Positions 1 through 64,000 of a stretch of 64,000 nucleotides of DNA are shown here, piece by piece (position 1 is the first letter of the stretch; the number at the start of each line of letters is the position of its first letter). Made by a program: the position numbers and the translations under genes. A model generated the notes under the pieces. The model did not search any database. It was not told the origin of the DNA and was given only the letters and a program-made list of their open reading frames with translations. This DNA is from an uncultured Chloroflexia bacterium (lineage in GTDB: Bacteria > Chloroflexota > Anaerolineae > JAAYZQ01): assembly GCA_963700285.1 (NCBI GenBank), contig CAVOXA010000022.1, forward strand, positions 192,001 through 256,000, given 5' to 3'.

Positions 1-1
1 C

Positions 2-40
2 TACGACCACGAGGCCTACCTGCCTCTGGTACTCCGATAG
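2..40 (+). CDS. 3' end of a gene entering from the left, ending ...YDHEAYLPLVLR*
   Basis: Manual translation from position 2 gives YDHEAYLPLVLR-TAG, the same C-terminal motif as the secreted proteins in this window. Confidence 0.75.
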   Translation, partial: YDHEAYLPLVLR

Positions 41-57
41 CCGGTACACCGACGTCT

Positions 58-94
58 CAGACCTCGGGGGTTCCAGGCAGACCCCCGAGGTCTG
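58..94. repeat. Palindromic AGAC(C/T)T...A(G/A)GTCT dispersed repeat
   Basis: cagacctcgggggt / acccccgaggtctg inverted pair; relatives at 1148, 1839, 27828, 58335, 59300 and 59994. Confidence 0.7.
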
Positions 95-109
95 GTATGA
101 GGACCTAAC

Positions 110-895
110 ATGAAACGATATGGCCAACCGCCCTATACCCTCGCCCTCATCCACGGCGGCCCCGGCGCGGCCGGCGAAATGGCGCCCGTGGCGCGCGAGC
201 TGGCCGCGGAGTGGGGCGTGCTGGAACCGTACCAGGCGGCCGACTCGCTGGAGGGCCAGATCGAGGAGCTGGCCGGCGTCTTGCGCGCCGAGGCCCGGCT
301 GCCCGCCCTCCTGGTGGGCCATTCCTGGGGCGCCTGGCTCAGTTGCCTGGTGGCGGCCCGCTACCCGGAACTGGTGAGCAAGTTGATCCTCGTTGGCAGC
401 GCGCCTTTTGAGGCGCGCTACGCCGGCCAGATCTATGCGACCAGGCTGAGCCGGCTCAGCGAGGCCGAGAAGGCTGAATTCGAGGACAGCATTTCCCGCC
501 TGGGCGACCCTGCCGCGGCAGGCAAAAACACGGCCATGGCCCGGCTCGGGGCGCTGGCCAGCAGGGCCGATGCCTACGATCTCGACCCGGCCGGCGCCGG
601 CGCCGTGCAATTCCAGGCCGGCATCTATGAGAAGGTCTGGCCCGAGGCTTCCGATCTGAGACACAGCGGGCGGCTCCTGGCGCTGGCGGACCAGATCCGC
701 TGTCCCGTGGTGGCCATCCACGGCGACTATGATCCCCACCCCGCGGAGGGCGTTGAGGCGCCGCTGGCCGGGCGCCTCGACGACTTTCGGATGGTCCTGC
801 TGTCCCGTTGTGGCCATACTCCCTGGCTGGAGCGCTGGGCGCGGGATGAGTTCTACCGGGTTCTCCGCAAAGCGTTGGACCTGAATGCCCCTTGA
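110..895 (+). CDS. Alpha/beta fold hydrolase
   Basis: HGGPG oxyanion motif, GHSWG nucleophile elbow, HGDYD and C-terminal GH; GAGGA RBS. Confidence 0.9.
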   Translation: MKRYGQPPYTLALIHGGPGAAGEMAPVARELAAEWGVLEPYQAADSLEGQIEELAGVLRAEARLPALLVGHSWGAWLSCLVAARYPELVSKLILVGSAPFEARYAGQIYATRLSRLSEAEKAEFEDSISRLGDPAAAGKNTAMARLGALASRADAYDLDPAGAGAVQFQAGIYEKVWPEASDLRHSGRLLALADQIRCPVVAIHGDYDPHPAEGVEAPLAGRLDDFRMVLLSRCGHTPWLERWARDEFYRVLRKALDLNAP

Positions 896-901
896 CAAGC
901 G

Positions 902-1000
902 CAACCTCCCGCAGGTTTTGCCTTTCCAGGCGCCTGCTCACCGGTGTATCCAGCCCAATGCTGCCGGAACCTCCGCCGCGGACAAACCTGCGGGAGGTTG
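902..1000. repeat. Inverted repeat caacctcccgcaggttt / aaacctgcgggaggttg
   Basis: 17-bp perfect inverted arms; a single arm recurs at 10805-10821. Confidence 0.7.
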
Positions 1001-1043
1001 GGCTCCGACTATGCAACAGCCGTGAAGGTACGACCCAGGAGGG

Positions 1044-1072
1044 TTGACAAGCACCCCGTACTCTGCTATAAT
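1044..1072 (+). promoter_or_regulatory. Consensus sigma70-type promoter
   Basis: TTGACA (1044-1049), 17-nt spacer, TATAAT (1067-1072) with extended -10 TG. Confidence 0.85.
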
Positions 1073-1078
1073 GTTTCT

Positions 1079-1296
1079 GCCGCCGTCCAAGTCTTCTGGC
1101 AGCCACGTGGCACGAGCATCGGCGCGAGGCGCCGGTCAGCTGCAACGAGACCTCCGAATTCGCGGACCCTGTTCGCAAAGTCCGGAAGTCTGTGAAACAC
1201 AGGCTTCAGTCACTGGGACGGGAAGCCAAGGCAATGGGCCGCAAGAAGCCGCCAACAAGCAGGGAGTCATCCCCCTTTGTTGCCGGCCTTTTTTTG
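1079..1296 (+). ncRNA. Candidate structured leader or sRNA (family unassigned)
   Basis: Lies between the consensus promoter and an intrinsic terminator; 5' ccgtccaagt can pair with actgggacgg (~1212-1221); internal hairpins present. Confidence 0.35.
1247..1296 (+). terminator. Intrinsic terminator or attenuator upstream of the GYD gene
   Basis: gccgccaacaag...ctttgttgccggc stem followed by a T-run. Confidence 0.7.
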
Positions 1297-1450
1297 TGCC
1301 GTGTCCGCCGGATCGAGGAATTGCAGGCGGATGCGGTTTTCAGAAAGGAGGTACACTGCTGAAGCCAATTGCTGGGGTCATGGGAAATCCGGTCCGTCGT
1401 CGCTGCCAGCTTCGGTGGACCGCCAGGAATACCACAAGGGAGGTATCAGC

Positions 1451-1771
1451 ATGGCCAAGTATCTGATTCGGGCGAACCTAACGCCAGAAGGCCTGAAGGG
1501 AACGCTCAAGGAAGGCGGGACCGCGCGCAGGGAAGCCGTCAAAAAGACGATCGAAAGCATGGGCGGAACCCTAGAGTCATTCTACTATGCTTTTGGTCAG
1601 AAGGACATTGTGGGCGTTGTCGACATGCCCGACAATGTGAGCGTCGCAGCGTTTTCGCTGCTGGTGACCGCTGCCGGCGGGGCTGCGGTGAGTACAATGG
1701 TGCTCCTCACGCCCGAAGAGATCGACAAGGCGGCGAAAATGACGGGGGACTACCGGCCGCCCGGCAAGTAG
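1451..1771 (+). CDS. GYD domain-containing protein
   Basis: MAKYLIRANLTPEGLKG...GGTLESFYYAFGQKD...LLTPEEID is typical of the GYD family; GGAGG RBS before ATG 1451. Confidence 0.85.
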   Translation: MAKYLIRANLTPEGLKGTLKEGGTARREAVKKTIESMGGTLESFYYAFGQKDIVGVVDMPDNVSVAAFSLLVTAAGGAAVSTMVLLTPEEIDKAAKMTGDYRPPGK

Positions 1772-1946
1772 GACCGGCCGCCGGACAACCAGCGGACAAT
1801 CCACCAAGCAGGCACTAATGCCTGCTTGTGATCGCCCCAGACTTTCAGAGTCGCGGACCTGCGGTTCGTCCGGGATTCTGAAAGTCTTTTGCTATTCCAT
1901 GGTTGTTTTCTTATGTGTATTTAACGCGAAAGCGCCATAGCGGGGA

Positions 1947-1975
1947 TTGACAAAAGCCATTCTCCGCAGTATAAT
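1947..1975 (+). promoter_or_regulatory. Consensus sigma70-type promoter
   Basis: TTGACA-17-TATAAT. Confidence 0.85.
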
Positions 1976-2037
1976 ATATATAAAGGCAATAAAAATATAT
2001 TTTTAACAATCCAAGCTGGAAGGCAAGGTGAACTAAG

Positions 2038-2322
2038 ATGGCTTACATTCTGGTGCAATTTCCTGTAGAAGACTATGGCAAGTGGAAGCGCGTGTTCGAG
2101 GCGCATGAGACGACGCGCCGGACGGCCGGTTCGAAGGGCGGAACTGCCCTGCGCAACGCCGAGGACCCCAATCACGTCACAACCCTGTTAGAGTGGGACA
2201 GCCTGGAAAACGCAAAGGCGTTCGCCTCGTCGGACACGCTGCGCGAAGCCATGCAGGAAGCCGGCGTCAAGGGTCCGCCGGCTGTGTTCCTTTTCGCGGA
2301 GACCTTCAAACCGTCGGCGTAA
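2038..2322 (+). CDS. Small dimeric alpha-beta barrel protein (ABM/'cyclase'-like), copy 1
   Basis: VEDYGKWKRVF...RNAEDPN...LREAMQEAGV pattern; paralog at 7747. Confidence 0.85.
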   Translation: MAYILVQFPVEDYGKWKRVFEAHETTRRTAGSKGGTALRNAEDPNHVTTLLEWDSLENAKAFASSDTLREAMQEAGVKGPPAVFLFAETFKPSA

Positions 2323-2530
2323 CGGCGCTGGCCACCTGGCCCATGGAGGCGGTTGCCGCAGGCACACGCCCAAGGCGGTCAGGTTCGCGTCGCCCTGGAT
2401 GCCCAAAGAACCACAGCGCCCGGCCCTGAACGTGGGGCCGGGTGGTTCTGCATCTGGCGGGGATGTGCCTCTGAGCCCGCCTGGCTCCTCTGCCGGGCGG
2501 CCGCAGAACGCCGTACTCGCAGCGCGCTGT

Positions 2531-2559
2531 TTGCCTATTTCCCCCTGTGGTGCTATAAT
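2531..2559 (+). promoter_or_regulatory. Sigma70-type promoter for the 2806 operon
   Basis: TTGCCT-17-TATAAT with extended -10 TG. Confidence 0.65.
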
Positions 2560-2805
2560 TCCTGGGACCCAAAGAAACCAACGCCCTTGGTGCTCTAGCC
2601 AGCCCGAGGCGATGGCTGGGGCGACGGGGCGCCCGCGGCACCCAGGTTGTGCGCCATGGCCCGTGCGCCGCCGACGCCAGGCCGCCGGCGAGTCTCATCG
2701 TCCCCCATGGGAGACGGATTACCGGCAAGGCTGCTGTACCCACAAACCGACTGGTAGTTCATAAAGAGCCCGGCAGAGCTCGCCATAGAAAGGAGTAAAC
2801 GACCC

Positions 2806-4864
2806 ATGTCTTCACAGTCTGTACTGTCCCTCCGCAGGCTCGGCCGAGGGCTATTGGTGCTCCCGCTTCTGGTCATCCTGCTGGTCGCTGCCGCCCCGGC
2901 AGCCCCGGCCGCGCCGCCGGCGCCCTATCTGGTCAAAGACATCAATCCTGGCAGTGCCGGCTCGCTGGCCTCGGAGGAATACTGGCCTGTCCATCCCGTG
3001 GAAATGGACGGCCGCATCTACTTCAAAGCTGACGATGGAACACACGGGTTTGAGTTGTGGAAGAGCGACGGCACCTCTGCCGGTACCGTCCTGGTCAGGG
3101 ACATCAATCCCGGATCGCACGGATCCGATCTCCAAACACTCATCGAGATGAACGGCATTCTGTACTTTTGGGCTGACGATGGCGCCCACGGTTTTGCCCT
3201 GTGGAGAAGCAATGGTACGACCGCGGGCACCGTCATGGTCAGAGCCGTGGGAGGCTCGTCCTCCTACCGGGGGGTAGAGGCGGCCGTTGTGAACGGGGTG
3301 CTCTACTTCGCCGGGATTGACAGCGAACACGGCACTGAACTGTGGAGAAGCGACGGTACTGCCGCCAATACCAGAATGGTAAAGGACATCCTCCCTGGAA
3401 AAGACAGCTCGGACCCGTCGTACCTAACTGAATTCAAAGGTGAGTTGTTCTTTGCTGCCGACGCCACGGCATCAGACTATGACACGGACAATCACTTGTG
3501 GAAAAGCAATGGCACCGAGAGTGGCACCGTCCTGATGCGAGACGGCAGCGGACAGTCCTTGCCATGGGTGTTTGGCCTCAAGGACGCAGGAGGCAAACTC
3601 TTTGTCAATATCGACCTTGACATTGGTGTCAGCGGCGTATGCGACGGGCGGTTGTGGAAAACCGACGGTACCCAGGCCGGGACTGTCGAGCTGCACAACC
3701 ATGTCGGATGTATCGACCAAATGGTGAATGCCGGTGGCAGGCTCTTTTTTGACGGCAACTACAGTGACGACTCCTGCTCCAAGCACACGCTATGGACCAG
3801 CGATGGCACCATAGGGGGGACCGTCGCCCTCAAGGATTTTGAGTGCTGGTGCGAGCTCTATGGCCTCTGGAGCCTGACACCGATGGAGGGCCGGCTCTAC
3901 TTCAGCGCCAATCCTCTGGACCTTTGGAAGAGCGACGGGACCGTGGCCGGGACCTCTGCCATCAAACCCTCCATCTTTGTCTGCCCCGAGTACGCCGACT
4001 CGTTCACGATGAAGGGGGTGAATGGCACGCTCTATTTCGCCGGCCACGACGAGACCCACGGCAACGAGCTTTGGAAGAGCGATGGATCGGCGGCCGGCAC
4101 CAGCCGCGTGAGCGACATCAACCCCGGCAAGGGCTGGGGCATCGATGACTGGAACTGGCTGGCCACCGCAGGCGGCAAGCTCTTCTTCCCGGCTGACAAT
4201 GGCAGCCAGGGGATCGAGCTGTGGGCCTTGGATACCGGCTCCTGCTCTGTCCCCGCCAAGCCGGTACTCATCAGCCCCACCGACTATGCCAGCACCTGCG
4301 ACGCCACGCCGGACTTGGTTTGGGAGCCGGCGAGTCGGGCCAAGCAGTACCAGATCCGCATCGCCGACGGTGATACGTCAGCAGTGGTCATCCAGACCGA
4401 GACGCAGGACACCCAGTTCCGGCCTCCGGCGCCCCTGGCGCCCGGCACCTACTTTTGGCGGGTGCGGGCCTCCAACGACTGCGGCTGGAGCGCCTGGTCG
4501 GAAAAGTGGTGGTTCACTGTGCAGCCACCGCCGGCCGTGCCCGGGCTCTCTTCGCCGGTGGACGGCAGCAGCACCTACGAGACGAGGCCCGTCTTTGAGT
4601 GGTTTGCGACCCAGGGTGCGAACAGCTACCGGCTCCAGGTGGACCAATGATGCCAGCTTTGCTTCGCCGGTCATCGACAAGACCAGGTCAGGCACGAGCT
4701 ACAGGCCGGATGACCCGCTGCCGCCGGGCACCTACTACTGGCGGGTGCGGGGCAGCTATGACTGTGGCAACGGGGCTTGGTCGACGGCGTACAGCCTGAC
4801 GGTACTGCCGGCCGGCCTGGAGTATGGGGCCTATCTGCCCCTGGTGACACGAGGTAGCCACTAG
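2806..4864 (+). CDS. Secreted ELWxxDGT-repeat beta-propeller protein with two FN3-like domains; frameshift near 4645
   Basis: Signal peptide and repeated ELWKSDGT; ORF 2806-4650 continues in the frame of ORF 4145-4864 (NDASFASPVID...YYWRVR...AYLPLVTRGSH). Confidence 0.85.
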
Positions 4865-4971
4865 CGCACCAGGGCTGGATGCGACACGCATCCCTACCGA
4901 ATCGACGACCAGGTCGACAACGAGGCCTGGTCGCCAGGACGTCTCCGACTCACTGACCCAGGAGAAAGACA

Positions 4972-7431
4972 ATGCCACCCGCTGTGAACCGACACGTTAC
5001 CGCCACCACCACCATCCTGCTATTGTCCGTTGTCCTGCTGCTGGCTGTCATCCCCCGAGCCGCTGCCGCGGACCCAGAAATTCAGGGCAGTGGCCTGCTC
5101 TTTAGCGACGCTGGCAGGGCGCCGGCTTCCTCGGGCAGCGGCGACCCGACTGCCCTTCGCCAGAGGCTGGTGCTGGCCGATCTGGCGCTGCTCGCACAGA
5201 GCAATGCAGGCGATACCCTCGGCCTCAACCTCTTTGAGGATGCCCTCTACCAGGGCGTCATCGACGACGTGACCAAGAACCCATCGGGCTCGACGTCGTG
5301 GATTGGACACCTTCGCGGAGAAGCCTACAGCCAATTCGTACTGGTCGTTGGCGGCGGCCAGATGGCTGGCAGCGTTACGCTGCCCGGCGCCATCTATGGG
5401 ATCCGGTACAAGGACGGGAACGTGCACGTCATCAGCGAGATCGACGGGATGGTGGAGCCTCGCGAGGGGCCGCCGATCCCCGTGGATGTGCCATTGGATT
5501 CGGCTCCACGCCATCCCTCCGGTCCAGCCGACGATGGCTCGATCATCGATGTCATGGTAGTCTATACGCAGGCGGCTCGAGACGGCGCCGGGGGTACGAC
5601 GGGTATGTTGAACCTTATCGACCTGGCCGTGTCAGAATCCAACCAGACCTACGCAAACAGCGGTATCGCTCAGCGTCTGCGCCTTGTCAACAGCGCGGAG
5701 GTTGCCTACGAGGAATCGGGATACACCACAACAGACCTCAACCGTCTGCGAGATCCTTCAGACGGAACCATGGACCGTGTGCACGCGCTCAGAGATCTGT
5801 TTGGGGCAGACTTTGTCAGCCTCTTTTTCGAGAGTGGGGATTACGGCGGGCGGGCGTACTTGATGACGACGGTGTCGAGTGATTTCAAAGACTTTGCTTT
5901 CAGCCTGGTGAAGCGTCGCCGGGCGGCCGGTGAGTACATCCTCGCCCATGAGCTTGGGCACAATATGGGGGCGCACCACGACTGGTATGTAAATGACACG
6001 ACCCAGCCCTATCCCTACAACCATGCCTTTCTCAACGTGGAAGGTAGGTGGATGACGGTCATGGGCTACTGGGACGAATGCGCTGCCAGAGGGTCTATGT
6101 GCTATGTCATCCCTTACTGGTCAAACCCAGACGCATCCTACCAGGGCGTTCCCCTGGGCGTGCATCCGGGTACCTCCGCGGCTTGCGTCGCCGGGGATCT
6201 GGATCATCCAGACTGTGACGCCGACAACCGGCTAACACTCAACAACACCGCCTTCACCGTGGCCAATTTTCGGCAGACGACGCAGCCGCCTACATGCTTT
6301 CCGCTGGCGACATCTGCCAGCCCCTCCGCCGCCGGTGCCGTCCTGTCCGATCCCGGCCCAAACTGCAGCGGCGACTATGTGGCGGGCACGGAGGTTAAAC
6401 TGACACCCAGCCCCAAGTCGGGCTACAGTTTCAGTCACTGGAGCGGCGCCTGCAGTGGTTCGTCCCAGACTTGCACGCTGACCCTGTCGGCCGCGAAACA
6501 GGTGGCCGCCGCTTTTGAGGAGATCGACTATGGCCGGATCATCGTCGACAAGGTGACAGAGCCGGCCGGCGCCGAACAGGAATTTCTTTTCGCCGTGACC
6601 GGTGGGCCTGAGAGCATCGACCGGGAGTTCAACCTGACCGACGCCGCTGCACCCCGCCAGGTCTCAAACCTGGCGCCAGGCGCCTACCGCGTCGTGGAGG
6701 AAGTGCCTGAAGGCTGGGATCTGGTCTACAGCAGTTGCGACGATGGCAGCGACCCAGGCGCCATCGATCTGGACCCGGGCGAGACAGTCACTTGCACTTT
6801 TTCGAACCAGCAGACCGGGTACTGTGCGATTCCGGCCGCGCCGGTCCTGCGGTCTCCGCCCAATGGAACCAGCACACAGGACCCCATGCCGGACTTTGAA
6901 TGGTCCCCGGCGACGGGCGCGGCCAAGTATCGTCTCCGGCTGGCCGAGGTAGATTCGGGCGCACAGGTTCTGAGCATCACCACCTCAAAGACGCATTTCA
7001 CACTGGAGACACCGCTGGAACCTGACACGTATTACTGGCGGGTGCGGGGCCTGAACGATTGCGGCGTCGGCAACTGGGCGCTGAGGCGTAGCGTAACCAT
7101 CCTGCCGACGCGTCCCCATCCGCCCCAATTGATGCTGCCGGATCACGACAGCCTGAACTGCCAGCCACTGCCCACCCTTGCCTGGAAAGGCGCCAAGGGC
7201 GCAACGGGATACCGCCTTCAAGTGGACAATGACAACAGCTTTTCATCGCCGGTGCTCGATGACGGCACGGCGGACACAGAGTACAACCCGCCCCATGGCC
7301 TGTCGCTGGGAACCTACTACTGGCGGGTGCTGGCCAGCAACAGCGCGGGCGACAGCGACTGGTCCTCGGTCTGGCGCTTTGTCCAGGGTCGCTGTATCCA
7401 TCTGCCGTTGGTGACGCGTGGCATCCGGTAG
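4972..7431 (+). CDS. Secreted M12B/reprolysin-like zinc metallopeptidase with InlB-B-like, prealbumin-like and FN3-like domains
   Basis: Signal peptide, IDVMVVYT, HELGHNMGAHH zinc motif, TVMGY Met-turn; ends IHLPLVTRGIR. Confidence 0.9.
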   Translation: MPPAVNRHVTATTTILLLSVVLLLAVIPRAAAADPEIQGSGLLFSDAGRAPASSGSGDPTALRQRLVLADLALLAQSNAGDTLGLNLFEDALYQGVIDDVTKNPSGSTSWIGHLRGEAYSQFVLVVGGGQMAGSVTLPGAIYGIRYKDGNVHVISEIDGMVEPREGPPIPVDVPLDSAPRHPSGPADDGSIIDVMVVYTQAARDGAGGTTGMLNLIDLAVSESNQTYANSGIAQRLRLVNSAEVAYEESGYTTTDLNRLRDPSDGTMDRVHALRDLFGADFVSLFFESGDYGGRAYLMTTVSSDFKDFAFSLVKRRRAAGEYILAHELGHNMGAHHDWYVNDTTQPYPYNHAFLNVEGRWMTVMGYWDECAARGSMCYVIPYWSNPDASYQGVPLGVHPGTSAACVAGDLDHPDCDADNRLTLNNTAFTVANFRQTTQPPTCFPLATSASPSAAGAVLSDPGPNCSGDYVAGTEVKLTPSPKSGYSFSHWSGACSGSSQTCTLTLSAAKQVAAAFEEIDYGRIIVDKVTEPAGAEQEFLFAVTGGPESIDREFNLTDAAAPRQVSNLAPGAYRVVEEVPEGWDLVYSSCDDGSDPGAIDLDPGETVTCTFSNQQTGYCAIPAAPVLRSPPNGTSTQDPMPDFEWSPATGAAKYRLRLAEVDSGAQVLSITTSKTHFTLETPLEPDTYYWRVRGLNDCGVGNWALRRSVTILPTRPHPPQLMLPDHDSLNCQPLPTLAWKGAKGATGYRLQVDNDNSFSSPVLDDGTADTEYNPPHGLSLGTYYWRVLASNSAGDSDWSSVWRFVQGRCIHLPLVTRGIR

Positions 7432-7655
7432 CGCCGGGTGACCGATGCTTGCAGGCGCCGCCGTGGACAGCGGCGCGGGGAAAAGATCCAGCACCGGCTG
7501 TTCACGCCGGTGCAGAAGCCAGAAACCGGAAACCGAGAAGCCCAGCGAACTCTCCGCCCAGCTCCGATCTGATCTTGCACGAATCGTACCCTACGATCTC
7601 GGCCAGTCCAACCATTTTTCTACGCATCCTTAACGCCAAATCGACCTGTTGGGGC

Positions 7656-7684
7656 TTGACAAAGACCGTGCTTTGCTATATAAT
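7656..7684 (+). promoter_or_regulatory. Consensus sigma70-type promoter
   Basis: TTGACA-17-TATAAT. Confidence 0.85.
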
Positions 7685-7746
7685 GATGAAAATTGTTAGA
7701 CAAATTTGATCTATACCAACACAACTGAGAAAGGAAGAGTACTGAG

Positions 7747-8031
7747 ATGCCTTACATTCTGGTTCAGCATACCATTGAAGACTATGAAAAGTGGAAGCCC
7801 GCATTCGATGAGCATGCGGCCATGCGCCAGGCCGCCGGTTCCAAGGGCGGATTTGTCCTGCGCAACGCCGACGATCCCAATCACATCACAACCCTGTTAG
7901 AGTGGGACAGCCTGGATAACCTGCGTGCCTTCGCCTCGTCGGACGCGCTGCGTGATGCCATGAAAGAGGCTGGCGTTTCAGGTCCGCCGAGTGTCTTCTT
8001 TCTCGAAGAGGCCGCCAGACCGTCAACGTAG
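7747..8031 (+). CDS. Small dimeric alpha-beta barrel protein (ABM/'cyclase'-like), copy 2
   Basis: Same length (94 aa) and clearly paralogous to 2038-2322; shares the run cacaaccctgttagagtgggacagcctgga. Confidence 0.85.
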   Translation: MPYILVQHTIEDYEKWKPAFDEHAAMRQAAGSKGGFVLRNADDPNHITTLLEWDSLDNLRAFASSDALRDAMKEAGVSGPPSVFFLEEAARPST

Positions 8032-8123
8032 TGGCTAGTGGCGCTGGCGCCCGCGCGGTCCGCCGGTTTCATTGAGACACTGGTGGAATCCGGACAGGCT
8101 TGCGCTGCCGCGGATGCCAAGAT

Positions 8124-8163
8124 CCAAGTCGCCCGGCCCCCACGTGGGGGCCGGGCGACTTGG
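8124..8163. terminator. Perfect 40-bp palindrome between convergent genes
   Basis: ccaagtcgcccggcccccac|gtgggggccgggcgacttgg; imperfect homolog after copy 1 at ~2417-2442. Confidence 0.55.
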
Positions 8164-8279
8164 CGTCTGGTGCCCGTGCGCCAGAGCCGGCAATGGGCCT
8201 TTTCCCCGCCCTCTGATTTTCCGTTGCGCGAGGGTGGGCACCACCGGGCTTTCTGCCGGGCGGCCGCCGCGCGAGGCGT

Positions 8280-9845
8280 CTACCACGCCGTCCCATCGAT
8301 CTCATCCAGCGGATCAGGCCGGTGCACCAGTTCGGCCGAACCCGTGCCGGGCCAGAGCTGCTCGTCCAGGACGGTACAGAGCGCGGCGCTGACCAGCAGG
8401 TCGTCGTGGCCGCGGGCGATCAGCGCCGTCGTAGGCCGGCGACTCCCACACGCCCCAGCGGATGCGCTCGCCCGGGCCCGGCAGAACCTCGTACTGGCAG
8501 TGCTCCACCTCGTACCAGAACTGGCGGGTCTCCGCCTGCCCGTCATCGACATAGTCGCGTAGCGCCCGGTCTCGACGGCGCCGAGGAAGGCCCAGCCCAG
8601 GTCCGACTTTGTCCTTGGGCGAAAAGACGACCGGGATCACGCGGCCGGGCAGTGCCTTCTGCCAGGAAGGAGGCCAGCCCGGCGCCGATGCCGGTGGCGT
8701 CGACGACGACCCAGACCGCGCGCCAGTGGCCGGCCAGGGCCACGGATCCGGTCGTACAGCGTCGTGTGCCGGACGCCCAGCCAGAGCTGGCGGTCGACGA
8801 CGCGGTAGATGGGCAGGTCGCCCGAGCTCGGCGCTCGACCTCGACGACGGTCAGCGCGGTGGCGTCGCGGCGCGGGTTGCTCGAGCATCATGCGGTCGAC
8901 TGCACGGTGCCCCCGCTCTCCTCCTCGCCGGCGACGTCGAGCAGCAGGGCGTAGCGCTTGCCCGGCTGCCGGGCTCGTGGCGGCGGGCGTGGTCGCCGCG
9001 CATGAGGGCCCGGCGCGGCGGGCGGGAACAGGCCGCCTGGCGGCGTCGATCGTCTCCAGGTAGTACTGGGTCTTGATCAGGGGTGGTCGCGGCCCAGGCG
9101 GGCGACCTGCTGCTCGACGTAGCGGCCGTAGGCCGGGACGCAGCGCGGCGACCTGGTCGGCGTCGTACGGCAAAGGCGCGGCGGAGCCCGTCGCGTGTTT
9201 CCTGCTGGCGCAGGTGCTGGATGGTCCGGGCCAGCAGCGTGTCGGCGGTCCAGGCCGTGCCGTAGAGGACGGTGGTGGCGTTGGTGCTGGCGGCCATGGG
9301 CGAGAAGTCCTTGTACCACTTTTCCTCGGCGATGTCCTGGGCCTCGTCGCCCTCCAGCAGCAGGTCGGCGGTGGCGCCGACGACGTTGGCGGTGGGCTCG
9401 GCGGAGAAGAAGAGGGCGCGGGCGCGGCCGAGCTCGACGATGTAGCCCTCGCGGCGGCGGTAGCCAGCGCCGCCTCCAGCGGCGTTGCCGTTCCAGGGGT
9501 TGTCCAGGCGGTCGCAGAGGCGCAGGAGCGAGTTGACGGTCTGGGGCTTGAAGGTGGGGCAGGCCTTGACGATCTGGCCGCCGCGCCGCTGGTAGAGGTT
9601 GAGCAGGTAGGCCTCGAGCTGGGCCGGAGAGCTCGTTCTTGCCCGCCTGGCGGGCCATCATCACGGCAAAGGTCAGGCCCCGGCCGTGGAGGACCGAGTC
9701 GACGATGGCCCGGGCCGGCTCGAGCTGGTAGGGGCGCAGCCCACGGCCCAGGATCAGCCGGCTGAAATGGTCAATGTCCTCGAACCAGTATCTGACGGCC
9801 GTGACCAGGGTCTGGTTCGGGGGTGGGGCGTCAGGCGCTAGACAT
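8280..9845 (-). CDS. Terminase large subunit-like protein (ATPase + RNase H-fold nuclease), broken by many frameshifts
   Basis: Across frames: LRPYQ Q-motif, MARQAGKNELS Walker A, LLEGDEAQD Walker B, YGTAW coupling motif, LLDVAGEE, VVVDATGIG and GHDDLL nuclease motifs. Confidence 0.8.
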
Positions 9846-9846
9846 G

Positions 9847-9962
9847 GTGCGTGTTGTGTGCTGCGTGTTGCATCTTGCGTGTCTCGTCTTTCGTCCAGCA
9901 TCCGCCGTCTAGCGCCCGCCGTCTGTCGTCCGTTGTCCACTGTCCACCGTCCGTCGTCTATC
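9847..9962. repeat. Degenerate heptamer tandem repeats (ACGCAAC-like and GACGACG/GACAGTG-like)
   Basis: gcgtgttgtgtgctgcgtgttgcatcttgcgt and cgtctgtcgtccgttgtccactgtccaccgtccgtcgtct. Confidence 0.6.
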
Positions 9963-9968
9963 GTTCCC

Positions 9969-10235
9969 CTACGGCACCAGCCCCAGCGCAGCCAGGGCCA
10001 CCCGCAGCACCTCGGCGGCCAGGGCCGCGCCGGCGAGACCCAGCAACCAGCGGGACTGGGTCTCCAGCCGGGCCAGGCGCTTTTCGATCCACCAGCCCCA
10101 GTCACTGTCATAGGGCTGCGGATCGGTGATGCGCGCCCGGCGGTCGCGGTGGCGCCTGATGGCGGCCTGCAGGTGTTCTTCGCCGGACCCCCTGTGCCGG
10201 TGGGCCGCTTTCCTGGCATCCCGGGAATCCTTCAC
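9969..10235 (-). CDS. Small protein with a C-terminal transmembrane helix (holin/XhlA-like topology)
   Basis: GTG start with GGAGGG RBS overlapping the inferred TGA of the upstream gene; IEKRLARLE coil then LLGLAGAALAAEVLRVALAALGLVP. Confidence 0.6.
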   Translation of the reverse strand: MKDSRDARKAAHRHRGSGEEHLQAAIRRHRDRRARITDPQPYDSDWGWWIEKRLARLETQSRWLLGLAGAALAAEVLRVALAALGLVP

Positions 10236-10691
10236 AGTTCCACCCTCCATTGCGTGCCGATTCTCGTCCAGGGCCTGGGCGATGGCACCGGCAAGGCCAT
10301 CCGCCGCTTCGCCCGACAGGGCGCGGCGGTCGCGCAGCAACTGCGACAGGCGGCTGGAGGCCTGCGTGTAGAGGCCAAGAAGCTGGACCAGGACCTCGTC
10401 CGGCGGCCAGTTGCGGCCCGCGCTTTGGTCGTGGCCGGCGATGAGGGCGTCCAGGCGCCGCATCTTGTCCGTCAGGCCGGCGATGGCGCCGTCGATGGTC
10501 ACCGCCGTGGGATCCTCCGGGTAGAAGCCTGGCCCGGCGGGGGCTGGTGGCGCCTGTGGCGTGGCCTTGTCGCCGCGACGTCCATCGCCGCGATGGGCGG
10601 CGCAGCGGGGCGGGTCGCTGCCGCGCTCAGCCCAGGCCCGGCAAGGGGGGCCGGAACGGGTGAGGGCCGTGCATTTGCGCTTGTGGGTCAC
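10232..10691 (-). CDS. Cys/His knuckle protein (HGGxSTG-like), candidate terminase small subunit
   Basis: KRKCTALTRSGPPCRAWA...RCAAH; GGAG RBS before GTG 10691; removing one base near 10261 gives ...LDEIGTQWRVEL* and separates it from the next gene. Confidence 0.6.
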
Positions 10692-10778
10692 GATGCTGTC
10701 TCCAGGCAGGCCAGCGGGATGGCAGATCCCTGAACTCAATCACGCAATCTCGATACACACACAGTTGTTCTACTTATC

Positions 10779-10807
10779 AGTATACGGGTCGGACGCGAAC
10801 CGGTCAA
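10779..10807 (-). promoter_or_regulatory. Sigma70-type promoter of the terminase operon
   Basis: TTGACC-17-TATACT on the minus strand. Confidence 0.7.
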
Positions 10808-10835
10808 CCTCCCGCAGGTCTCAGGAGAATGTCCC

Positions 10836-10928
10836 TGTCATGCCCGCATGGTTCTAGCGGGCATCCACTCTGCGGCGGTGACGGTTGCCGGTGGCGCGGA
10901 TTCCCGCCAAAAACATGCGGGAATGACA
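10836..10928. repeat. GTCAT(T/G)CCCGC...GCGGG(A/C)AT palindromic repeat doublet
   Basis: Two hairpins bounded by tgtcat/atgaca; near-identical inverted copies at 61186-61280 and 61011-61092. Confidence 0.8.
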
Positions 10929-11286
10929 GGCCGGCTTGGTGGCATCTCCACTGAGGTTGATACGTTGCCGGAGGTTCTCACGCATGGGCGGAAACGAAGA
11001 AAGTGAGCAGAGAGACTGCCCAGGTCCTCTGCTCACTTTCATCACAAGGAGGAGAAAAAGAATAGTGGGACTACCTGGATAGGGATGGACTGCAAGCTGG
11101 GTGGCAGTAGGGCAGGTCACGGACCTGTCCGGAGCAGGGACCGGGACCGGAGAAAGTCACGGGTCCGGAGGTACAAAGGGCCCGGGGCGTGAGAAGCCAA
11201 ACGGCCCGGAACGGGCGTCCTTGCTCGTTCCGGGCCGAATAGACCGCAGTTTCAGGATGGATGCTGCGCGTCACCTTCTGGTCTGG

Positions 11287-11673
11287 CTACCGCCCAAAGG
11301 CCTTCTGCGTCCCCGGCAGCAAAGAGTAGATCAGGATGATGCCGTTGATGAGGATCGTCGGCGCCAGTCCGGCCAGCGTCGAGTCACCCAGCAGCGAGAT
11401 CAGCGCCAGGCTGAGGTTGAGGATGGACAGGATGACCAGAAACAACCAGGCCGAGGGATCGACCTTCCACAGGCCGCGCACCAGCCAGATCCAGATGGCG
11501 GCCAGCAGGCCCCACATGATGGCGCCGATGAGGTTAAAGGTAAAGAACCGGACCGGGCCGAGCCAGAGGGGCCACAGGTGCAGCATCTGCAGGGTATGGA
11601 TGATGGCCACGATGGCGGCCAGGGCGGCCAATATGGCCAGGACGGTGACGCCGATGGGGCGCTTTTTTTCCAT
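11287..11673 (-). CDS. Small four-TM membrane protein
   Basis: MEKKRPIGVTVLAILAAL..., four hydrophobic segments, AGGAG RBS. Confidence 0.8.
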   Translation of the reverse strand: MEKKRPIGVTVLAILAALAAIVAIIHTLQMLHLWPLWLGPVRFFTFNLIGAIMWGLLAAIWIWLVRGLWKVDPSAWLFLVILSILNLSLALISLLGDSTLAGLAPTILINGIILIYSLLPGTQKAFGR

Positions 11674-11789
11674 GTGGCTTCTCCTTGTGTCTGGCGAGTC
11701 GCCGTGCCAAAGATGGGCCCAGGGCTCGTGACCTGGCCAGGTCTCCTGACCGAGCCCATCTTCTGGCACGCAAAGTACGGCTAGAACCC

Positions 11790-12077
11790 CTAGGCCGGGT
11801 AGTAGGGCACGCTCTGGCGCTTCTGATAGCCGCCCGCATAGCCGGCGATGTCAGCCAGCAGACCCAGACCCAGCCAGATCCAGTCAAAGCCCACGACGCC
11901 GCCTGGGAAGACGATGAGGTACATCAGCAGCGTCCACGGCAGGAAGATGAAGCCCAAAAGGGGCAAGATCCAACCGTTGGTGAAGGCGGCAGTGAAGCGA
12001 GCTGGCTGGAACAACCACCAGACCAGGACGGCCAAGCGCGGGCCAAAGAACATCAGGGCAGCGAGAAAACAACACAT
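11790..12077 (-). CDS. Small membrane protein (MCCFLAALMFFGPR...FLPWT)
   Basis: Three hydrophobic segments, AGGAGG RBS. Confidence 0.8.
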   Translation of the reverse strand: MCCFLAALMFFGPRLAVLVWWLFQPARFTAAFTNGWILPLLGFIFLPWTLLMYLIVFPGGVVGFDWIWLGLGLLADIAGYAGGYQKRQSVPYYPA

Positions 12078-12189
12078 AGCAATTCCTCCTTGCAGGAATA
12101 ATTTGGGGGCCAATCGGCCCCAGGCTACGGGCATACCATCTGCCAGCTAGTAACTAGAACACCGGGTCGCGGTGGAAGTTGCGGCAGGG

Positions 12190-15100
12190 TTAGGGCTTTC
12201 TGACCAGCGGCAGATAGAGCCTGTAGGGCCTGTCCACCTCGATCTTTAGGGACAGTCTCTGCTCCGGGATAGGCCCGCGGTTGCCGGCCCGGTCGCGGAC
12301 GTCAAAGGCGATCTGGTAGGCGCCGGGCGCCCAGCCGGCCGTGTCCCAGATCAGGTGGCCCATTGCTGCGGGCATGGATCCCAGGAGGCGCCACGCGCCG
12401 CCCCCGGCGCCTCTGCACGGCCAGCGCGCCCAGCCGAGGCGGCGACATAAACGTCGATCCCCTCGATCCCGCTTCCCCCGCCAGCACCGTCCGTGGCCGT
12501 CACCTCGATGGTCACCGCTGCACCCGGGCGTGGCGCGGGCGAGGGGCTGGCGACGGCGGCCAGGATCTCGGGCGGCCTTCGGTCCAGCAGGACCTGGGTG
12601 CTGGTGATGGTGGTGCCCACACCGCCGAGCAGGAGAGCGGTAGCCCGCAGGTCGACCAGCCCATCCGGCGCCGCCAAAGCGTCCCAGACCAGGCCCCAGC
12701 CGTCAGCGCCGGTCGTATCCGTGCCCAGCAGGGCCCAATCGCCACCCTCCTGGCGCGCTTCAAAGCGCACCTCCTGGACCTGGCTGTACGCATCGGTCAC
12801 GCCGGCCTTGATCTCGACGGCGCGGGCGTCGAGGATGGCCCTGCTGCCGGGGACGAGGGACAGGCCTGGCCGGGACCGGCGTGGCGAGCCGGCCAGTTGC
12901 AGCGCCACGCCGCTGGCCTGGCCCAGGATATCGCCCACGGTGCCGGTCACGACGGCGTTGCTCTCGGCCGTCCAGCCCTCGCCGTAGCGGACCCCGACCG
13001 CGGTATGCTCGATGCTGGCCACGACGGAGAAGGGCAGGATGGCTGCCAGGCCCTGGCCGCGGAAGGCCGGGCCGTCCCCGGTGTCCGCACTGTACCGGAT
13101 CTCGCCCGCCGTGACGTCCACGGCGTTGTGGTGTATCTGGCTGAAGGCGCTGCCGGCCCGGATCTGGACGCCGGCCAGCGCTGGATCGGCGTCCACGATG
13201 CGCAAGACGCCGGGGTCATAGTCGATGAGCAGGTCGACGCCGGCTACGTCCTGGCCCCCGGTGTCCAGATGGACCTCGAGTTCAAAGGTATCGCCAACCT
13301 GGTAGGCGCCCGCTGCCGGGCTCAGGGCCAGGCTCGCGGCCGGCGAGCCTCCGGACAGGCTCTCCCCGCCGTCAGCGGGGGCGGCAGCGGCCGCCTGGCA
13401 GGGTGATGCATCCGTCCACCCCGCGCCACGCCTCCCCCACTGGTCGCCGACCGTGGCCAGGTCCAGGGCGTCTACCAGGCCGTCGCCGTTGACGTCCTGG
13501 CCCGGGTCCGTGCCACCCATGCCCATCCAGGACGTTCCGGTAGTCCATCAGGTTGACCTGGTTGTCGCCGCCGGGCTGGCCGGCCCAGGTCGTGTCCCCG
13601 GCCACGAACTCCCCCAACGCGAGTTGGTTTGTGCCCTGCTGGAACTCGACGGCCGGCAAGACCTGCCGCAGGGCCGTGCTTGGTTTTACATAAACGTCAT
13701 AGACCTCGCCGGCTTGCGCACAACCGGTGAGGTCCAGGCCCGCGATGCCGCCCTGCGCGTCCGTCTCGACCACCTTGCGGCAGGCGCAGGTCAGCTTTCC
13801 GGCCCTGGCGAGCACGATCTCGACGCTGGCCCTGTAGGTCAGGCCGGTGGCCAGGTCCAGGCGGACAGGCTTGGGCTGGCAGGCGCTGGCGTCCGTGTCC
13901 CACGCCAGGCGAACCTGAGCGTCGCCCGTCTCTTCACGCAGCAGCAGGCGCAGGCTGTGGCGGCCGTCGAGGTTGTAGCCCCCGTCTCCGTCGCAGATCT
14001 GCCGCGCTCCCGGACCGTCATGGTGGGCGATTTTGCGCCCGTCCAGCCACAACTGGGCGCCGCCGTTGTGGTCCAGGTAAAAGACGTATTCGCCCTGGTC
14101 AAAATCCAGGGCCGTGCGGAACTCGCCCACCCAGTCGTCGCCGGCCAGATCGCCACAGGGCGCGCCGGCGGCCCAGTCCACCGCCAGGCCGGGCCCGTCT
14201 AGCGTCTCCGAACAGAGGCTCGGGCGGCAGCCGCTGTCCCACCAGCAGGCGTCGCCCGCATCGTAGCGGGCCTTCCACTTCTGGGGGCCCGCCTCCGGGA
14301 TGGGCGCGCAGCCGCTGCCGGCAAACAGTTCAAAGGAGGAGACCTGGTCGTTGAGGAGGACCTGCCCGCCGTCGAAATAGTCGCCTTCGAAAGTCTCTTC
14401 GTCCGAGCTGCGGCAGGCCGAGGCGCCCGCCCGGTCCACGTGCTCGTGAAGCCGCACCGAGGCCCCGGCCGGCAGGTGCAGGGAGGATGCCCGGTCGTTA
14501 AAGCCGGCCGGCACGTTCTGCCAGCCCGGGTCGCTGCGTTGGACGTAGCCCAGGCCCTCGCCCTGGCCGCCGCAATCGTAGCCGGCGTGTTTGTAGAGGA
14601 TAGCGCCGCCCGCTTGCGGGCACTCGGCCGGGCCCGGGCTGTTCTGGGAGACGAGCACCAGTCCTGCCTGGAGTTCTTCCCAGGCAGCTTCGGCAAAGTC
14701 AAAGGTGAGGCGGTTCTGGGGCCAGGCCGCGGCATTGGGATCGTTGGGATCGGGCAGGGTGGGCAGGTCCGAAGAAACCATGTAATGCAGGTGCACGCCC
14801 GTGGCAAAGCCGGTTTCGCCCTCGACGCCGATGGGCTCGCCGCTGGCGATGGCGGCCCCGGCATAGACGCCCTCGGGCACGCTCTGGTAGGCCAGGTGCA
14901 CGTACCACGAGTACTCGTTGGCGGCGTGGCGGATGACGACCATGTTGGCCTGGCGCCAGCAGTCCAGGCTGGCACAGCCGCTGTTGCTCGAGTCTTTGGC
15001 AAAGACGACGGTCCCCCCCTTGGCGGCGGCGACGGTGCCCGCGCCCCAGGCGCTGGAAGCGGTCCACAGGTTAAAATCGACCTGTTTGTCGTGGTTGGTC

Positions 15101-15588
15101 CCATCCCGCCGGACGACCGTACCCTTGTAGCCCTCCAGCCAGGGCACCTTGTAGCCGGTGACCTCTGCCTGGGGGCCGGCCGGGGCTGGGGACGTGCCGA
15201 GGTAGCGCTTGGTCTGCGCGTCGATGAGGGATTCCGGCGCCGCCGCCAGCCAGGCGTCGAAAAGGCGCTCGCCGGGCAGCGCGGCCTGCCAGCTCCCGTC
15301 GGCAGCGCGGCGGGCCAGGATGACCAGGGGCTCCGTGGGCGCCGGCTGGCCGCTGGTACGGCTCGTTGCCCGGGCCGTGGCATAGGCCCAGTCGCCGGCC
15401 TGGACAGTTTCCGCGACCTGCCAGCGCAGATCGGGATCCGGCAGCGTCTCCAGCCGGTTCTGGACAGCGGCCCGGATGGCGTCCGTGCCCTGGGTCGGTG
15501 GCAGCGAGGCTGGGGCGGCAAGCAAGGGCAGCGCGACCGCAATGAGCAACAGCAGAACCACAGATAGGATGGCGAGGGTTCTTTTCAT
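12190..15588 (-). CDS. Secreted M23-family peptidase with beta/gamma-crystallin-like, PA14-like, dockerin, cohesin and Ig-like domains; frameshifts near 13530 and 12370-12420
   Basis: Signal peptide; HDKQVDF, YVHL and TGVHLHY M23 motifs; DNQVNLMD/DVNGDGLVDALD dockerin pair; VGDTFELEV..VDLLIDYDP cohesin; ends LYLPLVRKP. Confidence 0.8.
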
Positions 15589-15635
15589 GGGACTTCCTGG
15601 TACCGGTAACGCCGGCCTCTGGACGGAGCGGTGGG

Positions 15636-15664
15636 ATTATAGCATGACTGGGCAGGGAGAGCAA
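15636..15664 (-). promoter_or_regulatory. Promoter of the M23 gene
   Basis: TTGCTC-17-TATAAT with extended -10 TG on the minus strand. Confidence 0.65.
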
Positions 15665-15722
15665 GAGAACCGGGGTAGCTGGAAGACGGGCATATGTCCA
15701 TGCTGTAAATCTGACCAGGGCG

Positions 15723-15751
15723 TTGACATCTGGTTACCTCTATGATAAGAT
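15723..15751 (+). promoter_or_regulatory. Promoter reading into the 63-bp array and the RAYT gene
   Basis: TTGACA (15723-15728), 17 nt, TAAGAT (15746-15751). Confidence 0.6.
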
Positions 15752-16118
15752 AGAGCCCGTTCGTAGTGCGCGATTCATCGCGCTGCTCTTCTGATGGAAC
15801 ACTTGTGAAAAGATAGAGCCCGTTCGTAGTGCGCGATTTATCGCGCTGCTCTTCTGATGGAACACTTGTGAAAAGATAGAGCCCGTTCGTAGTGCGCGAT
15901 TCATCGCGCTGCTCTTCTGATGGAACACTTGTGAAAAGATAGAGCCCGTTCGTAGTGCGCGATTCATCGCGCTGCTCTTCTGATGGAACACTTGTGAAAA
16001 GATAGAGCCCGTTCGTAGTGCGCGATTCATCGCGCTGCTCTTCTGATGGAACACTTGTGAAAAGATAGAGCCCGTTCGTAGTGCGCGATTCATCGCGCTG
16101 CTCTTCTGATGGAACACT
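15747..16118 (+). repeat. Tandem array of 6 x 63 bp, each unit holding one GTAG-family REP
   Basis: GTAG at 15763, 15826, 15889, 15952, 16015 and 16078, each followed by the palindrome gcgcgattcatcgcgc; one substitution in unit 2. Confidence 0.95.
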
Positions 16119-16153
16119 AGTACGCGAAGCGCTGCTCATGGAGGCGACTGACC

Positions 16154-16747
16154 ATGTATGAGTATCGCAGGCTCACCGCAGAACAGCGGGCTGAACTGGT
16201 ACAACAACGTCTAGCTCGGGGGGACCCGCCTCATTCGCCGCCGCACTTGCTATACGATGACACCTACTATCTGCTAACCGCAACCTGCTATGACCATCTT
16301 TTCCATATGCACGATCCCCTCCGTCGCCGGCAGGTCCTGGATGCTCACTTTGAGAAATTCATCACCGCGGGCATGGAGATCCAGGCCTGGGCGGTGCTGC
16401 CGAATCACTATCATCTACTGGTCCACGTCACGAGTTTTGAGGCATTGGGAGATATCTTTCGACTGGTGCATGGTCCCACTGCCCGCGATTGGAATCTTCA
16501 GGACGACGCCCTTGGCCGGAAGGTGTGGTATCGTTTCGCCGATCGCGCGATCCGTTCCGAGCGACACTATTATACGACACTGAACTACATACACTACAAT
16601 CCAGTGAAGCATGGATGGGCCAAGTCGCCGTACGATTGGAAAGAGTCTAGTATTCACTGGTACCTGGTCTACAAAGGGCGCGAATGGCTTCGGGATTCGT
16701 GGGTACGTTATCCGGTTCGAGACTATGGGTTGGGCTGGGATGATTGA
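16154..16747 (+). mobile_element. rayT: REP-associated tyrosine transposase (RAYT/TnpA-REP, Y1 HUH family)
   Basis: YLLTAT, LPNHYHLL HUH motif, YIHYNPVKHG catalytic Tyr motif, YDWKESS; GGAGG RBS; REPs on both sides. Confidence 0.92.
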
Positions 16748-16752
16748 GTACT

Positions 16753-19175
16753 GGGCAGGACCTGTTCGTAGTGCGCGATTCATCGCGCTATCTGAGCGGC
16801 GAGTCGAGGTGCAGGTACAGAAAACGGCGATGAATCGCCGACTACGAACGGATGCGTGCCGGGCAGGACCTGTTCGTAGTGCGCGATTCATCGCGCTGTC
16901 TGAGCGGCGAGTGGGGTGCAGGTACAGAAAACGGCGATGAATCGCCGACTACGAACGGATGCGAGCCGGGCAGGGCCTGTTCGTAGTGCGCGATTCATCG
17001 CCGACTAGAACGGATGCGAGCAGGGCAGGACCTGTTCGTAGTGCGCGATTCATCGCGCTGTCTGAGCGGCGAGTCGAGGTGCAGGTACAGAAAACGGCGA
17101 TGAATCGCCGACTACGAACGGATGCGAGCCGGGCGGAGCCTGTTCGTAGTGCGCGATTCATCGCGCTATCTGAGCGGCGAGTCGAGGTGCAGGTACAGAA
17201 AACGGCGATGAATCGCCGACTACGAACGGATGCGAGCCGGGCGGAGCCTGTTCGTAGTGCGCGATTCATCGCGCTGTCTGAGCGGCGAGTCGAGGTGCAG
17301 GTACAGAAAACGGCGATGAATCGCCGACTACGAACGGATGCGTGCAGGGCAGGACCTGTTCGTAGTGCGCGATTCATCGCGCTATCTGAGCGGCGAGTCG
17401 AGGTGCAGGTATAGAAAACGGCGATGAATCGCCGACTACGAACGGATGCGAGCCGGGCGGGAGCCTGTTCGTAGTGCGCGATTCATCGCGCTATCTGAGC
17501 GGCGAGTCGAGGTGCAGGTACAGAAAACGGCGATGAATCGCCGACTACGAACGGATGCGTGCCGGGCGGAGCCTGTTCGTAGTGCGCGATTCATCGCGCT
17601 GTCTGAGCGGCGAGTCGAGGTGCAGGTACAGAAAACGGCGATGAATCGCCGACTACGAACGGATGCGTGCCGGGCAGGACCTGTTCGTAGTGCGCGATTC
17701 ATCGCGCTGTCTGAGCGGCGAGTCGAGGTGCAGGTACAGAAAACGGCGATAAATCGCCGACTACGAACGGATGCGTGCCGGGGGGAGCCTGTTCGTAGTG
17801 CGCGATTCATCGCGCTATCTGAGCGGCGAGTCGAGGTGCAGGTACAGAAAACGGCGATAAATCGCCGACTACGAACGGATGCGAGCCGGGCAGGACCTGT
17901 TCGTAGTGCGCGATTCATCGCCGACTACGAACGGATGCGAGCAGGGCAGGACCTGTTCGTAGTGCGCGATTCATCGCGCTGTCTGAGCGGCGAGTCGAGG
18001 TGCAGGTACAGAAAACGGCGATGAATCGCCGACTACGAACGGATGCGTGCCGGGCGGAGCCTGTTCGTAGTGCGCGATTCATCGCGCTGTCTGAGCGGCG
18101 AGTCGAGGTGCAGGTACAGAAAACGGCGATGAATCGCCGACTACGAACGGATGCGTGCCGGGCAGGGCCTGTTCGTAGTGCGCGATTCATCGCGCTATCT
18201 GAGCGGCGAGTCGAGGTGCAGGTACAGAAAACGGCGATGAATCGCCGACTACGAACGGATGCGCGCCGGGCAGGACCTGTTCGTAGTGCGCGATTCATCG
18301 CGCTGTCTGAGCGGCGAGTCGAGGTGCAGGTACAGAAAACGGCGATGAATCGCCGACTACGAACGGATGCGTGCCGGGCAGGACCTGTTCGTAGTGCGCG
18401 ATTCATCGCGCTGTCTGAGCGGCGAGTCGAGGTGCAGGTACAGAAAACGGCGATGAATCGCCGACTACGAACGGATGCGTGCCGGGCAGGACCTGTTCGT
18501 AGTGCGCGATTCATCGCGCTGTCTGAGCGGCGAGTCGAGGTGCAGGTACAGAAAACGGCGATGAATCGCCGACTACGAACGGATGCGAGCCGGGCAGGAC
18601 CTGTTCGTAGTGCGCGATTCATCGCGCTGTCTGAGCGGCGAGTCGAGGTGCAGGTACAGAAAACGGCGATAAATCGCCGACTACGAACGGATGCGAGCGG
18701 GCGGAGCCTGTTCGTAGTGCGCGATTCATCGCGCTATCTGAGCGGCGAGTCGAGGTGCAGGTACAGAAAACGGCGATGAATCGCCGACTACGAACGGATG
18801 CGAGCAGGGCAGGACCTGTTCGTAGTGCGCGATTCATCGCGCTGTCTGAGCGGCGAGTCGAGGTGCAGGTACAGAAAACGGCGATGAATCGCCGACTACG
18901 AACGGATGCGAGCAGGGCAGGACCTGTTCGTAGTGCGCGATTCATCGCGCTGTCTGAGCGGCGAGTCGAGGTGCAGGTACAGAAAACGGCGATGAATCGC
19001 CGACTACGAACGGATGCGTGCAGGGCAGGGCCTGTTCGTAGTGCGCGATGAATCGCCGACTACGAACGGATGCGAGCCGGGCGGAGACTGTTCGTAGTGC
19101 GCGATTCATCGCGCTCTGCGGGCGGCGAGGTGAGGGTCGGCTCAGAAAACGGCGCTAAAGCGCCGGCTTTGAACC
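16753..19175. repeat. Tandem array of 108-bp inverted REP doublets (REPIN/BIME-like): about 20 full units, 3 collapsed units and 1 degenerate terminal unit
   Basis: Unit = gttcGTAGtgcgcgattcatcgcgc - spacer - cggcgatgaatcgccgaCTACgaac - linker; 24 left-hand REPs counted. Confidence 0.95.
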
Positions 19176-19196
19176 TTGAGCGGTATAGGAGGAATA

Positions 19197-20400
19197 ATGC
19201 AAGGAGAATGGCGTTTTCATCTCGCCCAACGTGATCTTTGGACGCGGCGCGGTGCGGCGGACGGGCGAGGCGGTCCGCTGGTACGGCGCGGAGCGGGTGC
19301 TGCTGGTGACCGATCCGGCGCTGGTGGCCGCCGGCCTGCACGAGCCGGTGGAGGCATCGCTGCGTGAGGCCGGCGTCGCGGTCGATCGTTGGGAAGGCGG
19401 CCGGGCCAAACCCACGGTTGAGGCAGTGGCCGCTTGCGTGGCGGCCACCCAGGCAGCGGACTATGGGGCGCTGGTGGCCCTGGGCGGCGGCAGCAACATC
19501 GACCTGGCCAAGGCGGCGGCGGTGGTGCTGCGCTATGGCGGCTCGGCCACGGACTATTTCGGCGAGCACCAGGTGCCGGGGCCCATCCTGCCCTTGATAG
19601 CCGTATCCACGACCGCGGGCACGGGCGCCGAGGTCTCGGGCGCCTCGGTGCTGGCCGACCCGGCCAACAACCGGCGGGGCTCGATCCTGAGCAACTTTGT
19701 GCGGCCCCTGGCGGCCATCTATGACCCCCTGCTGACGGTCAGTTGCCCGCCGGTGGTGACGGCCGATGCCGGAATCGATGCCCTGGCCCATGCCGTCGAG
19801 GCGTATATGACCACGGACTACCGCATCGAGACCGGCGCCGAAGGTGTTCCCGGCCTATACCACGGCAGTTTCCCCCTGTCGGACCTGCTGGTGGAGAAGG
19901 CCATCAACCTCATCGGGCGGTATCTGCGCCGGGCCGTCTACCGGGGCGGGGACCTGGAAGCGCGGGAGGGCATGCACCTGGCCAGCCTGCTGGCGGGCAT
20001 GGGCTTTTCCAACGCCGGGCTGACGGCCGTCCACGCGCTAGAGTATCCAGTGGGCGTGGCGACCGGCTGCACCCACGGCGCGGGCAACGGCCTGTTCCTG
20101 CCCTACGTGATGGAGTACAACATTCCCGCCTGTCCCGGGCGCCTGGCCACGGTGGCCCGCCTGCTGGGCGAAAACGTGGAGGGGCTGCCCGATCTGGAGG
20201 CGGCCGAACTGGCCGTCCAGGCCGTGTTGCGGCTGGAGGAAGAGATCGGTCTCAAGACCCACCTGCGCGACCTGGGCGTGGAGAAGGAGGAACTGCGCGC
20301 GATGGCCGAGGCGGCCTCGGGCGTCACGCGCTTGCTGAGCTTGAACCCGCGGCCGCTGGATACCGATTCGCTGGAGGGGATCCTACAGCGGGCGTGGTAG
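19197..20400 (+). CDS. Iron-containing alcohol dehydrogenase (HOT-like); probable frameshift near the start
   Basis: LGGGSNID, TTAGTGAE, GIDALAHAVE, HALEY, HGAGN motifs; AGGAGG RBS before ATG 19197, which is out of frame with ORF 19231. Confidence 0.88.
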
Positions 20401-20473
20401 GCCCGGCTCTGCAGGCGAGAGGCCGCGGCGGCCGAGCATGAGCTGGGGCCGACGCGGCCCGTTCCTGACGGAC

Positions 20474-20505
20474 AAAGAAAAGACCTGCCGGAGCAGGTCT
20501 TTTTC
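20474..20505. terminator. Bidirectional intrinsic terminator
   Basis: aaagaaaagacctgc-cgga-gcaggtcttttt, with an A-run before and a T-run after. Confidence 0.7.
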
Positions 20506-20730
20506 CTGAAAAATGAGTGGCGGCGCCGTGTGCATGCATCATTGCATGCGTGGGGCTTCTCCTCCAGTCGGCTTTGGGATGACAAGATCAAGTTCAGATG
20601 AAGTGGCGTTGATGGTGAAGTCCAGTACCTGGTCCAAGTCAAGTCTCATGAAGGCGCCGCCGGAAAACATAGTACCCTATCCAGGTAAATATGAAGTAAC
20701 AGTTCTGTATAAAATTTGTTAAAATTTCCG

Positions 20731-23716
20731 TCAGGGTGCTTCCCTCTGCGCCAGGGGCAAGTAGAGCAGGTAGAAGGGCGTGTCCTTGTCGCGGAATTGG
20801 GCGGTGGCGGACTTGTCGGCGTCCATGGTGATGGTGGCCGGGTTGGCACTGCCCGTCGCATCGCCGCTCCACCCCACAAAGACATAGTCGGTTGCAGGCT
20901 GGGCCGTGAGTTGGACCTGGGTGCCGGCCGTATACTTGGTTCCCCCGCAGTTGGGTGCGGGAGCGGCGGCCACGGTGCCGCCCGCAGCCGGTTCGGCGGC
21001 GGTGGCCAGGCTGAAGCAGGTAGGCGGCTCTCCTTCGTACTCGATGTGCAGTTTGGGGGCCAGATCTGGATCCCCGTCATAGCTTACGGCCTCACGCTTT
21101 CCAGACCCGGTGATGATCAGGGCTAGGGCATTGCCCGCACTCCACCCGACACGATCCACTACCTCCTGGATGATGGGCGATAGGTCGGGGCTGCGGTAGG
21201 TGGCGTGGACCTGGGTCCAGCCCGGGACGCCCTGCCACTGGACTGCGGCGGACGTCATCGTCCGCGTGGAGATGTCGTGGTCGGCGCTGCCAAAGGTCGC
21301 CGCGTTATCAACCGCCTGGCCGTGGAAGGTGAGCTGGGTCGTCTTGCCATCGGTATCGGCGGCCGTGAACTCGACGTAGGCGCGCAGGACCTTTTCTCCC
21401 TGGGGGATGGTGATGCCCTGGAAGCGCAGTCCGGCGGTATGCGTGCCGGCGTCGCCGATAAGCTCCAGGGTAGGACTGTCCAGGTCGACGGAGCCGTCGT
21501 CGCTGCGCTCGATGGCGTCGTCGGATGATTGAGCTACCCGCGTATCAAGCGCGAGGGGAGGCGGGTCGCCAAGTCCGGCGAAGCGCAGCACAAAACCATC
21601 CTGGCGGTAGTTAAAGGTCGGATCGTATGCGCCTTCGGTGGTGGGGAAATTGGCGGATTCCGTCCAGCCGCTGACCAGGGCGTCGCCTTCGACGGTCAGC
21701 GCCACTCCGCTGGCATCGTCCTGGGCTTCGCCACCGATATAGGTGCTGTACAGGAGCGAGTCGCCGCTGGCATCCAGCTTGGCCAGGAAGGCGTCGCCTT
21801 CCCCGTTGGGCGTTCGAGTCGAAGGCATCGTCGCTGGTCGGAAAGTTGGTACCGCGGGTGGTACCGGCTACGATGGGATTGTCCGCCGCATCCAGGGCGA
21901 CGACCATGCCGGAATCGATGTCGCTGCCCCCCAGATAGGTGCCCCATTCCAGCGATTTGCCCTCATCTGTCAGCTTTAGGACAAAAACGTCGTCGTTCCC
22001 GTTGGGGGTGGGATCGTAGGCGCCTGCGGTAGTGGGGAAATTGGGCGAGCCGGTCGTGCCGGTGACGACCGGGTCGCCGCTGCCATCGAGGGCCACGCCG
22101 TTGCCATAGTCGTCGGACTTGCCACCCAGGTAGGTGCAATAGAGCAAGGATTCCCCGTTGCCCTCCAGCCTCAGGACAAAGGCGTCCTGCTTGCCCATGT
22201 GGACGGGGCCAAACGCGCCGTTGGTGGTGGGGAAATTCTCCGACGTGGTGTGGCCCGTGACGACGATGTCACCCCCGTCCGCCACGGCCAGCCGCCGGCC
22301 ATGATCCTCCCCGTTGCCGCCGGCGAAAGTGCTGAAGCGCAGTGACTTGCCATCGCTGGAGAGCTTTGTTACAAAAACGTCGCCCAGCCCGCTGTGGAAG
22401 CGATCAAAGGCATTGCTGGAGGTGGGAAAGTTGGTTGAACGGGTCACCCCGGCGATCACCGGCTCGCCCTGGTGCAGCCCAAGGGCGTAGGCAATGTCCT
22501 CGTCCGCGCCGCCCACATAGGTGCTGTAGAGGAGCGAATCGCCGGCCGCGGCTAGTTTCAGTACAAAGGCATCATACTTGCCGCCGCCGAAGGTCTGGTC
22601 ATAGGCCCCAGTGGTGATGGGAAAGTCCGCCGAGTCGGTCGCGCCGGCGAGCACGACGTTGCCGGAGCCGTCGAGGGCGAGCCCATAGCCTACCTCGGTG
22701 GTCTCGCCTCCGATGTAGGTACTGAACAGCAGCGATCCACCGTCGGCCGCCAGCTTGAGCACATAGGCGTCCCAGTCGCCGATGCGGGCTTGTCCGTAGG
22801 CCCCGCTGGTGACCGGAAAATCGCTGGAGGTCGTGGATCCGGTAATGATAGCGTTCCCCTCGTCGTCGACGATCACATAGTGGGCCAGGTCCCGGTTGCT
22901 GCCCCCGAGGTAGGTGCTGTAGCTGAGGGTGGGGTCGAGGACCACCGGGCGCGAGAGGTCGTAGGTGCCCAGCCGATAGCCCAACCGGTTGCCGGCCAGC
23001 AGGTGGTAGGCCGCAGCCACGGGTTCGCGGTCGCCGTCCTCTGCTACCTGCCAGGCCAGGGGTGCCTCCTCCACCAGTTTGCCCCAGGCGGTCTGGATCT
23101 CCAGTTGGCCGGCGTCGTTCACCCGCAGGCCCTCGACGCCGTCGTAGGCCAGGGCAATCGCCTCCACCCTGGCGCCAGGACGCAGGATCAGGTCGTATTT
23201 GAGCTGCCCCCCGGCCCCGTAGTAGCGCAGGTCGGCGCTGGGGTAGAGGTCCTGGTAGAGGATGCTGCCATAGGTGGGCACGTTCCGCTGCCAGCGGGCC
23301 GGGTCGCTGCCCAAGAAATAGTTCGCCTTGCCCGGCAGCAGGTCCTGGCCTTGCACGCGGCCGGCGGCTGAGGCGCCCAGGAAGCGGATCGCGAGGGCCA
23401 GTTGCTCCAAACCCTGACCTTGTGGTGAGGCCGCCGCCTGTGCGCGGCTCAGCACGGCCCGCATGCCCTGGGCCGTGAACCAGAAGGTGGCGCCTCTGCC
23501 CCGGTCACCAGGCAGGCGCGTCACAAACTGAACCGCCTCGTCGAACTGGCCCCGGTTGGCCTCAAAAAAGATGGGGGTGTGCAGCGGGCCGGTAGTCCCT
23601 GCCGCCCTGGCGGCTGGTTCCTGAGCCACGGCTGGAACGGCGGCCAGGGGCACGACGCTGGCCAGCAGGGCCAGGATGATGATGATCTTGGACCAGGCGG
23701 TTCGGTTGTAGATCAT
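20731..23716 (-). CDS. Secreted SBBP beta-propeller repeat protein with an 'SSDDA' domain and InlB-B-like repeat; frameshift near 21810
   Basis: FEANRGQ N-domain, repeated YSTYLGG..D/TxSxDFP units; ORFs 21611-24001 and 20731-21828 join; ends LYLPLAQREAP. Confidence 0.88.
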
Positions 23717-23779
23717 GGACTCCTCCTTGTCTTCTGATTCTGGAGAGCCAGGAACCTGCCTCCGCGCTCCCCGGATACC

Positions 23780-23808
23780 AGTATACACCGAAACAGGCAG
23801 TCTGTCCA
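23780..23808 (-). promoter_or_regulatory. Promoter
   Basis: TGGACA-17-TATACT, followed by GG. Confidence 0.55.
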
Positions 23809-23948
23809 GGCGAATGAATGGACGTTGTGGGCCGATCGCAAGACAAGATCTGCTCGTGCTGGACCACAGTCCAGCACACCGTGGCGAAAAAAAGACCCTT
23901 GGGGTTTTCCGCAACCCCAAGGGTCTGGTCGGCGCCGCGTCGCTACAC

Positions 23949-26900
23949 TCAGGGACGGTTCCGGAAAGCCAGGGGCAAGTAGATCTGGCTCGAAGTGCCA
24001 AAGTGGGCGGTCAGCAGCTTGTCGCCGTCCATGGGCAGGGTCTCGGGGCTTGCGGTTCCCGTGACATCTCCGCTCCAGTGGTCAAACGCATAGCCCGCGC
24101 TTGGGCTGGCGGTGAGCGTGACCGTGATTCCGTCCGCGTACTCGCCACCGCCGCAGTTGGCAGGCGGATCCAGCAGCACCTGCCCGGCCCCAGGAGGATT
24201 CACGTTGGCGACCAGGCTGTGGCAGGTCGCCTGGATAAAGGTGGCAGTGACCGATTTGTCGCCGTCCATGGTGATGCCGACGGGGTTGACCGTTCCCGAG
24301 GCGTCCCCAGCCCAGCCAAGTAAGACGTGGTCCAGGGCCGGGGCGGCGGTCAGTTGGACGTCGGTGCCCGTGACATACTTGCCCCCGCCACAATTGGGCG
24401 CCGGCAGGACGGTCACGGTACCACTGCCGGGCGGGTTGGCCGTCGTGATGAGCCCGTAGCAGGTTTCTTGGCGAAAGTTGGCCGTGACTGATTTGGCCGC
24501 GTCCACGGTGACTGTTACCGGATTCTCGAGCCCCGTGACAGCGCCGCTCCAACTGGCAAAGACGTGGTCGGGCGCGGGCGTGGCGGTCAGCGTGACCTGG
24601 GTGTTCTCGGCGTACTTGGCCGCCCCGCAGTTGGGCGCTGGCGAAGCGCTCACGCTCCCACTGGCTGCGGGTTCGACCATGGTGGTCAGTGTGTAGCAGG
24701 TCGCCGTCTTGAAGCTGGCTGTGACCGTTTTGTCACCGTCCATGCTGATGGTGGTGGGACTGGCGTTGCCGCTGGCATCCCCGCTCCAACTGGCCAGGGT
24801 ATAGCCCTCGGCCGGGACCGCTGTCAGTTGGACTTGGGTGCCGGCGGTATACAGCCCGCCGCGGCAATTAGGCTCAGGTACGGCGGCCACCGATCCGGCG
24901 GCAGGCGGGCTGGCGCTGGCATCGAGATGGTAGCAGCGGTCGCCGTAGGCCACTCGCAGGCGGGGCGCCAGTGTCTCGTTGCCCTCGCTGGCGGCACCAT
25001 CGTAGGAGACCGCCGCGCGCGAGCCTGAACCAGTGATGATAAAGGCCAGTGGATTGCCCGAACTCCAGCCGTTGCGATCTACGATCTCTTGGACGACGGC
25101 CGAGAGATCGGGTGTCTGGTAGGTCTCACCGACCTCCTCCCAGGCTGGCACAGGACGCCAGTCGACAAAGGCCGTGGTCGTCGTCCGCGTTGAGATATCG
25201 TTGGCGGCGACGGCAAAGGTGGGGGCCGCATCGATGTCCTGGCCGTGGAAGGTGAGCGCGGCCGCCTTCCTTTCAGTTTCGTACGCGGTAAAGTCGATGG
25301 TGGCGTCGAGGATGGTAGAAGCCCGCGGAATGGTGATACCCTGGAAGCGCAGCCCGACGGTCTGGGCGCCGCCGCGGCGGACCAGCTTGAGGTCTAGGTT
25401 GTCGAGGTAAACCGTTCCGGTGTCGTCATTCTCCTCCGCATCGTCGGAGGATTGGGTCACGGCAACGTCGATGGTGCCCTTGGGCAGGCTGCCCAGCCCA
25501 TCCAGGCGCAGCACAAAGGCGTCCTGTGCGCCGTTGTAGACCGGGTCGTAGGCGCCGACGGTCGTTGGAAAGTTGGACGACTGGGTCCGGCCGGCGACAA
25601 TGGCGTCGCCCCCAGAGGACAGGGCCAGCCCCTGGGCTTCGTCCAGCATGCTGCCCCCGGCAAAGGTGGCATAGATCAGCGACTTGCCGTCTGCCGCCAG
25701 CTTGAACAGCACCGCGTCGGCCTCGCCATTGTGGGCCGGGTCGTAGGCGTCAGCGCTGGTAGGAAAGTTGGACGAGCGGCTGTAGCCGGCGACGACGGGA
25801 TTGCCGACAAAGTCCACGATTACGGCCCTGCCGGCGTCCGCGCTGGCGCCACCGACAAAGGTACTGAACTCAAGCACCGTGCCATCTTTATCGAGTTTGG
25901 TGACAAAGGCATCCTCACCCCCGTTGTGGGCTACGTCATAGGCGCCGGCGCTGGTGGCAAAGTCCGCGGAGGCGGTTTTGCCGGTCACGAAGGGGTTTTC
26001 GTGGCGATCCTGCGCCACTCCCTGGCCGCTGTCGTTGCCCGTGCCGCCCAGGTAGGTACTAAAGCGCAGCGAAGTGCCCTTGGAGGAGAGCCGCAAGACA
26101 AAGGCGTCCTGACCTCCGTTCAGGTTGCGGTCCGGAACGCCGCTGGTCGTGGGAAAGTCGGTGGAATAGGTATAGCCCGTGACCAGGACACTGCCTGCCT
26201 CGTCCACCGTCAGCGCCTGGCCTGCGTCCACGTCCGTGCCGCCGACCAGCGTGCTGTAGCGCAAGGAGGTGGCGTCGGCCTGCAGCCGGGTGACAAAGAC
26301 GTCTTGGGCGCCGCCGTGGTTCCGCTGGTAGGCGTCCCCGGATGTGGGAAAGTCCTTCGAACTGGTGACGCCCGTAACCACCGGCTGGTCCTCGGGAAAG
26401 TCCTGAGCAACCTCCACGGCGTAGGCGATATCCTCCTTGTCGCCGCCCAGGTAGGTGCTGAACAGCAGCGAGGCGCCGTCGGCCGATAGCGTCGTGACAA
26501 AGGCGTCGCTCGCGCCGCCGTTGTAGTTGATACTATCGGCGGTGGCTGTGGTCGGAAAGTTGGCAGACGCGGTAGAACCAGTGACCACGATGTTGCCCGA
26601 GCTGTTCAGGTCCAGCCCATAGCCTGTCTCATCGCCCGCGCCGCCCAGAAAGGTGCTGAACAGCAGCGAGCCGCCGTCCGCGGCCAGTTTGAGGACATAG
26701 ACGTCCTGGCCACCGCTGTGGGTCGGGCTGTAGACCCCCGTCGTGGTCGGGAAATTGACGGAACTTGTGGCGCCTGTGACCAGCGCGTTGCCCGCGCTGT
26801 CCAGGACGACGTCCTGGGCGCTGTCGGCGTTGCTGCCGCCCACAAAGGTGCTGTAGCGCAGCGTCGGATCAATGATCAGGGTGCGCGCAGGGTCATAGGC

Positions 26901-27614
26901 GCCGAGTCGAAAGCCCACCCGGGAACCCGGGCCCAGGACATAGCGCACGGCCACAGGAGCGCGCTCGCCGGCAGGCTCCTCTTGCCAGGCACGGGGCGTT
27001 TCCTCCACCAGCTTGCCCCAGGCGGTTTGGATCTCCAGTTGGCCCGCCGCGTTGACCCGCAGCCCGTCGGCGCCCGCGTAGGCCAGGGCGACGCGTTCCA
27101 CCTCCGCGCCGGGGCGCAGGACGAGGTCGTATTTGAGCCGTCCCTCCGCGCTGTGGTAGCGCAGGTCGGTCTGGGGATAGAGATCGTGATAGACGAGGCT
27201 GGCATAGGAGGGCACACCCTGTTGCCAGTGGCCGGGGTCATTGCCCAACAGGTAGTTGCTCCTGCCCGGCAGCAGGCTCTCTCCTTCCAGCCGGACTTCC
27301 GGCGAGGCGCCCAGAAAGCGTACCTTGAGGGCCAGTTGTTCGGGGCTGCCGGATCCCTGCCGGGAGAGGACCGCCGCCATCTCCTGGGCGGAGAAAAAAT
27401 AAGTGGCGCCGCCCGGGACGCGGGCGACAAACTGTGCCGGCGCGTCAACTTGGCCCTGGTTGGCCTCAAAGGCCACCGGGATCTGGATGGGCTGAGATCC
27501 GCCGGCGGCGATCTGCGGCTGGGCCGCTGCTGCGCCGGCCGGGACGGGGATGAGCGTGGCCAGCAGGACAAGGGTTGCCAGGAGGGTGAACCATGGAGCG
27601 CGACTGTGAGTCAT
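23949..27614 (-). CDS. Secreted SBBP beta-propeller repeat protein (paralog) with an 'SSDDA' domain and four InlB-B-like repeats
   Basis: Intact ORF, AAGGAG RBS before ATG 27614, FEANQGQ, STFLGG repeats; ends IYLPLAFRNRP. Confidence 0.9.
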   Translation of the reverse strand: MTHSRAPWFTLLATLVLLATLIPVPAGAAAAQPQIAAGGSQPIQIPVAFEANQGQVDAPAQFVARVPGGATYFFSAQEMAAVLSRQGSGSPEQLALKVRFLGASPEVRLEGESLLPGRSNYLLGNDPGHWQQGVPSYASLVYHDLYPQTDLRYHSAEGRLKYDLVLRPGAEVERVALAYAGADGLRVNAAGQLEIQTAWGKLVEETPRAWQEEPAGERAPVAVRYVLGPGSRVGFRLGAYDPARTLIIDPTLRYSTFVGGSNADSAQDVVLDSAGNALVTGATSSVNFPTTTGVYSPTHSGGQDVYVLKLAADGGSLLFSTFLGGAGDETGYGLDLNSSGNIVVTGSTASANFPTTATADSINYNGGASDAFVTTLSADGASLLFSTYLGGDKEDIAYAVEVAQDFPEDQPVVTGVTSSKDFPTSGDAYQRNHGGAQDVFVTRLQADATSLRYSTLVGGTDVDAGQALTVDEAGSVLVTGYTYSTDFPTTSGVPDRNLNGGQDAFVLRLSSKGTSLRFSTYLGGTGNDSGQGVAQDRHENPFVTGKTASADFATSAGAYDVAHNGGEDAFVTKLDKDGTVLEFSTFVGGASADAGRAVIVDFVGNPVVAGYSRSSNFPTSADAYDPAHNGEADAVLFKLAADGKSLIYATFAGGSMLDEAQGLALSSGGDAIVAGRTQSSNFPTTVGAYDPVYNGAQDAFVLRLDGLGSLPKGTIDVAVTQSSDDAEENDDTGTVYLDNLDLKLVRRGGAQTVGLRFQGITIPRASTILDATIDFTAYETERKAAALTFHGQDIDAAPTFAVAANDISTRTTTTAFVDWRPVPAWEEVGETYQTPDLSAVVQEIVDRNGWSSGNPLAFIITGSGSRAAVSYDGAASEGNETLAPRLRVAYGDRCYHLDASASPPAAGSVAAVPEPNCRGGLYTAGTQVQLTAVPAEGYTLASWSGDASGNASPTTISMDGDKTVTASFKTATCYTLTTMVEPAASGSVSASPAPNCGAAKYAENTQVTLTATPAPDHVFASWSGAVTGLENPVTVTVDAAKSVTANFRQETCYGLITTANPPGSGTVTVLPAPNCGGGKYVTGTDVQLTAAPALDHVLLGWAGDASGTVNPVGITMDGDKSVTATFIQATCHSLVANVNPPGAGQVLLDPPANCGGGEYADGITVTLTASPSAGYAFDHWSGDVTGTASPETLPMDGDKLLTAHFGTSSQIYLPLAFRNRP

Positions 27615-27787
27615 CGTCTTCTCCTTTTCTGCCTGGCGGTATGGCCAGGCGCATCCACAAATCTGCACAGAGAGGTGATGCGGGAGCGCAGCCCAGAGGC
27701 TGGTGGGAGATGTGGTGGAATGTGCATTCTGCTTGGGGTAGGAGCCGGCAGCCTTGCCGCCTCCGCAGTCGCTTTGCCTCAACGTCT

Positions 27788-27820
27788 CCAGTATACCATA
27801 GATCTGCCCCAGAGGCAAAG
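27788..27820 (-). promoter_or_regulatory. Promoter
   Basis: TTGCCT-17-TATACT with extended -10 TG; close copy at 31343-31375. Confidence 0.65.
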
Positions 27821-28000
27821 CTGCTCAAGACCTCAGGGGTTGCGGCCAGACTCCCGAGGTCTGAATGCAGCGCCGATCATCTATCGAGATCCTGGGGCTT
27901 CTCCGTTGGAGCCGTACCCTCGTCGGACCTGGCCGCCTCGATGAACCACCTTCAAACGATGGCGTGTTGGCCACTCGTCAGCGCCAGGCGGGTTTTGTTC

Positions 28001-28744
28001 CTAGGGCACACCCCAGACCAGGGGCAGATAGATGGCGCTGGTCTCAACGGGGACAAAATGGGCGACGAAGCTGCGATCCCGGTCCATGACCAGGGTAATG
28101 GGATTCGTGTTCCCCCTGACCTGCCCGCCCCAATGGCTGAAACGGTAGCCAAAGGCAGGGACAGCCTTGATCACGACCTGGGTGCCGGGCGCATGCCGGC
28201 CGGGGCTGGGGTCCTCCATGCAGGAAAAGGCCGGGTCTGCGCCCACCGAGCCGCCTTCGGGCGGGCTGGTATCCGTGTTCAGGGTGAAACATGGCACCGC
28301 GGTGGGATTCGTCGAGCCCGCCATGACCACCTGATGCAGATCGAGGTCGGCCTGCCACACAAAATCGGGAGTGGCCGTGGCCGCGTGGCCCGCCATGCGA
28401 AAGAGGACGGTCTCCCCAGCGCGCACGCCGGGAATCGTGGGCGTAACCGTCGCATCCTCACCATAGATGAACATCGTGCCAAAGTGGCCGGCGGTGGTCA
28501 CCTCAGTGCAGCCCACAACATCTCCGCGAAGGCTGATCGCCTCAATGACTGTGCCCACCGGTGCGTCCGTTCCGTCCAATAGGGCGCGGCCATAGGCCAG
28601 GCTGAAGGATGGGGTCCGAGCGACGGTAGGGCAGCCTGCGGCCCCCTGGGCTGGGGAGAACGCCCGGCTGCCCGGCCCGGTGGCACCAAGGAGGGCTGCC
28701 AGGCAGAGCAGGGTCGTGATGGTGAGTCGATGGGGTTTTTTCAA
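28001..28744 (-). CDS. Secreted protein with a beta-sandwich domain and one InlB-B-like repeat
   Basis: TTG start overlapping the upstream TGA, signal peptide; ends IYLPLVWGVP. Confidence 0.8.
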   Translation of the reverse strand: MKKPHRLTITTLLCLAALLGATGPGSRAFSPAQGAAGCPTVARTPSFSLAYGRALLDGTDAPVGTVIEAISLRGDVVGCTEVTTAGHFGTMFIYGEDATVTPTIPGVRAGETVLFRMAGHAATATPDFVWQADLDLHQVVMAGSTNPTAVPCFTLNTDTSPPEGGSVGADPAFSCMEDPSPGRHAPGTQVVIKAVPAFGYRFSHWGGQVRGNTNPITLVMDRDRSFVAHFVPVETSAIYLPLVWGVP

Positions 28745-30761
28745 GGTCCCCCCCGTATCAGAGGCAGGAATGCCGAATTGCCTCGCTGGAAATGGGCAAC
28801 CACCGACCGGTCCCGATCCATGACAAGCGTGATGGGATTGGCGCTGCCTGTGGCGTCCCCGCTCCAGTGCTCAAAGACGTAGCCCAGCCCCGGGTTGGCC
28901 GTGATCTGCACCTGGGTCCCGGCTGCGTACTTGCTGGGGTCGCCTCCGCAGTTGGGCGCGATGTCCGTCTGGACCGAGCCGCTGCCGGCCGGACTGACAC
29001 TGACACTCAGGGCGAAGCATTGCTGAAAGCTGGCCGTGACCGAGCGGTCCTGGTCCATGGTGACGGTGGTGGGGTTGCTGTTGCCGCTGGCATCTCCGGT
29101 CCACAAAGCAAAGCTGTAGCTCTGAGTGGCGTTGGCCGTGAGCTGGACCTGGGTCCCGGCGGCGTATTTGGACGGGTCGCCGCTGCAATTGGGCGCGACA
29201 TTGACCTCGACCGAGCCGCCGGCGGTAGGGCTGGCCATGCTGCTCAGGGTGTAGCACTGCCGGCTGAAATTGGCTGTGACCGAGCGGTCCTGGTCCATGG
29301 TGACGGTGGTGGGGTTGTTGCTGCCGCTGGCGCCGCCGCTCCACTGGTCAAAGGCGTAGCCCTGGTTGGGACTGGCCGTAAGCTGGACCTGCGTCCCGAC
29401 CACGTACTTGGACGGGTCGCCGCTGCAATTGGGCGCGACATTGACCTCGACCGAGCCGCCGGCGGTAGGGCTGGCGCCGATGCTCAGGGTATAGCACTGC
29501 TGGCTGAAATTGGCCGTGACCGAGCGGTCCTGGTCCATGGTGACGGTGGTGGGGTTGCTGTTGCCGCTGGCATCTGCCGGTCCACAAAGCAAAGCTGTAG
29601 CTCTGAGTTGGGGTTGGCCGTGAGCTGGACCTGGGTCCCGGCGGCGTATTTGGACGGGTCGCCGCTGCAATTGGGCGCGACATTGACCTCGACCGAGCCG
29701 CCCGCGGCGGGGCTGGCGCCGATGCTCAGGGTATAGCACTGCTGGCTGAAATTGGCCGTGACCGAGCGGTCCTGGTCCATGGTGACGGTGGTGGGGTTGC
29801 TGTTGCCGCTGGCATCTCCGGTCCACAAAGCAAAGCTGTAGCTCTGAGTGGGGTTGGCCGTGAGCTGGACCTGGGTCCCGGCGGCGTATTTGGACGGGTC
29901 GCCGCTGCAATTGGGCGCGACATTGACCTCGACCGAGCCGCCGGCGGCGGGGCTGGCGCCGATGCTCAGGGTATAGCACTGCTGGCTGAAATTGGCCGTG
30001 ACCGAGCGGTCCTGGTCCATGGTGACGGTGGTGGGGTTGTTGCCGCCGCTGGCGCCGCCGCTCCACTGGTCAAAGGCGTAGCCCTGGCTGGGATTGGCCG
30101 TGAGCTGGATCTGGGTCCCGGCCGCGTACTTGGTCAAGTCCCCGGTGCAGTTGGGCTCCGTACCGGCATCGACCGAGCCGCCCGCGGCGGGGCTGGCGCT
30201 GGTACTCAGGCTGTAGCATACCTCAGCGGGACCGGCCGACAGGGCTGCCTCGTGGTACTGCTGGTCGCTGGTCCAGACAAGCGCGGGCGACACGGCTGCC
30301 GCATCGCCGCCGAGGCGAAAGGCGACGGGCTCTCCCGGACGCATACCCGCGATGGGCGGCCGGGCCGTTGTGTCCTCGCCAAAGACAAACATGGCGCCAT
30401 AGTGTCCCGCGGTCGTCACTCTAATGCAGCCGGCTATGATCCCCCGGGGGCTGAGGGCCTGTACCACGGCGCCCTCTGGCGCATCCTGGCCGCCCACGCG
30501 GGCGATGCCGTAGGCAATCGTGAAATGAGGGGTGGGCGGCACCTGCGGGCAACCGGCGTCGGCCTTCTGGCTGCCGCCGTTCTCGTTGGCCGCGCCGCTG
30601 GCGCCAGATGGCGCGAGCAGGCAGATGCCCGTCCCGGCCACGATGATCAGGAGAACGATGGGGACCCAGCGCAGCGCCTGGGGTCTCCGGTACCCGCCCG
30701 ATATCCAGCCTGCGCCCAGCCGTCCCCCGCCTTGCCCCACTGTATTTCCCCTCCGAGTCAT
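28741..30761 (-). CDS. Secreted protein with about six tandem 80-aa InlB-B-like repeats; two single-base insertions near 29577 and 29609
   Basis: N-domain homologous to the 28001 gene; 240-bp repeats; ends AFLPLIRGGP. Confidence 0.8.
28790..30220 (-). repeat. Intragenic 240-bp near-identical tandem repeats
   Basis: cgagcggtcctggtccatgg at 29041, 29281, 29521, 29763 and 30003. Confidence 0.9.
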
Positions 30762-30773
30762 GGCTATGGCGAG

Positions 30774-31290
30774 TTGGCCGTGATCTGCACCTGGGTCCCG
30801 GCCGCGTACTTGGTCAAGTCCCCGGTGCAGTTGGGTTCCGTACCGGCATCGACCGAGCCGCCCGCGGCGGGGTTGGCGCTGGTACTCAGGCTGTAGCATA
30901 CCTCGGCGGGACTGGCCGACAGGGCCGCCTCGTGGTACTGCTGGTCGCTGGTCCAGACAAGTGCGGGCGACACGGCTGCCGCATCGCCGCTGAGGCGAAA
31001 GGCGACGGGCTCTCCCGGACGCATACCCGCGATGGGCGGCCGGGCCGTGGTGTCCTCGCCAAAGACAAACATGGCGCCATCGTGTCCCGCGGTCGTCACT
31101 CTAATGCAGTCGGCTATGATCCCCCGAGGCTGAGGTCCTGGCCCTACCTGAAATGTCGGCCCGCTCGTCGCCAAAGGCTGCCGCGTCGTCCACGGCCTGT
31201 CCGTGAAAGCTCAGGTCTGTGTCCCCGCTGTGGTCCTCGTCGGCGGCGAGCTCGATGGCCGCCCCGGTGATGCTAGCTCCCCTGGGGGAT
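30774..31290 (-). pseudogene. Chimeric remnant: duplicate of 30094-30456 joined to a fragment of the 'SSDDA' domain
   Basis: Near-identical direct repeat at an offset of 680 bp; IPQGASITGAAIELAA...FHGQAVDDAAAF...DISGR fragment without a start or signal peptide. Confidence 0.75.
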
Positions 31291-31342
31291 GAAAGTCTGC
31301 GAAGTGCAGTCAGACGAACTGGCAGAACGGAACTGCACCCCA

Positions 31343-31375
31343 CCAGTATACCATAGGCCTGCCCCTGTGGCAAAG
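31343..31375 (-). promoter_or_regulatory. Promoter copy upstream of the remnant
   Basis: TTGCCA-17-TATACT; ccagtataccatag..ctgcccc.g.ggcaaag is shared with 27788. Confidence 0.6.
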
Positions 31376-31388
31376 GGGGCAGGTCTGG

Positions 31389-34300
31389 TTATTCGCCTAC
31401 TACCTCGATCATCGGCGACGGCCTGACCTGGCAGGCGGGCAGAGATGCCTCCGCTTCGCCGCCGGCCTGACCCATGGCTTGTAGCTTGAGATGCAGGCCG
31501 CCACAGCCAGACACCGGGAGATTGATGGACCAATAACCATGGCCATCGACGCTGGCGGACAGGGGCTCGGATAGGCTGCCGTTGGCGTCAATCAGCCAAA
31601 GGCGGACCAGGGCGCTCACCGCCGGAAGGCCGCCGGGTGCTTGCACCTGGCCATAGGCCAGGAAGGGCAGTGGAGGCAATCCGGTTGCTGTGGTCGTAAC
31701 GTGGTACAGCGCTCCGGCATTGTCATCGACAGAGTTCCCCGAATGCACGCGAAAGTGGTAGGTCGTCTCTGGCTTGAGCCCGGTAAGGTCGACCTGATGC
31801 ACGTGGGAAACCAGGCCCGATCCTGTCGTGAGCGGGGCCGATGGGTCCTGATGCCTCGAGTTGCCCAGGGCCTCCGTCTCACCAAAGTCGATCCAGCCAG
31901 TGCTAGGACCGTCCGTGCGCCAGGTGACGCTAAAAGCCACGTCACGGCGGTTCGTGACGAGGATGTCAGAGATGGCAGGTGTGGCCAAGGGCTCCCTGGC
32001 CTGGGGCAGCGCGGATGCCGAGTCAGGCGCCAGGGCCTGAGACTGGGCCGAGGCTGTTGCATCCGCTGCCTGGCCCAGCGCTCCGCCGCCTGCGCCGGGC
32101 GTATAGGTGGCAGCGCTGGCACACTTGACAAAGTACCCCGTGTCATTGCTGAGGGCGAAATCGTTGAAGGGCAGGTCGCGGACGTGGCCTTCCCAGCGGC
32201 CATCCTTCCACCGGTAGAGATCGGAACAGGCTCCACCCTGACTTGTGGCCTCTTCCAGCAGATCCTCAGCGCTCATCGGTGCGGGTAGCTTGGGCAAGCC
32301 TATCAAGGTCCAGGTCGGATCAAGCTGTAGCGGAAGGGGGCTGCTGGGTGCTGTTCCGGTGCGGTACCAGGCGCTGGCTGGGTCAGCCTGGATAAAATAG
32401 CCCTGGCCCAGTTCCAGCACAAAGTTGTTGGCGGGCGGCGCTCCATCATAGCACAGCCAGTCATCGCTGTCACTCAGCCAGGCGCAGAGTTGAAGGGCAT
32501 TGCCACCCTGACTCTGGATCTCGGTGCGCGCCGTCTCGGCGTCGGTGGCTGGGTTGGTCTCTACATTGGGCGCGATCAGATTCCAATCGCTGGCCAGGTC
32601 GTGGCTGGACAGAGCTCCAGGATCACCGTAGGCGATGTGTAGGGTTGGCGCCAGGCTGAGGTCACCATGGCTGTCGGCGCCGTCGTAGGACTCGGCGGTC
32701 CGCCGCCCGGAGCCGGTGACGATGAGCGCCAGGCTGTGCCCGGAACTCCAGCCGGGCCGATTGACGATCTCTTGGATAATGGGCGTTAGATCGGAGCTTT
32801 GGTACGCCTCATGGACCGCCACCCAGGGCGCGACGTCGTTCCAGCTCACCGAGGCCGCCGTCCTGCTCCGGTTAGAGATGTCATAGGCGCTGCTGGAAAA
32901 TACTGCCGCGTCGTCGCTGGCCTGGCCGTAGAAGACGAGGCTGGCCGCGCCTGTCTGAACATCGTCGGCCCAAAACTCGACACTTGCCCCGGTGATGGCG
33001 GCCCCCTGGGGCACCGGCACGTTCTGAAAACGGAGGCCAACGGTCTGGAGCGCGCTGTCCTCCACCAGCTCCAGGTCGTCGCCCTTGAGGGCCACGTCGC
33101 CGTCGGTGGACCGCTCCTCGGCATCGTCCGAGGAGGCGACTATGGGGATATGGACGCTGCCGGTTGCGCCGCCACAGGCCGCGACGACCTCAAATGCGTC
33201 GTACCAGGGACCACCGTTGGCGGCAGCAAGCTCCAGCTCGAAGGTGAGGCTGTGGCCGTTGGGCGTGCCGGGCTGCAATTCGCACACAAAGGGCTGGTTG
33301 CTTAGCGCCGTCCCGCCAGCGGCAATGTCCGGGTAGGCGCTGGTCTGGCCGCTGCAGTTGACGTAAGGACTGGCGCTGCTCAGGCTGGCATGGACTCCGG
33401 TGGCCGCGCTGGCGCCCTGATTGTGCAGCTCGACAGTCAGCTCGATGGTCTCGCCGCATTCGGCCAGGCCGTCACCGTCGCCGCTGCTGGCCCCGTTTCC
33501 ATCGTCATCGATGCTGTGGCCGTCATACACCAGTGGCCCGGGTGCCGCGGCGCCAAAGTTGGCCGTGACCGACGCATTGCCCTCCATGGTCAGGCTGGCC
33601 GGGTTGCTGGCCCCCGACAAGTCACCGCTCCAGCCGGTGAAGGACTTGTCTGGGTCAGGGATGGCCGTGAGCCGGACGACGTCGCCATAGTGGTAGATAG
33701 CCTGGTCGGGGTCGACATCCACCGTACCGCCGCCCGAGGCGCTCACGGCCAGTGTGTACTCGGCCTGAGCAAAACGCGCGCTGACAGATTTGTTCCCATC
33801 TATCGTCAGGCTGGCCGGGTTGTCGCTCCCGGAGAGGTCGCCGCTCCAGCGGTCAAAGGTCCGGCCGGGGCCGGGTTCGGCTGTCAGGCTCACCTGAGTA
33901 CCGGCGGTGTAGGCGCCGGCGCCGCAGTTGGGCGTTGGGCCGGCGCTCACCGAGCCGCTGCCCGGTGGGTCGGCGTCGGTAGAGAGCGTGTGGCAGGTCT
34001 GCAGGCCAAAGGCATAGTTCTGGCCGATCTCGTCGTGGCTGAGCGCCCGGCAGTACAGGGCGACCAGGTGCAGCTTGCCCAGCCAGGGGCGTTCGCCTAC
34101 CGGCTCGTTGCCCAGGGTCAGCGGGTAGCTCGCGTCCCACCCGGTCAAGGCGCCGCCGACGACCTGCCGGACCTGCAGCTCGTCGTTGACATAGATCCTG
34201 GCTGTCCCGGCCTGCTCGCGGGTGTAGACCAGGTGGGTCAGTCCGGTCGTGGTGGCGCCATCCAGCGTCCATAGGGAAGGCTCGCCGTTGTCGGATTGCT

Positions 34301-36599
34301 CGGTCGTGCGCAGCCGCGAGTCAAAGACCTCGGGCTGCTCATCGCGGAACAGCAGCCCCTGGCCCAGCGTAAAGTTGCGGCTCTTGGTGTCGGGTGACAG
34401 GGTCACGATGCGCGCCGGACCGTCCTGGGTGATATTGTCTGGCTCGATCCAGGCTTCGACGGTGAGTTCGCCAGAGGCCTGGCAGGCGGTGTTGATCTTG
34501 GTCGCCGCGCCCGGGGAGGAGATGATCGCCGGCGAGTCCAGGGCAAGGGCGCCGTCCTCCCAGGTCACCGCGCCAAGATCGTCGATGCCCAGATCCAGCG
34601 GTTGGCCCACCCCGGAGACGTCGTGTACGGTGGAGCCGCCGCCCTCGTCGAAGGTATACAGTGCCTGCAGCCCATTGCTCACCCGAGCATCGACCACCGG
34701 CGGCTGCGCGGGCGGGCAGGCCCCCTGGCACTCGTAGGCGCCCAGGTCGGGCGCCGCGCCATTGTAGGCCAGGACCACCGCGTCGCCGGCGTTCCAGGAC
34801 AGGCTCTGGGAGACGGTGATCTGGTTGCCGCCATAGTCGATGGCGGTGATACGCACCGGGCTCCGGCCGCCGATCTGGATCTCATCGCCTGGGGTCACGC
34901 CCATGCCGTCGCCAAAGTAGCGGGCGTCCAGCAGCCGGACCGTCGTACCCGACCCGCTGCCGTCGGTGTGCGTCAGCGCCCCGCCCGCGTCGATGGCGGG
35001 TGAGTGGTCGCGGAGGCGGAAATCAAACTGGCCGTGCTCGCCCACCGGGCGCTCGGGAGCGTCCACAAACATCGGATCGGCGTAGAAACTGGCTGCTTCG
35101 TTGCCGGTGATCGAGTTCAGGCCCTCCAGCCGTCGCTGCCACATGCTCAGCGTCAGCTTGTCCCAGTCGCCGGCATCCCGGACGTGGGCGAAATAGGCGC
35201 CGTAGGTGTTATAGTACAGGTTGTGGTCGACTTGGCTGGTGCCATTCTGGTCTTCCGTGAGCAACAGCGACACCTCGGCCGAATTGTGTCCCACAAAGAT
35301 GTTGTTCTGGACGCCGATGCCGCCATCGCCCAGTTCTTTCTGGCGGACGCCCGTCCAGTTGGGCTTGTTAAGGGTATCCCATTCGCTGTTGGGCCCGGTA
35401 TAGTCGCGGTTGTTGCCCACGAGGGTGTTGTGATAGATCTTGTAGCCCTGGTGGGCGCGGATGGCCGGCGCGCTGTCAAAGATGAGGTTGTTGCGGATGA
35501 TGACGTCGCGGGTGCTGCTGGTGTTGCCCCGCGAGATGGAGGCGTGGGCGTCCCGGTTCCAGCCATACAGGGGGCCGTTGCTGCTGCCGATGATGCCATA
35601 GATGATGTTGCCCTCGATGACGACGTGGGCCGCACCCTTCAGGTCGATGGCGTTCTCGGCGTGGTAGCGAAAGATGTTGCCGCGGACGATGGTACCGAAA
35701 TTCGAGATGTCGTTTTCGCGCTCTGGCCCGTCGGGCAGATCCGTGTCCTGCAGGAACTGGATGCCATCTTCGACGGCGCTGCCCTCCAGCAGGTTGCCCT
35801 CGATGAGGTTGCCCTGCATCACCCCCTTGCCACTGCCGACGACGATGGAGCTCTGGCCTGTAGACGAGATGGTGTTGTTGCGGATGACATTGTAGCGCGG
35901 TGCGTTCTTGAGGTGCATGCCCTGGTTGACGCCGCTGATGGTGTTGCCCTCGATGAGGTTGTAGGTCGTGCCGCTCAGTACGATGCCGAATTCCAGGTAT
36001 CCGTCCTGGAACAACTGCAGGGGGTCGCCGGGGCGATAGATGGTACAGTTGCGGATCTCGTTGTGGTGCCCGAGTTCGCCCAGGTGTACCCAGGGCCAGC
36101 GCTTGTCGCCGCCCGGGGGTGCGTGGCCATAGCTCAGGGTAAAGCCGTCGACGACGATGTAACTCTGGTCGGGCAGGGCGACGAGGCTGTCGACGCCGGG
36201 CTGGCCGCGCAGCGTCACCGCTTCGTTCTGATAGTTGGTGTAGGTGATCTTGGCCCCGGCCGCGCCCGAGTTCTCTGGCTCAATAAACTCGTCGTAGGTT
36301 CCGGCCCGGACATAGACCGTGTCGCCTGCTTGGAGTACCTGGTTGGCCTTGGCGATCGTCCGCCAGGGCTGCTGCAAGCTGCCGGGGTTGGCATCGCTGC
36401 CGTTGGGGGCGACATAGTACACGGCGCCCTCGGGCGCCAGCGTCCGGCCGTTGTACGCGCTGGCAGCCAGGGCCGGCCCTGGCATGGAGGCAAGAAGCGC
36501 GGCGACGACCAGCATCACCACCGCGACCGAGCGGGCCGTACCGGCCACGCGGGCCAGTACGCCCTTTGCTGACACATCTGCGTACACCCAATCCCTCAT
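31389..36599 (-). CDS. Very large secreted protein: right-handed beta-helix (pectin-lyase-like), LamG-like, InlB-B-like, 'SSDDA' and FN3-like domains
   Basis: YYVAPNGSDANPGS..PWRTI, parallel beta-helix repeats, LYTFDEG/LTVEAWI LamG motifs, WNLI repeats, HQVDLTGLKPETTYHFRV; GAGGTG RBS before ATG 36599. Confidence 0.88.
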   Translation of the reverse strand: MRDWVYADVSAKGVLARVAGTARSVAVVMLVVAALLASMPGPALAASAYNGRTLAPEGAVYYVAPNGSDANPGSLQQPWRTIAKANQVLQAGDTVYVRAGTYDEFIEPENSGAAGAKITYTNYQNEAVTLRGQPGVDSLVALPDQSYIVVDGFTLSYGHAPPGGDKRWPWVHLGELGHHNEIRNCTIYRPGDPLQLFQDGYLEFGIVLSGTTYNLIEGNTISGVNQGMHLKNAPRYNVIRNNTISSTGQSSIVVGSGKGVMQGNLIEGNLLEGSAVEDGIQFLQDTDLPDGPERENDISNFGTIVRGNIFRYHAENAIDLKGAAHVVIEGNIIYGIIGSSNGPLYGWNRDAHASISRGNTSSTRDVIIRNNLIFDSAPAIRAHQGYKIYHNTLVGNNRDYTGPNSEWDTLNKPNWTGVRQKELGDGGIGVQNNIFVGHNSAEVSLLLTEDQNGTSQVDHNLYYNTYGAYFAHVRDAGDWDKLTLSMWQRRLEGLNSITGNEAASFYADPMFVDAPERPVGEHGQFDFRLRDHSPAIDAGGALTHTDGSGSGTTVRLLDARYFGDGMGVTPGDEIQIGGRSPVRITAIDYGGNQITVSQSLSWNAGDAVVLAYNGAAPDLGAYECQGACPPAQPPVVDARVSNGLQALYTFDEGGGSTVHDVSGVGQPLDLGIDDLGAVTWEDGALALDSPAIISSPGAATKINTACQASGELTVEAWIEPDNITQDGPARIVTLSPDTKSRNFTLGQGLLFRDEQPEVFDSRLRTTEQSDNGEPSLWTLDGATTTGLTHLVYTREQAGTARIYVNDELQVRQVVGGALTGWDASYPLTLGNEPVGERPWLGKLHLVALYCRALSHDEIGQNYAFGLQTCHTLSTDADPPGSGSVSAGPTPNCGAGAYTAGTQVSLTAEPGPGRTFDRWSGDLSGSDNPASLTIDGNKSVSARFAQAEYTLAVSASGGGTVDVDPDQAIYHYGDVVRLTAIPDPDKSFTGWSGDLSGASNPASLTMEGNASVTANFGAAAPGPLVYDGHSIDDDGNGASSGDGDGLAECGETIELTVELHNQGASAATGVHASLSSASPYVNCSGQTSAYPDIAAGGTALSNQPFVCELQPGTPNGHSLTFELELAAANGGPWYDAFEVVAACGGATGSVHIPIVASSDDAEERSTDGDVALKGDDLELVEDSALQTVGLRFQNVPVPQGAAITGASVEFWADDVQTGAASLVFYGQASDDAAVFSSSAYDISNRSRTAASVSWNDVAPWVAVHEAYQSSDLTPIIQEIVNRPGWSSGHSLALIVTGSGRRTAESYDGADSHGDLSLAPTLHIAYGDPGALSSHDLASDWNLIAPNVETNPATDAETARTEIQSQGGNALQLCAWLSDSDDWLCYDGAPPANNFVLELGQGYFIQADPASAWYRTGTAPSSPLPLQLDPTWTLIGLPKLPAPMSAEDLLEEATSQGGACSDLYRWKDGRWEGHVRDLPFNDFALSNDTGYFVKCASAATYTPGAGGGALGQAADATASAQSQALAPDSASALPQAREPLATPAISDILVTNRRDVAFSVTWRTDGPSTGWIDFGETEALGNSRHQDPSAPLTTGSGLVSHVHQVDLTGLKPETTYHFRVHSGNSVDDNAGALYHVTTTATGLPPLPFLAYGQVQAPGGLPAVSALVRLWLIDANGSLSEPLSASVDGHGYWSINLPVSGCGGLHLKLQAMGQAGGEAEASLPACQVRPSPMIEVVGE

Positions 36600-36827
36600 A
36601 CACACCTCACCCCGGATTCGTCGCCAGTCCACGCAGAAAAAGGCCCGCCATACCGCATGGGTAGCGCTGGGCCCGGCCAGGGGCCTCCACGCCACAACCA
36701 GCGCAGTGGGCGGGCTGTAAATTGCCTGCAGTCTTTTGCCAAGGGGCGCCGTCCGACTTGGCAGCGACCAGCGAATCGTTCAGAGGCTACGCGCCCGCGA
36801 GCCGGGCGCGCCTTCAGTCCAGGTGCC

Positions 36828-36856
36828 AGTATACCATGGGCGAACGTGCAAGTCAA
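36828..36856 (-). promoter_or_regulatory. Promoter
   Basis: TTGACT-17-TATACT with extended -10 TG, followed by GG. Confidence 0.7.
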
Positions 36857-37000
36857 TGACGTTTACGTGACGGTCGGGGTACGGTTAGGGGGCGTTTTTG
36901 TGCGGAATCCGACCTCAATGCGATCCCATGGGCGCGATTCCCTTGGAAGCCGGTGAAAGAGGGCAGGCGCCAGCGACTATCTAGCTGATGGCCTACCAGT

Positions 37001-38956
37001 TCAACGGGCGTGCCAGACGCCGATGGGCAGATAGATCGACCTTGGCGGGACAAAGGGACCGGTGACATCAAATTGATCGATGATCTCACCCTCAATCGTC
37101 TTGAAATAGCCCTCAGCTTGATAGGGATCGCCATTTACATGAAAGGTGATGAACAGTGCACCATAGGCGGCGTCTGGATCTTGGTCGGTCGTGTAGACTT
37201 TGGCCCACTCTTGCTTGCAGCCGTAGGGAAAAGTACTGGGCAGACAGCGGTCCTGGTTTCTCATGCTTTTGCCACCGGCCCCAGAAACAAATACAAAGGT
37301 CCTGCCCGGACCGACACAGACATCGACGTCAGGCGTGTCGGGGTTGTCTTCACAGGAAAGGTCAACTTTTTGGTTTTCCGTACTGGTCAGGGTTCTGGTG
37401 CGCTGATAGCTGTGTTCGTGACCGGTAGCAATGATGGCGCCAAAATCGAGGCAGTTTTCATAGGCTTCCCAGCCAACCGCATCCCCCTTCACGCCGAGTT
37501 GCATGGCGTTTTGGTTCTTGTGCCAGGTACAAAGCTTCCAGATGTGAGCATCGTTTCGAAACTGATCGCGAATGTAGGAAGCGTCAGCAGAACTCAGCGT
37601 ACCGATACCAGAAAGGATAAAGGACAGGCCCCGATAGGTACAGGAGGCTTGGACCCCCAAATCGCCATCACAACTGGCACCCGGGGTTTTGTCGAGATGA
37701 CTCTGGAGTATCGATTGATAATCAGGCCAACGATCGCGCAGGATATCGTGATTTCCAACAGTGCCAAAGTATGGGTAACTGTCACCCAGGTGGTCGGATA
37801 TCACTTGCTCCCACTTTTTAGGTCCATCCTCATAGCCAAAGTCGCCCTGATGGAGGACCATGTCAGCGCCTTCCGCTTTGATGAGGTCCAAGACGGCCCC
37901 AAATTCAGCCCCGGCGCCCGAATCACCGATGAAAGCGACCTTGAGGCCGGAATCGGTAGGAATGGGAGTGACTTCGGTATACTGAAAGTGGGCAGCGACA
38001 GAGTGGTTGGCGTCCATGGTGAGGGTGTCTGGGTTGGTGGAACCGGTCAGGTCGTCGCTCCAATTGCTAAAGGCATAATACTTGGCTGTGGGTTCAGCCG
38101 TCAGTTCCACCGTCTCCCCCATGTAGTACTTGCCATCCGCACAGTTGGGTGGCGGATCAGCCACCACTGTCCCCGCGCCTGGGGGGATGACGTTCGTGGT
38201 CAGGGTGACGCAGGCAGTCTCACCGGCGAACGTGACGACCAGCTTGGGGCTCAGGGCCACGTTTGACTGGTCTTTGGCGCCGTCGTAGGATACCGCGGTC
38301 CGCCGGCCTGCCGTACCGGTGATCTGAAAGGCGATGGCGTTGCCGGGCGTCCAGCCCGCGCGCCGCACGATCTCCTGGACGATGGCGCTCAGGTCTGGGC
38401 TTCGGTGCGTTCCGCCCTCCTCCGGCCAAACCGGCACAGAGTCCCAGTCCACCGACGCAGAAGTCTTGGGCCGGCCACTGATGTCATAGGAGGCGTCCCC
38501 TTCTTTGTACGTGGCAGCGGTGTCACTGGCTTCGCCAGAGATGGTCAGATCGGTGGGGTCAAGATTCCCTCCAGGATCCGTGGCCGTGAACTCGATATAG
38601 GCCTGCTCAATGCGGACACCCTTGGGGATGTCCAGGTTGGCGAAGCGAAGGCCCACGTATTGGGGCCCCACCGGGCCGAGACCAAGCTCCAGTGTATTGC
38701 CGCGGTCCTGTACTTTGCCTTCCCAAGGAGCCTCGACATGCTCCTCGGCGTCGTCGGAGGACTGGCTGACCCTCACCTCGATGGTATCGGTGGCGCTTGC
38801 CAGGACGCCGGCGCCTCCGCTTCGGCTTTGCATGGGCAGATCCGCGCTGCCGGCCGCCCGGGCAACCGAGACCAGTACGACCATCAGGAGCAGGGACACA
38901 GTTATCAGACCCAATACACGGATCAGACGTTTCAAGAGCATCATTTCTTTGACCAA
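37001..38956 (-). CDS. Secreted calcineurin-like metallophosphoesterase with 'SSDDA' and InlB-B-like domains
   Basis: GDSG, GDFGY, GNHD, WH and GHEH motifs; ends IYLPIGVWHAR. Confidence 0.88.
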   Translation of the reverse strand: MVKEMMLLKRLIRVLGLITVSLLLMVVLVSVARAAGSADLPMQSRSGGAGVLASATDTIEVRVSQSSDDAEEHVEAPWEGKVQDRGNTLELGLGPVGPQYVGLRFANLDIPKGVRIEQAYIEFTATDPGGNLDPTDLTISGEASDTAATYKEGDASYDISGRPKTSASVDWDSVPVWPEEGGTHRSPDLSAIVQEIVRRAGWTPGNAIAFQITGTAGRRTAVSYDGAKDQSNVALSPKLVVTFAGETACVTLTTNVIPPGAGTVVADPPPNCADGKYYMGETVELTAEPTAKYYAFSNWSDDLTGSTNPDTLTMDANHSVAAHFQYTEVTPIPTDSGLKVAFIGDSGAGAEFGAVLDLIKAEGADMVLHQGDFGYEDGPKKWEQVISDHLGDSYPYFGTVGNHDILRDRWPDYQSILQSHLDKTPGASCDGDLGVQASCTYRGLSFILSGIGTLSSADASYIRDQFRNDAHIWKLCTWHKNQNAMQLGVKGDAVGWEAYENCLDFGAIIATGHEHSYQRTRTLTSTENQKVDLSCEDNPDTPDVDVCVGPGRTFVFVSGAGGKSMRNQDRCLPSTFPYGCKQEWAKVYTTDQDPDAAYGALFITFHVNGDPYQAEGYFKTIEGEIIDQFDVTGPFVPPRSIYLPIGVWHAR

Positions 38957-39432
38957 TCTTGTGCCTTCCTGCCAGAGGCGTTACAGCTCACCAGACTCAG
39001 CAGCCGGATCGATCCCCGAGTGGGTGGGCGAGACCCACCCAGACAGGGGCACAGACCACGGCTCCCGTTTATCATGATTTCGGACATTATAGCGCAATTT
39101 CATGAGAAAGGCAAAAGTCACGGTCCCCCCTGCCAGGGTTGTTGCCAAGTCGCACTCGAGATCCTCCCGCAGGATTCTGGCACGCAGTGGGCCACCCCTG
39201 GCACCCTCGCCGCCAGCCTCAACATCCGCCGAATTCCGAGGGGCAAAGCGACCAGCCTTGACCTCTGACGGCCGCGAGATCGTGTCTCCACCATCACCGA
39301 CCTGCTCCGCGTCACCCGCGTCTGGTGCCTGTAGGGGTGGCCCTACAGTGTCATCCCCGCGCAGGCGGGGATCCATCCTCCGCGCATTCTCGCGACCGGG
39401 CGTGCACGGGTCTCGTCACCCAAGACTTCTTG

Positions 39433-41802
39433 CTAGTTCTCGCGCATGACAACGGGCAGGTGGATGCAACCCAGTTGTTTGAAGCTCCAGGCCGGCGACC
39501 ACGCACCGTGACCGCAGTCGGTGGCAGCGCGCACGCGCCAGTGATAGCTGCCCGCTGACAGAGGCGTTGCCGGGGTAAAGCTGGTGCCGGAAACCTCACT
39601 GTCGATTTCTGGCGAGGAAAAGTCAGCGTCATTGTCCACCTGGATCCGGTAGGAGCCTGCACCGGTGGCCGCTGACCAGGCAAAGGTCGGCGCCGTGCGG
39701 CCCGTGTTGCCGCCATCGGGCGGTGAGGAGAGCTCGGGCTGGGAGTCGCTAACCACAACCTCCAGACCAAAATACTCCGCGAAGGCTGGATCCTCATAGT
39801 CCAACCAAATAGAGGTTTCAACGTCACAGGACGGGGCCTCTGGAAGGAACTCATCTGTCAGACCTGGCCCGAACTTCACATACAAGCGAACGTCATAGTC
39901 CTCGGGCACATTTGCCAAATGGGCCTCCGTGTAGCGGTCGTTATGCTCCACGGCAACGACGGAAATGCCCGACGCATGGTCGGTGTAGTCACGCGTGTTG
40001 GCATTGGCAATCTGCCGGGCAACCCCATCCGGTCCGGTCACGACAACGGCTACGGCACCCCCACCTCGCTTGGGGTTCAGCTTACTTATGGGTGGGGTCC
40101 GGTTGGTGCACTTTTCGTAGTGTTGGCTGATTACAAGATCCTCCAGCGCTGTCTCTCCGGTTTCGGCGCTAGAGACCGCATCGTACTCACCAGGGGTGTA
40201 GTTGCGCACCTTGCAGCTTGGCCTTAGCTCGGCCTCAATCGTAAAAGTCTGCTGGTTGGAGTCGGAGTCCAGCTCAGTACCCAGATAGGTGCCGCCGGGG
40301 CAGTCGATCCTGTCGTCATTGAACCAGCCATCGCCGTCGTTGTCCTGCTCGAAACAGGAATCCGCCTGGGTGTAGCGGCTTTCGCCAAAGACTGGAGTAG
40401 GAGGTTCTGAGACACTTATTCTAGCCCATTGAATGGAGTTCTTGTTGTCAATAGATAGTGTACCGTCGGGGTGAAGAGACACCTCGAAAAACAAATCGGG
40501 GTACTTCTCTTTGTCCCAATCTTTGGGGGGGTAGCCGGTCGAAGGAAGCGTGTACATCATGATCTCGTTCGAGTTGATGGGGTTAAAGTCATGAGTATCT
40601 GAATTCCGGACAGATCCATCTGTGGTATTCCAGATATAGGATTTGGCTGCATGGACGTGACCTGTAATTACTGCCTTGATTTTCGGAGCACGATTTTCGA
40701 GCAAGTCTATGTAGGCATCGGCTGTGTCTTGGCATAAAGTAGGAGCGGTTCCGCGTATTTCGCCCTCCGGAGAAACATGCCAGAACAAAATGGCCGTCTT
40801 TCCGGAAACCTTTTCATCCAAATAAGCATCGAGGCCCAACAATTGGTCTATGCTGAAACGCACACAACTTCCTTCCGCAAAGCTGTGCACTGCTTCACCG
40901 CTATGCAATAAATAGAAATGCCACCCGTTGGTTTGAGTTGCAGGAATTTCGTCTGCTACTGGAATGAATGGTGTAACACGATACCAACTGGAATAATCTG
41001 TAAACTGAGCCACGGCCTCTGGCAGGTGAATACTCTGCTTCTTCCCATAGTCTCTTATGTCGTGATTACCCAATACCGTGTAATGGGGCACGTAGGGGAA
41101 AGTCTCGCTGACATATTTGAAATACCATAAAGGCGTAGTAGTATCGGGAAAGAGACCCGTATATTCGAGATACAAGTCTTCGATAGCATCCCCAAGGGCG
41201 ACAACAAAACCAGGATGAAAACCATCCGTGCGTAGACGTGCGCCTACATCCTCCAGGCGCGCCCTTTTGTGATCCTTCTCGGTTTTGTATTGACAGGGCC
41301 ACTTTGTGGGGGGCGAGGGGGCGGGCCACGGTGGCCAATTCGGCGGATAAGAGGGGTTACAGATATGTGAGTCAGCGTACACAGCAAACTGCACCTCTCC
41401 CACCTCTCCTCCTACCGAGAAGTAGGCTTCCACCGAGCCCTTGCCGGGAGAACTACTGAATTCGTAGAGCACATAGAGGCGATGTGGGCCGTAACTCAAG
41501 CTGCTGGGGTCGTAGCGGATGGAGAACGGGGGAGTGGAACTCGTACCTACGGGGCGGTCGAAGATGGTTTGGCGATCGATCCAGAATATCGCCTCGAAGG
41601 TATCGTCTGGTAGACCAGGGTCGAAAAAAATGTAGAACGGACCGTTAACCAGCGCACCCTCCAGTGGCTTCGCTGTTGAAGGGTCGTTTGAATAGCTATA
41701 GGTGATCTCTATTGTCGCTGCAGGTCCTGACGCCAGTGCCACTGCAGATTCTGTCACCAGGAGTACCAGCAAGACAGCGACTGCTTTCTGTAGGTTTCTC
41801 AT
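39433..41802 (-). CDS. Secreted calcineurin-like metallophosphoesterase with a C-terminal FN3-like domain
   Basis: DSH, GD, GNHD, WH and GHVH motifs; signal peptide; GGAGGAG RBS; ends IHLPVVMREN. Confidence 0.82.
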   Translation of the reverse strand: MRNLQKAVAVLLVLLVTESAVALASGPAATIEITYSYSNDPSTAKPLEGALVNGPFYIFFDPGLPDDTFEAIFWIDRQTIFDRPVGTSSTPPFSIRYDPSSLSYGPHRLYVLYEFSSSPGKGSVEAYFSVGGEVGEVQFAVYADSHICNPSYPPNWPPWPAPSPPTKWPCQYKTEKDHKRARLEDVGARLRTDGFHPGFVVALGDAIEDLYLEYTGLFPDTTTPLWYFKYVSETFPYVPHYTVLGNHDIRDYGKKQSIHLPEAVAQFTDYSSWYRVTPFIPVADEIPATQTNGWHFYLLHSGEAVHSFAEGSCVRFSIDQLLGLDAYLDEKVSGKTAILFWHVSPEGEIRGTAPTLCQDTADAYIDLLENRAPKIKAVITGHVHAAKSYIWNTTDGSVRNSDTHDFNPINSNEIMMYTLPSTGYPPKDWDKEKYPDLFFEVSLHPDGTLSIDNKNSIQWARISVSEPPTPVFGESRYTQADSCFEQDNDGDGWFNDDRIDCPGGTYLGTELDSDSNQQTFTIEAELRPSCKVRNYTPGEYDAVSSAETGETALEDLVISQHYEKCTNRTPPISKLNPKRGGGAVAVVVTGPDGVARQIANANTRDYTDHASGISVVAVEHNDRYTEAHLANVPEDYDVRLYVKFGPGLTDEFLPEAPSCDVETSIWLDYEDPAFAEYFGLEVVVSDSQPELSSPPDGGNTGRTAPTFAWSAATGAGSYRIQVDNDADFSSPEIDSEVSGTSFTPATPLSAGSYHWRVRAATDCGHGAWSPAWSFKQLGCIHLPVVMREN

Positions 41803-42131
41803 CTCTCTCCTCCTCCCTGCAATCATGTCCGTGACACGCGCCAGCTTGCAGTCAACTTGGGGGTTAAGACCTTGTCTAGTATAACATACATTGCGCCGGG
41901 GGTCAAGCGACTTCTGAGCGACCCATACGGCTGTTGCAAAGTCGTCATCTGGTTCTAGCGCGCGTCCATTCTGCTATTCCCTGCCGAGTGGTTGACCCTC
42001 ACGCCCTTGACCTCGGAGCAAAGCACCAGCGGTTGCCCTTTTCCAGGAGCGGTGGTATACTGCCACAGTAGCCCGGTCCAGCTACCAGGACCGGAACCAT
42101 CTCAAGCCAAGAAAAACAGGGAGGAAACACA

Positions 42132-43112
42132 ATGAAAGTCCGCTGGGGTGTTCTGAGTACCGCCGATATCGGCATGTCCAAGGTTCTGCCCGCCATGCAG
42201 CAGGGCGAATACATCGATCTGATGGCCATCAGTTCCCGGGACCTGGCCAGGGCCCAGGCCGCGGCCGCCCAACTGGGCATCGCCAAAGCCTACGGCTCCT
42301 ACGAGGAGATGCTGGCCGATCCCGAGGTGCAGGCCGTCTACAACCCGCTGCCCAACCACCTGCACGTTCCCTGGTCCATCAAGGCCCTGGAAGCGGGCAA
42401 GCACGTGCTCTGTGAAAAGCCCATCGGGCTCACCTCGGCCGAGGGCCAGCGACTGGTGGACGCGGCCAGGGCCTTTCCCCATCTGAAGGTGATGGAAGCC
42501 TTTATGTACCGCCACCACCCCCAGTGGGTGCGGGCCAAGGAGATCGTGCGGGAGGGCGGCGTCGGCGAGCTGCGCACCATCCAGACCTTTTTCTCCTACT
42601 TTAACGACGATCCCGGCAACATCCGCAACATGGCCGGCATTGGCGGCGGCGGGCTGATGGATATTGGTTGTTACTGCATCTCTCTGTCGCGCTATATCTT
42701 TGACGACGAGCCGCGGCGGGTCCTGGGCATCCTGGACTATGATCCCGACTTTGGTACCGACCGGGTGGCCTCGGGCATCATGGACTTTGGCCGGGGCTGG
42801 TCCACGTGGACCTGCGCGACCCAGTTGAGCGACTACCAGCGGGTCAATATCGTCGGCACGGAAGGCCGGGTCGAGATCGAGATCCCCTTCAACGCCCCGC
42901 CCGACCTGCCCACCAGGATGTGGCACCAGCGCGGCGGCGAGATCGAGGAGATTGTCTTTGGCGTCGTCGACCAGTACACCATCCAGGGCGACCTCTTTTC
43001 GCTGGCCGTACTCAACGACACCCCGGTCCCCACGCCCATCGAAGACGCCGTGGCCAACATGAAGGTCATCGAGGCCATCGTCGAGAGCGGCCAGACCGGC
43101 GCCTGGGTTTAG
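42132..43112 (+). CDS. Gfo/Idh/MocA family oxidoreductase
   Basis: WGVLSTA, GKHVLCEKP, GGGGLMDIGCY; GGAGG RBS. Confidence 0.95.
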   Translation: MKVRWGVLSTADIGMSKVLPAMQQGEYIDLMAISSRDLARAQAAAAQLGIAKAYGSYEEMLADPEVQAVYNPLPNHLHVPWSIKALEAGKHVLCEKPIGLTSAEGQRLVDAARAFPHLKVMEAFMYRHHPQWVRAKEIVREGGVGELRTIQTFFSYFNDDPGNIRNMAGIGGGGLMDIGCYCISLSRYIFDDEPRRVLGILDYDPDFGTDRVASGIMDFGRGWSTWTCATQLSDYQRVNIVGTEGRVEIEIPFNAPPDLPTRMWHQRGGEIEEIVFGVVDQYTIQGDLFSLAVLNDTPVPTPIEDAVANMKVIEAIVESGQTGAWV

Positions 43113-43149
43113 GCACTGATGCTGCGCTTCGCCTTGGTGCATCGCAAGT

Positions 43150-43377
43150 TCTTCCACGGTGCCTGGGGCGCCACTCCATGTGGAATGACGCCGCCAATCT
43201 GCCATTGCGAGTGCTCCATGGCACAGGGCGCCACTCTAAATGGAATGACACCTGACCTCGTCATTGCGAGCGGAGGCGCTTTTTGCCGGAGCAAGCAATC
43301 CCCAACTACACAAGTGGAGACTGTCACCGCGAGGCCCGTGGCGGTGCCTCGCCCCAAAGGGCGGGCCTCGCAGTGAC
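43150..43377. repeat. Cluster of GTCATTGCGAG...GCAATC-type palindromic repeats plus a short direct duplication
   Basis: gggcgccactc...tggaatgac occurs twice; gtcattgcgagc...gcaatc; gtcaccgcgaggccc...gggcctcgcagtgac. Confidence 0.6.
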
Positions 43378-43405
43378 GCGGTTGGTGTCAAAAAAAGGTA
43401 GGCAG

Positions 43406-44536
43406 ATGAAAAGACGTGTTGTGGTTGGCTGCTTGTTGGTAGTACTGCTGGTGATGGCTCCGGCATGGGAGACTGCCCTGTCCGCGGGCCCGGAGCCTGC
43501 GCCGGGCAACGGCTGGCAGGCCGAGATTGTGGACGGCCAGGATAGCGACGCAGGTGCATCTACCTCGGTCGCCGTGGATAGCGCCGGGCGCCCGCGCATT
43601 TCATATTGTGCCGGCAATGAACTCAGATATGCCGCATACGATGGTGCGGTGTGGCAGATAGAGACCGTGGAGGACAATCACTGCGCGGGCACTTCGCTGG
43701 CGCTGGATGGCGCGGGCCGTCCCCACATCAGCTACTATTCTGCTGCCCTGGCCGATCTGAGGTACGCCTGGTATGACCAGGGCGGATGGCAGATTCAGGT
43801 TGTGGCTGATGAGGGCAGGGTGGGAGCTTATAGCTCGCTGGCGCTCGACCGGGCTGGCAGACCCCATATCGCCTACTGGGACGACACCCAGAAGGCCCTC
43901 AAGATCGCCCACTGGGATGGGGCTGCCTGGCAGTTCCAGGTCGTGGATGCCCAGGTCACCATCGTGGTTCCGGTTTCCCTGGTGCTGGACTCGGCGGACC
44001 GGCCGCATCTGGTCTACCGGACCCACAAGTCACCCTACACGGTCTACTATGCGCGCCACGACGGGAGCGGTTGGCAGATCGAGCCGGTCAGCGCATCGTC
44101 CACCGGCCTGTATGCCTCGCTGGCCCTGGACGCCGGCGACCGGCCCCACGTCTGCTACCAGGATTGGCACCTCAAATATGCCCATCTCGATGGTGGTACG
44201 TGGCACAGGGCGACGGTGGAGGAGGGCTTGACCGCTGGTGATTTTTGCTCTCTGGCACTGGACGAGGCCGGCCGGCCCTCCATTGCCTACGCGGACTGGG
44301 AGCCCCCCGAGCACTATGTGCATTTTGCTTACAGGGCTGGCTCAGCGTGGCAGATTGAGCGCGTGGATATGGTTGCCCAGATACCCCACCGATACGTGGA
44401 CCTCTCTCTGGCCCTGGGCCAGGACCGCCAGCCGCACATCAGCTACCACGAATTGGGCGCCTACGACCTCAAGTACGCCACCAAGGCAGTACTGCCCATC
44501 CGCCAGATCTACCTGCCGCTGATTGCAGGCCGGTAG
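43406..44536 (+). CDS. Secreted beta-propeller protein (SLALDxxGRPHISY repeats)
   Basis: Signal peptide, about seven W-x-x-E-x-V...SLALD repeats; ends IYLPLIAGR. Confidence 0.88.
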   Translation: MKRRVVVGCLLVVLLVMAPAWETALSAGPEPAPGNGWQAEIVDGQDSDAGASTSVAVDSAGRPRISYCAGNELRYAAYDGAVWQIETVEDNHCAGTSLALDGAGRPHISYYSAALADLRYAWYDQGGWQIQVVADEGRVGAYSSLALDRAGRPHIAYWDDTQKALKIAHWDGAAWQFQVVDAQVTIVVPVSLVLDSADRPHLVYRTHKSPYTVYYARHDGSGWQIEPVSASSTGLYASLALDAGDRPHVCYQDWHLKYAHLDGGTWHRATVEEGLTAGDFCSLALDEAGRPSIAYADWEPPEHYVHFAYRAGSAWQIERVDMVAQIPHRYVDLSLALGQDRQPHISYHELGAYDLKYATKAVLPIRQIYLPLIAGR

Positions 44537-44809
44537 GTGATGGTGGGAGGTCTGACCGTTCGGCCGAGGTCATCTCGAAGCCTTGTACAGGGCCAGCCCG
44601 ACAGGTTGGGGACGCCCCGAGCAGGAATTTGGCCACAATAGACGCCCGCCTGCGCGGGCATGACACACCATCTCTCCATTGCGATGCGGCTGCATTTGCG
44701 CCACGGGCCGAAAAATGGTACACTCTATGGGATCCTGCGGGATCCCACGGGATCCCGCAGGACCCCGTCTTGCGGCCATCGGCCACGGCCAGGGAGGCTC
44801 TGGGCAGAC

Positions 44810-44965
44810 ATGTCAGATCAGCGCAAGCAGGCAGCGGAGAAGCGAGAATACCCGCCGGTCTATGAAAAACTGGTGCCCATCGCGCTAGGCATCATCGCCG
44901 CGATCATTGTCTTGCTCCTGCTGATCGTCCTGGCCGTGTTGCTGGGCCTGTTCCCAGGGAGCTAG
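44810..44965 (+). CDS. 51-aa single-TM protein
   Basis: GGGAGG RBS; YPPVYEKLVPIALGII... hydrophobic helix. Confidence 0.7.
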   Translation: MSDQRKQAAEKREYPPVYEKLVPIALGIIAAIIVLLLLIVLAVLLGLFPGS

Positions 44966-45008
44966 CACCGGGCGCACCGGCAAATTCAGATCAAGGTGAG
45001 GCGTAGAC

Positions 45009-45785
45009 ATGGGTTCTCTGAATATCCTGCTGCCACTGGCTTCGAGCATCATCAGTTTCTTCCTGGCCATCCTGCTCTTCAGGCGCTACGCCGCCCGCAA
45101 GGGGCTGCACCTGCTCCTGTGGGGCATCGGCATGGTCTTCTATGGCATCGGCGGCTTCTGCGAGGCCTACTATGGCCTGCTGGGCTGGAACGCGCTCATC
45201 TTTCGCCTGTGGTACCTGTGCGGCGCCATGCTCGTCGCCGCCTGGCTGGGCCAGGGCACGGTCTACCTGCTGGTCAGCCGCCGCTGGGCCAACGTGCTGA
45301 TGGCCATCCTGCTGCTGGCCTCGCTCTATGGCGCCTTCCGCGTCTTCACGGCCGAGCTGGACCCCGGCCTGATGACGGCCAGCGTGCACACCGGCAGCGA
45401 GTTGAGCGGCAGCGCCATCGTCACCCCCGGCGTGCGCATGCTCACGCCCTTTTTCAACCTCTATGGCACCATCACCCTGGTCGGCGGCGCGCTCTATTCG
45501 GCCTGGATCTTCTGGCGCAAGCGCGTCCTGCTGCAGCGCACCATCGGCAACATCCTCATCGCCGCCGGCGCCATCCTGCCGGCCTTTGGCGGGACTTTTA
45601 GCCGGATGGGCGTGCCCAACGCCCTCTATCTCAGCGAGCTGCTGGGCGCCATCCTGCTCTTCTTTGGCTTCCTGCGGGCCATCACGCCCATGGGCGAGTC
45701 GCTGTGGCAGACCGTCAAGGATCCCACGGTGCGTCGTGTTGTCGCGGCCTCTGCAGGGGATGGCACAGAGGAGCAGCCAGACTAG
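45009..45785 (+). CDS. Polytopic (about 7-TM) membrane protein
   Basis: Multiple hydrophobic helices, WLGQGTVYLL motif, typical codon usage. Confidence 0.85.
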   Translation: MGSLNILLPLASSIISFFLAILLFRRYAARKGLHLLLWGIGMVFYGIGGFCEAYYGLLGWNALIFRLWYLCGAMLVAAWLGQGTVYLLVSRRWANVLMAILLLASLYGAFRVFTAELDPGLMTASVHTGSELSGSAIVTPGVRMLTPFFNLYGTITLVGGALYSAWIFWRKRVLLQRTIGNILIAAGAILPAFGGTFSRMGVPNALYLSELLGAILLFFGFLRAITPMGESLWQTVKDPTVRRVVAASAGDGTEEQPD

Positions 45786-45856
45786 GGCCGGGCAAGAAGC
45801 TGCCGCGAGACGGGAGGCCTATTGACGCTCCGGCCTGCCCGGAGCAAGGGGGCTTG

Positions 45857-46324
45857 ATGATGGGGAAACTGGTGGCGGCGGCCTCTCTTCTTTTTCTGCT
45901 GGCGCCCATGCCCTGGGGCATTGCCCTCAACCACGAGACCCGGGAGTGCGGCGGCTTCTGGGGCGGGGACGAGTATGGCGGCTACCGCCTGCCCGAAGGA
46001 TGGGTAGCCTATTATCCCAGGCTCGGCGTCATTGAAACCGAGGTTGGGAGTTGCAACTTTCCCAGCCCGTCAGGCTACGAGCCTCCCAGCGAAGGCCGGG
46101 CCGCGGTTGCGGAAGCCTGCTGCCAGGAGCTGGGCTACACCTACGCCGGGACTCCCATTGGCGAGTCGATGGTCACACCGCTGACGTGGGGCCCGGCGCT
46201 CGTCGCCGCTCTGTCGGCGTGTGTCGTTTGCCTGGGCCTGGTGCTGGGCCTGTGCCTGATCACCGGCGGCGTTGTGCTGCTGCTCCGCCGGCGCCGCCGG
46301 AAGAAACAGGAAGAGCCAGCCTGA
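45857..46324 (+). CDS. Exported Cys-containing protein with a C-terminal TM anchor and basic tail
   Basis: N-terminal hydrophobic segment, GDEY motif, CC pair, TM helix followed by RRRRRKK. Confidence 0.7.
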   Translation: MMGKLVAAASLLFLLAPMPWGIALNHETRECGGFWGGDEYGGYRLPEGWVAYYPRLGVIETEVGSCNFPSPSGYEPPSEGRAAVAEACCQELGYTYAGTPIGESMVTPLTWGPALVAALSACVVCLGLVLGLCLITGGVVLLLRRRRRKKQEEPA

Positions 46325-46439
46325 TGATCTGGCCTGGGGCGGCAACGATCGCCCTCCGAGGCCGGCTTGTGCCAATTCACCCTCAGAGACGCAAGATCGC
46401 AGGAAGGGTTGCCCGGTACCATGGTCCATCAAGCATCCG

Positions 46440-46635
46440 GCTTGCCGCCAGGGGCGCGCGCTATCAGTTCACCTACCGGCAGCTAAACGCCGCCGCGAAC
46501 CGCATCGCGCGCGCCATCCTGGACCGGCGGAGCACGGGCGAAGGGCCGGTCGGGGTCTTGCTCGACAACGACGCCCTGGCGGTTGCCGCCATTCTGGGCA
46601 TACTGAAGGCCGGCAAGGGCTATGTGCCCCGCCAT
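46440..46635 (+). pseudogene. Fragment of an NRPS-type adenylation domain
   Basis: FTYRQLNAAANRIA (A1) and ILKAGKGYVP (A2) motifs only; rest of the domain absent. Confidence 0.7.
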
Positions 46636-46985
46636 CGTTGCAGCGGTCACCCGCCAGAGAAGCCAATGAGCAGAGACCGCACAGGGTGGCCAGGCGCTCG
46701 CTGGGCGCGGGAAGCCGCCAGAATCTTTTTGCCGGCAAAAAGAGAATTTTGTCGCGGGGCGTAACTTCTCCTGACGGCGAGGGTTATAAGGTAAGGATCA
46801 AGGAGACTGCATCGTGCACTTGCAGCCGCTTGAGCCCATGCAGTGGCGTCGCGTCTTCGGGCCAGTAATGGCCTCAGGAGAGGAGGTGTCTACGAGCAAA
46901 TAGCCTGTCCACCAGCAACGAACGCATAGTACCCATCTATCTGTTTTGTCAATCATACTTACTATCTGCTGAAAGGAGCACAAAC

Positions 46986-47351
46986 ATGGGACCAATTCTT
47001 GCACTGGTGATCGCGATCCTGGTTAACGCACTGGTGATCTGGATCGTTTCGAAACTCAACCTGGGTCTCACGATCAAGGGCTATGTCGGCGCCATCGTGG
47101 CGGCTATCGTCATTGCCATCGTGAGCTATATCATTTTCTGGCTGCTGGGCCTGATCGGCATTACCATCGGCGGCGGCCTCCTATGGGCGATCGCCACCAT
47201 TATCATCGCGGCGGTCGTTCTGCTCATCAGCGACAAGTTCCTGCCGGGCATGGAGGTCAAGGGTTTCACCGGCGCCATCGTGGCCGCAATCGCCATGGCC
47301 GTCGTTGCCTGGCTTGTTACCTGGGTGCTGGGGCTCATCGGCCTGGCGTAA
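46986..47351 (+). CDS. Four-TM 'phage holin family' (YvlD-like) membrane protein
   Basis: Internal duplication of a GxxVKG(F/Y)xGAIVAAI unit; AAGGAG RBS. Confidence 0.8.
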   Translation: MGPILALVIAILVNALVIWIVSKLNLGLTIKGYVGAIVAAIVIAIVSYIIFWLLGLIGITIGGGLLWAIATIIIAAVVLLISDKFLPGMEVKGFTGAIVAAIAMAVVAWLVTWVLGLIGLA

Positions 47352-47556
47352 ACGATCCACTGCATTTCCTCTCCTCTGTTTACCTGTTCTCGTGACGCCC
47401 GAGGCGCTGCTCCAAAGGAGCAGCGCTTCGCACTTTGCAGTACCACTGGGTCGTGGACTTTAGGAGTGAAACACACCCCGAAGCGAGCCTTGCCAAAGGT
47501 GCTTGATGGTTGCTCTCAGTAGGGTGCAACGCATCACAGGAGATTCGATATCCGCC

Positions 47557-47910
47557 ATGAAAATCGCACCCGTCAAACCGACCATTCCTTTTGACCTGCT
47601 CGAAAAGATCGATGTCCGCGTTGGCACCATCGAATCGGTAGCAGAGGTGCCCAAATCCGACAAACTCTTGAGCCTGACCGTGGATTTCGGCGACCACAAG
47701 CGCAACATCCTGGCCGGCATGAAGCAGGAGCGCCAGGACCCCAAAGAGATCGAGGGCAGGCAGGCGCTCTTTGTCGTCAATCTGGAACCAAGAAAGATGA
47801 TGGGCCAGGTCTCGGAGGGCATGCTGTTCGACCTGGGCTATGCCGACGGCATCACGCCCGCCCTGGCCGTTCCGGAAAAACCGGTGCCCAACGGCACCAG
47901 GGCCGGGTGA
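47557..47910 (+). CDS. tRNA-binding OB-fold protein (CsaA/Trbp111-like)
   Basis: KIDVRVGTI, SDKLL, VVNLEPRKMMGQVSEGM. Confidence 0.9.
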   Translation: MKIAPVKPTIPFDLLEKIDVRVGTIESVAEVPKSDKLLSLTVDFGDHKRNILAGMKQERQDPKEIEGRQALFVVNLEPRKMMGQVSEGMLFDLGYADGITPALAVPEKPVPNGTRAG

Positions 47911-48554
47911 CCGGTCAGAAAGCGCCGCAGATGGCCTCAAGGCTGGTGGTGATCAGCGGCGGGCCGGGCTCGGGCAAGACCACGCTGGTCGACTACCTGG
48001 GCTCGATGGGCTATGCCACCGTGCCCGAAGCCGCCATCCAGATCATCGACGAGCGCAACCAGGCACTGGGCGTGCCCGGCCAGATCGCCTGGCGGCAGCG
48101 CCATCCCAACGAGTTCCAGCGGCTTGTCGTGGAACGCCAGGTGGCCCTCGAAGCGGCCTGCCGGATAGCCGCGGGCGCGTTCGGCTTCTGCGACCGCGGC
48201 CGCCCTGATACGCTGGCCTACGCGGCGCTCGTGGGCGTAGAGCTTGACCGGGATATCAGAGCGCTCGTCGAGGGACAGCGCTATCTTCAGGTCTTTGTCC
48301 TGGACACGCTCGCCTGCTTTGAGGAGCGCCCCGCCACAGGACGAACCAGCGACCGCCAGCGCTCGGTGCGCATTCGCGACCTGCTGGAGGCGGCCTACCG
48401 CTCCCTCGGCTACGCGCCCTGTCGCGTGCCGGAGCTGTCCATCGCGGCTCGGGCCAGCTTGGTCCTGTCCAAACTCGGCGCGGATCCCCCGGCGCAAAAG
48501 CCCCTGTCCGGCGGGCGGCGGTACCCACCGGAGGCTTTGAGTTCCCATGACTGA
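47907..48554 (+). CDS. AAA_28/NadR-like P-loop ATPase
   Basis: VISGGPGSGKTT, VPEAA, FCDRG; GTGA overlap with the upstream gene. Confidence 0.85.
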   Translation: MTGQKAPQMASRLVVISGGPGSGKTTLVDYLGSMGYATVPEAAIQIIDERNQALGVPGQIAWRQRHPNEFQRLVVERQVALEAACRIAAGAFGFCDRGRPDTLAYAALVGVELDRDIRALVEGQRYLQVFVLDTLACFEERPATGRTSDRQRSVRIRDLLEAAYRSLGYAPCRVPELSIAARASLVLSKLGADPPAQKPLSGGRRYPPEALSSHD

Positions 48555-48801
48555 ACCTGTTCTAGCAATCAAGGCCACCGATCTGGCCAAACGCTACGGC
48601 CCGCCCGATTCAGGCCAACTGGCGGTCGATTTTCCGATGATGTTTCTGGGGGGCGTTTTTGTACCGGTGGCGTCGCTGCCTCCGGGCCTGCGCGTCGTGG
48701 CCCGCCTCCTGCCCCTGACCTATGCCGTCGAAGCGCTGCGCGCGGCCCTGGCCGGCGGCCCGCCGCATGACCTAGGCCGCCCCGGCCGCCAGGGCGATTG
48801 A
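48547..48801 (+). pseudogene. ABC exporter deletion remnant (ATPase N-terminus fused to ABC-2 permease C-terminus)
   Basis: AIKATDLAKRYG...LAVD joined directly to FPMMFLGGVFVPVASLP...LPLTYAVEALR. Confidence 0.75.
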
Positions 48802-48894
48802 CTACAACGAATTGAGAAAAGAGCGAATTTGCACTCTTCCGTGCTAGCACCGGCTCTTCCAGGCCGGTGCGATACAAACGGTCTCCACCAGATC

Positions 48895-48923
48895 TGGCCT
48901 CCATTCCAGACCTGTGGTATAAT
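48895..48923 (+). promoter_or_regulatory. Promoter of the CHAT/S8 operon
   Basis: TGGCCT-17-TATAAT with extended -10 TG. Confidence 0.65.
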
Positions 48924-48939
48924 CAACCCACCGCAAGCG

Positions 48940-48998
48940 CCCGTTCGTAGTGCGCGCTTCAGCGCGCTTCCTGCTGCCAGGAACCCCACCACGAACCC
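48940..48998 (+). repeat. GTAG-family REP related to the RAYT-flanking REP
   Basis: cccgttcGTAGtgcgcgcttcagcgcgc followed by the remnant ccacgaacc. Confidence 0.85.
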
Positions 48999-49066
48999 AC
49001 ACTGCGGCCAACCGGCACCGGGCGCGGGCGGCCGGCAGCCCGCCCGGACCAAACAGGAGCGAGAGG

Positions 49067-52000
49067 ATGACCCCAACCCTCCGTCTGGAGATGACCGACT
49101 ACCTGGACGCCACCCGCTGGCGCTGGATACTGACCGACAGCAGCGGCACGTACCTGGCCGACCACGAGGTGCGCCTGGACCCCACCAGCCGCGAGTACGG
49201 CGGCTTTCTCGATCTGAGCGGGTACCTGGACTACCACCAGCCCATCTCCACCGCCTGAGGAACAACTGGCCACCCTGGGCGCCTGGATCGGCGAGCAGGT
49301 CTTTGGCGACCTGCGGCCGGCCCTGTGGCAGAACCGGAGCCGACCGGCCGTGGCGGTGCGGGTGTCGCTGCCCGACGCGGCCCACGGTCTGCTGCTGCGC
49401 CCCCTGGAGCTGGCCTGTTTCGCCGATGGCACCAGCTTTCGGGCGGCGGGCATACGCTTCGTCTACCAGGTCGGGACCGCGCCGGCCCGCCGCCAAAGAC
49501 CCGGTGGGGCAAAGCCTGCGCATCCTGGCCGCCTTCAGCCTGCCGGTGCGGGCCAACCCCCTCAACCTGCGCCGCGAGCGCTACGGCCTGCAATGCCTGG
49601 TGCGCGAGCTGAACCAGACGCGGGGCCTGGCCATCGAGCTGCGGGTGCTGCATTACGGCGCGACGCGCCAGATCCTGCGCGACGCCCTGCTGGAGGCCGA
49701 GGGCTGGGACGTCGTCCACCTGTCGGGCCACGGCCGGAGAGGCGAGCTGCTGCTGGAGGACGAGCAGGGCGGCAGCGACACGGTCGGCCGCGAGGAGCTG
49801 GGCGCGCTGCTGGACCCGGCGCGGGCGCGGCTCAAGCTGCTGATCCTGGACGCCTGCTACAGCGGCGCCGGCAGCCACGCCGCGGCCCGGGCCCAGGTGG
49901 GCCTGGACCAGGACCCCCGGCGCCAGGAGGGCGCCGAGGGGGAGGCGGTGGAGGCCACCGCGCCCACCCTCCTGCCGGGCCTGGCCCAGTCCCTGTCGCA
50001 GCGGCTGGACTGCGCCACGCTGTCGATGCGCTACCCGGTGGGCGACGGCTTTGCCACCGACCTGATGCTGTCGCTGTACGACAAGCTGCTGGACCGGGGC
50101 CAGCCCCTGCCCGCGGCCCTGCAGGTGGCCCTGGACGAGGCCCTGGCGGCCGGCGGGCACCCATCGCCCCTGTCGGCGGCCACGCCCATCCTGGTGGGCC
50201 GGCAAGCGGCCGGCCTGGACCTGGCGCCGCCGGAGCGGGCGGCCGGGGGTTTTGTCCTGCCCGCCGTCGGCCTGGGCATCGCCTTCCCGCCCGAGCCGGA
50301 GCGCTTTGTGGGCCGCCTGCAGCCCATGCTGCGCGCCAGCCAGGCGCTGGCCCCGCGCAGCCCGGTACGGGGCGTGCTCCTGTACGGCATGCCCGGGGCG
50401 GGCAAGACGACCTGCGCCCTGGAGCTGGCCTACCGCCACGCCGAGGGCCGCTTCCGGGGCTATGTCTGGTACCGCGCCCCCGAGGCGGGCAGCGACATCT
50501 CGTCCGAGCTGTTCAACGTCCTCTTTGAGATCGAGCGCCAGCTCAACGCCCCCGGCCTGGGGCTGACCACGGCCCTGGACGATCCCCAGCGCTTCCGGGC
50601 CTTTACCCTGCCCCGGCTGCGCGCCCTGTTGGGCCAGAACTCGCTGCTGCTGGTGCTGGACAACCTGGAGACGCTGCTGGCCGCCAGCAACGCGTGGCGC
50701 GACCCGCTGTGGGGCGATTTCGTGGCGGCGCTGCTGGGCCACGACGGCCCCTCGCGGGTGGTCATTACCTCGCGGCGCTGTCCGGAGGGCATGGTGGACC
50801 ACCCGCGCCTCCAATCCGAGGCCATCCACGCCCTGAGCTTCGCCGAGAGCGTGCTGCTGGCCCGCGAGCTGCCCAACCTGGGGCGCCTCTTTGACGACGA
50901 GGCCGGGCTGGCGCTGCTGCGCGAGACGCTGCGCCTGGCCCAGGGCCACCCCAAGCTGCTGGAGCTGGCCGGCGGCCAGGCGGCCGACCGGGCGGCGCTG
51001 GCGGCGCGGGTGGCCGCGGCCGGCGACGAGCTGGCCGACCGGGCCGAGGTGCTGGACGCCTTTTTCGCCGTGGACGTGCCGCGCGAGGGCGAGACCCGGC
51101 AGGAGGACGAGGACTTTGTGGCCGCGCTGCGGGAGCTGGACCGGGCGGGTGGCCGGCGGCCTGCCGCCCGCGGCCGGGCTGCTGCTGGCCTTCCTCTGCC
51201 GGCTGGAGCCCGAGGACCGGCAGCGTCAGATCGTGGAGGCCAACTGGCAGGACTTTTTGACGCGGCTGGGCGAGGGGCACGCCGCCGCCGTGGCGGCCCG
51301 GGCCGAGCCGGAATTGGGGCTGCCGGCGGCGCTGGCGGCGCTGGAGCGCGCGGGCCTGGTGGCGGTGGTGCACCCGGAACTGGACCCGGCGCAGGTGGCG
51401 AGGCTGGCCGCGGCGCTGGCCGGGGGTGCCGGGGACCTGGACCCCGCGGCCCTGCCGGGGCTGCTGGCCGGCTTTATGGCGGGGGCGGCGACCTACACCA
51501 TCCACCCCGGCGTGGCCGAGGCCGCCCGGGCCGGGGCCGGGCCGGGCCTGCTGGACGCCGCCGACGTCGAGCTGGGGGACTTCCACGTGGCCATGTTCAT
51601 GCAGGCACTGGAGCGGGAGATGGAGGGCCAGGGCGGGGTGGTGGTCGCCAGCGCCCGCCGCGCCGCGCCCTACCTGCTGCGCCAGGCGCGCTGGGAGGAG
51701 GCGTCCACCCTGCTGGAGCGGATGCTCCAGCGCGACAGCAGCCCGGCCAGCCTGGCCTTCGCCCTGCCGCTGCTGCGCCGCATCGCCGCGGCCACGGAGG
51801 GCACCGAGCGGGAGTTGATCGACGCCGGCGTCCTGGCCAGGGCGCTGTGGCAGGCCGGCCGCACCGCCGAGGCGGAGCAGATGCTGCGCGACCTCGTCGC
51901 CCGGGCCGCCGCGCAGGGCGAGTACCGCACCGCCTCGGCATCTGCCGGCGACCTGCTCAACCTGCTCCTGAGCAGCGGCCGGCTGGCCGAGGCGCTGGCC

Positions 52001-53325
52001 GCCGCCGGGGAGATGGCCGGCTACACCCGCCAGGCCGGGCTGGGGCCCTGGACGCAGTTGGCCGACGAGGGCATGCGCCTGCAGGTGCTCAACGCCATGG
52101 GCCGCTACGACGAGGTGCTGGCCGCGGTGGAGGCGCTGCGGCCGGGGATGGAGGCGCTGCCCCTGGAGAGCGAGGCCGAGGAGACGGCCAACCCCTGGAA
52201 CGTGCGCGAGGGGCTGCTGGACACCGGCCGCGCGGCTGCCGTGCGCAGCGAGCGCTGGGAGGCGGCGCTGGCGCTCAACGCCGAGATGGTGGAGGTCACC
52301 AGAGGCGCGGGGCGCCGGCGCGCTGGAGCTGGCCCGCGCCCGCTTCAACGACTACGGCCCCCTGCTGCGCCTGAGACGCTACGCCGAGGCGCGCGCCCTG
52401 CTCCTGGAGTGCCGGGCCGTCTTTGAGGAGGAGCGGGACGTCGCGATGCTGGGCAAGGTCTACGGCGCCCTGGCCGACCTGGAGGACAAGACCGGGGACC
52501 GGGCCGCGGCCGTGCGCTTCGAGGAGGTCGCCCTGGGGTTCACGTACCAGGCCGGCGATCCGGAGGACTGCGCCATCAGCCACAACAACCTGGCCAACTA
52601 CCTGGAGCGCCAGGGCGCCGATCCGGCTGCCGTCCTGGCCCAGCGCCTGGCCGCGGCCGTCATCTGGCTGCAGATGCAGTCTGGCCGGCTTCGCCACCAC
52701 CCTGCGCAATCTGGCCCGTTCCGATCTGCCGCCCGCGCCGCCCCCCTTCGCCGCCGTCGTCGCAGGCGTGGAGGCCGTGGAGGGCGTGCGCTTCCGGGCG
52801 CTGTTCGAGCGCCTGCCCCGCACCGCCCCCGACGGCGACGCCGCCCTGGCCGCCGTGTGGCAGATGGTGGCGGAGGAGAAGGGGCGCAGGCAGCGACAGG
52901 AGGCCGTGCTGGCCTCGCTGCCCGCCGCCGTCCGGGCCGCCTTTGAGCTGGAGGATGAGGCCTTCCGCGCTGCCCTGCGTGCAGCGCTGGACGATCTGCC
53001 CGAGGAGGAGGCGGAGGCTGTTGTACAGCAACTGCGAGAGGCGGGCTTGATCGGCGGTTCAGGCGGGCCGGACATGGCGCGGGTGCTGCGCGAGTTCGAG
53101 CCGCTGCTGCGGGGCATCGCCGCCGCGGCGGGCGACGAGGGCCTGCGGGACGACATCGAGCCCGCACTGGCGCAAGTGGAGGAGAACGGCTGGATGCTGA
53201 GGGACGCTGCCCATCGCATCTGGGCCGGCGAGCGGGACCCGGCGGCCCTCACCGCGGGCCTGGACGAGCAGGACAGCGCGCTGGTGCGCCGCGTGCTGGA
53301 CCTGCTGGCCGATCCCTCGTCGTAG
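49067..53325 (+). CDS. CHAT (caspase-like) + STAND/NB-ARC-type ATPase + TPR-like repeat protein; several frameshifts
   Basis: VHLSGHG and LILDACYS His/Cys dyad; FVGR, GMPGAGKT, LLVLDNLE, ITSR and GHPKLL STAND motifs; helical repeats (ISHNNLANYL); ORF pieces tile 49067-53325. Confidence 0.82.
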
Positions 53326-53336
53326 GGCGTCCTGGA

Positions 53337-53422
53337 CCGCGAAGGACACGAAAGGGGCGAAAGACACGAAAGGGGGAGTCGCACCTTTCGCGCCTTTCGC
53401 CCAATTTCGCGCTTTTCGTGTT
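53337..53422. repeat. (C/G)(A/G)CGAA-type short-period palindromic repeat
   Basis: gcgaaggacacgaaaggggcgaaagacacgaaag ... ctttcgcgcctttcgcccaatttcgcgcttttcgtg. Confidence 0.6.
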
Positions 53423-53461
53423 CCAAAGGCCCGACCCAAGGTAAAAGAAAGGAGCCGAGCC

Positions 53462-54683
53462 ATGGACACAGACACCTATCTCATCCTGCGCGTCACGGGC
53501 ACCAGGGGGCCGGCCTACGACCCCCTCCGGCCCTCCACCTGGCCCAAGGGCGTTTCAGGGCGAACCGGCGGCCGCGCCCGACTACCAGGTCGAGGCCCAG
53601 GCGCTGGACGCCCGCGACTACCGCGAGGCGCGCAGCGACCCCCAGGTCGCCGGCCTGGCCCGGCCCATGCCCCTGCGGCTCATCGAGCCGGTCCCAATGG
53701 CGTCGGATGACGCCGCCGCGGCCAACGCCTATGGCGCCACCTGGGGCGTGTACGTCACCGGCGCCTTGCAGAGCCCCTACGTGGGCCGCGGCGTGACCGT
53801 GGCCGTGCTGGACACGGGCATCGACGCCGGCCACGAGGCGTTCCAGGGCCTGACCCTGGTCCAGAAGGATTTCACCGGCGAGGGCGACGGCGACGCCCAC
53901 GGCCACGGCACCCACGTGGCCGGCACGATCTTCGGCCAGACGGTCGGCGGCACCCGCTACGCCGTGGCGCCCGGCGTGCGCCGCGCCCTCATCGGCAAGG
54001 TGCTGGGCCAGGAGACCTCGGCCACGACGGCGGAACTGGTGGCCGCCATCCAGTGGGCGGTGGACGAGGGCGCGTCGGTCGTCAACATGTCGCTGGGCTT
54101 TGACTTTCCGGGGCTGGTCCAGTGGTGGGCGGGGCAGGGCCTGGAGATCGACCTGGCCACCTCGCGGGCCCTGGCCCAGTACCGGGACAACGTGCGCTTT
54201 TTCGACAGCCTGGTCGGCCTGCTGCGCGCCCGCGGCGCCCTGGAGCCCAGCGCCCTGCTCGTCGCCGCCGCCGGCAACGAGAGCAAGCGCCAGGTCCGGG
54301 CCGACTATGCCATCGAGGCCGGGCCGCCCGCCGCGGCCGAGGGCATCGTGGCCGTGGCCGCCCTGCGCAGCCTGGGCCCGCCCCACGACACGCTGGCGGT
54401 GGCGCCCTTTTCCAACACCCGCGCCGCCGTGGCCGGGCCGGGCATGGACGTCTATTCGGCCCGGGCGGGCGGCGGCTATACGACCATGAACGGCACCAGC
54501 ATGGCCAGCCCCCACGCCGCCGGCGTGGCCGCGCTCTGGGCCGAGCGGCAGCTCAATCGCAGCGGCTCGGTGACCATCAGCGGCCTCAGGTCCCGGCTGC
54601 GGGGCACCGCTACCCTGGACAAGATCCTGGACGCGGACTATATGGACGTCGGCGACGGGCTGGTCGCCGCGCCGCAGGACTGA
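53462..54683 (+). CDS. S8 subtilisin-like serine peptidase without a signal peptide; frameshift in the N-terminal part
   Basis: VAVLDTGID, HGHGTHVAG, AAAGN and GTSMASPH catalytic motifs; AAGGAG RBS before ATG 53462. Confidence 0.9.
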
Positions 54684-54689
54684 GAAGCG

Positions 54690-55081
54690 CCGGCTACGAA
54701 CGGGTGGCTGCCGGGTGGGGACCCGTTCGTAGTGCGCGTTTCAACGCGCTCTCGCCGGCCACGAACGGGTGGCTGCCGGGTGGACCCGTTCGTAGCGCGC
54801 GTTTCAACGCGCTCTCGCCGGCCACGAACGGGGGCTGCCGGGTGTGGACCCGTTCGTAGTGCGCGTTTCAACGCGCTCTCGCCGGCCACGAACGGGCGGC
54901 TGCCGGGTGGGGACCCGTTCGTAGTGCGCGTTTCAACGCGCTCTCGCCGGCCACGAACGGGTGGCTGCCGGGTGGGGACCCGTTCGTAGTGCGCGTTTCA
55001 ACGCGCTCTCGCCGGCCACGAACGGGTGGCTGCCGGGTGGGGACCCGTTCGTAGTGCGCGTTTCAACGCGCTCTCGCCGGC
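54690..55081 (+). repeat. Tandem array of 6 x ~61-62 bp GTAG-family REP units
   Basis: gacccgttcGTAGtgcgcgtttcaacgcgctctcgccggccacgaacgggtggctgccgggtggg repeated. Confidence 0.93.
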
Positions 55082-55842
55082 CCCTCAAAAAAGCCACAGA
55101 AACGCTCAAACCCCAGCCGCTCATAGATGCGCACCGCCCCCTCGTTGGCCTGGCCGACGTTGAGCACGACGTCGTCGATGCCCTGCGCCAGCAGCGCCTC
55201 CACGACGGCGCCGGTCGCCGCCGTGCCATGGCCCCGGCCGCGATAGCCGGGGTGGGTAAAGACGTTGCCCACGGCGGCCACGCCGTAGGTTGGGCTGGCC
55301 AGGTGGGTGCCGCCCACGGAAACCAGCTCTCCCTGCTCATAGATCCCGCAAAATACCCCCTGCTCGATCTGGGCCGGGCTGAAGGCCAGGCCGCCGCCCA
55401 GCTCGTACAGCGCCGCCAGCCGCCCGGCGTCGCCGGCACGCAGCCGGACGCAAGGGGCCGCCGTGGGTTGGAACCTCGACGGCCGCAGCACCATGCGCCA
55501 CATGGGCACCGGCTCCGGCCAGTCGTAGAACTCGCGGGCCAGCGGCACCTGCTCCGGCCGGCAGGTCAGATAGACCGGGTCGGGGCGCAGCTCCTGCTCG
55601 AGGATGGCCCGCAGGCCGCCCGCCGTCCCGGCCAGGAACAGGGCGGCGGGGGTCAGGCCGCGATAGTGCAGGACCAGCGCCTGCTGGACGCCGGCCTGCC
55701 AGGCCCCGGCCCAGGTGCAGTCCTCGAACAGCCCCGGCTCCAGGTCGCCGATGGCATAGGCCGTGTAGAGGCGGTCCTGCTCCAGGTAGGCCAGGATCTG
55801 GGCCCGGTCCTCGAGCCTGGAGGTGTGGTAGGCTGAGGTCAT
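55063..55842 (-). CDS. GNAT family N-acetyltransferase
   Basis: VGNVFTHPGYRGRGHG, NEGAVRIYERLGF; GGAGGAAGG RBS. Confidence 0.9.
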   Translation of the reverse strand: MTSAYHTSRLEDRAQILAYLEQDRLYTAYAIGDLEPGLFEDCTWAGAWQAGVQQALVLHYRGLTPAALFLAGTAGGLRAILEQELRPDPVYLTCRPEQVPLAREFYDWPEPVPMWRMVLRPSRFQPTAAPCVRLRAGDAGRLAALYELGGGLAFSPAQIEQGVFCGIYEQGELVSVGGTHLASPTYGVAAVGNVFTHPGYRGRGHGTAATGAVVEALLAQGIDDVVLNVGQANEGAVRIYERLGFERFCGFFEGPARAR

Positions 55843-55956
55843 TCCTTCCTCCCACGCAGCAACATGGCGGTTGCCCCTGTCTGGGGCTGATCCCGCCGCC
55901 CCAAGCCCTCCGGTCACGGACCGGAGGAGAGCAGCGCCGAGGAGCGGCGCAGATGG

Positions 55957-57321
55957 CTAGCGCACCACCAGTGGCAGCCAGAGCGCGTGGGGGACCCAGG
56001 CGTGCCCATAGATCTGGCTGCTCACGGTCGGGTCGCCGGTCGCATCGCCTTCAAAGGCGATGAGATAGGTGGGCGGGCTCGCTGCTACCGCGGGACTGCT
56101 CTCCTCCCAGAACTCTGCCCCGGGGACACTGAGCCACTCCGCCGCCAGTCCTTCGCCCCAGCGCCGCGCGGCGATCGCCTGCCCGTTGGGCATCGCCCGC
56201 TGCCAGACGGCCAGATATTCGGGCGGGCTGTCCCGGCTGGCCACGATGACGGGTTGTGTTTCGTCCTGGGCCAGGTTGCTGACGGCGAACCACGTCCCCA
56301 CGGTTGCGCCCTTCTTGTTCACCTTGCGGGCATAGATATCGCGGTCTGTTGGCTGGAACTCGTACTCCCAGACGGCCAGATAGTCGCCCTTGCCGTCGGC
56401 GGTCACGCGTGGCGCGGTCTGGTTCTGGACCCCCGAGTGGATCTTGATCGCCCCTGGTGGGTTGACCACGGCATTGTCGTGGCTTATCCGCAGGCCATAA
56501 ATATCGTCGCCGGTGGTCTCCAGGCTGTACGACCGGACAAAGACCACAAAGTACTCGTCCTCGGCCCAGCCGTAGGCCACGTCGGCCTGGTGGGGATAGG
56601 TAGAGGTGGTGAGAACGCGGCCCTGCAACAGATTGCCTTCGTTGTCTAGGAGCACGCTGGAGACGTCGGTGGGGTGATGCGGAGTTGTCGTATCAAAAGC
56701 CGTCCAGACGACCAGGTACTGGTTCCGGTTGTGGTTCCAGGCCACGCGTGGCGCCACCATTGATCGGTCCGGCCAGGAGATGATCTTGAACTCGGGTTTC
56801 TGGTAGGATCCGTCCCAGGCGACGATCCGGCCCCAGATCTCGTACTGGGTCCCGTTGCCGCTGGCGTCGTACATCCAGACGATCAGGTACTCGGCGTCCG
56901 CGGCGTTGTAAGCGGCCGCCGGTCGAATCCGGTCGCTGGCCCCCGTTGTGATGGCGAGCCAGCTCAGCTTGCGGCCGTGCTGGGTTACGCGCCGGGCATA
57001 GATGTCCCTCCGCCCGTCAGGCCACTCGTTGTCCCAGACCACCAGGTATTCGCCTCGGACATAGTTGGCCGCGATGGCGGGGGAGTGCCGGTCCGCTTGG
57101 GGCATGCCGGCTGCCTCGGAGATCCAGATCTCGGGGCTGAGACGCCCCTGGTGGGCCCTGTTTTCCCCCGGCGACGCGCCGGCCAGTGGAGTTTTTCCCC
57201 CCTCCTGCGGGGCGGTGGGAGCCCCGGCGGCCGGGAATGCCCGCCCCGTGGAGAATGCCCGCGGCGGCAGCAGCACAACGGCCGCGATCAGCAGCGCGAA
57301 CGACAGCTTCCGGGCGAACAT
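55957..57321 (-). CDS. Secreted repeat (propeller-like) protein with YLVVW...DIYAR repeats
   Basis: Signal peptide, repeated PxVA(Y/W)N...YLVVW units; ends LWLPLVVR. Confidence 0.85.
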   Translation of the reverse strand: MFARKLSFALLIAAVVLLPPRAFSTGRAFPAAGAPTAPQEGGKTPLAGASPGENRAHQGRLSPEIWISEAAGMPQADRHSPAIAANYVRGEYLVVWDNEWPDGRRDIYARRVTQHGRKLSWLAITTGASDRIRPAAAYNAADAEYLIVWMYDASGNGTQYEIWGRIVAWDGSYQKPEFKIISWPDRSMVAPRVAWNHNRNQYLVVWTAFDTTTPHHPTDVSSVLLDNEGNLLQGRVLTTSTYPHQADVAYGWAEDEYFVVFVRSYSLETTGDDIYGLRISHDNAVVNPPGAIKIHSGVQNQTAPRVTADGKGDYLAVWEYEFQPTDRDIYARKVNKKGATVGTWFAVSNLAQDETQPVIVASRDSPPEYLAVWQRAMPNGQAIAARRWGEGLAAEWLSVPGAEFWEESSPAVAASPPTYLIAFEGDATGDPTVSSQIYGHAWVPHALWLPLVVR

Positions 57322-57815
57322 GGTACCTCCCTTCTACCTACTCTATCCCATCGCGACCGGATCGCCAGAACCCGCAGATCCCATTATAGTTGAGCAAGGG
57401 CCGCCTGTCAACCCTGGGCGACCTTGTACTGTGCCTATCATCTGGGGATTGGTGGTTTCTACTGAAAACAGTCTACTCCATACCGTCCCCGGATTACACC
57501 CAAAACTCCTCCCTGAAGGGGATAGATGCAGCGGCGCGCCTGTGCTATAATGGTTCCATTGACCTTGCTGCGGCGGTCTTCCCAGGGCCGCCGCCGGCTG
57601 GATGGGCATGGTTGCCACAGCTGCTTGGTTGGCCTGGGCCCCTCGGAGGCGGTGCTGTCTGGAGGGCCAAACACCCTCTGGCGGCCATACCCAGTGGCTG
57701 TGTGTTTGCGAAGCGGTTGCGGGCAGCGGGATGGCCTGCGAGGAGGTGTTGCCAATGTAAGACCGGCTCCGGGTTTGGCTCTCTATCAATATCCATCTCA
57801 GGGAGGAGTGAAACG

Positions 57816-58319
57816 ATGAAAAAGACTAGATTGGTCGTGCTTATTGTGTTGGCGTTACTGCTGGTGATCGCGTCCACAGCCTGGGCCGCGCCGGCCGAGG
57901 CCGCGCCGGCGGCCAAGAAAGCAGCCTGCGGCAGTTGCACCTACCACGTGAAAAAGGGCGACACCCTGTATTCCATTGGCGTGCGATTCGGGGTATCGGC
58001 CAAGACGCTGAAGAACTGCAACCGCATCAAGAACGCCAACAAGATCTATGTGGGCCAGAAGCTGGTGGTGCCCTGCAAAAAGGTGGCCAAGCACCCCGTA
58101 AAGCCGCCCAAGAGACCGCCCGTAAAGCCGCCCGCCAAGCGCACCCCGAACTGCCGAATACTCTATGTTGTCCAGCCGGGCGATACGCTGTCCGGAATCG
58201 CCAGGTACACCTGTTCGACGGTGGGTGCCATCTCCCAGCGGAACCACATCTGGAACCCAAATTGCATCCGTTCGGGCCAGAGGCTCTGCATCCCCATCCG
58301 GCCCTATTGGTGCAGGTAG
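57816..58319 (+). CDS. Secreted Cys-containing protein with two LysM domains and a basic Pro/Lys linker
   Basis: [13 protein letters not shown]...IYVGQKL and [13 protein letters not shown]...IRSGQRL; GGAGG RBS. Confidence 0.92.
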
Positions 58320-58409
58320 ACCCGATGACACGATGAGACCTGGCAGGTTTCAGCATCCGCCGGATGCCCAGCATCCGCCCTGTCAGGTCTCTTGACCTGC
58401 AAATTGACC

Positions 58410-59273
58410 ATGCCCCAACCCACAATCCGCATGCTTGGCCCTGGCGACGAAGGCTTGCTGGAGGCCTTTTTGCTGCCCCGCGTGGCGACCTCCATGTTTC
58501 TCATCGGCAACATGCGCGATGCCGGCCTGGCCGACCAGGGCCAGCGCTACCAGGGCGCCTACGCCGCCGCCTTTGAGGGCGGGCAGATCGCGGCCGTGGT
58601 CGCCCACTATTGGAACGGAAACCTGGTCCTGCAGGCACCGCGCCACCTGGACGCCCTGCAGATGGCTGCCGTCGCGGCCTCGGGCCGGCCCATCCAGGGC
58701 ATCCTCGGCCCCGATGAGCAGGTAGCAGCCGCCAGGCAAGTGCTCGACATAAACGACTCCCGCGTCCGGCTGGACGAGACCGAAAAGCTCTACAGCCTCT
58801 CTCTGGCCGACCTGAGGACGCCGGAGCCCCTGCGCTCGGGCCGGCTCCGCGGGCGGCGCATCGAGCCCCGCGACCTGGATCTCATCGTGCAATGGCACGT
58901 GGCCTTTAGCCTAGAGTCGCTGGGCGAGGTGGATAGCCCGGAACTGCGCGCGCAGGAACGGGCTACGATACAGAGCCTGCTGCAGGAAGGGCGCACCTGG
59001 ATCCTCGAGGACCGCGGCCAGCCCGTGGCCACCAGTTCCTTCAACGCCTCCATCGCGGAGGCGGTACAGATCGGTGGCGTTTGGACCCCGCCCGAATTGC
59101 GCAGCCGCGGCTACGGCCGGGCAGCGGTCGCCGCCTCGCTGCTCGACGCTCGGAATGAGGGCGCCACCACGGCCATTCTTTTCACCCCGCAGGGCAACAT
59201 CCCCGCCCAGCGGGCCTACGAAGCCCTGGGCTTCCGGCACATTGGCGAGTACCGCCTGCTCCTGCTTCACTGA
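58410..59273 (+). CDS. GNAT family N-acetyltransferase
   Basis: QIGGVWTPPELRSRGYG, NIPAQRAYEALGF. Confidence 0.9.
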   Translation: MPQPTIRMLGPGDEGLLEAFLLPRVATSMFLIGNMRDAGLADQGQRYQGAYAAAFEGGQIAAVVAHYWNGNLVLQAPRHLDALQMAAVAASGRPIQGILGPDEQVAAARQVLDINDSRVRLDETEKLYSLSLADLRTPEPLRSGRLRGRRIEPRDLDLIVQWHVAFSLESLGEVDSPELRAQERATIQSLLQEGRTWILEDRGQPVATSSFNASIAEAVQIGGVWTPPELRSRGYGRAAVAASLLDARNEGATTAILFTPQGNIPAQRAYEALGFRHIGEYRLLLLH

Positions 59274-59343
59274 TCCCTTGATGGGCGCAGGTCACCTCAA
59301 GACTTTCAAAGTTTTCTGAAACTTTGGAAATCTGACGTCCCAG

Positions 59344-59904
59344 CTAGTGATGGTGATGATGGTGATGCTCGTGCAGGTGCTCATGCGGCACGGCCTCCAG
59401 CTCAAAGTCCTTCTCCCCGGCGCGGATTGCCACCTGGAGCCGGTTCTCCGGTGGGGGAAAGGGACAGCTATAGTGCGCCGAGTAGGCACACCAGGGATTG
59501 TAGGCCAGGTTAAAGTCCACTTCAAAACGGTCCCGGCCCACCGGCTCGATCTCCAGGTAGCGTCCGGCGCCGTAGGTTTCCCGCCCGCTGGTGGCATCGG
59601 CAAAGGGCACAAAGGCCTCGCCGTCGCCCGCCGAATAGACGGTCAGCTCGGCCGGCTGGCCCTCTACCTCAAAGCGGAACCTGCCATAGCGGACATAGTC
59701 CTGGACGTCACCCGTGCTCGTCTGCATCTTGATCGTCTGTGGATCCTTGAATCGCTCCACCTTGACCTCAAAGCGCAGGTCCGGGTTTTCCGGGTAGTAG
59801 GCCAGGCCCGAAAAGCTTTGCCGTAGGGCAGGCGGCAGCGGTGACTGCGCGTCCTCCCTGAAAAAGTGGTCCTTGTTCGCGCGAAACTCGGCTAGTTGTG
59901 ACAT
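59344..59904 (-). CDS. DUF1684 family protein with a His-rich tail
   Basis: FADATSGRETYGAGRYL, DFNLAYNPWCAY...CPFPPPEN, RAGEK; AGGAG RBS before ATG 59904. Confidence 0.92.
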   Translation of the reverse strand: MSQLAEFRANKDHFFREDAQSPLPPALRQSFSGLAYYPENPDLRFEVKVERFKDPQTIKMQTSTGDVQDYVRYGRFRFEVEGQPAELTVYSAGDGEAFVPFADATSGRETYGAGRYLEIEPVGRDRFEVDFNLAYNPWCAYSAHYSCPFPPPENRLQVAIRAGEKDFELEAVPHEHLHEHHHHHHH

Positions 59905-60147
59905 TTTCTCTCCTATGTCTGCGGTTTTGCCAGCGTCAAGGTCATCGTTCCCTTGCTCCAGTCCTCTGGACGCGTCCTGCTTGTCCGATCTTACGACCTC
60001 AGAGGTTGGGGAAACCTTCCGAAGTCCAGATCCGCCAATCCCGCCCATCCGTGTTCCAAACGAGCCCCCGGAACCCCGACTTGACTTGAGCCGCGATCCT
60101 GCTACAATCCACCACACAAACCACAACCATCGAGAGCAGGTGACAGG

Positions 60148-60942
60148 ATGCAGATAAGATCCATAGAGAACGCGGTAGACTGGGTCAAAACAGCGGGTGC
60201 CATCGCCCTACAGGCTCAACAGGGGGACGACTTTGTGCGGAGAAGCTACAAGGCGGACGGATCCGTCCTGACCGAGATAGACAAGCGGGTCGAGGACTAT
60301 ATGGTGGCGCAGATCTTGGAGGCCTACCCCCAGGCCAACATCGTCACCGAAGAGACACCTTTGCCTTTCGATCCCGCCAAGGCCTACACCTTTGCCCTGG
60401 ACCCCATCGACGGTACCGATGTCTTTAGCCTGGGCATGCCCGGCTGGTGCGTGTCGCTGGGGCTGCTGGACAGGGAGCTGGCGCCGGTGGCCGGCATTCT
60501 GTACTCCCCCAGGTTGGATCTGCTCCTCTTTGCCGACCTGGGCCAGCCCCTGCGCGGCCAAGGCTGCGAGATCGTGCCGCCGCGCACGGTGGATCTGGCC
60601 TCCGCCCGGTCGAGCCTGATGGCCTCATCCCGGATCCACCGCCACCTGGACCTGGGGCCCTACGTGGGCAAGGTGCGCAGCATCGGCAGCGCCGCCCTGC
60701 ACCTCAGCTTCCCGCTGATCTATCCTACGGTAGATGGCGCCCTCCAGCACCGGGGCGTCCACATCTGGGATCTGGCCGGGGCGCACGCGCTGCTGCGCTC
60801 CCACGGTCTGGACCTGGCCTATCTGGGCGGGCAGCCCGTAGACTATGGCCCGCTGCTGGACGGCAGCGCCACCCGGGAGGTCATCGTCGCCGGCTCGTCC
60901 CAGGCGGTCGAGGGCCTGCGCCGGCTCCTGCCCAGGCACTGA
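60148..60942 (+). CDS. Inositol monophosphatase family protein
   Basis: TEE, LDPIDGT, GSAAL and IWDLAGA motifs. Confidence 0.92.
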   Translation: MQIRSIENAVDWVKTAGAIALQAQQGDDFVRRSYKADGSVLTEIDKRVEDYMVAQILEAYPQANIVTEETPLPFDPAKAYTFALDPIDGTDVFSLGMPGWCVSLGLLDRELAPVAGILYSPRLDLLLFADLGQPLRGQGCEIVPPRTVDLASARSSLMASSRIHRHLDLGPYVGKVRSIGSAALHLSFPLIYPTVDGALQHRGVHIWDLAGAHALLRSHGLDLAYLGGQPVDYGPLLDGSATREVIVAGSSQAVEGLRRLLPRH

Positions 60943-61010
60943 GCGCGCCCCGCTGGATCCGGGCCATCGCACCGGCGGCGCAGAACCCTTGGCGAAGGCA
61001 GTGTATGCTT

Positions 61011-61340
61011 GTCTGGCCAGGCGGGAATCCACACCACCGGTAACCGTTACCGCCGCAGAGTGGATGCCCGCTAGAACCATGCGGGCATGACAGGTGAGCG
61101 CTGGTGGTCATGACGTGCACCGAAATGATGCGCTGCGTTGGCCAGGGAACGGTTCAATTCCGGCGGAAATGCCACCAAGCTGATCTGTCATTCCCGCATG
61201 CTTTTGGCGGGAATCCACACCACCGGCAAGCGTTACCGCCGCAGAGTGGATGCCCGCTAGAACCATGCGGGCATGACAGGATCGTTGGTGGATGCCCGCT
61301 AGAACCATGCGGGCATGACAGGATCGTTGGTGGATGCCCG
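61011..61340. repeat. Cluster of GTCAT(T/G)CCCGC palindromic repeats with an internal ~41-bp duplication
   Basis: ggatgcccgctagaaccatgcgggcatgacagg occurs three times; same family as 10836-10928. Confidence 0.85.
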
Positions 61341-61519
61341 CCGGGACGAAGCGGACAGTCACCCTTTGTCCTTCGCTCACACAGGGCCCGACCCAACTCA
61401 AACTGCCACCGAAAGATATGCACCGGCGCTGGCGACACCTGTTGTTCGCGGGCTGGATCTGTGGTAAAATACTGCGGCACAAAAAACATCTCCATTCAAA
61501 CCTCGAGAGGAATTGCCCA

Positions 61520-61855
61520 ATGAAGACACACGTGCTGTTCATCCTGGTCATCACATCCTTGCTGCTGGCTGCTTGCGGCGGGACGGCCCAGCCGCCGGCG
61601 ACGGTTGCCCCGGAGAACGTGATCCGGGCTACCTTTGTCTGCCCCGATGGAACCAGCATCGAGGCGGTCTTTGACAACGCTGCTGATACGGTCACCGTCA
61701 CCCTGCCCGACGGTACGCTGACCCTGCCCCACGTCGAGTCCGGATCCGGCGCCAGATACAGTGACGGCACCACAACCTTCTGGAACAAGGGCGACGAGGC
61801 CCTGGTCGAGGTGGACGGCCAGATCGTCTACGAAAGCTGTGTGACGCAGGACTGA
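61520..61855 (+). CDS. MliC-domain lipoprotein
   Basis: LLAAC lipobox; SGSGARY and FWNKGDEA MliC motifs. Confidence 0.9.
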   Translation: MKTHVLFILVITSLLLAACGGTAQPPATVAPENVIRATFVCPDGTSIEAVFDNAADTVTVTLPDGTLTLPHVESGSGARYSDGTTTFWNKGDEALVEVDGQIVYESCVTQD

Positions 61856-62041
61856 GGGGGTTGGGCCATCTGTGGGCATACGCGGACGCGCCATCGCGCT
61901 GGAGCTGCCCTTTTTGCCCTGCGGGCTGTGGCTGCTGTGCGGCCACCCGCGGGCGGCCGCGCCCGCTGGATATCCAGATAACGACAGATTCCCGTCAGGC
62001 GGATCCGGGCGAAAGCATGTAGACTGCTTGGCAGGAGAACC

Positions 62042-62160
62042 ACGAAATCACTCGTAGTCTATGACTCGCGCTTTGGCAACACAAAGATCATCGCCGAGGC
62101 CATCGGCGAGGCCCTTCCCTGTGAAGTGGAGGTCCTGTATGCGGCCGACGCACGCATCGG
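62042..62160 (+). pseudogene. Truncated flavodoxin remnant with an ACG in place of the start codon
   Basis: AGGAGA RBS then ACG-KSLVVYDSRFGNTKIIAEAIGEAL; similarity is lost after about 40 codons. Confidence 0.7.
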
Positions 62161-62377
62161 ATCCGTGACCCGATGCTGCATGCAAAGGCGGGAAGAACCG
62201 CCCGATCGCGGACCGATTGCCAAGGCCTACCGCGGGCTTGGCTTGCGGAGAACAACCAACATCCCTGCCTTGAAGCGCGACCAGCGCAGGAAGACGAGGG
62301 GGCTGAGTTAGCGTCTGAAGGAGAGATGGACGAAACCCATCGCCAGCAGCACGGGCATAACGTAGAAAGGCGTTACG

Positions 62378-63290
62378 GTGAGCGCACAGATCTTTTACTT
62401 TTCAGGGACAGGCAACTCGCTGCATGTGGCCAGGCTGCTGCAGGAGCGCCTGCCGGGGGCCGAGCTGATCCCCATCATTGCTCTGGCCGGTGATGGACCG
62501 GTAGTCGCCAGCTGGGGAAACGGTGGGCTTTGTATTCCCCCACTATGCTTCCAGTCTGCCCAAGGTGGTCAGCGATTTTATCGAGAGACTTGACCTGGCC
62601 GCGGCCCGGTACCTGTTCGCCATCGCCACCCGGAGCGGCACCCGGACGCTGGCCTTTGTGGAGATTGACAAAATCCTGAAAAAGAAGGGCCGGCGTCTGG
62701 ATTCCTTCTTTGTCCTCACCATGGGCTCCAGTACTGAACCGCTGCTCCAGCGCTATGCCAGCCGGATCACGGCGGAGCGTATCGGCAAGCTAGAAGCAGA
62801 CATGCTGGCCCGGCTGGACGCGATCCAAAAGACCATCGTGGCTCGGGAGGTCAACCGGGATGAGGATACGGGGGCCGCCAACGTGCCCGCTCCCTGGCTG
62901 GTTCCCTTCATGCCACTGCTCGAGGCCGTAGCCCCTCTGCTGTTGCCGCTGGGTAAGCTGGCCGAGTCCAGCTTTGAATTCTATGTCGATGACAGGTGCG
63001 TGGCTTGTGGGGTCTGCGAGCAGATCTGTCTTTCTGGCAAGGTCCGGCTGGTGGCTGGAGCGCCCGTATGGACGGAGGGGGTGGAATGCCACGGTTGCTT
63101 TGCCTGCCTGAACTTCTGCCCGGAAGAAGCGGTCCAGGTTGCATCCAGGTGGTATCTGAGATCGCATACGGAGACAAACGGACGCTACCACCATCCGCAG
63201 ATCACGGCCGGCGACATCGCGGCGCAGAAAACGGCGGATGGGTTGTTTTTGCCAGGAGCGCAGCGACAAAGCAATCTCCCTTTGACATAA
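62378..63290 (+). CDS. EFR1-type flavodoxin-fold + 4Fe-4S ferredoxin; frameshift near 62515
   Basis: IFYFSGTGNSL, GFVFP, CVACGVCEQIC, CHGCFACLNFCP, RYHHP. Confidence 0.88.
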
Positions 63291-63305
63291 GAAAAGGAGG
63301 ACAGG

Positions 63306-63827
63306 ATGGACGACAAAGTTCTGGTGGCCTATGGCACCAAGTATGGCGCTACGCAAGAGATAGCCGAAAAGATCGGCGAGGTGCTCCGCGGGGCAGGCTT
63401 GCAGGTGGACGTGCAGCCGGCAGACCGCGCCGGGGACCCGAGCCCGTACGGAGCGGTGATTCTGGGCAGCGCGGTCTATATCGGCCAGTGGCGCAAACCG
63501 GCGGTCAAGTACCTGCAGGCCAACGAGGAGGCGCTGACCGGCAAACCGGTCTGGCTCTTCTCCAGCGGGCCTACAGGCGAAGGGGACCCAGTCGAGCTGG
63601 CGCAGGGCTGGCGCTTTCCGGGCAAGCTGCAGCCCATCGCCGATCGCATCGGCGCCCGCGACATCGCCCTCTTTCACGGCTCGGCCGACGCGAGCAAGAT
63701 GAATTTCCTCGAAAAGTGGATGCTCAAGAACGTCAAAGCGCCCAGCGGCGACTACCGGGACTGGGCGGCCATCGCCGCCTGGGCCGAGGCCATCGCCGCT
63801 GAGCTGGGAGAAGGGGCTACGTCATAG
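63306..63827 (+). CDS. Flavodoxin-domain protein (Flavodoxin_5/HemG-like)
   Basis: LVAYGTKYGATQEIAE, GSAVYIGQW, WLFSSGP, GDYRDW. Confidence 0.92.
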   Translation: MDDKVLVAYGTKYGATQEIAEKIGEVLRGAGLQVDVQPADRAGDPSPYGAVILGSAVYIGQWRKPAVKYLQANEEALTGKPVWLFSSGPTGEGDPVELAQGWRFPGKLQPIADRIGARDIALFHGSADASKMNFLEKWMLKNVKAPSGDYRDWAAIAAWAEAIAAELGEGATS

Positions 63828-63847
63828 ACATAACCCCACTCCTTCGT

Positions 63848-64000
63848 TCAGGTTGAGATCTGGCTGATAACGTTGTGGATGCGGTCCAGACCGGCACGCA
63901 GGTGGTCAGGCTGCAAGCCGTACGAGATCCGGAGGTGATGGTCCAGGCCAAAGTGATCCCCGGGGATGATGAGCACACCCTGCTCCTCGCAGATTCGCTC
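63848..64000 (-). CDS. C-terminus of a class I/II PLP aminotransferase running off the window
   Basis: Manual translation ERICEEQGVLIIPGDHFGLDHHLRISYG...LRAGLDRI...*. Confidence 0.85.
   Translation of the reverse strand, partial: ERICEEQGVLIIPGDHFGLDHHLRISYGLQPDHLRAGLDRIHNVISQIST

Follow-up and report, generated by a model that had tools for sequence, protein, structure and literature searches.

The analysed window is a stretch of 64,000 nucleotides from the genome of an uncultured Chloroflexia bacterium (G000), and twelve of its genes end in a short tail of the [YFHW]-L-P-[LIV] type. Translation of the window recovered all twelve C-terminal strings that the first-pass annotation had listed, each at the stop-side end of its gene (tail codons in brackets):

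1..40, plus strand: 3' end of the gene of a 1058-aa exported protein, tail YLPLVLR (codons 17-37, stop 38-40)
2806..4864, plus strand: exported protein in two frames (2806-4650 with the signal peptide, 4145-4864 with the tail), tail YLPLVTRGSH (4832-4861)
4972..7431, plus strand: 819-aa reprolysin-like metalloprotease that also has B-repeat, SpaA-like and fn3-like domains, tail HLPLVTRGIR (7399-7428)
12190..15588, minus strand: M23 peptidase / cohesin / Big_7 protein in three frames (13372-15588, 12351-13526 and, last, 12190-12375), tail YLPLVRKP (12193-12216)
20731..24001, minus strand: DUF7948 + SBBP propeller + B-repeat protein in two frames (21611-24001, with the signal peptide MIYNRTAWSKIIIILALLASVVPLAAVPAVA inside this upstream piece, and 20731-21828), tail YLPLAQREAP (20734-20763)
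23949..27818, minus strand: DUF7948 + SBBP protein with four B-repeats, likely start at MTHSRAPWFTLLATLVLL, tail YLPLAFRNRP (23952-23981)
28001..28744, minus strand: 247-aa protein with signal peptide and one B-repeat, tail YLPLVWGVP (28004-28030)
28741..30899, minus strand: B-repeat protein in two overlapping frames (29484-30899 and 28741-30066), tail FLPLIRGGP (28744-28770)
37001..38956, minus strand: 651-aa B-repeat + Metallophos protein with signal peptide, tail YLPIGVWHAR (37004-37033)
39433..41826, minus strand: 797-aa Metallophos protein with signal peptide, tail HLPVVMREN (39436-39462)
43283..44536, plus strand: BNR_4-like protein with signal peptide MKRRVVVGCLLVVLLVMAPA, tail YLPLIAGR (44510-44533)
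55957..57321, minus strand: 454-aa protein with signal peptide and no Pfam family, tail WLPLVVR (55960-55980)

The gene that ends at position 40 starts 3136 bases ahead of the window (G000:C22:188864), and an alternative start of its product (MTSKTRSLAAIAVVLL...) resembles a signal peptide in translation. Eleven of the genes had been taken as complete, whereas four tails belong to genes broken into two or three frames (either assembly errors or pseudogenes); in each of these the tail is on the final piece and the signal peptide on a different one. Signal-peptide-like N-termini were found on the eight intact genes and on the upstream pieces of the four split ones. The varied cargo was borne out by Pfam (reprolysin-like metalloprotease, M23 peptidase, cohesin/Big_7, InlB B-repeats, DUF7948 + SBBP propeller, Metallophos and BNR_4). 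None of the other genes that a crude caller predicted in the window ends in the motif.

The motif is already catalogued: NCBIfam (release 20) has two curated models of it, NF050076 (sort_motif_YLP, 11 positions) and NF053834 (ultrashort_CTERM, 10 positions), both titled "YLP-box putative sorting motif"-containing protein and naming neither a mechanism nor a partner. Eleven window tails were scored as 40-aa pieces (the tail ending at position 40 was left out) and four of them were matched, one above the cut-off of NF050076 (15 bits) and three above that of NF053834 (10 bits). YLPLVRKP passed both (16.5 and 15.2 bits, respectively), YLPLVTRGSH and YLPLIAGR passed NF053834 (12.3 and 12.8 bits), and two tails were listed below the cut-off of NF050076 (YLPLVTRGSH, 13.5 bits; WLPLVVR, 13.3 bits). 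The remaining seven gave no listed match in a search whose HMMER filters drop weak matches. A six-frame search of the genome for the motif returned 36 matches, and a literature search for a paper naming the YLP-box found none. We read the twelve window tails as YLP-box tags, which mark exported proteins of Chloroflexota and have been catalogued without an explanation, and their extreme C-terminal, ultrashort position without a transmembrane helix fits the YLP-box as described by the names of its models.

Across the genome, the strict 7-mer core ([YFHW]LP[LIVM][VILAMT]x[RK]) lies no more than 8 residues from a C-terminus in 44 cases, where 0.57 would be expected (Poisson P about 3e-66), while the looser 4-mer ([YFHW]LP[LIV]) has 59 of its 352 occurrences there (<=8 residues) against about 8 expected; chance as the origin of this excess is excluded. 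Enrichment among signal-peptide proteins, which had been proposed as a check, was equally clear: a signal peptide was called in 28 of the 44 strict-tail genes and in 920 of 5984 others (odds ratio 9.6, P 7e-13), by a home-made rule rather than SignalP, and several of the 16 strict-tail genes missed by this rule have visible signal peptides or are fragments. The view of the first-pass annotation that the tail is a dedicated signal of exported proteins, free of a transmembrane helix and typical of Chloroflexota, is supported. Its description as a C-terminal tail holds for the bulk of the copies, which carry 0-7 residues and no hydrophobic helix behind the core, but not for all of them, as the strict 7-mer also has 20 internal matches (about 9 at domain boundaries of signal-peptide proteins and 2 near the N-terminus) and 5 of the 19 top tags of other families have more sequence behind them. 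Because of these internal and N-proximal copies, a free C-terminus is not required by the tag. The basic residue four places after the proline is absent in 4 of the 12 window tails.

The tag is kept among homologues at 52-58% identity behind differing domains, as in two homologues of the 797-aa Metallophos protein (P0002, ...THLPVIMREN; P0003, ...GYLPLVFHRPR) in which the last domains differ, and a near-identical core (YLPLVxR) recurs across at least five families. A tail that was simply the last strand of the preceding domain would have spoken against a separate signal; in the one case folded (AlphaFold2, last 95 residues of the 247-aa protein at 28001..28744) the B-repeat is well folded and the tail behind it is unstructured, with low confidence (pLDDT 60, then 43).

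The reader of the tail had been left without a name, and a concrete candidate is now at hand in the same genome, outside the window. It is a 446-residue secreted protein with four ASRT-like beta-sandwiches, encoded by a single-copy gene (G000:C10:832446-833786) and found through an HMM trained on 8 ASRAH domains that came from two other genomes; the match is weak (E 6e-4, four domain hits), and the Pfam ASRT model (PF07100) gave no hit. Its AlphaFold2 model (pLDDT 85.7, pTM 0.85) had at the domain level a single match in the PDB, the ASRT homologue of T. maritima (1nc7_B; probability 1.00, TM 0.73 on the target, rmsd 3.2 over 112 columns), and the predicted fold is of the ASRT type. Domains 2, 3 and 4 start with TIGLPLIMRGNSG, EVSLPLIMANNSG and KVSAPLIMANNSG, respectively (pattern xLPLIM(R/A)), whereas domain 1 begins right after the signal peptide at ITWTSGFQVQN and is without that strand. 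In the strand list of the model, E118-130 leads domain 2 and E133-141 comes next, whereas domain 1 opens with the equivalent of the latter (E29-37). By sequence and strand list, domain 1 thus lacks one strand that its paralogous domains possess, as an acceptor in donor-strand complementation would. Tag and strand run in the same register: a position that is hydrophobic or aromatic, then L/A and P, then two to three aliphatic positions, with the basic residue four places after the proline.

We propose that the tag is a detachable beta-strand that slots into the strand-less domain 1 and holds its cargo at the surface without an attaching enzyme, a reading to which we give an even chance. Cargo would be exported with the 7-residue YLP-box tag, the tag would supply the missing first beta-strand of domain 1 of the four-domain carrier, and the cargo would clip onto this carrier at the envelope with no sortase-like enzyme involved. 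The carrier itself is presumably held at the envelope, perhaps by sugar binding or by the lipoprotein of the adjoining gene. We infer that the tag binds domain 1 in trans, and the strand list suggests an exposed edge of domain 1. A tag that is portable (internal, N-proximal, behind varied domains and unstructured) fits a strand and not a reader of the C-terminal carboxylate. The stoichiometry is awkward, with one vacant site per receptor and one receptor gene for at least 44 tagged proteins.

The gap in domain 1 is conserved. Among stand-alone homologues of the candidate dock the strand is absent in all nine from tag-rich genomes and present in all three from tag-poor ones (TTLFIPFVLKR, NTLHFPLIMKD, STLFVPVAIKR), and in 46 of 51 named Chloroflexota loci the signal peptide is followed by the domain-1 core within about 2-12 residues (the remaining five are uninformative on this point). 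Gene order around the dock gene is conserved as well: of these 51 loci, 41 have a methyltransferase, 36 an LPG_synthase_TM-like membrane protein and 28 a downstream lipoprotein. In 200 genomes drawn evenly from the phylum, a dock homologue was found in 15 of 16 genomes with at least 10 tag hits, in 6 of 15 with 5-9 and in 16 of 169 with fewer than 5, where tags were counted with a weak 11-position model that also finds matches in 9 of 14 control genomes. The tag-rich set consists essentially of five families (f1, f8, f16, f17 and f32), in which related genomes are not independent, and any lineage-specific gene would correlate with the tag among such kin, as Peptidase_C25 does.

Tag-poor lineages have, instead of the gapped form, complete or enzyme-fused tetrads. 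Matches to tetrads fused to long proteins number 11 in G095, 10 in G140 (where an S8 subtilase bears a whole tetrad), 8 in G182, 7 in G131 and 5 in G104, genomes with only 1-3 tag hits each. In some families the tags (YLPLVxR) are more uniform than the inner strands of the receptors (e.g., NFPLAKN in G126), which indicates that tag and receptor do not finely co-vary. The gap in domain 1, its conservation, its link with tag abundance and the complete or fused tetrads of tag-poor lineages make strand docking the best reading. The broader picture, in which dozens of unrelated secreted Chloroflexota enzymes would be displayed by a split domain while tag-less sister lineages fuse the whole module, seems to us just as evenly poised.

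In phylogenetic profiling for a co-occurring gene, also suggested at the outset, C25 peptidases track the tag as well as the candidate dock does. A match to PF01364 was obtained in 18 of 20 genomes rich in the tag (strong in f8, f16 and f32, weak and partial in f17) and in 3 of 30 poor in it (strong only in G016), and the genome of the window has four strong C25 genes. A C25 cysteine peptidase (gingipain/PorU-like) might read the tag, cut at or after its conserved Arg/Lys and perhaps pass the cargo on to a glycan of the envelope. Such a cut would go with an Arg/Lys-specific enzyme and the conserved basic residue of the tag, and the leaving group could be the 0-5 variable residues that follow this residue. 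We think this unlikely. All four C25 proteins themselves bear the tag or a variant (FLPLVTRGSKAP, IFLPVIQRTAH, LLLPFVSR and an internal YLPLVAKR), and the correlation may therefore only show common cargo. Moreover, the tag lies ahead of the catalytic domain in two proteins, which would lose their enzyme if the N-terminal part were cut off and attached. The inner receptor strands (LPLIMR, PVVMK, PFILK) already account for the basic residue, and the kinship of tag-rich genomes weighs here as it does for the receptor.

Similarly doubtful is that another component reads the tags (a different receptor, a chaperone or some step of secretion) or that they are relics of C-terminal tetrads cut short after the first strand, with little function left. 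No receptor match was obtained in 10 of the 31 genomes with at least 5 tag hits (G011, with 22 tag hits and 99% complete, yielded no dock homologue with this query), and enzyme-tetrad fusions exist whose truncation would leave exactly such a tail. Against relics, the persistence of the tag at the above identities behind different domains and in at least five families argues for selection, and truncation would leave unexplained that exactly this strand is missing from the receptor in the 46 loci.

That a sortase subclass recognises the LPxx of the tag and links the cargo to the wall, as with LPXTG, we consider very improbable. The genome encodes five sortases, one of them head to head with a tagged gene (C1:1771176-1774793), tag-rich genomes tend towards 3-6 sortase matches, and in family f32 a C25 gene adjoins a sortase gene. 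Yet sortases do not discriminate, as they were found in 19 of 20 tag-rich and 25 of 30 tag-poor genomes (44 of 50 in all) and not in the tag-rich G012, the ordinary sortase substrates of this genome have [LVM]PxTGG, a transmembrane helix and a basic tail, and the tag has no such helix to keep a substrate at the membrane and would be senseless to a sortase in N-proximal position. Least credible of all is that the one exosortase of this genome (C1:1373206-1374057, with an EpsI-like neighbour; TIGR02602, 140.7 bits against a cut-off of 105.55, no named type passed) processes the tag as an extremely shortened PEP-CTERM-type signal. In its favour, no PEP-CTERM-like substrates were seen in the genome's list of C-terminal helices, but the phyletic pattern of PF09721 is strongly against it: families f16 and f32, with 14 tag-rich genomes that are 99-100% complete, gave no match in any of these, and over the whole set there were matches in 4 of 20 tag-rich and 2 of 30 tag-poor genomes.

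The finding bears on the retention of exported enzymes at the unusual, multilayered envelope of Chloroflexota. The YLP-box was already known to NCBI as 'putative', and what is added here is a candidate partner with a matching missing strand; being single-copy and phylum-wide, it turns the YLP-box into a bench question (binding of tag peptide by mature receptor). If docking is true, this would be an enzyme-free display system and a natural tag-catcher pair with a very short tag, which might be put to practical use; should the tag be cleaved instead, C25 peptidases become candidate sorting enzymes in Chloroflexota.

Compared with the NCBIfam YLP-box models, the window tails agree in motif, position and protein type, and most of them are divergent. 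LPXTG, PEP-CTERM and similar signals are tripartite (motif, membrane-spanning helix and basic tail), and the tag resembles them in its short proline signature, its hydrophobic and then basic residues and its occurrence on signal-peptide proteins. The window tails do not fit an LPXTG sortase signal, as they end 0-7 residues after the core, nor do they fit PEP-CTERM, as they have no such helix and exosortases were not found in most tag-rich genomes. In type IX secretion the C-terminal signal is a folded domain of some 70-100 residues, and PorU, a sortase of the C25 family, transfers the cargo to an envelope glycan. The likeness lies in a C-terminal address on unrelated exported proteins and in C25 peptidases that co-occur with the YLP tag and bear it; the differences are the phylum and the size of the tag (7-11 residues, unstructured in one model), and Pfam and NCBIfam gave no sorting-domain match on the tailed window proteins. 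De Souza, Iyer and Aravind (2009, PMC2739507) described secreted ASRAH tetrads from Roseiflexus, Chloroflexus and Herpetosiphon and proposed that they bind sugar. An amidase is always the fusion partner of these tetrads, and the passages that describe them mention neither a missing strand nor a tag. The candidate dock has four tandem domains of the fold of this ASRT/ASRAH superfamily without a Pfam ASRT match. In the donor-strand complementation of chaperone-usher pili, an incomplete beta-sandwich is completed by a strand of another polypeptide, and subunits of one family polymerise with the help of chaperone and usher. By analogy, the Chloroflexota system would differ in that dozens of unrelated enzymes would each donate a strand to one common carrier.

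All twelve C-terminal [YFHW]LP[LIV] strings listed by the first-pass annotation (hereafter the tag, or YLP-box) were found in the window sequence, and ten of them terminate genes chosen by our caller, a home-built and crude one (codon log-likelihood, greedy overlap resolution) used in place of Prodigal on the assembly, hereafter G000 (7.05 Mb, 22 contigs, 89% complete, 6.5% contamination). The window corresponds to C22:192001-256000 of this assembly. The tails ending at 4864 and 28741 lie on ORFs that overlap another-frame ORF of the same gene. The eleven tailed genes had been described as complete and provided with signal peptides; four of them turn out to be broken into pieces lying in two or three frames, and in each case a signal peptide is present on the upstream piece.

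Tailed genes split over frames (window coordinates)
2806-4650 and 4145-4864, two frames
13372-15588, 12351-13526 and 12190-12375, three frames
21611-24001 and 20731-21828, two frames
29484-30899 and 28741-30066, two frames

These broken secreted-protein genes (2806-4864, 12190-15588, 20731-24001 and 28741-31400) represent either assembly indel errors or the decay of a paralogous gene island. The interval 30900-31389 repeats the N-terminal part of gene 29484-30899 with a frame shift.

The variety of cargo was borne out by Pfam, which gives among the tailed proteins a reprolysin-like metalloprotease, an M23 peptidase, cohesin, Big_7, divergent InlB B-repeats, DUF7948 with an SBBP propeller, two Metallophos proteins and BNR_4, and the tails lie beyond the end of these domains. 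As the annotation had it, no cytoplasmic protein is tailed: the rest of the window genes encode ordinary cytoplasmic or membrane proteins from which the tail is absent. A 1768-aa secreted protein (31389-36695) is also without it. Three ABM-like (PF03992) paralogues of 94-96 aa each directly adjoin a tagged gene.

ABM-like genes
window 2038-2322
window 7747-8031
G000, contig C10, 1817588-1817878

Elsewhere in the window, four tandem small ORFs (16949-18945, minus strand) with repeated Zn-ribbon_13 and 'SAND_ULT1'-type short matches are a family of Cys-rich repeat proteins, and a 73% G+C stretch with many overlapping ORFs (48829-54683), encoding a CHAT and AAA_16 protein and a 338-aa S8 subtilase in which no signal peptide is visible, may represent a module of STAND or caspase-like type.

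The called gene set of G000 comprises 6028 genes and 1.97 million residues. In it, the loose 4-mer [YFHW]LP[LIV] occurs 352 times, of which 59 lie within eight residues of a C-terminus, versus about 8 expected from the internal rate, with a position peak 3-6 residues from the protein end. The strict 7-mer [YFHW]LP[LIVM][VILAMT]x[RK] has 44 terminal occurrences (by the same eight-residue limit) and 20 at other positions, against 0.57 terminal ones expected (P ~3e-66), and since variants such as YLPTILR, YLPMILR and LLPFVSR are also present, the real tag set exceeds this count. The expected enrichment among exported proteins was recovered with a home-made signal-peptide rule (positive in 28/44 strict-tail versus 920/5984 other genes, odds ratio 9.6), and the 16 strict-tail genes that the rule leaves out include some with a visible signal peptide and pieces of split genes. 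The window and the sequence just ahead of it account for seven of the 44 strict tails, and a second tagged cluster occupies a glycan-synthesis locus (C10:1.65-1.70 Mb). The tagged genes of this island (C10:1649000-1702000) stand among Wzy_C, four GT2, GT4, Bac_transf, a MurJ-like flippase and PMT_2.

The interpretation of the tail as a dedicated signal holds, but that signal was already on record as the YLP-box. NCBIfam release 20 has two models under the name 'YLP-box putative sorting motif-containing protein': sort_motif_YLP (NF050076), with 11 positions and a 15-bit cut-off, and ultrashort_CTERM (NF053834), with 10 positions and a 10-bit cut-off. When eleven window tails were submitted as 40-residue pieces, one passed NF050076, three passed NF053834 and seven had no listed match, so that most window tails are divergent members. 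Full-text literature searches returned no paper on 'YLP-box', either accession or the model names, only unrelated papers for 'YLPLV', and, when broadened, likewise none on the motif.

The top-scoring tags (families f8, f16, f17 and f32) have the form (R/K)(V/L)YLPLVx(R/K) and then 0-3 residues ahead of the stop; 14/19 are terminal and 5/19 continue into more protein. In G000, about nine internal copies sit between domains of exported proteins. Two copies come shortly after the signal peptide and before PA14 repeats or a glycoside-hydrolase-like domain, and the downstream regions are mutually unrelated. The homologues of a 797-aa Metallophos protein (the search returned five matches only) keep the tag despite a different last domain. 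That the tag might simply be the closing strand of the domain before it, which the annotation had named as grounds for abandoning its reading, does not agree with the AF2 model of the 95 C-terminal residues of gene 28001-28744 (five paralogues), in which the B-repeat is folded (pLDDT 85-92) and the final 15 residues lack secondary structure (pLDDT 60, then 43). Given the internal copies, the differing last domains and the unstructured tail, we regard the tag as a free, portable peptide that is independent of a free carboxyl end. An 830-aa membrane protein with nine TM helices (C10:135453-137945) carries an internal YLPLVSRN just ahead of its last small domain and final helix.

A candidate receptor emerged outside the window. 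Pfam ASRT (PF07100) has a single hit in G000, an ABC substrate-binding protein, and across 50 genomes its matches are confined to stand-alone ASRT proteins, plus weak ones in family f44. A query with the protein of four tandem ASRT-type domains (tetrad) from genome G154 had no match in G000, and searches of G000 by spaced internal LP motifs or half-against-half self-alignment did not single the receptor out. The weakly matching f44 tetrad proteins (loci L015 and L016) open every domain with a WYLAEG-like strand, and an HMM built from their eight domains identified one G000 ORF (C10:832404-833786; four domain matches, E 6e-4). The product is a 446-aa secreted protein encoded by a single-copy gene at C10:832446-833786, without a Pfam family match, whose signal peptide ends APGASA. 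Its domain 1 begins at QGITWTSGFQVQN, domain 2 at TTIGLPLIMRGNSGYYTWFNVQN, domain 3 at TEVSLPLIMANNSGFYTGIQVQN and domain 4 at NKVSAPLIMANNSGYYTGVQVMN; from these starts, a leading strand xLPLIM(R/A) is present in domains 2-4 and absent from domain 1. This strand is in the register of the tag (proline, 2-3 aliphatic residues, a basic residue at the fourth position past the proline), as seen beside tails such as HLPVVMREN, YLPLVMR and YLPIVMR. The AF2 model (12 homologues; pLDDT 85.7, pTM 0.85) has seven strands in domain 1, from residues 29-37, and an additional leading strand (118-130) in domain 2, and the only domain-level Foldseek match is 1nc7_B, a Thermotoga ASRT homologue.

The stand-alone homologues from tag-rich genomes (families f1, f8, f16, f17 and f32) have domain 1 directly behind the signal peptide in 9/9 cases, whereas all three homologues from tag-poor genomes have the strand in all four domains.

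Homologues from tag-poor genomes
G104, TTLFIPFVLKR after a Pro/Thr linker
G140, S8 subtilase fused to a complete tetrad, NTLHFPLIMKD
G095, STLFVPVAIKR

With a four-sequence alignment as query, homologues were detected at 51 loci in named genome records, exclusively in Chloroflexota (including Anaerolineales, Ardenticatenaceae, Promineifilaceae, Caldilineaceae, Chloroflexaceae, Roseiflexus, Thermoflexales, Oscillochloris trichoides DG6 and Candidatus Viridilinea mediisalina), the nearest (94% identity) being from an uncultured 'Chloroflexia' MAG. The domain-1 core follows the signal peptide by ~2-12 residues at 46 of these loci, the other five being uninformative (truncated, masked or misaligned). 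Gene order is conserved, with a methyltransferase upstream at 41 loci, an LPG_synthase_TM-like membrane protein at 36 and a ~200-aa lipoprotein downstream at 28. The conserved neighbourhood in G000 (C10:820000-834498) and at loci L050-L100 comprises radical-SAM genes, one or two methyltransferases, the LPG_synthase_TM-like protein, the four-domain protein and the lipoprotein. The latter has a small beta domain as well as a Pro/Thr linker, and was rejected as a strand donor, its LYLAPLI being unconserved and the proline missing in 3/4 homologues.

We propose that the tag would dock, as the missing strand, onto the strand-less domain 1 of the four-domain protein; this is the best-supported mechanism, and we give it about an even chance. 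NF050076 hit counts in 200 genomes sampled evenly from the phylum are bimodal (at least 10 in 16 genomes, 5-9 in 15, fewer in 169), and since the model also scores in 9/14 control genomes, single hits carry little meaning. The four-domain query (E 1e-5 or better) matched 15/16 genomes with at least 10 hits (G011 being the miss), 6/15 with 5-9 and 16/169 with fewer. The tag counts are noisy (raw HMM hits at any position), and relatives are not independent, the tag-rich set being essentially five families. Five genomes (G095, G131, G140, G182 and G104) encode many tetrads in long ORFs and have just 1-3 tag hits, a pattern suggestive of a choice between keeping the complete module in cis and supplying only the strand in trans.

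Processing of the tag by Peptidase_C25 (PF01364) ranks second to docking, and we hold it to be rather unlikely. When 20 tag-rich (at least 8 hits) and 30 large tag-poor genomes were compared, picked from the extremes of the 200-genome sample, C25 was present in 18/20 and 3/30, a pattern equally clean as that of the four-domain protein in the same 50 genomes (17/20 and 4/30, E 1e-3 or better). However, all four strong C25 genes of G000 (three in tandem at C7:28051-38774, the other at C10:2089657-2090970) themselves bear the tag or a variant, and the proteins may be favoured cargo, processing enzyme, or both. In six genomes of family f32, a C25 gene lies within ~1-2 kb of a sortase gene.

Examples of C25 near sortase, family f32
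G099, C7:102625-104993
G144, C2:318045-320410
G048, C1:280944-283306

Clustering the neighbourhoods of 46 tagged G000 genes yielded glycosyltransferases and paralogous cargo, and nothing that would qualify as a candidate enzyme. Several CPBP proteases are encoded in G000. Exosortase was discarded as the reader (4/20 tag-rich, 2/30 tag-poor, 0/14 tag-rich genomes of f16 and f32); the one in G000 (C1:1372454-1374057, with an EpsI-like neighbour) belongs to an EPS locus and matches no named type, and no PEP-CTERM-like substrates were seen in the G000 list of C-terminal helices. Sortase fails as a discriminating reader, occurring in 19/20 tag-rich and 25/30 tag-poor genomes (44/50), which makes the Pfam level uninformative; the five sortases of G000 come with ordinary substrates, in which [LVM]PxTGG is followed by a TM helix and a basic tail.
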